Virus record (IMG/VR): IMGVR_UViG_3300045988_021320
Length of the DNA: 25,643 nucleotides
From: a virus
Direction: 5' to 3' (one strand)
In this document: positions 1-25,643 of the stretch, one piece after another
Layout: each line of letters starts with the position of its first letter
How positions within the stretch are numbered: the stretch's first letter is position 1
Made by a program: the position numbers and the translations under genes
The notes under the pieces: generated by a model
The model's input: the letters and a program-made list of their open reading frames with translations, nothing else
Database searches by the model: none
Told to the model about the DNA's origin: nothing

Positions 1-55
1 ACCGATGAGTTTTCTAGAGATAAATAATGCGTGACACAGTTTATTTTACACTACC
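1..55. repeat. Left inverted terminal repeat (55 bp)
   Basis: Bases 1-55 equal the reverse complement of 25589-25643 at every position (checked base by base). Identity stops at position 56 vs 25588. Confidence 0.95.
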
Positions 56-73
56 ATTCTTACTAAGGAATTT

Positions 74-742
74 GTGAATAAACAAATTACAATGTTGTCT
101 ACAATTTCAATAGATACTTTCAATGCTAATCCTATTCTTTGCGCTGCTCTTAATCTTAAAACTCCTGAAGAGTTTGTACGCTATAATGCCTATCAAGCTA
201 TTGGTAGAAGTATAGTTACTTCTATGGGTTTTTTAGTGCAGAATCTTCTTCTTTATTCTAATGAATATATCTTTGATGGTAAGACTTATGAAGAAGGTGA
301 TAAGACTAAGTTTGATTTAGTTATAGACCGATTAGGGGAGGTTAAATCATTCTTAGAAATTAAGAGTGGATTTAATGATATGGATGCAGGGCAAGTTAAA
401 CACTATGCCGATGAAATAAAGTTAGTAGAAGAAGCTGGAAATAAAGGATACATAGGTATCACCTATGGAAAGAAGGATGATAATACTGTAACTGCTGGCT
501 TACTTAAAACTTACGTTCCTAATTGGGAAGATAAGACTTTAGTAGGTAAAGAGCTTTGGGATTTTATCTCTGAGAATGAGAACTACCATACCATTCTGAT
601 AGAAAGTATAGATAGTGTAGCTAACACTACTCTTCAGAATGTTAGTATAGTGCAAAAGATTGAGGATAAAATAGCAGAGCTAATAGAGGTATTTCATACT
701 AACTATAATAGTCTTAGTGAGTATTATGAATCACTTTGGTAA
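74..742 (+). CDS. PD-(D/E)XK nuclease, type II restriction-endonuclease-like (possibly TdeIII/Eco47II-like); no adjacent methyltransferase
   Basis: 222 aa ORF with D81-x13-E95-I-K97 (KFDLVID...FLEIKSGFN). The upstream GRSIVTSMG segment resembles the S-x2-T-x2-G element I recall from TdeIII-type REases (from memory, not searched). Start is uncertain: GTG at 74 or ATG at 92. Confidence 0.55.
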   Translation: MNKQITMLSTISIDTFNANPILCAALNLKTPEEFVRYNAYQAIGRSIVTSMGFLVQNLLLYSNEYIFDGKTYEEGDKTKFDLVIDRLGEVKSFLEIKSGFNDMDAGQVKHYADEIKLVEEAGNKGYIGITYGKKDDNTVTAGLLKTYVPNWEDKTLVGKELWDFISENENYHTILIESIDSVANTTLQNVSIVQKIEDKIAELIEVFHTNYNSLSEYYESLW

Positions 743-782
743 AACATAATACAGTCTATATTAAGAGGAAATAGACAACAAA

Positions 783-812
783 CCCCAGCCTACCGATTAA
801 AGTAAGCTGGGG
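783..812 (-). terminator. Hairpin between convergent genes; likely terminator of the leftward operon, possibly bidirectional
   Basis: ccccagcCtac / gtaAgctgggg forms an 11 bp stem with one mismatch and an 8 nt loop. On the minus strand it is followed by tttgttgtc. It lies between the stops at 742 (+) and 830 (-). Confidence 0.6.
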
Positions 813-829
813 ATATAAAAGAATGTAAT

Positions 830-1216
830 CTAAACCGTATCAGGTCTTATTATTTGTTTATCAAGAATAGCTTGGAACACCTCTATTCTAGCTTGTTCAT
901 TAGTGTTAGATAGACCACCAATAGAATTTAACGTAGGTATATATAAATCCTCGTGATAGTACAGCCATTTGGGGTTATTCCCTTGATTGGGAGAGCCTAA
1001 CTCATTATCTGTACCATAATTATAGTTCCACCTAACCCCTAATACATTTCTATCTTCATTTACCAAATACAAATAAGCTATAGAGAAATCATCATTATTA
1101 AATAGAACTTTAACAACTTTACAATTTTTAGTATTAGCATCTTCTGGTTTCATATTATTACATTTTAAATTTACGGTATAAAGATAATAATTCCATTTTA
1201 ATTCTTGCTTATCCAC
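830..1216 (-). CDS. Hypothetical protein, translationally coupled to the upstream nuclease-like gene
   Basis: 128 aa ORF overlapping the preceding gene by 19 nt. Contains GVRWNYNYG...GSPNQGNNPKW. No family recognised. Confidence 0.6.
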   Translation of the reverse strand: MDKQELKWNYYLYTVNLKCNNMKPEDANTKNCKVVKVLFNNDDFSIAYLYLVNEDRNVLGVRWNYNYGTDNELGSPNQGNNPKWLYYHEDLYIPTLNSIGGLSNTNEQARIEVFQAILDKQIIRPDTV

Positions 1217-1671
1217 CTACCATTTACTAAGGTAAATCTTTGAGCCTTATAAGAAGGAATCATAATAACCTTCTTATAGTAGTTACCGTTATCGGCTGCT
1301 GTAGTAGTCGGACAGTATTTATAATCTATAGTACCAAAGTTCCTAACAGTATTAGTACTATACCAATAGGCATTAACTTTAGTTCCATCTGTAAAGAAGT
1401 TAATGTAGTATGCTATATCTGACTGGCTATCTTTCTTATCCTTCACTAAGGACTTATATTTAGATACTTCCATTAAGTGAGTATCATAGCCTTCATACTT
1501 AATCTTTCTTACCTTTATTTCGGCTACTACCTTCTTATCCTTATAAGTAAAATAGTAGTCCACTGGTGCATATTTATCTTCTGTAGGATGCAGATTAGTA
1601 GCACCCACTTGTATTAAAAATGATTCTAGTAGTTTCCTTCCATTTAGTTCTAATTCATCAAATTTATCCAT
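1198..1671 (-). CDS. PD-(D/E)XK nuclease-like protein
   Basis: 157 aa ORF with the motif APVD38-x12-E51-I-K53 (PVDYYFTYKDKKVVAEIKVRK), preceded by an acidic helix (ELELNGRKLLESF). Confidence 0.55.
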   Translation of the reverse strand: MDKFDELELNGRKLLESFLIQVGATNLHPTEDKYAPVDYYFTYKDKKVVAEIKVRKIKYEGYDTHLMEVSKYKSLVKDKKDSQSDIAYYINFFTDGTKVNAYWYSTNTVRNFGTIDYKYCPTTTAADNGNYYKKVIMIPSYKAQRFTLVNGRWISKN

Positions 1672-1760
1672 TTAAGCTAGTAGTTTGTACTAGCCTGTAT
1701 TCCATTATCATAAGTCATAAATCATTCACATTAACCATATACCATTTACAGGCTAATGGG

Positions 1761-1889
1761 TTATTCTTCCTTAGCAGGTTCTTCTTTAGTTTGTAAATCC
1801 TGCTGTACCATCTGTAATAGTCCAGCTACATCTTTATAAGGCTGCTGGACTAAGTAGTTGATAATTGCGTTAATAGTTTGTTCTGACAT
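1761..1889 (-). CDS. Small hypothetical ORF (42 aa, MSEQTINAIINYLVQQPYKDVAGLLQMVQQDLQTKEEPAKEE)
   Basis: Hand-translated ATG..TAA ORF on the minus strand in a region with no track ORF. Same orientation as its neighbours. Confidence 0.35.
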   Translation of the reverse strand: MSEQTINAIINYLVQQPYKDVAGLLQMVQQDLQTKEEPAKEE

Positions 1890-1952
1890 ACGTTTCATTC
1901 ACTTAGTATATTTAATGCTTCATCTGATTCTGATATAACTGCATTTCCTTCT

Positions 1953-2102
1953 TCATCTACCCACATAGTTCTTATCTTTAATAGCCTTAATAACCCTATC
2001 TGTTTCTTCTGTGATATGTTGTTTAATCTCATTTACTACAGTCCTAATAAGGAAATACATTAGAACTGCTAAGAATGTTAGTAATACATAGGTTGTAAAC
2101 AT
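1953..2102 (-). CDS. Small membrane protein (49 aa)
   Basis: Hand-translated: MFTTYVLLTFLAVLMYFLIRTVVNEIKQHITEETDRVIKAIKDKNYVGR. It has an N-terminal hydrophobic helix followed by a charged tail. Confidence 0.4.
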   Translation of the reverse strand: MFTTYVLLTFLAVLMYFLIRTVVNEIKQHITEETDRVIKAIKDKNYVGR

Positions 2103-2333
2103 AGTATATATAGTTTAAGTAGTTAATAATCAAAGTAAAGTAAGGTTATCTTCACAGACTACCTTACTGAATGAATAACGAAGTTAGTTATAAAATAAAT
2201 AATCTATGTGATAGGATAATCTTTGTAGTAGAAGTATCTGTAGTATTATTACTTTGATTAGTCGTAAAATAGAACTAAATTACTCACTAATCAGAATGAT
2301 AAAGTCATTCCTATTTAACTCTTTATCATATTG

Positions 2334-2341
2334 CAAATATA
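2334..2341 (-). promoter_or_regulatory. Candidate Bacteroidota-type -7 box (TATATTTG on the minus strand)
   Basis: Plus-strand caaatata is the reverse complement of TAnnTTTG. It lies in the 287 bp gap downstream of the helicase stop and upstream of the small ORFs. Confidence 0.35.
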
Positions 2342-2389
2342 GTAATAATATTTTACATATCAAAACTAAATTACAATAATTTTAATATT

Positions 2390-4204
2390 TCATTTAAACA
2401 CTATCTTAGGTCTGTAAACTATGAATCCTTTTGTTACTTTGCTATCAATTCTCTTAGTAGATGCTTCACAATCAAACCAATTAGTTAAGTCGGTAGCTTT
2501 GACTTTATCTATAATACCTACAGTATTATATGCTTCACTTATCCAGCCTTTAATATCAGCACTACTATAGAATCCTGTTTTAATTCTCTTACCTAGTATT
2601 TGTGCTGCTTTAGTATCTTTGTTCTTATCGGATTCCCAGTTAATTAAAGCTGCTTCTACTGCTGATTTTGAATATCTAAGGCTTCTAACTTTATCTACAC
2701 CTAATCTATGATAAGCATTAACTATTAAAGGCTGTATCTTAGCTAAAGTATTAGTTTCTGTAGCAATCACCATCTTACTAATAAGTTCTGCATATCTAAG
2801 GAAAGCATCTTTAAATGACATCTTCTTACCAGCCTTCTTCATTGAATCGGTAATCTTTTCTACAGTAATATCAGTAGTAAGCATATCATTCTTATTATAT
2901 GCACTTCTAAGTGCTATACCATCTTTATAAATAGACTGTTCTAATCTGAATGTAAATAGGTCTAGCTTCACTAACATATCATTTACAAAGTAATTACCTT
3001 CCTTATCCTGCATTACATACTGACTATTAAGCATCTTCTTAGCCATTTCTTTAGCTTTGTCGCTGCTTTTATTGATAGCACTAATAATTTCATTAGCACC
3101 TTCTATATTATCATTAGTACGCTTTACCATATCTTCATAAGTAATATCCAGTTCTATATTTCTGTTTCCTGTAGTATTAAAGATATGTACCAGTAAGTTT
3201 CTAAATGGGTTTGATTCAGTTCTAATTCTACCTGCTATCTGGTATATATCAGTAGAAATATCCAGCAGGGTATTAGTGTTAGTACTATTACTAACTACAA
3301 AGCATAAAGCCGAATCACTAAAGTAATCTGCACCTTCAAAGGATTTACTAGTAATGAAGGTAAACGGCTTATTCTCACTTCTGCTATTAGTAATGGTATA
3401 TCCTGCTAATTTGGCTCTATTACTTTCATTATCTGCACATACTATCTTTACTTCTTCATTACTAAGGTCACAGTATTGTAAGATGGATGCTATATCTGTA
3501 ACCGAATTTATAAAGAAGAAGGCTTCATAGCTTCTATTACCATTTATTTCTATAAACCCATCTTTCTTATAAGCATTGATATAGTTAGCAGCCTTAATAT
3601 ATGGCTTATTAGTTAAGTCCAGTTTAACTATCATTGTATCAGTTTCATCCCAAACAGCTTCTATTTCTTCTACATCTGCTAAACAGCTAGGTTTAAAATC
3701 AGCTTGAATAGGAGTAGCTGACATAAAGCAGAATGATTTGTAGCTTCTAAAGGTACTTAATACACCATCTATAGCCTTACTTCTGTAGCTATAAGCCTTT
3801 AGTAAGATGTGATATTCATCTACCAGTAACCTGTAATCAGTTGGTTCTAAGTATTCAGCTAATTTACCTATCTTATCATAAGTACACATAATTTTCTTAG
3901 TTCCTTTACCTTCTGCATATTTCTTTAATTCCTTCTTTACTGAATAAGAGAATACACCGAATAAGCCGAATACAGTTTGCTCTTTACCATCATAGTTAGT
4001 AATAGTGGCTACACCAGCTTCACTAAGACCAGTCTTATTAGTAATAAGTTCGGTAGTGGGTACTGCTATTACATAGTTTTCATTATTGAAAAGAACTATA
4101 GTAGTTCCACCACAACCAGTAACAACTTTATTAAAGATGCAGTTATAAGGTAAATCTGATAGGTTTAAATAGCCATTGCTTGAATTGATTAATAATGTTT
4201 TCAT
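2390..4204 (-). CDS. SF2 (DExH-type) helicase, probable replication helicase, with an unassigned ~270 aa C-terminal region
   Basis: Ordered helicase motifs: I-like VVTGCGGTT (aa 27-35), II VDEYH (128-132), III SAT (162-164), V TSKSFEGADY (285-294), VI QIAGRIR (322-328). Confidence 0.75.
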   Translation of the reverse strand: MKTLLINSSNGYLNLSDLPYNCIFNKVVTGCGGTTIVLFNNENYVIAVPTTELITNKTGLSEAGVATITNYDGKEQTVFGLFGVFSYSVKKELKKYAEGKGTKKIMCTYDKIGKLAEYLEPTDYRLLVDEYHILLKAYSYRSKAIDGVLSTFRSYKSFCFMSATPIQADFKPSCLADVEEIEAVWDETDTMIVKLDLTNKPYIKAANYINAYKKDGFIEINGNRSYEAFFFINSVTDIASILQYCDLSNEEVKIVCADNESNRAKLAGYTITNSRSENKPFTFITSKSFEGADYFSDSALCFVVSNSTNTNTLLDISTDIYQIAGRIRTESNPFRNLLVHIFNTTGNRNIELDITYEDMVKRTNDNIEGANEIISAINKSSDKAKEMAKKMLNSQYVMQDKEGNYFVNDMLVKLDLFTFRLEQSIYKDGIALRSAYNKNDMLTTDITVEKITDSMKKAGKKMSFKDAFLRYAELISKMVIATETNTLAKIQPLIVNAYHRLGVDKVRSLRYSKSAVEAALINWESDKNKDTKAAQILGKRIKTGFYSSADIKGWISEAYNTVGIIDKVKATDLTNWFDCEASTKRIDSKVTKGFIVYRPKIVFK

Positions 4205-4327
4205 AATAATTAGTTTAGATTAGTTTGTAAAGAATCTGTAGTTTAGTTCATATAATCTGTGATAAAAATGGTTACGCTATCTGGGTAAGTAGAAATCTGA
4301 ATAGATGTATATCTGTAGCAAATAATT

Positions 4328-4335
4328 TAAGTTTG
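4328..4335 (+). promoter_or_regulatory. Candidate -7 box TAAGTTTG, antisense to the leftward genes
   Basis: Exact TAnnTTTG match. Followed ~70 nt later by the hairpin aagcgta-tcac-tacgctt (4406-4423). Confidence 0.3.
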
Positions 4336-4515
4336 GGTATGTAACTTTTTTAGTAGTCTTAAAGGTATAATTTGCAAATTTTGGTTACACTTGAAATAAA
4401 ATAATAAGCGTATCACTACGCTTACTATTCTACGCTTAACTAACCCAAACTCAAAAATTATGATGAATGATTAACAATCAGTACCTAAAATATGCTCAAA
4501 AGGTACTTATGGTAA

Positions 4516-4523
4516 TAACTTTG
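4516..4523 (+). promoter_or_regulatory. Candidate -7 box TAACTTTG, antisense to the leftward genes
   Basis: Exact TAnnTTTG match. Followed ~20 nt later by a two-part 14 bp hairpin (4543-4580). Confidence 0.3.
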
Positions 4524-4638
4524 TGATTCTTAGAAGTGAATTAAGTGGAAGAACTGGCTAATCAGCTAGCCAGTCCACTTAGATAATCGAATTAAAATCT
4601 ATGTTTCAGTATGATAGTTTCCTTCATTTATTGTAATA

Positions 4639-4646
4639 CAAAGATA
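4639..4646 (-). promoter_or_regulatory. Candidate -7 box TATCTTTG on the minus strand, upstream of the helicase gene
   Basis: Plus-strand caaagata is the reverse complement of TAnnTTTG. It would give a ~430 nt structured leader before the helicase ATG at 4204. Confidence 0.3.
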
Positions 4647-4729
4647 GTGAAAGATTTTGACTTATGCAAATTAATTGTAACAAATTTTAAAATTTATATT
4701 GAGGATGTTATAACAGCTATATTCTTGTA

Positions 4730-5221
4730 TTACAGTATGCAAAGTGATGGATGAATGAACTTAAAGTAAAGTCTCTTGTCACTTCTTTCCACTAGACCAG
4801 CTTCTAAAGCTGAATATACTGTATTATGTTGTACCCCTATTTCGTGAACTATTCTATTCAGAGATAGGTCTACAATATTGGATGCTATTCTAGACCAGCA
4901 TTTGAATCGGATTAAGAAGCCGATTACTAATCTATCTACATCTGTATCTAACAGGCTGCTATCTATGGTTACAAAGAACTTGGTAGGTTCTGTATAGCTA
5001 TACTTATTACTGCATCCAGTTCTATCTATTGTTAGGTTGGCTACTTCTTCAAACTTCTTTAGATGGTTAAAGATGGTAGTTTCACTAACACCTGTTATTC
5101 TTACTATATCTTTAATAGTACTATCTGGATTCTTACTAATGGCTACTAATGTGCAGAAGTAAGTAAATGCTTCATTATTGGTTAATGCTTGTAATACTGG
5201 TATGCTTAATTTAATGTTCAT
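4730..5221 (-). CDS. Winged-HTH DNA-binding protein (possible replication initiator or regulator)
   Basis: The track ORF runs to 5278, but that extension lies inside the HNH gene. The ATG at 5221 (MNIKLSIPVL...) is the likely start. HTH-like segments: IKDIVRITGVSETTIFNHLKKF and LNRIVHEIGVQHNTVYSALEAGLV. Confidence 0.5.
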   Translation of the reverse strand: MNIKLSIPVLQALTNNEAFTYFCTLVAISKNPDSTIKDIVRITGVSETTIFNHLKKFEEVANLTIDRTGCSNKYSYTEPTKFFVTIDSSLLDTDVDRLVIGFLIRFKCWSRIASNIVDLSLNRIVHEIGVQHNTVYSALEAGLVERSDKRLYFKFIHPSLCIL

Positions 5222-5507
5222 AGTGATGTTCTTTTGCGTGGCACTCTTTACAGATAGACATAAGGTTATTAAAGTCAAATGCTTTGGCTAGTCTTTTAGT
5301 GCCAGTATAATTCATAAAGGAATCTATATGGTGAATATCTTCTGCTGGCTTAATGATGCCTTTGGCTAAACAGAGTTCACATAATGGCTGCTGCATTAGC
5401 TTTGCCTGCCTTAATTCCTTCCATTTGGTAGATTGGTATATCTTCTGTCTTTCTTCCCTGTTAAATGTTCTGGAAGGCTGCTTATTCGGTTTCTTTAGGT
5501 ATGGCAT
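5211..5507 (-). CDS. HNH endonuclease (phage terminase-associated type)
   Basis: CELCLAKG...EDIHHI...NLMSICKECHAKEH is a classic Cys-box plus HNH arrangement. 98 aa. Confidence 0.85.
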   Translation of the reverse strand: MPYLKKPNKQPSRTFNREERQKIYQSTKWKELRQAKLMQQPLCELCLAKGIIKPAEDIHHIDSFMNYTGTKRLAKAFDFNNLMSICKECHAKEHHYEH

Positions 5508-5985
5508 ATAGTTCTGATGGTATTATGTATTCACCTTCTTCATTCTGTACTTCCAATGGTGCTAATTTACTATTCATTGTATAGCTGGACTTCTTAGCAT
5601 AGCATCTTATAGTATTGAATTGCACTCTTAGTAGTTCTAATACAGATTCTTCTGTTACATCTTCCAGCCCTACTTCCATACATCTTATTACTGCTTTCTG
5701 TAGGAAATCTTCTACAGTCTGGGATATATAGATAGTATCTTTATTGTATGTAGTGTATTGCTTTACTAATTCGGGATAATGCTTGGCTATTATATCAGCT
5801 ATCTTAGAAGCATTTCTATGAAGTGGCTTATCTATTACTGTATTGTAGCTGTACTGGTCATATTGTGGCTTCCAGTTAATTATCTTATCTGCTGTTTCTA
5901 TATCAATGTGAAATAATGCTGCTGCTTTGTCTAGTCCGTAATCATAAACATATTGTAGTAGGACTGATTTAGGTGGTCTTATCAT
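5482..5985 (-). CDS. Hypothetical protein
   Basis: 167 aa ORF in the operon, overlapping both neighbours. No motif recognised. Confidence 0.6.
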   Translation of the reverse strand: MIRPPKSVLLQYVYDYGLDKAAALFHIDIETADKIINWKPQYDQYSYNTVIDKPLHRNASKIADIIAKHYPELVKQYTTYNKDTIYISQTVEDFLQKAVIRCMEVGLEDVTEESVLELLRVQFNTIRCYAKKSSYTMNSKLAPLEVQNEEGEYIIPSELYAIPKETE

Positions 5986-6253
5986 TCTTGAATTTAATGT
6001 ACTGGTTAATGGTTTCCCTGTTATAATTGAAGAAGTCTTTTAGTATGGCTTCTATCAGTGGTGCTTTATCTGATTTGTGGTTAGTATGTTCATCTATAAT
6101 ATCAATATTTCTATTAAAGAAATCTGCTATTATCAATCTTAGTAGTTTAGACCTGTCTTTGCCTAGTAATTGCTGTAGTTCTGTTAGTAACAGGTCGGTA
6201 TTTAGGTCTATTTTAGCTTTAATTTCTATTGGGTAATTACTTCTTCTTTCCAT
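5969..6253 (-). CDS. Ribbon-helix-helix-like small regulator (first gene of the leftward operon)
   Basis: PIEIKAKIDL (strand), LLLTELQQLLG (helix) and DRSKLLRLIIADFF (helix) fit the RHH pattern. Positioned next to the divergent control region. Confidence 0.4.
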   Translation of the reverse strand: MERRSNYPIEIKAKIDLNTDLLLTELQQLLGKDRSKLLRLIIADFFNRNIDIIDEHTNHKSDKAPLIEAILKDFFNYNRETINQYIKFKNDKTT

Positions 6254-6275
6254 AGTTTAGCCTTTAATTGTATTA

Positions 6276-6283
6276 CAAATTTA
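6276..6283 (-). promoter_or_regulatory. Candidate -7 box TAAATTTG for the leftward early operon
   Basis: Plus-strand caaattta is the reverse complement of TAnnTTTG. It ends 23 nt upstream of the ATG at 6253. Confidence 0.45.
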
Positions 6284-6327
6284 CTAACATCTTAACAGAC
6301 TTCCAAAGAAGTAATTCACATTCTTTA

Positions 6328-6349
6328 ATAATCATATTATAGTGATTAT
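6328..6349. promoter_or_regulatory. Inverted repeat ataatca-N8-tgattat in the divergent control region (candidate operator)
   Basis: Perfect 7 bp arms at 6328-6334 and 6343-6349, between the leftward and rightward operons. Confidence 0.3.
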
Positions 6350-6407
6350 AAGTCAATTAGAGCCATTACATAGCTTTATAAATTATAAAAATTAAATAGA
6401 CTATAAT

Positions 6408-6785
6408 ATGATAAATTACACTATTCCAAAGGACATTGAAAAGGATGCTAAGGTATATATGCAGAATGTACTAGAACAGCTAGATAGTACTGGTATGTTA
6501 GAGAATGTGGATAGTGCAGCTTTAACGATGCTGGCTAGAAACTACAGTATGTTCATTAAGGCATCCAAACAGTTAGAAGATGAAGGTTTGACTGTTACCA
6601 GTGATAGGGGTAACATTGCACCGCACCCAGCTATTAAGATTGCTAAAGATGCTCAAACGCAAGCTATGAAAGTTATGCTGGAGTTCGGACTAACAGCTAA
6701 GGCTAGAACTAAATTGCCTAAAGTAGAACAGGACGGGTATAACCCATTTGAGCAGTTTATAAAGGAAGGAAAGGAAACTAGGTAA
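6408..6785 (+). CDS. terS: Terminase small subunit (P27-family-like)
   Basis: 125 aa ORF directly upstream of and overlapping terL. The C-terminal PHPAIKIAKDAQTQAMKVMLEFGLTAKARTKL matches the P27-type GLTP.sR.kL signature. Confidence 0.85.
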   Translation: MINYTIPKDIEKDAKVYMQNVLEQLDSTGMLENVDSAALTMLARNYSMFIKASKQLEDEGLTVTSDRGNIAPHPAIKIAKDAQTQAMKVMLEFGLTAKARTKLPKVEQDGYNPFEQFIKEGKETR

Positions 6786-8413
6786 TGAATACCAAACTTT
6801 ACTATGAATATTGTAGTAGGGTTCTTAATGGTGAAATAATAGCTGGTGAAACTATTAAGCTGGCTTGTAAGAGATTCCAGAATGACCTGCAAAGGGATGA
6901 TTTGGAATTTAAAGAGGACAAGGTAGATAGAGCCATTCTGTTCATTAGCACATTGAAGCATTATACAGGTAGACATTCTGGTAAACCATTCACTTTAGAA
7001 GGATGGCAGCAGTTTATAATAGCTAATATAGTTGGATTCTACTGGAAGGGAACTACTACCAGAAGATATACTAGCAGCTATATAGAAGTAAGTAGAAAGC
7101 AGGGTAAGACAGCTTTAGCTGCTGCTTTATGCTTGTATTATTTAATAGCTGATGGTGAAGATGGTGCAGAAGTATTATTGGCTGCTAATAGTAAAGAGCA
7201 GGCTAAGATAGCCTTTGATATGTGTAGCAAGTTTAGTAAGGGATTGGATTCTAAAGGCAAGTATCTTACAGCCTATAGAGCTGATATTCTGTTTAACCTT
7301 ACTAATTCCAAGTTGAAAGTATTGGCTGCTGATGATAGTAAGCTGGATGGATTTAATGCCAGCTTTGGTTTATTGGATGAATATCACGCTGCTAAGAATA
7401 GTAAAGTACGTGATGTTATTAAGTCCAGTATGGGGATGAGGATGAACCCGCATCTTTGCACTATTACTACTGCTGGCTTCGATAAAACTTTACCCTGTTA
7501 CCAATTAAGAACCGTAGCTATAGAGGTGCTTAATGGCTTAAAGGTAGATGATGAAATGTTTATAGCTATCTATTCTTTAGATGCTGATGATGATTGGAGA
7601 GATGAAAAGAACTGGGTTAAATGTGCACCAAACTTGGATATTACAGTAACTTCCAAATACATTAGAGGACAGGTACAACAGGCAATAAATAACCCTGCTG
7701 ATGAAGTCGGAGTTAAAACTAAGACTTTGAATTTATGGTGTGACAGTTCTAATGTGTGGCTACCAGAGGACTATATTATTAAGTGCAGTCAGGAAGTAGA
7801 CCTTAATAAGTTTGCTGGTATGGATTGCTATGTAGGTGTGGATTTGGCTGCTACTTCGGATTTGACTGCTGTAGCCTACTTAGTAGTACTGGATGGTACT
7901 TACCACTTCAAAACACATTACTATCTTCCAGAATCGGCATTAAAGGATAAGGCAGATAAGGAACTTTACAAATACTGGAAGCAGCAGGGGTATCTTACTG
8001 TTACCAGTGGTAATGTTACCGATTATGACTATATAACTACTGATATGCTTAGATATGCTGATGTAGTTAATATCCAGTCTGTAGGATATGACAAGTATAA
8101 TGCTACACAATGGGCTATAGATTCTACAGAGCAGGGATTACCATTAGAAGAATATCCACAAACACTAGGTAACTTTAATATGCCTACTAGAGAACTGGAA
8201 AGGCTGATACTATCTGGTAAGGCAGTTATTGATAACAATGAAATAAATAGGTACTGCTTTAGAAATGTTACTTTGAAGTCTGATTATAATGGTAATGTTA
8301 AACCGAATAAGGCAGTAGATAAGAAGAAGATAGATGGAACTATAGCAATGATACAGGCTTTAGGTATGTATCTGAGAACACCACATTACACAAATGAAAT
8401 ACTGACTATTTAA
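6785..8413 (+). CDS. terL: Terminase large subunit
   Basis: 542 aa. Contains GKPFTLEGWQQFII, a Walker-A-like SRKQGKT, and LLDEYH. Nuclease half with VGVDLA...D. Positioned between terS and the portal gene. Confidence 0.9.
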   Translation: MNTKLYYEYCSRVLNGEIIAGETIKLACKRFQNDLQRDDLEFKEDKVDRAILFISTLKHYTGRHSGKPFTLEGWQQFIIANIVGFYWKGTTTRRYTSSYIEVSRKQGKTALAAALCLYYLIADGEDGAEVLLAANSKEQAKIAFDMCSKFSKGLDSKGKYLTAYRADILFNLTNSKLKVLAADDSKLDGFNASFGLLDEYHAAKNSKVRDVIKSSMGMRMNPHLCTITTAGFDKTLPCYQLRTVAIEVLNGLKVDDEMFIAIYSLDADDDWRDEKNWVKCAPNLDITVTSKYIRGQVQQAINNPADEVGVKTKTLNLWCDSSNVWLPEDYIIKCSQEVDLNKFAGMDCYVGVDLAATSDLTAVAYLVVLDGTYHFKTHYYLPESALKDKADKELYKYWKQQGYLTVTSGNVTDYDYITTDMLRYADVVNIQSVGYDKYNATQWAIDSTEQGLPLEEYPQTLGNFNMPTRELERLILSGKAVIDNNEINRYCFRNVTLKSDYNGNVKPNKAVDKKKIDGTIAMIQALGMYLRTPHYTNEILTI

Positions 8414-9645
8414 TGGGAATTTTTACTAATTGGTTTAAAAAGAAAGAACCAGAACAGGAAACCAGAGGGTTATTCTGTGATTCCTTAATGTATAATATGA
8501 ATGGCGGTTATACCACTAATAAGGCTATGTTATTATCTACAGTCTACAGGTGTGTAGATGTTATTAGTGATGCAGTAGCACAGCTTCCATTAGAGCCATA
8601 TTATATTACTGATTCTGGTTATAAGGAGAAGTTTATTAAGCATCCTACCTACTACTTACTGAACAAAGAGCCGAACAATACGATGAGCAGGTTTACTTTC
8701 ATAAAGACTTTGATAGTAAGCACACTGCTTAAAGGCAATGGATATGCTTATATAGAAAGAGATGCTAAAGGAGATGCAGTAGCACTTCATTATTTACAGC
8801 CAGATTATGTTACTATTACTGAACAGAAGGACGGAATTAAATATAGTGTTGTAGGTATTAAAGGACTGGTAGAGCCTTGTAATATGATTCATATACTGAA
8901 CTTTAGTTATGATGGTATTACTGGAATCAGTACTTTACAACACGCCAGACAGACTTTGGGACTGGCTACAGATTCCGAATCACACGCGCAAGGATTCTTT
9001 AAAGGTGGTGCTAATCTGGCTGGTATTCTTAAAGTACAATCTACTTTAACTGGTAAGCAGAAGGCAGACTTAAAAACTAGCTGGCAGACTGCTTTTAGTC
9101 CTACTACTGGTACACCTAATGGAGTAGCTGTATTAGAAGGTAATATGGATTTCCAGCCTATTACAGTGAATCCTGCTGATGCACAACTATTAGAAACCAG
9201 ACAGTTTAATGTAATTGATATTTGTAGGTTCTTCGGGGTATCACCTGTAAAAGCATTTGACTTATCCAAGAGCAGTTATAGTACTGTTGAGGCTACCCAG
9301 CTGGCTTTTCTTACTGATACATTATCACCATTACTAGAGAAGATAGAATTAGAGTTTGAAAGGAAGCTGTACAAGCCTTCTGAAAGGAGTAGAATAGATG
9401 TAAGATTTGATACTTCTGTATTACTAAGAGCAGACAAACAATCTTTAGCAAACTACTACAATACACTGTTTAATATCGGTGTGGTTAGTGCCAATGAGAT
9501 TAGAAAGCAGTTGGATTTACCTGCTATAGATGGTGGGGATTCTCACTTTATACAGGTTAATCTAATGGAGATTAAAAATGCTGCTAATAACATTCCATCT
9601 AATAACAATATAATCAATGATACAGACAATTTACAAGGGAACTGA
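8413..9645 (+). CDS. Portal protein (HK97 family-like)
   Basis: 410 aa ORF immediately after terL (ATGA overlap). Typical portal-like sequence and length. Confidence 0.85.
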   Translation: MGIFTNWFKKKEPEQETRGLFCDSLMYNMNGGYTTNKAMLLSTVYRCVDVISDAVAQLPLEPYYITDSGYKEKFIKHPTYYLLNKEPNNTMSRFTFIKTLIVSTLLKGNGYAYIERDAKGDAVALHYLQPDYVTITEQKDGIKYSVVGIKGLVEPCNMIHILNFSYDGITGISTLQHARQTLGLATDSESHAQGFFKGGANLAGILKVQSTLTGKQKADLKTSWQTAFSPTTGTPNGVAVLEGNMDFQPITVNPADAQLLETRQFNVIDICRFFGVSPVKAFDLSKSSYSTVEATQLAFLTDTLSPLLEKIELEFERKLYKPSERSRIDVRFDTSVLLRADKQSLANYYNTLFNIGVVSANEIRKQLDLPAIDGGDSHFIQVNLMEIKNAANNIPSNNNIINDTDNLQGN

Positions 9646-9958
9646 CTTAGTATTCAATATTAAGTTGGAAGATAAGGACGGCATTCCCTTTAGGGTAAGA
9701 AACACTTCTGAATTTATACTTAGACTTTACACCACAAACCCAGCAGAGTTTATAGAATGTAGTTTTAAGGGTGGCGATTTGACTGGTATAGTAGAAGAAG
9801 ATAGAATAGATAAGGCGGTTATAAATTCATCTGACCTAGATAAGCTACAATCTGGACTAATCTATTACAGCTACAGCTTTAAAAGTCCTAATGCTATGTT
9901 TAATGATGCTTATTATGATGAGGTAGTTAAAGGGCAGACTAATTATTATTTGAAGTAA
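9617..9958 (+). CDS. Hypothetical beta-rich protein inserted between portal and protease
   Basis: 113 aa ORF overlapping the portal 3' end. No family recognised. Confidence 0.55.
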   Translation: MIQTIYKGTDLVFNIKLEDKDGIPFRVRNTSEFILRLYTTNPAEFIECSFKGGDLTGIVEEDRIDKAVINSSDLDKLQSGLIYYSYSFKSPNAMFNDAYYDEVVKGQTNYYLK

Positions 9959-10458
9959 TGGAACTACAGAGAGCAACTAAAGAAGGAGTATTAGAACTGG
10001 ATAGAATCAGTGCCAAGATTGGTAGTACAGTTAATGCTGTATGGGGTACTATAGAAGGTGATATTACTAAGCAGACCGATTTACAGGATGAACTAAAGAA
10101 GGTAAAGGATAGTATTCCTACTAAAGTTCCTGCTGATGGTGGTAATGCTGATACTGTAAACGGACATACAGTAGAATGTGATGTACCTGCTAATGCTAAG
10201 TTTACTGATACTGTTTATGATGATTCTATTATTAAGGCTGGCATAGCTAATAAGGTGGACAAGGTATCTGGCAAAGGTTTATCTACTAATGACTACACAA
10301 CACCAGAGAAACAGAAACTGGCTGGACTTAGTAACTATGACGATTCTGCATTAAGAAAGTATATTGAATCCTTAGAGGAACAGAACAAGCTATTAAAAGA
10401 ACAGGTAGCAGCATTACAGAATCAGATAGATAATACTGGTTGGATTCTATTGGAATAA
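9958..10458 (+). CDS. Short fibre-like protein with C-terminal coiled coil (possible head fibre/decoration)
   Basis: GGNADTVNGHTV matches the SNADTVDGYH motif of the main tail fibre. Also has the fibre-type repeat KGLSTNDYTTPEKQKLAGL and the heptad-like segment LRKYIESLEEQNKLLKEQVAALQNQIDN. Confidence 0.5.
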   Translation: MELQRATKEGVLELDRISAKIGSTVNAVWGTIEGDITKQTDLQDELKKVKDSIPTKVPADGGNADTVNGHTVECDVPANAKFTDTVYDDSIIKAGIANKVDKVSGKGLSTNDYTTPEKQKLAGLSNYDDSALRKYIESLEEQNKLLKEQVAALQNQIDNTGWILLE

Positions 10459-10468
10459 TGACAATACT

Positions 10469-11017
10469 ATGAGAGAACTAAGAAACTGTAATGAAATTGT
10501 AGAGATGGATTCTAGGACTGTAGAAGGGTATGCTTTAGTATTCGGTAAGCAGTCTAGGGATTTAGGTGGCTTTACTGAAGTAATAGAACCTACAGCCTTA
10601 GAAGGTATTTTAGAAAAGTCTGATATACTATGCTTACTGAATCACAATGAGGATAGAGGTATATTAGCCAGGTCTAAATACGGTACTGGAAGCCTAGAAT
10701 TAACTATAGATGATACTGGACTTAAATACAAGTTTGAAGCACCTAACACTGCTTTAGGTGATGAACTGTTAGAAGGTCTTAGAAGGGGTGATATTAGTAC
10801 TTCTTCATTTGCCTTTACTATCGGTAAAGATACTTGGACTAAGAAGGAAGATGGTAGCTATTTAAGAACTATCAATAGCTTCAAAGAATTATTCGATGTA
10901 TCACCAGTATATAAGGAAGCATATCCAGATACATCTGTAGCATTAAGAAAGATGCAGGATTTAGAGAGCGAGGATTTAAAAGATTACTTCGCTGGACTTA
11001 GAAACAAGGTGGCTTAA
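10469..11017 (+). CDS. Prohead (capsid maturation) protease, HK97 family
   Basis: VEGYALVFGK...GGFTEVIEPTAL...LLNHN pattern. Lies directly upstream of the capsid gene. Confidence 0.85.
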   Translation: MRELRNCNEIVEMDSRTVEGYALVFGKQSRDLGGFTEVIEPTALEGILEKSDILCLLNHNEDRGILARSKYGTGSLELTIDDTGLKYKFEAPNTALGDELLEGLRRGDISTSSFAFTIGKDTWTKKEDGSYLRTINSFKELFDVSPVYKEAYPDTSVALRKMQDLESEDLKDYFAGLRNKVA

Positions 11018-12193
11018 ATGAACACACTGGAACTACTAGACAAAAAGGAACTGCTTAAAAAGAGAGCAGAGGAAATTATATCTGGTGCTGAGAAGGAAGT
11101 AAGAAAGCTAAATGCTGGCGAGCAGGTAGAATTTGATGCACTTACTAAAGAAGTGGCAGATATAGATATTCAGATTAGGAAGATTGAAGAAGATAACCTT
11201 AAACAAACAACACATACAACTAATACTATGAAGGAAAAGTTTTCACTTTTAAAGGCTATCAATGATGTAGCCAATAACAGACAATTAGACGAGAGAGCAC
11301 AGGAAGTAGTAACTGCTGGTATCGCAGAAATGCGCAAGGCTGGTCAGTCTTATAGCGGACAGATTGTACTTCCTATCGAGGAAAGAGGTGATATTAAAGC
11401 TACTGTAGCTACAGCAGGACAGGAGAATGTAGCAGAAGATAAGTTGGGTATTCTTGAACCATTGAGAGCAAGTTTAGTATTGGCACAGGCTGGTGCTTCT
11501 TATATGACAGGACTTGTAGGTAATGTTTCTATTCCTGTTTATTCTGGTTCAAATGTAGGTTGGGCTGGTGAAGTTGATGCTGCTTCTAATGGCGGTGGTA
11601 CATTCTCAGAAGTAAACCTAGAGCCTAAAAGACTTACTGCATATATCGACGTATCTAAGCAGTTCTTAATCCAAGACTCTAATAGTGCAGAAGAAATGCT
11701 AAAGAGAGATATTGTATCAGCTATTTCTAATAAGTTGGAAGCTACTATTTTGGGTACTGCTGCTGGTTCTGCTACACAACCTGCTGGTATGCTTAACGGT
11801 GTAACTGCTGATACTGCTGCTGTTACTTATGCAGACTTTGTAAATATGGAAGCTGCATTAGGTGAGAAGAATGTAAGAGGTGATATTAAGTTTATTGTTT
11901 CACCTTCTGCCAAGGCTGTATTAAAATCTACTGCCAAGAATCAAAATTCTTTCATTATGGAAGGTAACGAGGTAAACGGTTATCCAGTTCTTTGTACTTC
12001 TGCTGTTGCAGGTAAGGGTATTGTTTATGGTAACTTCGCTGATTTGGTTATCGGTCAATGGGGTGGAATTGATTTAACAGTAGACCCATATACACAGGCT
12101 GCTAACGGTAAAGTAAGACTTGTTATCAATGCTTACTTTGATGCTAAGCCTAGAAGGGCAGATGCTTTTGTGAAGAAGGTTTTAAAAGCCTAA
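11018..12193 (+). CDS. Major capsid protein, HK97 fold
   Basis: 391 aa with an N-terminal coiled-coil delta-like domain followed by a typical HK97 MCP body. Follows the protease. Confidence 0.9.
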   Translation: MNTLELLDKKELLKKRAEEIISGAEKEVRKLNAGEQVEFDALTKEVADIDIQIRKIEEDNLKQTTHTTNTMKEKFSLLKAINDVANNRQLDERAQEVVTAGIAEMRKAGQSYSGQIVLPIEERGDIKATVATAGQENVAEDKLGILEPLRASLVLAQAGASYMTGLVGNVSIPVYSGSNVGWAGEVDAASNGGGTFSEVNLEPKRLTAYIDVSKQFLIQDSNSAEEMLKRDIVSAISNKLEATILGTAAGSATQPAGMLNGVTADTAAVTYADFVNMEAALGEKNVRGDIKFIVSPSAKAVLKSTAKNQNSFIMEGNEVNGYPVLCTSAVAGKGIVYGNFADLVIGQWGGIDLTVDPYTQAANGKVRLVINAYFDAKPRRADAFVKKVLKA

Positions 12194-12221
12194 TTATAGT
12201 CTGTTTAATAAGTAGTAAGCT

Positions 12222-12524
12222 ATGTATATAACTTTAGAACAAGCAAAGAAACACCTGCTAGTAGATGAGGATTTTAGGGCAGATGATATGTACATTCTGG
12301 ACTTAATAGCTGTAGCAGAGGATTCAGTATCTAAACATTTAGACATAGCTTTAGATGAATTAGAAGTAGGTGGTACTTTACCACCTGCTATAATTCACGC
12401 TATGTTACTAATGATAGGTAATCTTTATGCAAATAGAGAACCTGTTAGTTATGGTACAGTAGTTAAGATTCCCTATAGTTATGAATATCTGATAGGACTT
12501 TACCGTAAATACACAATTAAATGA
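12222..12524 (+). CDS. Head-tail connector (gp6-like)
   Basis: ITLEQAKKHLLVDEDF..DD..I..LI.AAE is the typical N-terminal signature. 100 aa. Confidence 0.7.
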   Translation: MYITLEQAKKHLLVDEDFRADDMYILDLIAVAEDSVSKHLDIALDELEVGGTLPPAIIHAMLLMIGNLYANREPVSYGTVVKIPYSYEYLIGLYRKYTIK

Positions 12525-12838
12525 GAGCAGGAACATTACATTATCCTATTACCATACAAGAACCTGTAGCTATTAAAGATGGCTATGGTGCTAACTCTAT
12601 TGATTGGAGAGATGTTATTAGCACTAGGTCTAATGTTACTTATAACAGTGGTAATAGACAGAATCAGAATAATGAAATAGTTCATTCTTATACTGTAACC
12701 TTTACTGTTAGATATTATCATAAGGTAAATGAGAATATGAGAATCCTTTGGAATGGAAAGAAGTACAGGATTCTTAGCATAAATCCAGAATTATATAAGC
12801 AATCAACCACTATAGTAACTGAATTGATAAATGAATAA
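12521..12838 (+). CDS. Head closure / head-tail adaptor protein
   Basis: 105 aa. The pattern ...YTVTFTVRYY...MRILWNGKKYRILSI is typical of head-tail joining proteins. Confidence 0.7.
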   Translation: MRAGTLHYPITIQEPVAIKDGYGANSIDWRDVISTRSNVTYNSGNRQNQNNEIVHSYTVTFTVRYYHKVNENMRILWNGKKYRILSINPELYKQSTTIVTELINE

Positions 12839-13331
12839 CATAGAAGTAGATGCCAGACAGGTAGTTTCTATGTTTGCGGATTTGACTAGTAGGCAGCAAA
12901 GGCAGGTTTATAGAAGTGCTTTGAGAAAGGGTGCTGGTATTCTGGCAACAGAAACTAAAAGACAACTAAGACAGGCTTTAGGTAGGGCGGCTTCCAGTAG
13001 AAACTGGTGGAATGGTAGAACTTTAGCAGCAGGGGTTAAATCTAATGCTGACCGAAACGGAGAAGAAGCTAAAGTACACATTATGGGGGACTTTAGATTG
13101 AAGTTCTTTGAAATGGGTACTAGAGTTAGAAGAACCACTGGTAGTAATACTGCATCTGTTAGAGGTCGGAATCCAATAAGAAGGCAGAGAGTATCAGCCA
13201 ATAGAGGTAATATCAATGCGGCACATTTCTTTAGAACAGCTAAAGCCAATAAGGAAAGGGAAATCTTTGATAATATGGATAACCTTATAAGCCAGTCAAT
13301 TCAGAGAATAGCTAATAGAAACAGACGATGA
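12831..13331 (+). CDS. HK97 gp10-like tail-completion/neck protein
   Basis: Position, size (166 aa) and basic, helical N-terminus. Confidence 0.5.
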   Translation: MNNIEVDARQVVSMFADLTSRQQRQVYRSALRKGAGILATETKRQLRQALGRAASSRNWWNGRTLAAGVKSNADRNGEEAKVHIMGDFRLKFFEMGTRVRRTTGSNTASVRGRNPIRRQRVSANRGNINAAHFFRTAKANKEREIFDNMDNLISQSIQRIANRNRR

Positions 13332-13729
13332 GTTTACAAGTAGGCAAAGCAATATATAACCTGCTTAGTAATGATGCTAATGTTACTGGCAGGGTACATA
13401 ATAAAATATATCCCTTAATTGCTGATACTGGTACTACATTTCCCTTTATTGTTTATAGAAGAACTGGTATAGAACCATCTGATAGTAAAGATAGGTTTAT
13501 CTATAAGGAAGATACTTATGTAGAAGTAGTTATAGCTTCTGATAAGTATAATGAAAGCATAGAAATAGCTGATTTAGTAAAGGATGCCTTACAAGGTAAG
13601 AGGGGAATCTATTCAAGTATTAACATACAGGATATTAGAATGACTAATGCAGATGAAGATTACATAGAAGATACGTTCATTCAAAACCTTACATTCAACA
13701 TAAAGACAAATGGCAGGACAAGTAATTAA
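13328..13729 (+). CDS. Tail terminator-like protein (DUF3168-like)
   Basis: VTGRVHNKIYPLIADTGTTFPFIVYRR resembles the rvyp...P.ivy signature. Lies just upstream of the tail tube gene. Confidence 0.55.
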   Translation: MSLQVGKAIYNLLSNDANVTGRVHNKIYPLIADTGTTFPFIVYRRTGIEPSDSKDRFIYKEDTYVEVVIASDKYNESIEIADLVKDALQGKRGIYSSINIQDIRMTNADEDYIEDTFIQNLTFNIKTNGRTSN

Positions 13730-14165
13730 CGGTGGTGACTTAATGCTATTTATTGACGATAAGTCTATAGCATTTGCCACTAGCCACAAACTAAGTATAA
13801 ATGTAGAAACAGTAGAAACCACTTCTAAGGATAGCGGTGGTAAATGGGTAGCTAAGGCTGCTAGAAAGATTAGCTGGAACTGTAGTACCGAGAACCTTTA
13901 TTCTAATGATGGTGAAGGTATGACTTTTGACCAGTTATTCGATAAGCTGACAGCCAGAACACCTATTAAGGCTGTATTCTGTTTAGAGAAAGAATATTCA
14001 ACAAAGAAAGATGAAGTGCCAGAAGGGGGATGGTTGCCAGCCACTACTGGAACATATTCGGGTAATGTTATTATTACAGCACTTGAAGCCAATGCACCTA
14101 ATGGAGATAATGCAACATTTACAGCTTCATTTGAAGGTGTTGGAGCACTTACAAAGACAGCATAA
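13710..14165 (+). CDS. Major tail (tube) protein
   Basis: 151 aa. INGGDLMLFIDDKSIAFATSHKLSINVETVETTSKDSGG.W is typical of siphovirus tube proteins. Followed by a strong hairpin. Confidence 0.75.
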   Translation: MAGQVINGGDLMLFIDDKSIAFATSHKLSINVETVETTSKDSGGKWVAKAARKISWNCSTENLYSNDGEGMTFDQLFDKLTARTPIKAVFCLEKEYSTKKDEVPEGGWLPATTGTYSGNVIITALEANAPNGDNATFTASFEGVGALTKTA

Positions 14166-14169
14166 TTAT

Positions 14170-14215
14170 AAGCCTTTATATCTCTAGGTTATGGAGGTGT
14201 AAAGGCTTTATTATT
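14170..14215 (+). terminator. Hairpin plus T-rich tract after the tail tube gene
   Basis: aagccttta (14170-14178) pairs with taaaggctt (14200-14208), followed by tattattt. Confidence 0.5.
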
Positions 14216-14229
14216 TAATACTTATTGAT

Positions 14230-14523
14230 ATGACTATTAAAGGACAAGACTACAAACTGAAATATACTCTTAGAGCCTTATTTATCTATGAACAGATTAC
14301 AGGTAAGGCATTTGAGCTAAAGACTATCACAGATGAATATCTATTCTTCTACTGTGTCTTAATGGCTAATAATCCAGACAGTTCACTAACCTTTGAAGAA
14401 CTGATAGAAGCCATAGATGAAGATATGGGTATTATGGTAGAGTTCCAGAACTTTTTAAAGAAGGAACTGGAGAAGCAGCAGCTATTCATTACTAATAATG
14501 CGGATGCTAAAAAAAAGTCCTAA
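14230..14523 (+). CDS. Tail assembly chaperone (gpG-like)
   Basis: 97 aa ORF between the tube and tape-measure genes. It ends just after an A8 slippery run. Confidence 0.8.
   Translation: MTIKGQDYKLKYTLRALFIYEQITGKAFELKTITDEYLFFYCVLMANNPDSSLTFEELIEAIDEDMGIMVEFQNFLKKELEKQQLFITNNADAKKKS
14509..14516 (+). promoter_or_regulatory. Programmed -1 ribosomal frameshift site (AAAAAAAA)
   Basis: G frame reads GCT AAA AAA AAG TCC TAA. The -1 frame is open from 14511 through 14831 (checked codon by codon) and contains the 14592-14831 ORF. Confidence 0.75.
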
Positions 14524-14591
14524 CCACTAAGGAGATATATTCAGCCTTAGTAATAGAAGGTGGACTAGACCCAGAATATGTACTAGACAAG

Positions 14592-14831
14592 ATGCAGATG
14601 TATGAGTTAGAACCATTGATTAGCAATCTACATAGGAAGGACAGAAATAGCTGGGAACAGGCTAGAATGGTAGCTTATGTAATTGCACAATGTAACAGCA
14701 CTAAGAAGTTAAAGCCTACTGATATAATGCAGTTTACTTGGGATAGTGATACTATAGGAGAAACATCTATTAGTAATGAAGATATTAAGAGATTGAAAGA
14801 GAAAGCTAAACAATATACAACACATAATTAA
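14592..14831 (+). CDS. gpT-like extension, expressed as a G-T fusion (14230..14831 via -1 slip) rather than from its own ATG
   Basis: Frame is -1 relative to G. There is no stop between the slippery site and 14592. Canonical position before the tape measure. Confidence 0.7.
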   Translation: MQMYELEPLISNLHRKDRNSWEQARMVAYVIAQCNSTKKLKPTDIMQFTWDSDTIGETSISNEDIKRLKEKAKQYTTHN

Positions 14832-14833
14832 AT

Positions 14834-16612
14834 ATGGCTGATTTAGTAACCAGACTATTATTAAATAGTAGTCAATTCGATAACAACATAAGACAGTCCA
14901 CACAACAAGTACAACAGTTTCAGCAGGTAGGAAGGAATATCACAGCCACTATAGGAAGATTTGCTGGTGTGCTAGGTATAGCTATGACTGCTGGGGAAGC
15001 ATTTAATGCTGCTGTTAATAGTTCCAGAGAAGCACAACAGGACTGGAATACTGTAGTAGGTACTGCTAAGACTACTGTAGATAATTTCTTTTCGTCTTTA
15101 TATAGTGGTGATTGGACTGTATTTGAGAATGGGATATTAAATGCTATCGGACTAGCTAAGAGATATACAGAAGCCTTATCTAATGCTAAGATGGCTATGG
15201 CTATTGGTGAATCTAAAGCAGATAGATTAGAAGCAGAAAGAAATAACTATGAATACCTTATTACTAAGAAGGGTATTAGTAATGAAGAAAGGACAGCAGC
15301 CTATAACACTTACATAGAATTATCCAAGAAGGAAATCTTAGAGAGGGAAAGTAAAAGTAAGTACTTCTGGGAACAGATTCAAGAAGTAATGAAGGCTAAA
15401 GGTGTTACTGGTATCAATGATGCTAGGGAAGCACAGAAACTATATGAGAGTTTATTAGACCCGTCTACTAAGGAATATGCAGATTTAGAGAAGTACAAGC
15501 AAAGGAAGTCAGATGCTAAAGGTACTAGGAATCTAGGTTACTTAATGATGATTAGCGGTGCTGGTACAGGTGGTGAAGGATTAGACACTTATACTAGAGG
15601 TGTTAAAGAACTGGAAGAAGCTACAGATGAGAGCCTAGAGAATATGATTAGATTCCAGAATATCTTTACTTCGGAAGTCGGTGAAGAAGTAAAGGATATG
15701 CTAGATAAGGCTATAACCTTTACTGATAAGGCTGGTACTATTAAGAAAGATATGTCTGATGCAGGACAGGATTTAAAGGATGGTCTTAATAATGGAGAGG
15801 TTAAATTAAAACCTGTTATTCCTACTGGTTCATTAGCAGAACTGGATGCACAGATAGCATCTTTAAGAAAGGAATTAAACCTAGCTATTAGTAATGAAGA
15901 TAGGATAAGAATCAATGCTGAACTAAATGCACTTACTGAACAGAAGCGGGTAATAGAGTTCCAGTACAAATATCCTAATGCACCTACTGGTAAGTTGGAT
16001 GGCAAACCTGCTGGTTTGGCTGGTATGGTGAAGCCAGAAATACCTACTTCACTTCCTAAATTTAGTAGCCCTATTACTAATAAGAATATCAAACTGAATA
16101 ATGAGTATGCACAAAGTTTAGGTGCTATAGCTTCTATTATGGGTTCTGTAACCAATATGACCAATGAAGGTGCGGCAGCTTGGTTAAGTTGGGGTGCTAA
16201 TTTGATTAGTGCTGTAGCGGCAGCTATCCCACAAATTGTAGCATTAACTACAGCCAAGAAAGGTGAAGCTATTGCCAGTGGTGTAGCCAGTGCAGCCCAA
16301 ACCCCGTTTGTAGGATGGTTGTTGGCAGGTGCAGCAGCAGCGGCTGTAGTAGCAGCTTTGGCTAGTATTCCTTCCTTTAGTACTGGTGGTATATTCGCTG
16401 GCAATAGTACTATTGGAGATATGAACCTGGCTAGGGTAAATGCTGGTGAAATGATTCTTAATAACAGACAGCAAAGGAATCTGTTTAACCTGCTTAATGG
16501 CAATGGGATTATAGGTTCTGCTGGCGGTGGTCAGGTAGAGTTTAAGATTAGAGGCAAGGAACTTGTAGGAGTTCTAGCCAATTACAATAATAAAACAGCT
16601 AAAGTAAGATGA
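14834..16612 (+). CDS. Tape measure protein
   Basis: 592 aa. Helical N-terminal half and a Gly/Ala-rich hydrophobic C-terminal segment. Canonical position. Confidence 0.85.
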   Translation: MADLVTRLLLNSSQFDNNIRQSTQQVQQFQQVGRNITATIGRFAGVLGIAMTAGEAFNAAVNSSREAQQDWNTVVGTAKTTVDNFFSSLYSGDWTVFENGILNAIGLAKRYTEALSNAKMAMAIGESKADRLEAERNNYEYLITKKGISNEERTAAYNTYIELSKKEILERESKSKYFWEQIQEVMKAKGVTGINDAREAQKLYESLLDPSTKEYADLEKYKQRKSDAKGTRNLGYLMMISGAGTGGEGLDTYTRGVKELEEATDESLENMIRFQNIFTSEVGEEVKDMLDKAITFTDKAGTIKKDMSDAGQDLKDGLNNGEVKLKPVIPTGSLAELDAQIASLRKELNLAISNEDRIRINAELNALTEQKRVIEFQYKYPNAPTGKLDGKPAGLAGMVKPEIPTSLPKFSSPITNKNIKLNNEYAQSLGAIASIMGSVTNMTNEGAAAWLSWGANLISAVAAAIPQIVALTTAKKGEAIASGVASAAQTPFVGWLLAGAAAAAVVAALASIPSFSTGGIFAGNSTIGDMNLARVNAGEMILNNRQQRNLFNLLNGNGIIGSAGGGQVEFKIRGKELVGVLANYNNKTAKVR

Positions 16613-18681
16613 AATATACAGCACAATTCTATGATATAAATGAGAAGCTATACACATTGGAAATAGGTTCTGGAGAAGTGCAGAACATTACTTTATCTGC
16701 TACACCATTCATAACCGAGTTAGAAACTTCTGATTCACATCTATATAAACCTTGTAAGTATAGCAGTGCTACTATAGGAATGATTACAGACGATTATAAG
16801 TTTGATTTGTATAGTAGTACAGCACAACAGAATAAGGTAGTTCTTAGTAGTGCTAGTGGTATTGTATGGGTTGGGTATGTAACACCCAATCTATACAGTC
16901 AAGGCTATGAGAATGAATTAGAAGAAATAGAGGTAGAAGCCATAGATGCACTCAGCACATTACAGTATTATAAGTACACCACTATAGGCGGTAAGAAGAA
17001 TATAGTTTCATTTACCCAGATTATAAACCATCTGCTTAGTAAATGTAATGCTTATAGTTCTTTCTATATTTCAGATAATACACAATTAAATGCTACATCT
17101 GACTTTTGTTTACCTAGTAAGATGTATATCAGTGAACAGAACTTCTTTGATGAAGATGATGAACCTATGACTATGCAGGAAGTTCTGGAAGAAGTTTGTA
17201 AATACCTTAATGTAACTGCTGTAGCTGATGGTGATAAGGTTTACTTCTTGGATTATGATGCTATTAAAAATGGAATCAATACTTACTATAGATTTACTTT
17301 AGGAACAGAAACACCTACTAAGGTTACTTTGCAGCAATCTAAGGAAATAGAAGCCAGTGATTATGTTGAAAATGGTGGTCAGTTATCCTTAGATAATGTA
17401 TATAATAAGGTTACTGTTAAAGACAGTCTATACAGCTTTGACAGCATTATACCTAGTATCTGGGATGAGAAGTATTTAACTAACTATGGTGGTAGCTGGT
17501 CTTATGTGCAGGAAGTAAATGAAGATGGTAAAGGTGGTATGCACAAATGTTTCTTTAAGTATTTAAAGCATAAGAACTATACTTGCTATTACTATGATAA
17601 GAATACATTAAATATGGTATTAGAACCAATGGTGTTTAATTATGGTACAAGCCAAAACTTGGTAGGCGCAACTATATGTAAGGCTTTCTTTGAAAAGACT
17701 GATAACTTCAATAAGAAGTACAATGATATTAACTTTACCGATTATGTGTTATTGCATATTCATAACACTTATGACGGTCAGTTAAGACCAATGTTTGAAT
17801 TGGCTGTGAATGATTCCAATGTGTCATTTATTGGTGGTTCTACCTATCTGATTATTAAGGGTAATTTCCTATTTATGGATAGGGAAGGTGAGATGTATAT
17901 AATGCAGGGGTATAGCAATAAGAATGATGACTTCAACCCAGACAATCTATATATAGACTGTAAGTTAAAGTACGGTAATATGTACTGGAATGGTATACAA
18001 TGGACTACTACAGATTCTACTTTTAAGCTTTATTTTGACAATCAAGGACAGACAGACCATTGTATTAACAGAAGTTTCCCAGTAAAGAACAATATTACTT
18101 GGGATATGGGGTTAGAAGGTGAAGGCTATGCTATTCCGATGCCTAGTACAAATGAAGTGATTATTGGCAAGCCTACATTTACATTATACCATCCGCACAA
18201 GGTGGATAATAGTTATAGATGTGATGCAGTCTGGTTGTCTAATTTTGATATACAGGCTAAAGTTCAGAACTTTCAGAAGGAAGCAGATAAGGATTCTGAT
18301 ACTGAATACAGCAACATTATAAACGAGGACTTTGTAAATGAGATGGATTCAGAAGAATTTGCTATATGTACTTGGGATAATAAGGAATGTAACTATAGTG
18401 CAGTTTGCTATAGTGCTAATGGTACTAGCTTTACTTATCTGGATAACGTATATAATAAGGCTACTAAGCAGATGTATAGACTGGAAGAGCATCTTATATA
18501 TAGACTAGTGACGCAGTATAGTACACCTTCTGCTATTCTGAATCTGAACCTACAGAACAAGTTTAAAGTATATGCTACTATGACTGATAACCACCTTCCT
18601 AATAAGAAATTCATAGTAGACAGCATTATTACAGATTATAGATTAGGTAAGCAGGAAATACGGTTAATAGAGAAGAAGTAA
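16609..18681 (+). CDS. Distal tail / baseplate-hub protein
   Basis: 690 aa ORF immediately after the tape measure with an overlapping start. Called by position only. Confidence 0.5.
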   Translation: MKYTAQFYDINEKLYTLEIGSGEVQNITLSATPFITELETSDSHLYKPCKYSSATIGMITDDYKFDLYSSTAQQNKVVLSSASGIVWVGYVTPNLYSQGYENELEEIEVEAIDALSTLQYYKYTTIGGKKNIVSFTQIINHLLSKCNAYSSFYISDNTQLNATSDFCLPSKMYISEQNFFDEDDEPMTMQEVLEEVCKYLNVTAVADGDKVYFLDYDAIKNGINTYYRFTLGTETPTKVTLQQSKEIEASDYVENGGQLSLDNVYNKVTVKDSLYSFDSIIPSIWDEKYLTNYGGSWSYVQEVNEDGKGGMHKCFFKYLKHKNYTCYYYDKNTLNMVLEPMVFNYGTSQNLVGATICKAFFEKTDNFNKKYNDINFTDYVLLHIHNTYDGQLRPMFELAVNDSNVSFIGGSTYLIIKGNFLFMDREGEMYIMQGYSNKNDDFNPDNLYIDCKLKYGNMYWNGIQWTTTDSTFKLYFDNQGQTDHCINRSFPVKNNITWDMGLEGEGYAIPMPSTNEVIIGKPTFTLYHPHKVDNSYRCDAVWLSNFDIQAKVQNFQKEADKDSDTEYSNIINEDFVNEMDSEEFAICTWDNKECNYSAVCYSANGTSFTYLDNVYNKATKQMYRLEEHLIYRLVTQYSTPSAILNLNLQNKFKVYATMTDNHLPNKKFIVDSIITDYRLGKQEIRLIEKK

Positions 18682-18682
18682 T

Positions 18683-21310
18683 ATGCAATTTACAAGAACA
18701 AACATAAATAAGACATTTCGTAACGGTGTAGTTAATGCCAGTAATGTAGCTGTTACTAATGTTGGTGGGGGAAGTTCTTCTTTAAGTGGGAACTTTCTAC
18801 CTGCTGTTAATAATGGTGATGGTTCATATACGGTGGATTTGTCTAAAGTATTATTTACTGGCAGCGTTATTAGTGAGGGTGAGGTTACAGCTTATGGTTC
18901 GTCTGATGGCAGTGGCAGTACTACAACAGGTGGGGTGACTATTATTGATGGTCTGGATTCAGTGGCTACAGATTGTGCCTTGTCTGCCAACCAAGGTAGG
19001 ATATTAAAGGAACTGATAGATAATACAGCTGGTGGTGTTACTGCACTGGCTAAACTGACAGACGTATCATTATCCAGTTTGACTAATGGACAGATACTAA
19101 AGTATGATGCAGTCTTAAAGAAATGGGTGAATGATACTCTAGATAATACCAAGGTTACTTGGACTAATATAGAAGGTAAACCAGCAGACCTTACAGATAC
19201 CAATATAGCCAAATGGAATGAACTGGCTAAGAATAATCACATACATACTAATAAGTCCGCATTGGATAAGATAACAGAAGCTAATATAACCAACTGGAAT
19301 GATGCTAATAATAAGAAGCATACACATTCTAATAAGTCTGTATTGGATGGAATAACATCTGCTAAGGTTACTAATTGGGATGGTGTAGCAACTAACTGGA
19401 ATAAGGCTTTTTACTTTGATTCCAATGGAGATTTGAAGGTTAAAGTAAATGTTATCGGTGAGAAGGAAGTTTCAGCCTATGGTGCAGGTGCTTCTGGTGG
19501 AAGTGGTAGTATTACTATAGTAGATGCTTTAACCAGTACGGCTACAGATGCAGCACTTTCAGCCAATCAAGGTAGGATTCTAAGGGAATTGATTGATAAT
19601 GTTGGCGGTGGTGTAAGTAGCTGGAATGATTTAACAGATAAGCCAAACTGGATAACTGATACTAAACCTTCTTATAGCTGGTCTGAAATTGGTGGTAAAC
19701 CTTCAACATTTACACCCAGTACGCATACACATAATTATGCTAGTACTGTTAAGGTTGGTTCAACAAATTATAATGTTAGTGGAAATACTATCAGCTTACC
19801 AGCATATCCTACAGTACCTTCTGCTTTAAAAAATCCTAATGCACTTACTATTAGCTTGAATGGTACTTCACAGGGTGCTTATGATGGTAGTGCTGCAAAG
19901 AGTTTCAATATAACAGCAGCTAGTGTAGGTGCAGCAGCCAGTTCGCATAGTCATTCAATTAGTAATGTTAGTGGTTTACAAGATGCCTTAAATGGTAAAG
20001 CAGCTAGTAGCCATAATCATAATAGTAGTTATGTATCTGCATTAGGAACTAATGGCAATTACCTTACTTGGACTAAAAACGGTACTACTAATAATATTAC
20101 TGTTCCTTATGCCTCAAATGCCGATACAGTGGATGGCTACCACCAAGCAGCATTCAGTATGGGCTGGACTACTTCAACTAAATACAGGGTTGACAGATGG
20201 GGAGGTAGTACAGACAAGAACTGGAAGAAGATAGTAACCTATGTTAATACAGGTGGAGGGCAATATCAAAGCTGTAAAGTCAAAGGTACAATCTACTATA
20301 TAACAGGTAATCACAATCAAGGGCACGTAATAGATATACCATTTGAAGCGATAATGTATGCTTATGGTGGTACTGCAAACTCAATGTTAAATCAAAGTAC
20401 TTTATATCTTCCCCCTTATTGTACTTGGGATATGATTAGGATAGTACGATATAATAACAACAGTTGGGAGGTACAAGTAAGGCAACCTAGCGATTGGACT
20501 AATATAAGTCTTGAATATACAGTAACTAATAGTGGTGGTAGTGTATCGGCAGGTCAGTTTACTAATACTTCTTATTCAAGCACTGTGGCTAATAATTATA
20601 ATACTAATGTTAGTAGACCTACTTCAAGTCGTGTCAGTAGTGCTGATAAAGTTAATAGTACATTGTCATTTTCAGCAGGTGGCTTTAGTACAAAGTCATT
20701 TAACGGCAGTTCCAATCAAACGGTTAATATTCCAACACATACCAGCCATTTGACTAATAATAGTGGGTTCATTACTAGTAGTGCTAGTATCAGTGGTAAC
20801 GCTGGTAGTGCTACAAAGCTACAAACAGCCAGAACTATTAATGGTACTTCATTTAATGGTACTGCTAACATTACTACGGCAAATTGGGGTACTACTAGAA
20901 GTATTTATATCCAAGATGCTACAGCTACTAATACCAGTTCGGCGGTTAGTGTAAACGGTGGTGGTAATGCTTATTTGAAATTACCAACTAACATTAAAGT
21001 CGGTACACTTACAGCTACAGGTGAAGTGACTGCTTATTCTGATATTAGGCTTAAAACAGACATTCAGCCATTAGAGAATAGGGGTTACATTAAACCTGTT
21101 ACATATAAGAAGGATGGTAAGGATAGTATAGGATTCATAGCACAAGAAGTAAGAGAATTATATCCAGAACTAGTTATAGAAGATAATACAGAAGATAAAT
21201 ATCTATCTGTCAATTATGCACAGTATGTAGCAGTATTACAAGCACAGATAATAGAATTGAATAACAGAGTTAAACAGTTGGAGAAATGGCATTATCAAGT
21301 ACAGGAATAA
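18683..21310 (+). CDS. Tail fibre with C-terminal intramolecular chaperone (peptidase S74-type) domain
   Basis: The C-terminus, GEVTAYSDIRLKTDIQPL...GFIAQEVRELYPELV...LSVNYAQYVAVLQAQIIELNNRVKQLE, is the S74 signature (from ~21037). Also has internal duplicated modules and Ser/Thr/Gly-rich stretches. Confidence 0.85.
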   Translation: MQFTRTNINKTFRNGVVNASNVAVTNVGGGSSSLSGNFLPAVNNGDGSYTVDLSKVLFTGSVISEGEVTAYGSSDGSGSTTTGGVTIIDGLDSVATDCALSANQGRILKELIDNTAGGVTALAKLTDVSLSSLTNGQILKYDAVLKKWVNDTLDNTKVTWTNIEGKPADLTDTNIAKWNELAKNNHIHTNKSALDKITEANITNWNDANNKKHTHSNKSVLDGITSAKVTNWDGVATNWNKAFYFDSNGDLKVKVNVIGEKEVSAYGAGASGGSGSITIVDALTSTATDAALSANQGRILRELIDNVGGGVSSWNDLTDKPNWITDTKPSYSWSEIGGKPSTFTPSTHTHNYASTVKVGSTNYNVSGNTISLPAYPTVPSALKNPNALTISLNGTSQGAYDGSAAKSFNITAASVGAAASSHSHSISNVSGLQDALNGKAASSHNHNSSYVSALGTNGNYLTWTKNGTTNNITVPYASNADTVDGYHQAAFSMGWTTSTKYRVDRWGGSTDKNWKKIVTYVNTGGGQYQSCKVKGTIYYITGNHNQGHVIDIPFEAIMYAYGGTANSMLNQSTLYLPPYCTWDMIRIVRYNNNSWEVQVRQPSDWTNISLEYTVTNSGGSVSAGQFTNTSYSSTVANNYNTNVSRPTSSRVSSADKVNSTLSFSAGGFSTKSFNGSSNQTVNIPTHTSHLTNNSGFITSSASISGNAGSATKLQTARTINGTSFNGTANITTANWGTTRSIYIQDATATNTSSAVSVNGGGNAYLKLPTNIKVGTLTATGEVTAYSDIRLKTDIQPLENRGYIKPVTYKKDGKDSIGFIAQEVRELYPELVIEDNTEDKYLSVNYAQYVAVLQAQIIELNNRVKQLEKWHYQVQE

Positions 21311-22377
21311 CAACAAGTCTGGTAGGAAATGCAATAGGGAGCAGCAGCAGGAATGTTGGTGCTCTATGCAGTTCCTCACTTATAAATGAGTGGTCTAAAT
21401 GGAAACCTATATCAAGTAATGTAGGTACAATGACACTAGCGGAATTGAAGAACAGGAATTATGGTATAAGCATACTGTCAGCCAATACACCAGATTCATT
21501 GGTGACACAGATAAAGAATAATAGTAATCTGGGATATAAGTATAATAAACCTATAGGCGGTGCTAACAGTCCTTATAGGTTGGGAGATTTTAGAAACTAT
21601 GACCATTCGGCAGCGATGCCTGTTGGAGCAAGCTATAAAAATGGCGACAGTGTTAATGTTGGTGGTGTTACTTCATCCAATCACGCAAGCTATGAGAAAG
21701 TATTGATGGGTATTGAAAATATGGATGGTGGGGATTCTGCAACTTATCTCAGTAAAGATAATCTGTATACAGTTTATGATAATAGTGGGAATAAGATAGG
21801 CTTAAAAAGAGGTGCATTAGTGACAGATGGTACAAATACAGTATGGTATAGTGATAAGCTGTACTGGTGGACTACACAGATGCAGAAGTTTAAAGGTAAA
21901 ACAGTGACAGTATATGAGTTTTATACCAATGCAACCAATACGCCTACTAATGCTTATGTAGCTAATGCCAATGACAGGTTTTTAGCACTGCCAGAACCAG
22001 TATATACTATACAGGTTAAGAATGATGTACCAGCAGGAAGCAAGATTGTTAATACTATATGTACTGCCAAATTTACTAACAGTACTAACCAGTATGTAAG
22101 TTATGAAATTAAATTTAGTGCAGTTGGCGCGACTTATAGAGGTGGCACGATTACAAATGTTAGAGCAGTATTAAGTAAGGATAGAAATGGGGTTAATGTT
22201 ATTGCAAGTACATTATTAAGTAATTCTCTCTATATTGCAGATGAAACAACTTCTCAAACATTCACAGGACAATTATATAATAGAGGTGGTTCAATGATGG
22301 CGTATTTGTTGATTTATTATAATAATTCAATTCAATACACAACTGGTATATTAGCCGAGATGCCAGATATACAGTAA
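21286..22377 (+). CDS. Hypothetical tail-associated protein (possible receptor-binding or accessory fibre protein)
   Basis: 363 aa ORF overlapping the fibre stop by 25 nt. No motif recognised. Confidence 0.4.
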   Translation: MALSSTGITTSLVGNAIGSSSRNVGALCSSSLINEWSKWKPISSNVGTMTLAELKNRNYGISILSANTPDSLVTQIKNNSNLGYKYNKPIGGANSPYRLGDFRNYDHSAAMPVGASYKNGDSVNVGGVTSSNHASYEKVLMGIENMDGGDSATYLSKDNLYTVYDNSGNKIGLKRGALVTDGTNTVWYSDKLYWWTTQMQKFKGKTVTVYEFYTNATNTPTNAYVANANDRFLALPEPVYTIQVKNDVPAGSKIVNTICTAKFTNSTNQYVSYEIKFSAVGATYRGGTITNVRAVLSKDRNGVNVIASTLLSNSLYIADETTSQTFTGQLYNRGGSMMAYLLIYYNNSIQYTTGILAEMPDIQ

Positions 22378-22399
22378 GCACTTTAAATTTATTAAGACT

Positions 22400-22600
22400 A
22401 TGACAAAGAAGATGAAATTAAATGTACAGTTGGTGGTAGCAGCCTTATTGATATTGGTGGGCTGTGGGCTACTGATTGCAGGATTTACAGTAGCACCATT
22501 AGGAATTATCCATAGTAGTGTACTGGTAGCTTTTGGTGAAACTTGTACCTTTGCTGGTGCTCTATTCGGAGTAGATTATCATTATAGGGTAAGACAATAA
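22400..22600 (+). CDS. Holin-like small membrane protein
   Basis: 66 aa with two hydrophobic segments (LVVAALLILVGCGLLIAGF and VLVAFGETCTFAGALFGV) and a charged C-terminus. Sits at the end of the late operon. Confidence 0.5.
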   Translation: MTKKMKLNVQLVVAALLILVGCGLLIAGFTVAPLGIIHSSVLVAFGETCTFAGALFGVDYHYRVRQ

Positions 22601-22607
22601 ATAAATT

Positions 22608-22645
22608 TAGCCTGTAGTCCTTTATTGGATTGCAGGCTATTTTAT
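22608..22645 (+). terminator. Rho-independent-type terminator after the late operon
   Basis: tagcctgta (22608-22616) pairs with tgcaggcta (22631-22639) in a 9 bp stem including one G-U pair, followed by ttttatt. Confidence 0.65.
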
Positions 22646-22653
22646 TAGCTTTG
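22646..22653 (+). promoter_or_regulatory. Candidate -7 box TAGCTTTG, only 4 nt before the ATG at 22658 (leaderless transcript likely)
   Basis: Exact TAnnTTTG match immediately after the terminator. Confidence 0.4.
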
Positions 22654-22657
22654 CAGT

Positions 22658-23440
22658 ATGGAATATATAGATTACTATTATAAGGAAATTCAGTATTATG
22701 CTATAGTTGAAGGTGACAGATGTTATTCTGTGAAGCCAGATAAATTTGCTACTGTTTGGTTGGCAGGAAACTATGTGCCTACAGTAGACTTTGATACCTT
22801 TAATGAGCAGATAGAATTTGATGGGAGCAAGGAAAAACTGTATATGTTATGCTGCTATATAATATATGTAATAGAACAGCATTACTTTGTAAAGCTAAGA
22901 CCTACATTAGAAGAATTAAATGCTGATAGTTTGGAAGGCATTACATTAAAATATAAAGACGGTTCATCCTTCACATTAAACAGCAGTAGTATTATTAAGG
23001 ATGTTACTAATGCTATTGGTGCTAGCAAGAATGGGGAATATAAGGTAGATAGTATATGTAAGTTACCAGAAGTAGCTAATAACACCTACATACAAAGTAT
23101 GTTCGCTGTAGAACTGGCTAACTTCCTGCATTACTACTTTCCAGTAAAGAGGAAGAAGGATAGTCTAGTTAGCACAAATGAACAGGATATGATTCTAAAG
23201 ATTCTGCATCTATTTAAATTAACACCTTATTTAGTTAAACGAAGTCGATTTAGACAGTTATTAATGCTGGCTGATAAATTCAAGGAGAATCTAAGCTGGA
23301 TAAACTTGCAAGGTCAGTTATTACCTGTAACCTTTATAAAATGGAAGCAGTGGAATACTAATAACTGGCTAGAAGTAGAATATGAAATGCTAAAAGAAGG
23401 AGAAACTGTTAGCTTTCCACTTTTAGAAAGTAACAATTAA
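22658..23440 (+). CDS. Hypothetical protein (stand-alone, moron-like unit)
   Basis: 260 aa ORF bracketed by its own terminator/promoter upstream and another promoter downstream. No motif recognised. Confidence 0.6.
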   Translation: MEYIDYYYKEIQYYAIVEGDRCYSVKPDKFATVWLAGNYVPTVDFDTFNEQIEFDGSKEKLYMLCCYIIYVIEQHYFVKLRPTLEELNADSLEGITLKYKDGSSFTLNSSSIIKDVTNAIGASKNGEYKVDSICKLPEVANNTYIQSMFAVELANFLHYYFPVKRKKDSLVSTNEQDMILKILHLFKLTPYLVKRSRFRQLLMLADKFKENLSWINLQGQLLPVTFIKWKQWNTNNWLEVEYEMLKEGETVSFPLLESNN

Positions 23441-23467
23441 TTCTGTGGTAGTCTGTTTAATGAGCCA

Positions 23468-23499
23468 TAACTTTGCACCAGTAAAACAAATAACTGGTG
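23468..23499 (+). promoter_or_regulatory. Candidate -7 box TAACTTTG (23468-23475) abutting the inverted repeat caccagt-N10-actggtg (23476-23499)
   Basis: Exact TAnnTTTG match. A perfect 7 bp dyad starts at the next base, 35 nt before the ATG at 23534. Confidence 0.4.
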
Positions 23500-23533
23500 T
23501 GCCAGATACCTAAATAACTTCCGCAGGGCAGCG

Positions 23534-23785
23534 GTGATAACAATGATAAGAAAAGAAGAAGTAGCAAAGTATGGAACTTGGTTTGGTAAATCAACCCCAG
23601 ACCACATTATTAAAAGATGTGATGAACAGATAGCCAACTGTCAGAAATGGATTCTGAATCTAGAGCAGCTAAAGCAGGAACAACTAGTTAAGAAGGCAGA
23701 AGGTCATAAGGAAGAATTAAAAGCTATGTTGGCTGCAATGGGTGAAGAAGAAAGAAGTAATTTTATTAATGGTTTAAACAGATGA
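23534..23785 (+). CDS. Hypothetical coiled-coil protein
   Basis: 83 aa. First gene of a four-gene unit. Overlaps the next gene (ATGA). Confidence 0.55.
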   Translation: MITMIRKEEVAKYGTWFGKSTPDHIIKRCDEQIANCQKWILNLEQLKQEQLVKKAEGHKEELKAMLAAMGEEERSNFINGLNR

Positions 23786-24135
23786 GTATGGATACACAAA
23801 CAAAAGAATTAATCCAGCTTTGGAATTTACTGGAATTGGGGTTTGAATTAAACCTTAGATATGCTGATACAGGCATTATTAATGAAGGTGATGAAGATGT
23901 AGTTATTAATGTTACTGCAATAGCTGAAACTGCTGAACAGTGGAATGAACCTATAGAGCCTAAACAGGTATCTATGTTTGAAGCTGTTGGTCTAGTAGCT
24001 GTAGTCAGTTTGGTTAATGATTATATGGAAGAACCTGTTGCATACAAAAGAGGTTCTGTTAATTCATTAGTAAAGCTGATTGGAGATAAGCTATTACAGA
24101 CTTTTGAAGGGAAACAAGTTAAAATAGATTTTTAA
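23782..24135 (+). CDS. Small strongly acidic protein
   Basis: 117 aa. By my count about 20 Asp/Glu versus 9 Lys/Arg. Confidence 0.55.
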   Translation: MSMDTQTKELIQLWNLLELGFELNLRYADTGIINEGDEDVVINVTAIAETAEQWNEPIEPKQVSMFEAVGLVAVVSLVNDYMEEPVAYKRGSVNSLVKLIGDKLLQTFEGKQVKIDF

Positions 24136-24156
24136 ATCAATAGCCAGTTATCGGTA

Positions 24157-24843
24157 ATGGTAGCTGGCTTTAAATACTTATGGTGTATGATAGTAGATAG
24201 TATGACTTATGAAGAAATAATATCTGAGTTTAAGAAGGACTGGGAGAATTATTTTCCAAATGTTCTGCCTAGATTTATGAATGATAGCAAGTATCGGAGA
24301 TATATGCTTAAAGAAGCCAAGGATAATGTTCCTGTATTCTTTAAACCAATAGAACTAACTAGTAATAGAGGAAATAAATATATTTTACAGATAAACAGTA
24401 AAGGTAGGTCTGATTACAAAAGAGGTGGGCTAATGTTTTTATTGTTTATGTACTATCATAGACCAGAAGGTATATATGCAGTAATGAGATGTCCGCAATC
24501 TAGCTGGGATTTGAAGGAAGCATCTTATAATATCTATATTCCGCATCTGTTTGATAGGTACAGAGAACGAGAACTACAGGACATTCATAAACCAAAGATG
24601 CAGACTATTATAGAGTTCTTTAAGAATAACGGGGTAGGTAGATATATAGATGTGACTAATGATAAGTATGATGATAATATATTCTTCACTACTACTAATG
24701 GCGTATTACTAGGAGGTAAGTTAGATGATGGGAATACTTTATTAAGGACTTATATAACCTTTGATATGCTTAGAGGTGAGCAGATTGATGATAAGGAAAG
24801 ATTAATAGCTAGAGTAAAAGAGTATATAGAGAATGAACAGTAA
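24157..24843 (+). CDS. Hypothetical protein; C-terminal half vaguely resembles a DUF4258/RelE-like small nuclease fold
   Basis: 228 aa. The motif IPH130LFDR134YR136ER138 is followed by ...NIFFTTTNGVLLGG...NTLLRTYITF. Start is uncertain (24157, 24187 or 24202). Confidence 0.5.
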   Translation: MVAGFKYLWCMIVDSMTYEEIISEFKKDWENYFPNVLPRFMNDSKYRRYMLKEAKDNVPVFFKPIELTSNRGNKYILQINSKGRSDYKRGGLMFLLFMYYHRPEGIYAVMRCPQSSWDLKEASYNIYIPHLFDRYRERELQDIHKPKMQTIIEFFKNNGVGRYIDVTNDKYDDNIFFTTTNGVLLGGKLDDGNTLLRTYITFDMLRGEQIDDKERLIARVKEYIENEQ

Positions 24844-24865
24844 ACAACATTAAATACTAATAAGT

Positions 24866-25528
24866 ATGAGAATATTAGAAGGAAAAGAATTAGATGATGC
24901 TTTAAAGCAGATGCAAGAATGGGAAGCTAAGAAAGCTAAAGCTATTGAAGATGCTTTCCAAAGAGGGATAGCAACAGGTGAAGATATTACTACTTTATTA
25001 TGGACTTATACAGATAGTAATTTCAGATGGGAACTATTTGCAGACCTTGCTGAGAAGGGCAAACTATCTGATGAAGCCTTTAATAAAGGACTGGCTATAG
25101 CTTGGACTGAGGGCAGAGGTACAGGGGATTTTAGGGCTATACAATACTTTATGAGGTGTAAGAAGGAATTAGTGATGAATGAAGAAGAACTAGCCTATTA
25201 TAATAGTTTGCCCGATAAGGTTACTTTGTATAGAGGTTGCAGTATAGAAGAGTATGAAGATGAAGATAGCTGTTTCGGTATTTCTTGGACTACCAGTAGA
25301 GATGTAGCAGAGTTCTTTGCATTTAGAAATGAGCAGGAAGATACTGCTGTATATTCTATAGAGGTTGATAAGGAAGATATAAAGGCTGTATTCTTATCTA
25401 GGAATGAATTTGAAGCTATATGTTTTGGCGGTGATGAAGCCACTTTGGTTACAGATGAACCAACAGAACTATATACTAATTATATGGAACGAAAGAAGCA
25501 GGAACTAGATGAATTTATGAATAAGTAA
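24866..25528 (+). CDS. Candidate ADP-ribosyltransferase (R-S-E class) with a helical N-terminal domain
   Basis: VTLYR123G, then CFGIS140WTTS144RDVAEFFAF, then SRNE181FE183AICFG. The order, local context and STS-to-ExE spacing fit the Y-R-G / G-x-S-T-S...A..F / E-x-E-hydrophobic signature of C3, VIP2/iota and T4 Alt/Mod-type ARTs. Confidence 0.5.
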   Translation: MRILEGKELDDALKQMQEWEAKKAKAIEDAFQRGIATGEDITTLLWTYTDSNFRWELFADLAEKGKLSDEAFNKGLAIAWTEGRGTGDFRAIQYFMRCKKELVMNEEELAYYNSLPDKVTLYRGCSIEEYEDEDSCFGISWTTSRDVAEFFAFRNEQEDTAVYSIEVDKEDIKAVFLSRNEFEAICFGGDEATLVTDEPTELYTNYMERKKQELDEFMNK

Positions 25529-25588
25529 TGAATGAAGGGGAATGGGGTAATATTTTAAGCTGATAGTGCTTTAAACCCCAGCCTACCC

Positions 25589-25643
25589 GGTAGTGTAAAA
25601 TAAACTGTGTCACGCATTATTTATCTCTAGAAAACTCATCGGT
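25589..25643. repeat. Right inverted terminal repeat (55 bp)
   Basis: Reverse complement of 1-55, with 55/55 identity. Confidence 0.95.

Follow-up and report, generated by a model that had tools for sequence, protein, structure and literature searches.

Why would a stretch of phage DNA hold not a single copy of several short palindromes of the kind cut by Type II restriction enzymes? The question is raised by IMG/VR virus record IMGVR_UViG_3300045988_021320, whose 25,643 nucleotides were analysed in full and are referred to here as the window. The original prediction was that GATC, CATG, GGCC and GGACC/GGTCC, and hence GGNCC, are missing from it while other 4-bp palindromes occur. Exact counts agree on both points, with zero copies of the former set and 147 AGCT, 102 TGCA, 105 GTAC, 85 CTAG, 9 ACGT, 8 TCGA and 5 GCGC.

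The window is most of a temperate gut phage of Bacteroides rather than a linear genome with inverted terminal repeats. It comprises about 25.5 kb out of a ~29.7-kb HK97-like siphovirus prophage that integrates into comM of gut Bacteroidales via a large serine recombinase (serine integrase); an example host of the same prophage is Bacteroides uniformis. The repeats earlier taken for phage termini are the ends of an IS256-family insertion sequence (IS). The left one (1..55, + strand), the terminal 55 bp of the element, sits inside a restriction endonuclease gene and is identical to the DNA that PV4-TP1, a Phocaeicola phage, carries directly downstream of its IS256 transposase; right after it, at base 56, homology to the endonuclease gene starts. 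The inverted copy (25589..25643, - strand) lies ~60 bp past the last prophage gene (24866..25528, +), and similarity of the intact prophages L097 and L098 to the window ends at 25588. In intact relatives, the remaining half of host comM (Mg-chelatase) follows ~120 bp after the last prophage gene. The 55-bp repeat length would fit an assembler k-mer overlap. One IS lies within a cargo gene, and the serine integrase and clean comM junctions are found in intact relatives; the ISs are therefore secondary insertions. Phage DNA flanked on both sides by IS ends is also seen in the IScream prophages, but these are bound by IS30, occur in Clostridia and have no integrase, whereas the ends here are of the IS256 family and intact relatives encode one (PMC12823448). 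The junction further explains the sole CCGG of the window (25587..25590), whose count and position had been given correctly: it is composed of phage CC and IS-end GG, so that the native prophage DNA (56..25588; GC 35%, CpG o/e 0.26) is without any CCGG.

The gene content is that of an HK97-like siphovirus with a truncated restriction gene at its left edge. What the IS has left of this gene (56..742, +) are the 3' two-thirds; its 320-aa product is a Type II restriction endonuclease of the EcoO109I family, which scores 46-48 bits against PF14511 (cut-off 22.5) and to which full-length P0002 is 99% identical. The partner C5 methyltransferase of this restriction-modification (R-M) cassette lies past the left end, as does the serine integrase. 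A PD-(D/E)XK protein common to the whole family (1198..1671, -) has invariant D38 and E51-x-K53, and its predicted structure (pLDDT 90), for which the best PDB fold matches are Hjc resolvases, indicates that it is probably an Hjc/RecU-like Holliday-junction resolvase and not a restriction enzyme. A 604-aa protein (2390..4204, -) had no family match; its sequence and position suggest a possible role in replication. A 98-aa HNH endonuclease (5211..5507, -) adjoins the genes for the small (6408-6785, +) and large (TerL; 6785-8413, +) terminase subunits. These are followed by a head module (8413..12193, +) containing the portal (8413-9645), head protease (10469-11017) and HK97-type major capsid protein (11018-12193), and by a tail module (13710..22377, +) whose products are the major and distal tail proteins, the tape measure (14834-16612) and the fibre (18683-21310). 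The window yielded no methyltransferase-less restriction enzyme.

The absences withstand the Markov and codon-preserving controls that had been proposed as a check, the codon-preserving and phase-specific nulls predicting 15-51 copies per missing tetramer. A first-order Markov model of the window predicts 54 GATC, 83 CATG and 31 GGCC, while synonymous-codon shuffling within genes (1000 replicates) yields 38.6±4.8 GATC, 27.4±4.3 CATG, 15.2±3.4 GGCC and 15.1±3.3 CCGG; for each of these four words, 0/1000 shuffles reached the observed count. Under a codon-phase-specific maximal-order Markov model of the coding sequence (51 CATG, 47 GATC, 20 GGCC and 16 CCGG expected), these are the only tetramers with O/E = 0, the next lowest standing at 0.4. 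The proposed purge of four sites is therefore real, but its scope is far larger, extending to GGNNCC, CCNGG, at least eight hexamers and obligate dipeptides. CCWGG is absent or nearly so, and the native prophage DNA contains no GATC, CATG, GGCC, CCGG, GGNCC, GGNNCC, GATATC, CTGCAG, GAATTC, CTTAAG, ATGCAT, CATATG or GGTACC. The purge is specific to palindromes. When 10 diverged relatives were pooled (166 kb), O/E fell below 0.3 for 3/16 tetramer palindromes versus 0/120 non-palindromic tetramers, and for 9/34 hexamer palindromes versus 2/1695 non-palindromic words. CATG was the most strongly purged word of all (0 versus 441 expected in the pooled set). CpG is also depleted, in all codon phases, and this general depletion is not obviously due to restriction-site loss.

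Codon choice carries a matching footprint, as had been claimed for Asp and His. Asp is encoded by GAC in 19/19 cases before a codon starting with C (elsewhere, 401 GAT to 63 GAC), and His by CAC in 9/9 cases before a codon starting with G (elsewhere, 62 CAT to 21 CAC). Moreover, none of 146 Met codons is preceded by a codon ending in C, and ATC is used for none of the 95 Ile residues that follow a G-ending codon. Certain dipeptides leave no synonymous escape, Gly-Pro being always encoded as GGNCC, Pro-Gly as CCNGG and Trp-Pro as TGGCCN. Taken alone, GGWCC gives a weak signal in the synonymous shuffle (2.9 copies expected, p about 0.05), a null that cannot create Gly-Pro; the avoidance of GGNCC is real because Gly-Pro, with 12.2 occurrences expected, is not found once, a loss invisible to such a shuffle. 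Pro-Gly (0/12.2, observed/expected) and Trp-Pro (0/2.3) are likewise missing from the window, and the structural proteins of the family show the same trend (Gly-Pro 3/43.9, Pro-Gly 1/43.9, Trp-Pro 0/5.7); in the outgroup L014 the figures for Gly-Pro and Pro-Gly are 3/6.0 and 10/6.0, respectively. Thus, the purge is deep enough to remove Gly-Pro and Pro-Gly from phage proteins. No description of a purge at this amino-acid level was found in the searchable literature.

Comparison with related phages revealed that CATG and GGCC are missing from all relatives, which reach down to 74% TerL identity and come from Bacteroides, Parabacteroides, Paludibacter, Sodaliphilus and Muribaculaceae; the TerL 90% cluster is present in Phocaeicola massiliensis and Parabacteroides distasonis. 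Avoidance of CATG, GGCC, GGNCC and CCNGG is family-wide. GATC is absent from just one subclade of the TerL tree (1.3-3 per kb in others), and CCWGG, GGNNCC, TCGA and AGCT also depend on the clade, a variation that looks like an arms race. Third codon positions of TerL are 40-52% diverged among relatives, and at 1166 places in the window a single mutation would create CATG. That sites are still absent despite this divergence and this supply of precursors indicates that selection for their loss is ongoing.

Host DNA adjoining the prophage does not share the pattern. The flank of the same prophage in B. uniformis contains 33 CATG, 19 GGCC and 45 CCGG per 7.9 kb, its CpG o/e is about 1, and sites return within the same contigs where host DNA starts. 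An AT-rich, CpG-poor genome does by itself lower the counts of GGCC, CCGG and GGWCC, but an artefactual origin, whether in base composition, codon usage, assembly or library preparation, is refuted by the nulls controlling for composition, codon usage and trinucleotides, by the site-rich host DNA in the same contigs, and by recurrence of the pattern in isolates, MAGs and viromes, across dozens of independent assemblies. Mutational decay, in which C5-methylated sites (GGCC, CCGG, GGNCC, CCWGG, CpG) would be lost by 5-methylcytosine deamination in the prophage state, is strongly disfavoured. Many purged words are indeed classical C5-methyltransferase targets, the phage carries such methyltransferases, and CpG is low; however, neighbouring host DNA exposed to the same methylases keeps its sites, and the deamination products TpG/CpA show no excess (odds 1.03). 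The purged list also includes words with A/T-only cores or typically methylated at N6-adenine (GATC, CATG, GAATTC, GATATC, CTGCAG, CTTAAG, CATATG), and a mutational bias yields neither exact zeros nor the loss of specific dipeptides.

Two further proposals place the cause within the phage. A phage-encoded site-specific nuclease, such as a CATG cutter, could degrade host or competitor DNA while the site-less phage stays immune; the whole family lacks CATG, for which no cognate host system is documented, and conserves the HNH and PD-(D/E)XK proteins. Such a nuclease is improbable given the resolvase-like fold of the latter, the lack of a methyltransferase-less restriction enzyme, and the position of the HNH protein beside the terminase genes, the usual location of packaging-associated HNH proteins in HK97-like phages; moreover, cutting host DNA about 4 times per kb would be unusual for a temperate phage. 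The other proposal, a possible though secondary one, is that pressure arises inside the lineage from swappable Type II R-M cassettes instead of chromosomal host systems. A site-free chassis could survive the enzymes of resident sibling prophages (superinfection exclusion) and carry any such enzyme while its own DNA, rapidly replicating and under-methylated, stays uncut. Consistent with this, three alternative cassettes (EcoO109I-family with a C5 methyltransferase, NgoBV-family with a C5 methyltransferase, and AlwI-family with a D12 methyltransferase) share one slot beside the integrase in phages with 99% identical TerL. The targets typical of these families, as predicted from Pfam family names only, are absent or nearly so in the window (observed/expected GGNCC 0/12, GGNNCC 0/18, GAGTC 1/6.6; GGATC 0). 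With a GC content of 32-36% and no GATC, CATG, GGCC or CCGG of their own, the cassettes are long-term residents of such DNA. Nevertheless, the cassettes are not family-wide whereas the avoidance of CATG, GGCC, GGNCC and CCNGG is, and CATG, CCGG and the purged hexamers are predicted targets of none of the cassettes observed. Avoidance of hexamers is also common to unrelated Bacteroides phages, which points to a common host-side pressure.

Those phages, B40-8, Hankyphage p00 and PV4-TP1 (from Bacteroides and Phocaeicola), likewise lack or nearly lack CTGCAG and ATGCAT, two of the three lack GATATC, GAATTC or CATATG, and B40-8 avoids GGCC too, a convergence; they differ in having near-expected GATC, CATG and CCGG and a CpG o/e of about 1. 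They also strongly avoid CTAG, as do the hosts, whereas the family of the window tolerates this reported methylated motif (83 copies, O/E 0.58). A survey of Bacteroides fragilis-group isolates reports methylated GATC, CTGCAG, GGCC, CCGG, GGNCC, CCNGG and CCWGG, and no CATG-type motif was found in the text searched (PMC10333322). GATC status is not always matched between host and prophage; a Parabacteroides gordonii flank has 0 GATC per 3 kb and its prophage about 2.9 per kb. This mismatch, the tolerance of CTAG, the lack of a CATG-type motif and the general CpG depletion count against the restriction reading. The B. fragilis-group study also describes 'roving' methyltransferase and R-M genes on gut Bacteroidales prophages and depletion of lineage-specific methylated motifs in host genomes; it concerns host methylomes, whereas here the carrier phage itself is nearly site-free (Tisza et al., 2023). 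For broad-host-range plasmids, avoidance of R-M targets is linked to host range (Shaw et al., 2023; PMC10359461), a parallel that serves as a lead, not a test, for a phage whose cassette methyltransferase occurs in P. vulgatus and P. dorei as well as B. uniformis.

Taken together, these observations make it likely that Type II restriction sites have long been, and still are, selected against in this lineage across several host genera. The predicted anti-restriction selection with codon-level compensation is well supported by a depletion that is palindrome-specific, robust to nulls, kept in diverged relatives and set against site-rich host DNA; we infer both the selective agent, restriction, and the enzymes responsible. 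Unmethylated phage DNA would be cut at each site upon entering a new strain, and variants losing sites would escape. Loss could proceed through synonymous codons where possible (GAC ahead of C, CAC ahead of G, and Met never after a C-ending codon) and through changes in protein sequence where a dipeptide forces a site. The selecting enzymes may be those circulating in Bacteroidales strains, including the R-M cassettes of sibling prophages that have hosts in common with this phage and, in the EcoO109I-cassette prophages examined, the attachment site too. Short Type II palindromes are known to be under-represented or eliminated in phages relative to composition (Sharp, 1986; Rocha, 2001; Rusinov et al., 2018), with synonymous codon choice as a means and purged sites differing between related phages, as here. 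The purge had been called unusual: multi-site avoidance is classical, but complete elimination is reported to be rare in temperate phages, since the host methylates prophage DNA (PMC6286503). This temperate phage further differs in its many fully purged words, conserved through the lineage over several host genera, and in reaching the amino-acid level. The phenomenon is thus a known one, of which this phage is an extreme and previously undescribed example within a well-known anti-restriction strategy.

An exact count of the window (25,643 bp, GC 34.8%) gave zero copies each of GATC, CATG, GGCC, GGACC and GGTCC, as the original prediction had claimed, and agreed with it that the other 4-bp palindromes are present and that CCGG occurs once, at 25587. 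This lone CCGG joins a CC from the phage to a GG from an insertion sequence (IS), and the native DNA (56-25588) is therefore also free of CCGG. A first-order Markov model of the window led to expectations of 54 GATC, 83 CATG and 31 GGCC against the zero observed. For a synonymous null, codons were permuted 1000 times among synonymous positions inside each of 34 genes, preserving proteins and per-gene codon usage; the expected counts were 38.6±4.8 for GATC, 27.4±4.3 for CATG, 15.2±3.4 for GGCC and 15.1±3.3 for CCGG, and 0/1000 shuffles came near the observed values. Under the most conservative null, in which each codon phase had its own maximal-order Markov model, expectations were 51 for CATG, 47 for GATC, 20 for GGCC and 16 for CCGG, and these were the only four of 256 tetramers with an observed/expected ratio (O/E) of 0, the next lowest being 0.4. 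Across composition- and codon-preserving nulls, the four words thus number 0 in native DNA versus 15-83 expected. The depletion proposed at the outset holds under both the Markov and the codon-preserving comparison, which led to the rejection of composition or codon usage as its source.

Codon choice at potential sites follows the same pattern. The context-dependent switches that had been picked out by eye turned out to be without exception: Asp is encoded by GAC in 19/19 cases before a codon starting with C (elsewhere, 401 GAT to 63 GAC), and His by CAC in 9/9 cases before a codon starting with G (elsewhere, 62 CAT to 21 CAC). Likewise, none of 146 internal Met codons is preceded by a C-ending codon, and ATC is used for Ile after a G-ending codon in 0/95 cases. 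Such site-removing, context-dependent choice among synonymous codons is among the features by which restriction-site avoidance is recognized. Some other tetramers also deviate in the window. AATT is low (161 versus 243 under the synonymous shuffle, z = -8.4), and AAAA and TTTT reach roughly half the expected count within coding sequence; no known restriction site accounts for any of the three. CTCC, CCTC, ACTC, CTCA, GCTC and CTCG fall 4- to 27-fold under first-order expectation on the + strand of the window, and CCTC/GAGG shows no depletion when both strands are counted. Because most genes lie on the + strand, this CTC deficit is probably a coding-strand or codon effect.

The purge extends to longer words. 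With maximal-order Markov expectations for the native 25.5 kb, zero copies were observed of GGNNCC (18 expected), GATATC and CTGCAG (11 each), ATGCAT (9), GAATTC and CTTAAG (8 each), CATATG (7), GTTAAC (5.5) and GGTACC (5), while AAGCTT occurs once and CAGCTG twice (11 expected each) and CCWGG twice (30 expected). Low counts were also found in the window for a few Type IIS-like words that are not palindromes, namely GAAGAC (0/11, observed/expected), GTCTC (1/12) and CTGAAG (3/15). When 10 diverged relatives (166 kb) were pooled, O/E fell below 0.3 for 3/16 palindromic tetramers versus 0/120 non-palindromic ones, and for 9/34 palindromic hexamers versus 2/1695 non-palindromic ones. The depletion is thus concentrated on palindromes, a signature of orthodox Type II restriction. 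The initial reading of the window as a case of restriction avoidance therefore stands in substance, but its scope was understated, since it named four words and more than 12 have been purged.

The avoidance also reaches the proteins. GGWCC appears weak under the synonymous null (2.9 expected); a codon shuffle cannot create Gly-Pro, which is always spelt GGNCC. Three dipeptides inevitably encode purged words: Gly-Pro (GGN-CCN, hence GGNCC), Pro-Gly (CCN-GGN, hence CCWGG or CCGG) and Trp-Pro (TGG-CCN, hence GGCC). Among the 7,996 residues encoded in the window, Gly-Pro was observed 0 times with 12.2 expected, Pro-Gly 0 times with 12.2 expected and Trp-Pro 0 times with 2.3 expected, making Gly-Pro and Pro-Gly the most depleted pair of all 400 dipeptides. 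The structural proteins of ten relatives gave 3/43.9, 1/43.9 and 0/5.7, respectively, with far weaker depletion of control dipeptides (O/E 0.67-1.46). In L014, an outgroup phage without site avoidance, the corresponding values were 3/6.0 for Gly-Pro and 10/6.0 for Pro-Gly. Asp before C-starting codons and His before G-starting codons are under-used at the protein level in the window as well (DQ 2/16.5, DP 2/12, HG 0/5.7, HD 0/5.6). The large terminase subunit (TerL) by itself was uninformative as a test of the Gly-Pro/Pro-Gly purge because it offers too few sites, and a proteome-wide count was taken instead. No account of site avoidance in Bacteroides phages, or of avoidance at the dipeptide level, was found in the searchable literature.

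Comparison with related phages showed the purge to be a property of the lineage. Searches with TerL recovered 13 loci from species-representative genomes plus 80 from IMG/VR; the hosts given by name include Bacteroides congonensis, B. neonati, Parabacteroides segnis, P. gordonii, Paludibacter, Sodaliphilus, Muribaculaceae and Bacteroidaceae MAGs. CATG and GGCC are missing in every relative down to 74% TerL identity, and phages at 66% and 54% identity show no depletion. GGWCC and CCWGG occur at most about once each, except for 15 CCWGG in L011; CCGG occurs at most three times per ~15 kb, with exceptions in L010 (12) and in L015 (10, beside an insertion in its TerL). The CpG observed/expected ratio is mostly 0.2-0.55 and reaches 0.71 in L016. 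Most apparent exceptions are contigs running into host or foreign DNA, and single CATG sites persist in L073 and L076. Pooled, CATG is the strongest signal, with 0 observed versus 441 expected. GATC is absent only from the clade of the window, a clade at 85% identity and L016, which group together on the TerL tree, while other clades carry 1.3-3 per kb; the GATC purge is thus nested inside an older purge of CATG and GGCC. Third-codon positions of TerL diverge by 40-52% between clades, and the window holds 1166 CATG precursors one mutation away from the site. Because of this divergence and this supply of precursors, zeros in every clade would require continuing purifying selection rather than shared ancestry.

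The ends of the window place these observations in an integrated element. The 55-bp perfect inverted repeat (1-55 and 25589-25643), originally taken for a phage terminus, proved to consist of IS256-family ends. Window 1-55 is identical to the DNA that lies directly downstream of the transposase gene of an IS256-family element in Phocaeicola phage PV4-TP1. Base 56 then picks up the reading frame of a full-length EcoO109I-family endonuclease (P0002; 320 aa, 99% identical) at residue ~93, and ORF 74-742 therefore represents the 3' two-thirds of an IS-interrupted gene. At the right end, the window matches intact relatives up to 25588, after which comes an inverted copy of the IS end found at 1-55. 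One IS copy therefore interrupts the endonuclease gene, and the other lies ~60 bp past the last prophage gene. Since the repeats are IS ends, the window does not represent a complete linear genome; a linear protein-primed genome was rejected on this ground and because the element lies integrated as a prophage between the halves of comM, and no protein-primed DNA polymerase was found in the window. The 55-bp length would fit a contig break made by a short-read assembler at a repeated IS. Although the ends resemble a composite transposon, they are more simply explained by two secondary insertions of the IS together with a break in the assembly at the repeat. IScream phages have an IS30 transposase at each end and lack a canonical integrase; unlike these, the window has IS256-family ends and its lineage a serine integrase, which sets it outside that group.

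Contigs with the same genes gave the order of the whole element. It opens with a 3' fragment of the host's comM-like Mg-chelatase gene, followed by the genes for a large serine recombinase (628 aa), a C5 cytosine methyltransferase (401 aa) and the endonuclease (320 aa); then come the window genes and, ~120 bp past the last ORF of the window, the other comM half. Intact relatives with 99% identical TerL display the features of a temperate prophage integrating through a large serine recombinase: their integrase contains Resolvase, Recombinase and Zn-ribbon domains, the target gene of the host is split between the two sides, and the virion genes form a full set. The integrase gene falls outside the window. 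The HK97-like virion module comprises terS, TerL, portal, protease, capsid, tail tube, tape measure and fibre. One host is Bacteroides uniformis, according to exact matches of flanking proteins; the 90% TerL cluster is also found in Phocaeicola massiliensis and Parabacteroides distasonis, and the cassette methyltransferase in P. vulgatus, P. dorei and B. uniformis. No close relative was found in the deposited phage collection. At 22400-25528 no endolysin was recognizable, and six right-arm ORFs (a small membrane protein at 22400-22600 and five of 83-260 aa) had no Pfam or NCBIfam match at the thresholds used. PHROGs, NCBIfam and PADLOC gave no match for most left-arm and right-arm ORFs, the PHROGs scan taking in a minority of these six.

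The DNA surrounding the prophages does not share their word profile. It has a GC content of 42-52%, a CpG ratio of ~1, and CATG, GGCC and CCGG at about the expected densities. In the B. uniformis chromosome beside one prophage (L002 1-7900), for example, GC is 47-50% and the CpG ratio ~1, compared with ~35% and 0.26 in the prophage. CTAG is avoided in all host flanks (L002, L097 and L027; 0-4 versus ~30 expected) and tolerated by the phage (83 copies, O/E 0.58). The phage thus purges words that its hosts keep and tolerates one that they avoid, the opposite of host-mirroring, and its profile is no copy of theirs. GATC status, too, is mismatched between host and prophage in some cases. The B. 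uniformis-like flanks (L002 1-7900, L097 10781-20663 and L027 13000-21444) are themselves nearly GATC-free, with 1-3 copies versus 30-38 expected; flanks from other hosts of the same phage (L098 and L044) are not. Within the window, the CpG ratio is low whatever the codon phase (0.15, 0.21 and 0.39), TpG/CpA is not in excess, and the CpG depletion, CCGG aside, is not palindrome-specific after allowing for trinucleotides.

Three unrelated phages of Bacteroides and Phocaeicola (B40-8, Hankyphage and PV4-TP1) provide a further comparison. CTGCAG and ATGCAT are missing or nearly so from all three, and two of them also lack GATATC, GAATTC or CATATG. This shared hexamer avoidance is convergent evidence of a host-side pressure common to them. 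The same phages avoid CTAG, keep GATC, CATG and CCGG and have a CpG ratio of ~1; compared with them, the present lineage stands apart by its purge of tetramers and CpG.

Restriction genes are carried by the lineage itself. The product of ORF 56-742 matches Pfam PF14511 (RE_EcoO109I) at 46-48 bits against a curated cut-off of 22.5, and RE_TdeIII more weakly; by family description, both comprise enzymes with a GGNCC core. Its specificity is predicted to be RGGNCCY or GGNCC, from the family name and from the label 'modification methylase sinI' given by one source to the partner methyltransferase. The gene is not intact, its first ~92 codons having been removed by the IS, and the methyltransferase gene lies outside the window; L003 contains the intact pair. 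The idea of a solitary phage restriction enzyme, self-immune by site loss, was accordingly dropped, as the gene is the IS-truncated endonuclease half of a methyltransferase-endonuclease pair. Phages with 99% identical TerL differ in the Type II system that occupies the slot between their integrase and phage genes: an EcoO109I-family endonuclease with a C5 methyltransferase (L003 4868-7036, also L028 and the window remnant at 56-742), an NgoBV-family endonuclease (E = 6e-91) with a C5 methyltransferase (L031 1936-3992, and L063 by homology) and an AlwI-family endonuclease (E = 6e-53) with a D12 N6-adenine methyltransferase (L033 1122-3720). A deletion in L002 fuses the methyltransferase and endonuclease of its EcoO109I-family cassette; together with the IS-cut gene of the window, this indicates that the cassettes are often inactivated. 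Other relatives carry RloB/AAA_21, RelA_SpoT or putAbiC genes. The cassettes have a GC content of 32-36% and themselves lack the purged tetramers, and their family-typical targets (GGNCC, GGNNCC, and GGATC or GAGTC) are absent or nearly so from the window. They show that such enzymes circulate in exactly the niche of this phage.

Among GATC-containing relatives (L006-L012, L084, L091 and L093), a gene with a putAbiC domain, abortive-infection-like, is common just upstream of the terS/terminase genes; no counterpart was seen in the window. Self-protection of GATC-containing relatives by a Dam of their own was unsupported, a D12 methyltransferase occurring in only 1/10 such loci. ORF1198 (1198-1671, - strand) encodes a small, family-conserved PD-(D/E)XK protein with invariant D38 and E51-x-K53. 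Its predicted fold (high-confidence model) matches the archaeal Hjc and RecU Holliday-junction resolvases; judged on this modelled fold, ORF1198 was rejected as a hidden restriction enzyme. A PDB sequence search with the endonuclease fragment and ORF1198 returned no match.

The best-supported explanation is that this temperate lineage, spread over several Bacteroidales genera, would practise classical anti-restriction by site loss in an extreme form. Site avoidance mainly concerns orthodox Type II sites, and full elimination is uncommon in temperate phages (PMC6286503); the present case is notable for that reason. The codon-preserving shuffles, the phase-specific Markov nulls and the relatives refute an artefact of composition or assembly. 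Deamination of 5-methylcytosine, which could be thought to deplete such words, is rejected: the host flank is unaffected, TpG/CpA shows no excess, and sites of non-C5 type have been purged as well. Pressure from the cargo cassettes, self-inflicted or exerted by sibling phages, could plausibly account for some of the words; as the cassettes are not family-wide, they cannot explain a purge that is.

Candidates for the cognate restriction-modification systems are at hand for part of the list. Sibling prophages carry EcoO109I-, NgoBV- and AlwI-family enzymes, and the motifs methylated in Bacteroides fragilis-group isolates, according to the accessible portion of a survey, include GATC, CTGCAG, GGCC, CCGG, GGNCC, CCNGG and CCWGG (PMC10333322). 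No CATG-type methylated motif was found in that portion (PMC10333322), and CATG is absent from the phage though host DNA does not avoid it. A CATG nuclease encoded by the phage itself has no support; ORF1198 has the invariant residues named above, but its model resembles resolvases. A more far-reaching and rather unlikely reading is that the lineage is a 'restriction-blind chassis', in which selection would have purged nearly all commonly targeted short palindromes and been strong enough to exclude Gly-Pro, Pro-Gly and Trp-Pro from the proteins, letting the phage cross genera and carry interchangeable restriction enzymes safely. On that reading, complete family-wide CATG loss, with no matching Bacteroides methylation motif found, would point to a widespread, uncharacterized defence of gut Bacteroidales aimed at CATG or to a phage-borne CATG nuclease.

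Site avoidance by loss is textbook knowledge, so the finding is not new in kind: the lineage adds a new, extreme example to a well-known phenomenon, and its protein-level footprint and the association with swappable restriction-modification cargo, though worth noting, leave that category unchanged. It does show how far the strategy can reach in a temperate phage, with more than 12 words purged together with the dipeptides that obligately encode them, and it links a site-free genome to the carriage of swappable restriction-modification cassettes. The list of purged words provides a design rule for DNA meant for diverse Bacteroides strains, as well as a sequence-only readout of the restriction specificities relevant in gut Bacteroidales, including CATG, which current methylome data leave unexplained.

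Follow-up and report, generated by a model that had tools for sequence, protein, structure and literature searches.

Does the gene at the far right end of the virus record IMGVR_UViG_3300045988_021320 encode an ADP-ribosyltransferase (ART), and what would such an enzyme do for the phage? The record, a stretch of 25,643 nt referred to as a whole as the window, carries on the plus strand the genes for a small terminase, TerL, a portal protein, an HK97-type capsid protein, a tape-measure-like protein and a tail fibre, and at the left a block of minus strand genes including a wHTH regulator and an HNH endonuclease; an EcoO109I-like ORF lies at 74-742. The window is a siphophage fragment, and its source is a temperate Bacteroidales-type siphophage. 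About 13 kb separate the capsid gene from the gene under study, which lies downstream of it, after the tail-fibre and cargo genes. The original prediction, made from the nucleotide sequence and its translation, had read it as a phage ART with an R-S-E signature, and our computational analysis supports this reading through the conservation of the R/S/ExE residues, the ART-like topology of the predicted model, its Foldseek neighbours and an hhalign alignment with ModA/ModB.

Motif positions and residue conservation

The ORF and the motifs on which the ART reading is based are located as follows:

24866..25528, plus strand: predicted compact R-S-ExE ADP-ribosyltransferase, ORF of 220 aa from ATG to stop (coordinates with stop codon)
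25229..25237, plus strand: Y122-R123-G124 with the predicted NAD-binding Arg, on beta1; aligns with L-Y-R73-G74 of T4 ModB
25250..25252, plus strand: E129, six residues after R123, kept in 140/151 representatives and parallel to R6/E12 of TreTu
25283..25291, plus strand: S140-W141-T142, STS equivalent on beta2, followed by the A148-E-F-F-A152 helix
25400..25414, plus strand: R179-N-E181-F-E183, ARTT-loop-like R-x-E-x-E, with E183 as first residue of beta5 and predicted catalytic Glu

The residues named in the original prediction (R123, S140/S144 and E181/E183) are all present at their positions in the 220-aa translation, R123 within VTLYRG, S140 and S144 within CFGISWTTSR (CFGISWTTSRDVAEFFAF) and E181 and E183 within SRNEFEAICF; the codons are 25232-25234 for R123, 25283-25285 for S140, 25406-25408 for E181 and 25412-25414 for E183. 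The same stretch of DNA contains an antisense ORF of 81 aa (25198..25443), for which we found no support as a gene.

R123, S140, E181 and E183 are invariant in an alignment of 17 close homologues. Conservation was counted over 151 diverse representatives at about 30-50% identity, and each of these four residues, for which conservation among homologues had been expected, was retained in more than 96% of them. On beta1, Y122 is found in 135/151, R123 in 149/151 and G124 in 142/151 representatives, while the beta2 motif retains G138 in 122/151, S140 in 146/151, W141 in 149/151 and either T or S at position 142 in 150/151. The helix following beta2 keeps A148 (150/151) and F151 (143/151). R179 of the ExE motif is conserved in 136/151 and both E181 and E183 in 146/151, with V or I and then I or L after E183, and K169 is present in 137/151. 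Taken together, Y-R123-G, S140-W-T/S and R179-x-E181-x-E183 are 90-99% conserved in the 151 homologues, a degree of conservation which, judged from the alignment, is far above chance. A homologue from a Vibrio plasmid departs from the pattern, with Ala replacing the Ser and R-A replacing R-G. Two details of the prediction had to be corrected: S144, which had been counted among the conserved motif residues, is variable among the homologues (D/S/N/K), and instead of a G-x-S-T-S strand motif the family shows S-W-[T/S], which in the aligned sequences is the conserved serine motif.

The short distance between R and S, by which the protein had been described as a compact member, was confirmed with 17 residues from R123 to S140 (16 residues in between), and it is common to the family, where the commonest R-to-S gap is 14 residues and the distance from S to the catalytic E is 42-48. 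TreTu, a proven ART of only 112 aa, has its NAD contacts R6, E12 and S25/H31 similarly spaced (PMC9825190), and the short spacing is therefore not disqualifying.

Predicted fold and structural neighbours

AlphaFold gave a model of the full-length protein with a pLDDT of 88.8, and a model of the C-terminal domain built on a 143-sequence alignment reached 94.1. The protein is divided by the models into the following parts:

24866..25207, plus strand: N-terminal all-helical domain, aa 1-114 (DSSP of the model)
25208..25465, plus strand: ART-like core, aa 115-200 (models, Foldseek and hhalign)
25466..25525, plus strand: C-terminal amphipathic helix, aa 201-219, which only part of the family has

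The model with its helical residues 1-114 agrees with the helical N-terminal domain of ~110 aa deduced earlier. According to profile coverage this domain is kept in most family members from about aa 30, and it possibly serves in target recognition or regulation. The modelled core is composed of beta1 (118-126), a short helix, beta2 (140-142), a helix (145-156), beta3 (160-168), beta4 (172-176), a loop, beta5 (183-186) and beta6 (193-196), and this predicted strand order is the order of the ART core. R123 is placed on beta1, S140 on beta2 and E183 at the first position of beta5, strand locations which match the three canonical ART active-site positions (PMC9825190). About a quarter of the representatives stop 4-8 residues past the ExE motif and are without beta6, some of them maybe as truncated gene calls.

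In a Foldseek comparison of the C-terminal domain with the PDB, ART folds made up 23 of the best 50 chains, including TreX/TreTu, the ART-like part of CNFy, a diphtheria-toxin homologue and cholera toxin A1 as well as PARP10/13/14, the PE-like toxin Hmx and the CARDS toxin. The full-length model yielded a similar list, to which HopU1 and iota Ia were added. The likeness to known ARTs that the original prediction implied is thus seen in the ranking but not in the statistics, as every match had E≥0.06 (C-terminal best 0.063, probability 0.82) and TM-scores were 0.35-0.43 with high rmsd. The chain matched in the TreX/TreTu complexes may not be the toxin; however, 7zhl, which contains the toxin only, was matched as well.

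Sequence and profile searches

The single protein returned nothing from Pfam (including ModA, PF26816) and NCBIfam at E≤10, and nothing relevant was obtained among PDB sequences with either the single protein or the profiles of 17 and 143 sequences. When 143 members were scanned singly against Pfam, the commonest family was ADPrib_exo_Tox, which was matched by 3/143 members with a best E of 0.034, and the C-terminal domain matched NarE with E=0.12; the only hints from Pfam were ART families, all of them sub-threshold. A link by PADLOC to the candidate system PDC-S15 was weak, being shared by 2/143 members with E≥0.0015, and was discarded.

For a comparison by hhalign we assembled a ModA/ModB profile of 12 sequences, one of them a metagenomic homologue and the others taken from T4 and from nine records of T4-like phages; a large protein index contributed only 3 proteins as ModA homologues. 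The family profile aligned with this ModA/ModB profile over 46-48 columns with P=1.8e-4 to 5.8e-4 and a probability of 29-48%, VTIYRG being placed on L-Y-R-G of ModB, GiSWT on V-x-S-F-S and VAEFFA on x-A-R-x-F-A. In this register R123 lies on the catalytic R73 of ModB (R72 in the alignment, where the start codon is not numbered) and S140 on the STS serine. ModB depends on R73 for catalysis, and both it and ModA are cited as arginine-specific R-S-EXE enzymes (bioRxiv 10.1101/2021.06.04.446905). Two kinds of control were run: P was 0.31 and 0.35 with reversed profiles, and no lower than 0.066 in 40 column shuffles. With the C-terminal halves alone R-x-E-x-E-V-I was aligned with D-E-Q-E-x-M, containing the E-Q-E of ModB, at P=0.016, versus 0.042 for the best of 30 shuffles, and alignments with the single ModA and ModB sequences were in register, but without statistical power. 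With regard to the predicted homology to ARTs, profile comparison thus provided an in-register match to ModA/ModB with P about 2e-4, whereas no curated ART model was significant. At the level of sequence and model we regard the conservation and the predicted fold as established and this remote homology as probable.

Size and distribution of the family

A 90% clustered collection contained 25 homologues of the 220-aa protein, and when a profile of 17 of them was run against 1.84 billion clusters at 50% identity, at least 5,260 representatives were detected with E≤1e-3. A tblastn search located members in 23 records of cluster-L mycobacteriophages as well as in Gordonia phage Octobien14. The protein gp117 of mycobacteriophage LeBron keeps VYRG, GMSWT and RGESEI, and the Octobien14 protein was also matched in BFVD (E=2e-9, TM 0.67, 187 aligned columns). 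Homologues on plasmids were identified in Agrobacterium, Vibrio, Photobacterium, Mycolicibacterium, Selenomonas and Subdoligranulum, and in terms of these matches the family is spread over phages and plasmids of several phyla.

These plasmid homologues are all annotated as 'hypothetical protein', a label that the homologue also bears in 23 mycobacteriophage records of the SEA-PHAGES type and in 2 from Gordonia phages, and the PHROGs concerned (phrog_4776 and phrog_25265) are both of unassigned function. No named or domain-fused homologue and no Pfam domains were found among 53+25 matches. The family is without annotation in the searched libraries and appears to form a distinct compact family of the otherwise well-known phage R-S-E ARTs. 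We found no paper on it in the literature; a survey of viral ARTs names a 'Mod family'.

Genomic context

The structural (late) operon is closed by a terminator-like hairpin, after which a 260-aa ORF and then a unit of four genes of 83, 117, 228 and 220 aa are found, the ART-like gene being the last:

22608..22639, plus strand: terminator-like hairpin with a 13-bp stem and a T tail, closing the structural operon
23468..23475, plus strand: promoter-like site TAACTTTG, a match to the Bacteroides -7 consensus TAnnTTTG only, in the 94-nt gap before the four-gene unit
23534..24843, plus strand: three co-oriented upstream ORFs (83, 117 and 228 aa), an apparent unit with the ART-like gene

Matches to TAnnTTTG are present in both short intergenic gaps (at 22646 and 23468), and in the whole 25.6 kb there are 17 such matches, all of them to the consensus only. 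The 228-aa ORF (24157-24843) is absent from many relatives, where the ART-like gene is 87-99% identical. No conserved neighbour, immunity or partner gene was found across 12 varied contexts, and no gene for an ADP-ribosylhydrolase (ARH) or macrodomain among the window ORFs scanned. In relatives at 69-92% protein identity the gene is the last of the prophage with chromosomal genes next, yebC and pheT in one relative and a ComM-like Mg-chelatase in another. In some relatives HicAB is located downstream, followed by host mutY-like, HU and RNase G genes, and in another IS66. Among more distant members the neighbourhood may hold a DNA methylase and DUF4268 or be a plasmid-like element with ParA/DnaB, and the gene may also follow an ISL3 or precede tail genes. 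We regard the gene of the window as conserved cargo, carried by a temperate phage at its extreme right end.

The right end of the prophage

The original prediction had named the gene as the last one before the right ITR. It is indeed the last phage gene, but the repeat that follows turned out to be the end of an IS256-family element, and the phage to be an integrated prophage rather than a linear genome:

25529..25588, plus strand: conserved 3' untranslated stretch, right end of the prophage (GGGGAATGGGGT...AAACCCCAGCCTACCC)
25589..25643, no strand assigned: end of an IS256-family insertion sequence (its outer 55 nt), read earlier as the right ITR, non-phage
1..55, no strand assigned: the same IS end, inverted, at the left end of the contig

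Positions 1-55 and 25589-25643 are a perfect inverted repeat of 55 nt, which is 100% identical to positions 12837-12892 of Phocaeicola phage PV4-TP1, where it adjoins an annotated IS256 transposase; the IS256-family element has its own, imperfect terminal repeats that can be identified. In IMG/VR relatives with 97-99% DNA identity the homology to the window stops exactly at 25588, beyond which diverse host DNA is found and the repeat is absent. At this point the relatives carry the short conserved TACTTTYYACGRMCTGTA, and then host DNA. Because the terminal repeat is an IS256-family end and absent from relatives, we read the contig as a prophage fragment, which by its sequence is bounded by two inverted IS copies or by an assembler break there, and not as a genome bounded by ITRs. 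On the same grounds we rejected a linear, protein-primed genome that ends in ITRs. Two candidates for the site of integration were also considered: a tRNA site was rejected, since there is no tRNA, and the 15-nt direct repeat AAACCCCAGCCTACC (at 780 and 25573) is not supported as att core, with about 0.3 such repeats expected by chance and its copy at 780 situated in a hairpin.

Comparison with known ART systems

T4 ModA and ModB resemble the protein described here in being phage-encoded, stand-alone and about 200 aa in length, in having a helical N-terminal part ahead of the ART core, and in the succession of L/I-Y-R-G, S-x-S/T with A..FA, and E-x-E with hydrophobic residues thereafter. They differ in an R-to-S distance of 26 residues (R72 to S98, alignment numbering) against 17 here and in a long insert between beta3 and beta5, and identity is negligible outside the motifs. 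The genes modA and modB, moreover, belong to the early genes of lytic T-even myoviruses, where srd and modA.2 adjoin them; the gene of the window, in contrast, is cargo at the end of a prophage.

The best structural neighbours are TreTu and TreX (PDB 7zhl, 7zhm, 8s2m, 8s2n, 9gco), which share the very compact ART core of about 110-130 aa and the short beta1-beta2 connection. TreTu has an Arg on beta1 and a Glu six residues further on, the NAD+-contacting R6/E12, an arrangement that recurs in R123/E129. The TreTu site is, however, a hybrid of the R-H-h and R-S-E types (R6/H31/W68) without an ExE strand, whereas here the canonical S and ExE are conserved. Tre toxins are C-terminal tips of Rhs/T6SS proteins with an adjacent immunity gene, while the present protein stands alone with its own helical N-terminal domain and no conserved partner. 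Cholera toxin A1/LT/NarE and C3/iota/VIP2 (Enterotoxin_a, NarE, ADPrib_exo_Tox) contain the same R-S-ExE triad in the same local contexts, but toxins of the C3, iota, VIP2 and cholera type are secreted proteins with eukaryotic targets and an R-to-STS spacing of 40-55 residues. Unlike these exotoxins, our protein is without a signal peptide and scores below every Pfam gathering score.

Bxa of Bacteroides stercoris is, like the protein studied here, a prophage-encoded ART of gut Bacteroidales. With more than 800 aa it combines a MuF domain, which targets the capsid, with a C-terminal ART; its gene lies in the head-morphogenesis module and has two immunity genes as neighbours, for Bsi and for the ADP-ribosylhydrolase BAH (PMC11699363). 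The MuF domain, the location in the head module and the immunity/ARH neighbours are all absent here, as judged by Pfam and the window ORFs scanned. The anti-CRISPR ART AcrIF11 (PMC12421852), on the other hand, is also small and stand-alone and is found on phages and plasmids without an immunity partner. By analogy, AcrIF11 is a plausible functional counterpart, modifying one specific defence protein, although it was not among the best 50 fold neighbours and no sequence similarity to it was found. AcrIF11 is diphtheria-toxin-like and not of the R-S-ExE type.

Proposed mechanism and alternative explanations

An ART of the R-S-ExE type is the best reading of the locus when the triad of invariant residues is taken together with the topology, the neighbours in structure and the match in register with ModA/ModB. 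We are fairly confident that the protein is a NAD-using enzyme of the ART fold and favour, somewhat less firmly, a stand-alone, cytoplasmic mono-ADP-ribosyltransferase of the R-S-E clade. The higher degree of confidence covers this main explanation together with the nucleic-acid/NADase alternative considered below; the defence-toxin alternative also assumes ART activity and overlaps both. Beyond the sequence and the model we infer NAD use, arginine specificity, the class of target and a biological role. [quoted passage not shown] The R-S-ExE enzymes characterised so far mostly modify a protein arginine. By analogy this is probably the acceptor here too, a point on which our confidence is lower than on the ART fold. 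The helical N-terminal half probably selects the target. The N-terminus of the sequence is hydrophilic and without a signal peptide. Because there is neither a secretion signal nor an immunity partner and the family is spread over phages and plasmids, we favour a specific intracellular target of bacterial or phage origin. The enzyme would then modify one specific protein of the bacterium or of a rival phage in host takeover, anti-defence or superinfection exclusion, rather than act as a broad toxin, and its role may be closer to that of ModA/ModB or AcrIF11 than to that of Bxa.

An enzyme of the ART fold might also use NAD+ without being a protein-arginine transferase, either by ADP-ribosylating DNA or RNA, as do DarT, CmdT, Scabin, RhsP2 and TreThr, or as a NADase. 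In structure the protein is nearest to the fast-evolving TreTu/TreX/TreThr group, with very different targets including Asp21 of EF-Tu and tRNA, the additional near-invariant basic residues K169 and R179 adjoin the ExE loop, and in other elements members lie beside DNA methylase, nuclease-like and plasmid-maintenance genes. We nevertheless hold this to be rather unlikely: the E-x-E pair, a hallmark of arginine-directed protein ARTs (CT, iota, VIP2, ModA/B, ART1-5), is retained in 146/151 representatives at both positions, ModA/ModB as the only significant profile link are modifiers of proteins, and the adjacent immunity gene expected for such a toxin is not conserved. Unlikely, too, is a prophage toxin of abortive infection, in which the ART would be silenced by its own N-terminal domain and, triggered by a superinfecting phage, would kill or arrest the cell. 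The two-domain build with a conserved helical N-terminal half and the separate promoter-like site after the terminator would suit such a toxin, and weak PADLOC matches to the candidate PDC-S15 point the same way, but PDC-S15 is touched by 2/143 members only (E≥0.0015), and there is neither a sensor nor a partner gene. This explanation stays alive because of the position of the gene in a variable cargo region beside toxin-antitoxin modules, with HicAB after the gene in L041-L047 and a YafQ/ParE toxin near it in L014. Homologues are, however, also found among the right-arm genes of cluster-L mycobacteriophages and inside phage structural regions, which fits a role in phage offence at least equally well.

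That the protein is no enzyme at all, but a small alpha/beta domain that serves for structure or binding and whose likeness to ARTs is convergent or too remote for NAD chemistry, we consider quite improbable. Such an explanation can draw on the database-scale statistics, which are all sub-threshold, on TM-scores of just 0.35-0.43, on the many members in which beta6 is missing and on the Vibrio plasmid homologue without the Ser and the R-G. It is at odds with the near-invariance of R, S, E and E as well as E129, K169 and R179 down to about 30% identity, which is the pattern of an active site and not of a scaffold, and with an independently predicted model that puts the three motifs on precisely those three strands which form the ART active site. 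The alignment with ModA/ModB, moreover, is in register and better than every control, and ART folds are very strongly enriched among the structural neighbours, so that we keep to the reading as an R-S-ExE ART.

Implications

The sequence 24866..25528 merits annotation as 'ADP-ribosyltransferase-like', and IMGVR_UViG_3300045988_021320 should not be taken as a complete, ITR-bounded genome. More speculatively, and with clear reservation, the gene may be the founding example of a very large unnamed family of compact R-S-ExE ARTs (at least 5,260 clusters at 50% identity), that of immunity-free anti-defence or takeover factors in Bacteroidota, Actinomycetota, Pseudomonadota and Bacillota, which would act by ADP-ribosylating a conserved target in bacteria whose regulation by this means is not yet known. 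Few enzymatic means are known by which phages reprogram or disarm their host; among them are the phage ARTs Alt, ModA/B, AcrIF11 and Bxa, and according to a survey ARTs occur in only about 3% of siphoviruses (PMC9503650). A compact ART family present in thousands of lineages and missed by Pfam, NCBIfam and PHROG would raise this estimate. Some of the lineages that carry it are tractable, mycobacteriophage LeBron and Gordonia phage Octobien14 for example, and the targets of such small, immunity-free enzymes could reveal new control points in bacteria.

Cargo and possible attachment site at the prophage right end

Cargo and IS insertions concentrate in a hot spot at the right end of the prophage, where the last phage gene encodes the predicted ADP-ribosyltransferase (ART)-like protein. 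The following features are found here:

24157-24843, 228-aa ORF directly 5' of the ART-like gene
25529-25588, conserved G-rich/C-rich element GGGGAATGGGGT...AAACCCCAGCCTACCC, also just 3' of the ART-like gene in the related loci L001, L005 and L036-L040
L043 6741-7364, locus of a sub-lineage of relatives, likewise in L041, L042 and L044-L047

In the sub-lineage L041-L047 the last six residues of the ART-like protein differ. Downstream of the gene comes a HicA/HicB toxin-antitoxin pair, and after it lie host genes (mutY-like, HU and RNase G). IS66 is located downstream of the ART-like gene in L038, in place of HicA/HicB. Beyond the G-rich/C-rich element the relatives carry an extra TACTTTYYACGRMCTGTA stretch and then the host flank, of which at least four different ones were found; this may be the attR arm left by an integrase that is loose in its choice of site. 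Within the window itself no integrase gene was recognised.

The 228-aa ORF is polymorphic in its presence: L035, L036, L038 and L041-L047 lack it, and in these the 117-aa ORF adjoins the ART-like gene directly. The 228-aa ORF gave no match in Pfam, PHROG or PADLOC.

Contig ends and remaining regions of the window

1-55 and 25589-25643, outer end of an insertion sequence (IS256 family) in two inverted copies (also in the compared locus L013, 3002-4385)
74-742, plus strand, 222-aa ORF with a match to the EcoO109I family of type II restriction endonucleases (Pfam E=6e-12)
2390-4204, minus strand, largest leftward ORF (604 aa)
5211-5507, minus strand, HNH endonuclease gene
6408-8413, plus strand, small and large terminase genes
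about 22410-22600 (region 22378-22657), small hydrophobic holin-like ORF
22608-22639, terminator with 13-bp stem, 3' of the holin-like ORF

The inverted terminal repeat of the window is perfect over 55 nt and shows 100% identity to the IS copy of Phocaeicola phage PV4-TP1. It belongs to an IS256-family element, whose outer end it forms, and therefore either two inverted IS copies bound the contig or the assembly broke there; 55 is also a common assembler k-mer.

Directly inside the left IS end lies the EcoO109I-family ORF, with no methylase seen near it. The 604-aa ORF, without any Pfam or PHROG match, could be a replication or recombination protein of the phage. The HNH endonuclease gene is located just 5' of the terminase genes and divergent from them, a layout typical of HNH-assisted cos packaging. 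Past the terminator at the end of the structural operon, a TAnnTTTG motif (22646) is found just 12 nt ahead of the next ATG.

Unusual family members and fold neighbors

In the family alignment about a quarter of the 151 representatives end 4-8 residues past the ExE motif (E181/E183) and thus lack beta6, the last core strand of the ART-like model. A Vibrio plasmid homologue (L030, about 6001-6360) has Y-R-A at the position of Y-R-G (Y122-R123-G124), and Ala replaces Ser (S140). The short proteins and the plasmid variant may reflect truncated gene calls or loss of activity. A BFVD search with the predicted structure (mbff2d11d5f51) returned, among the fold neighbors, several RIIB proteins of phages ('protector from prophage-induced early lysis') at a probability of about 0.9, which hints that RIIB may hold an ART-like domain.
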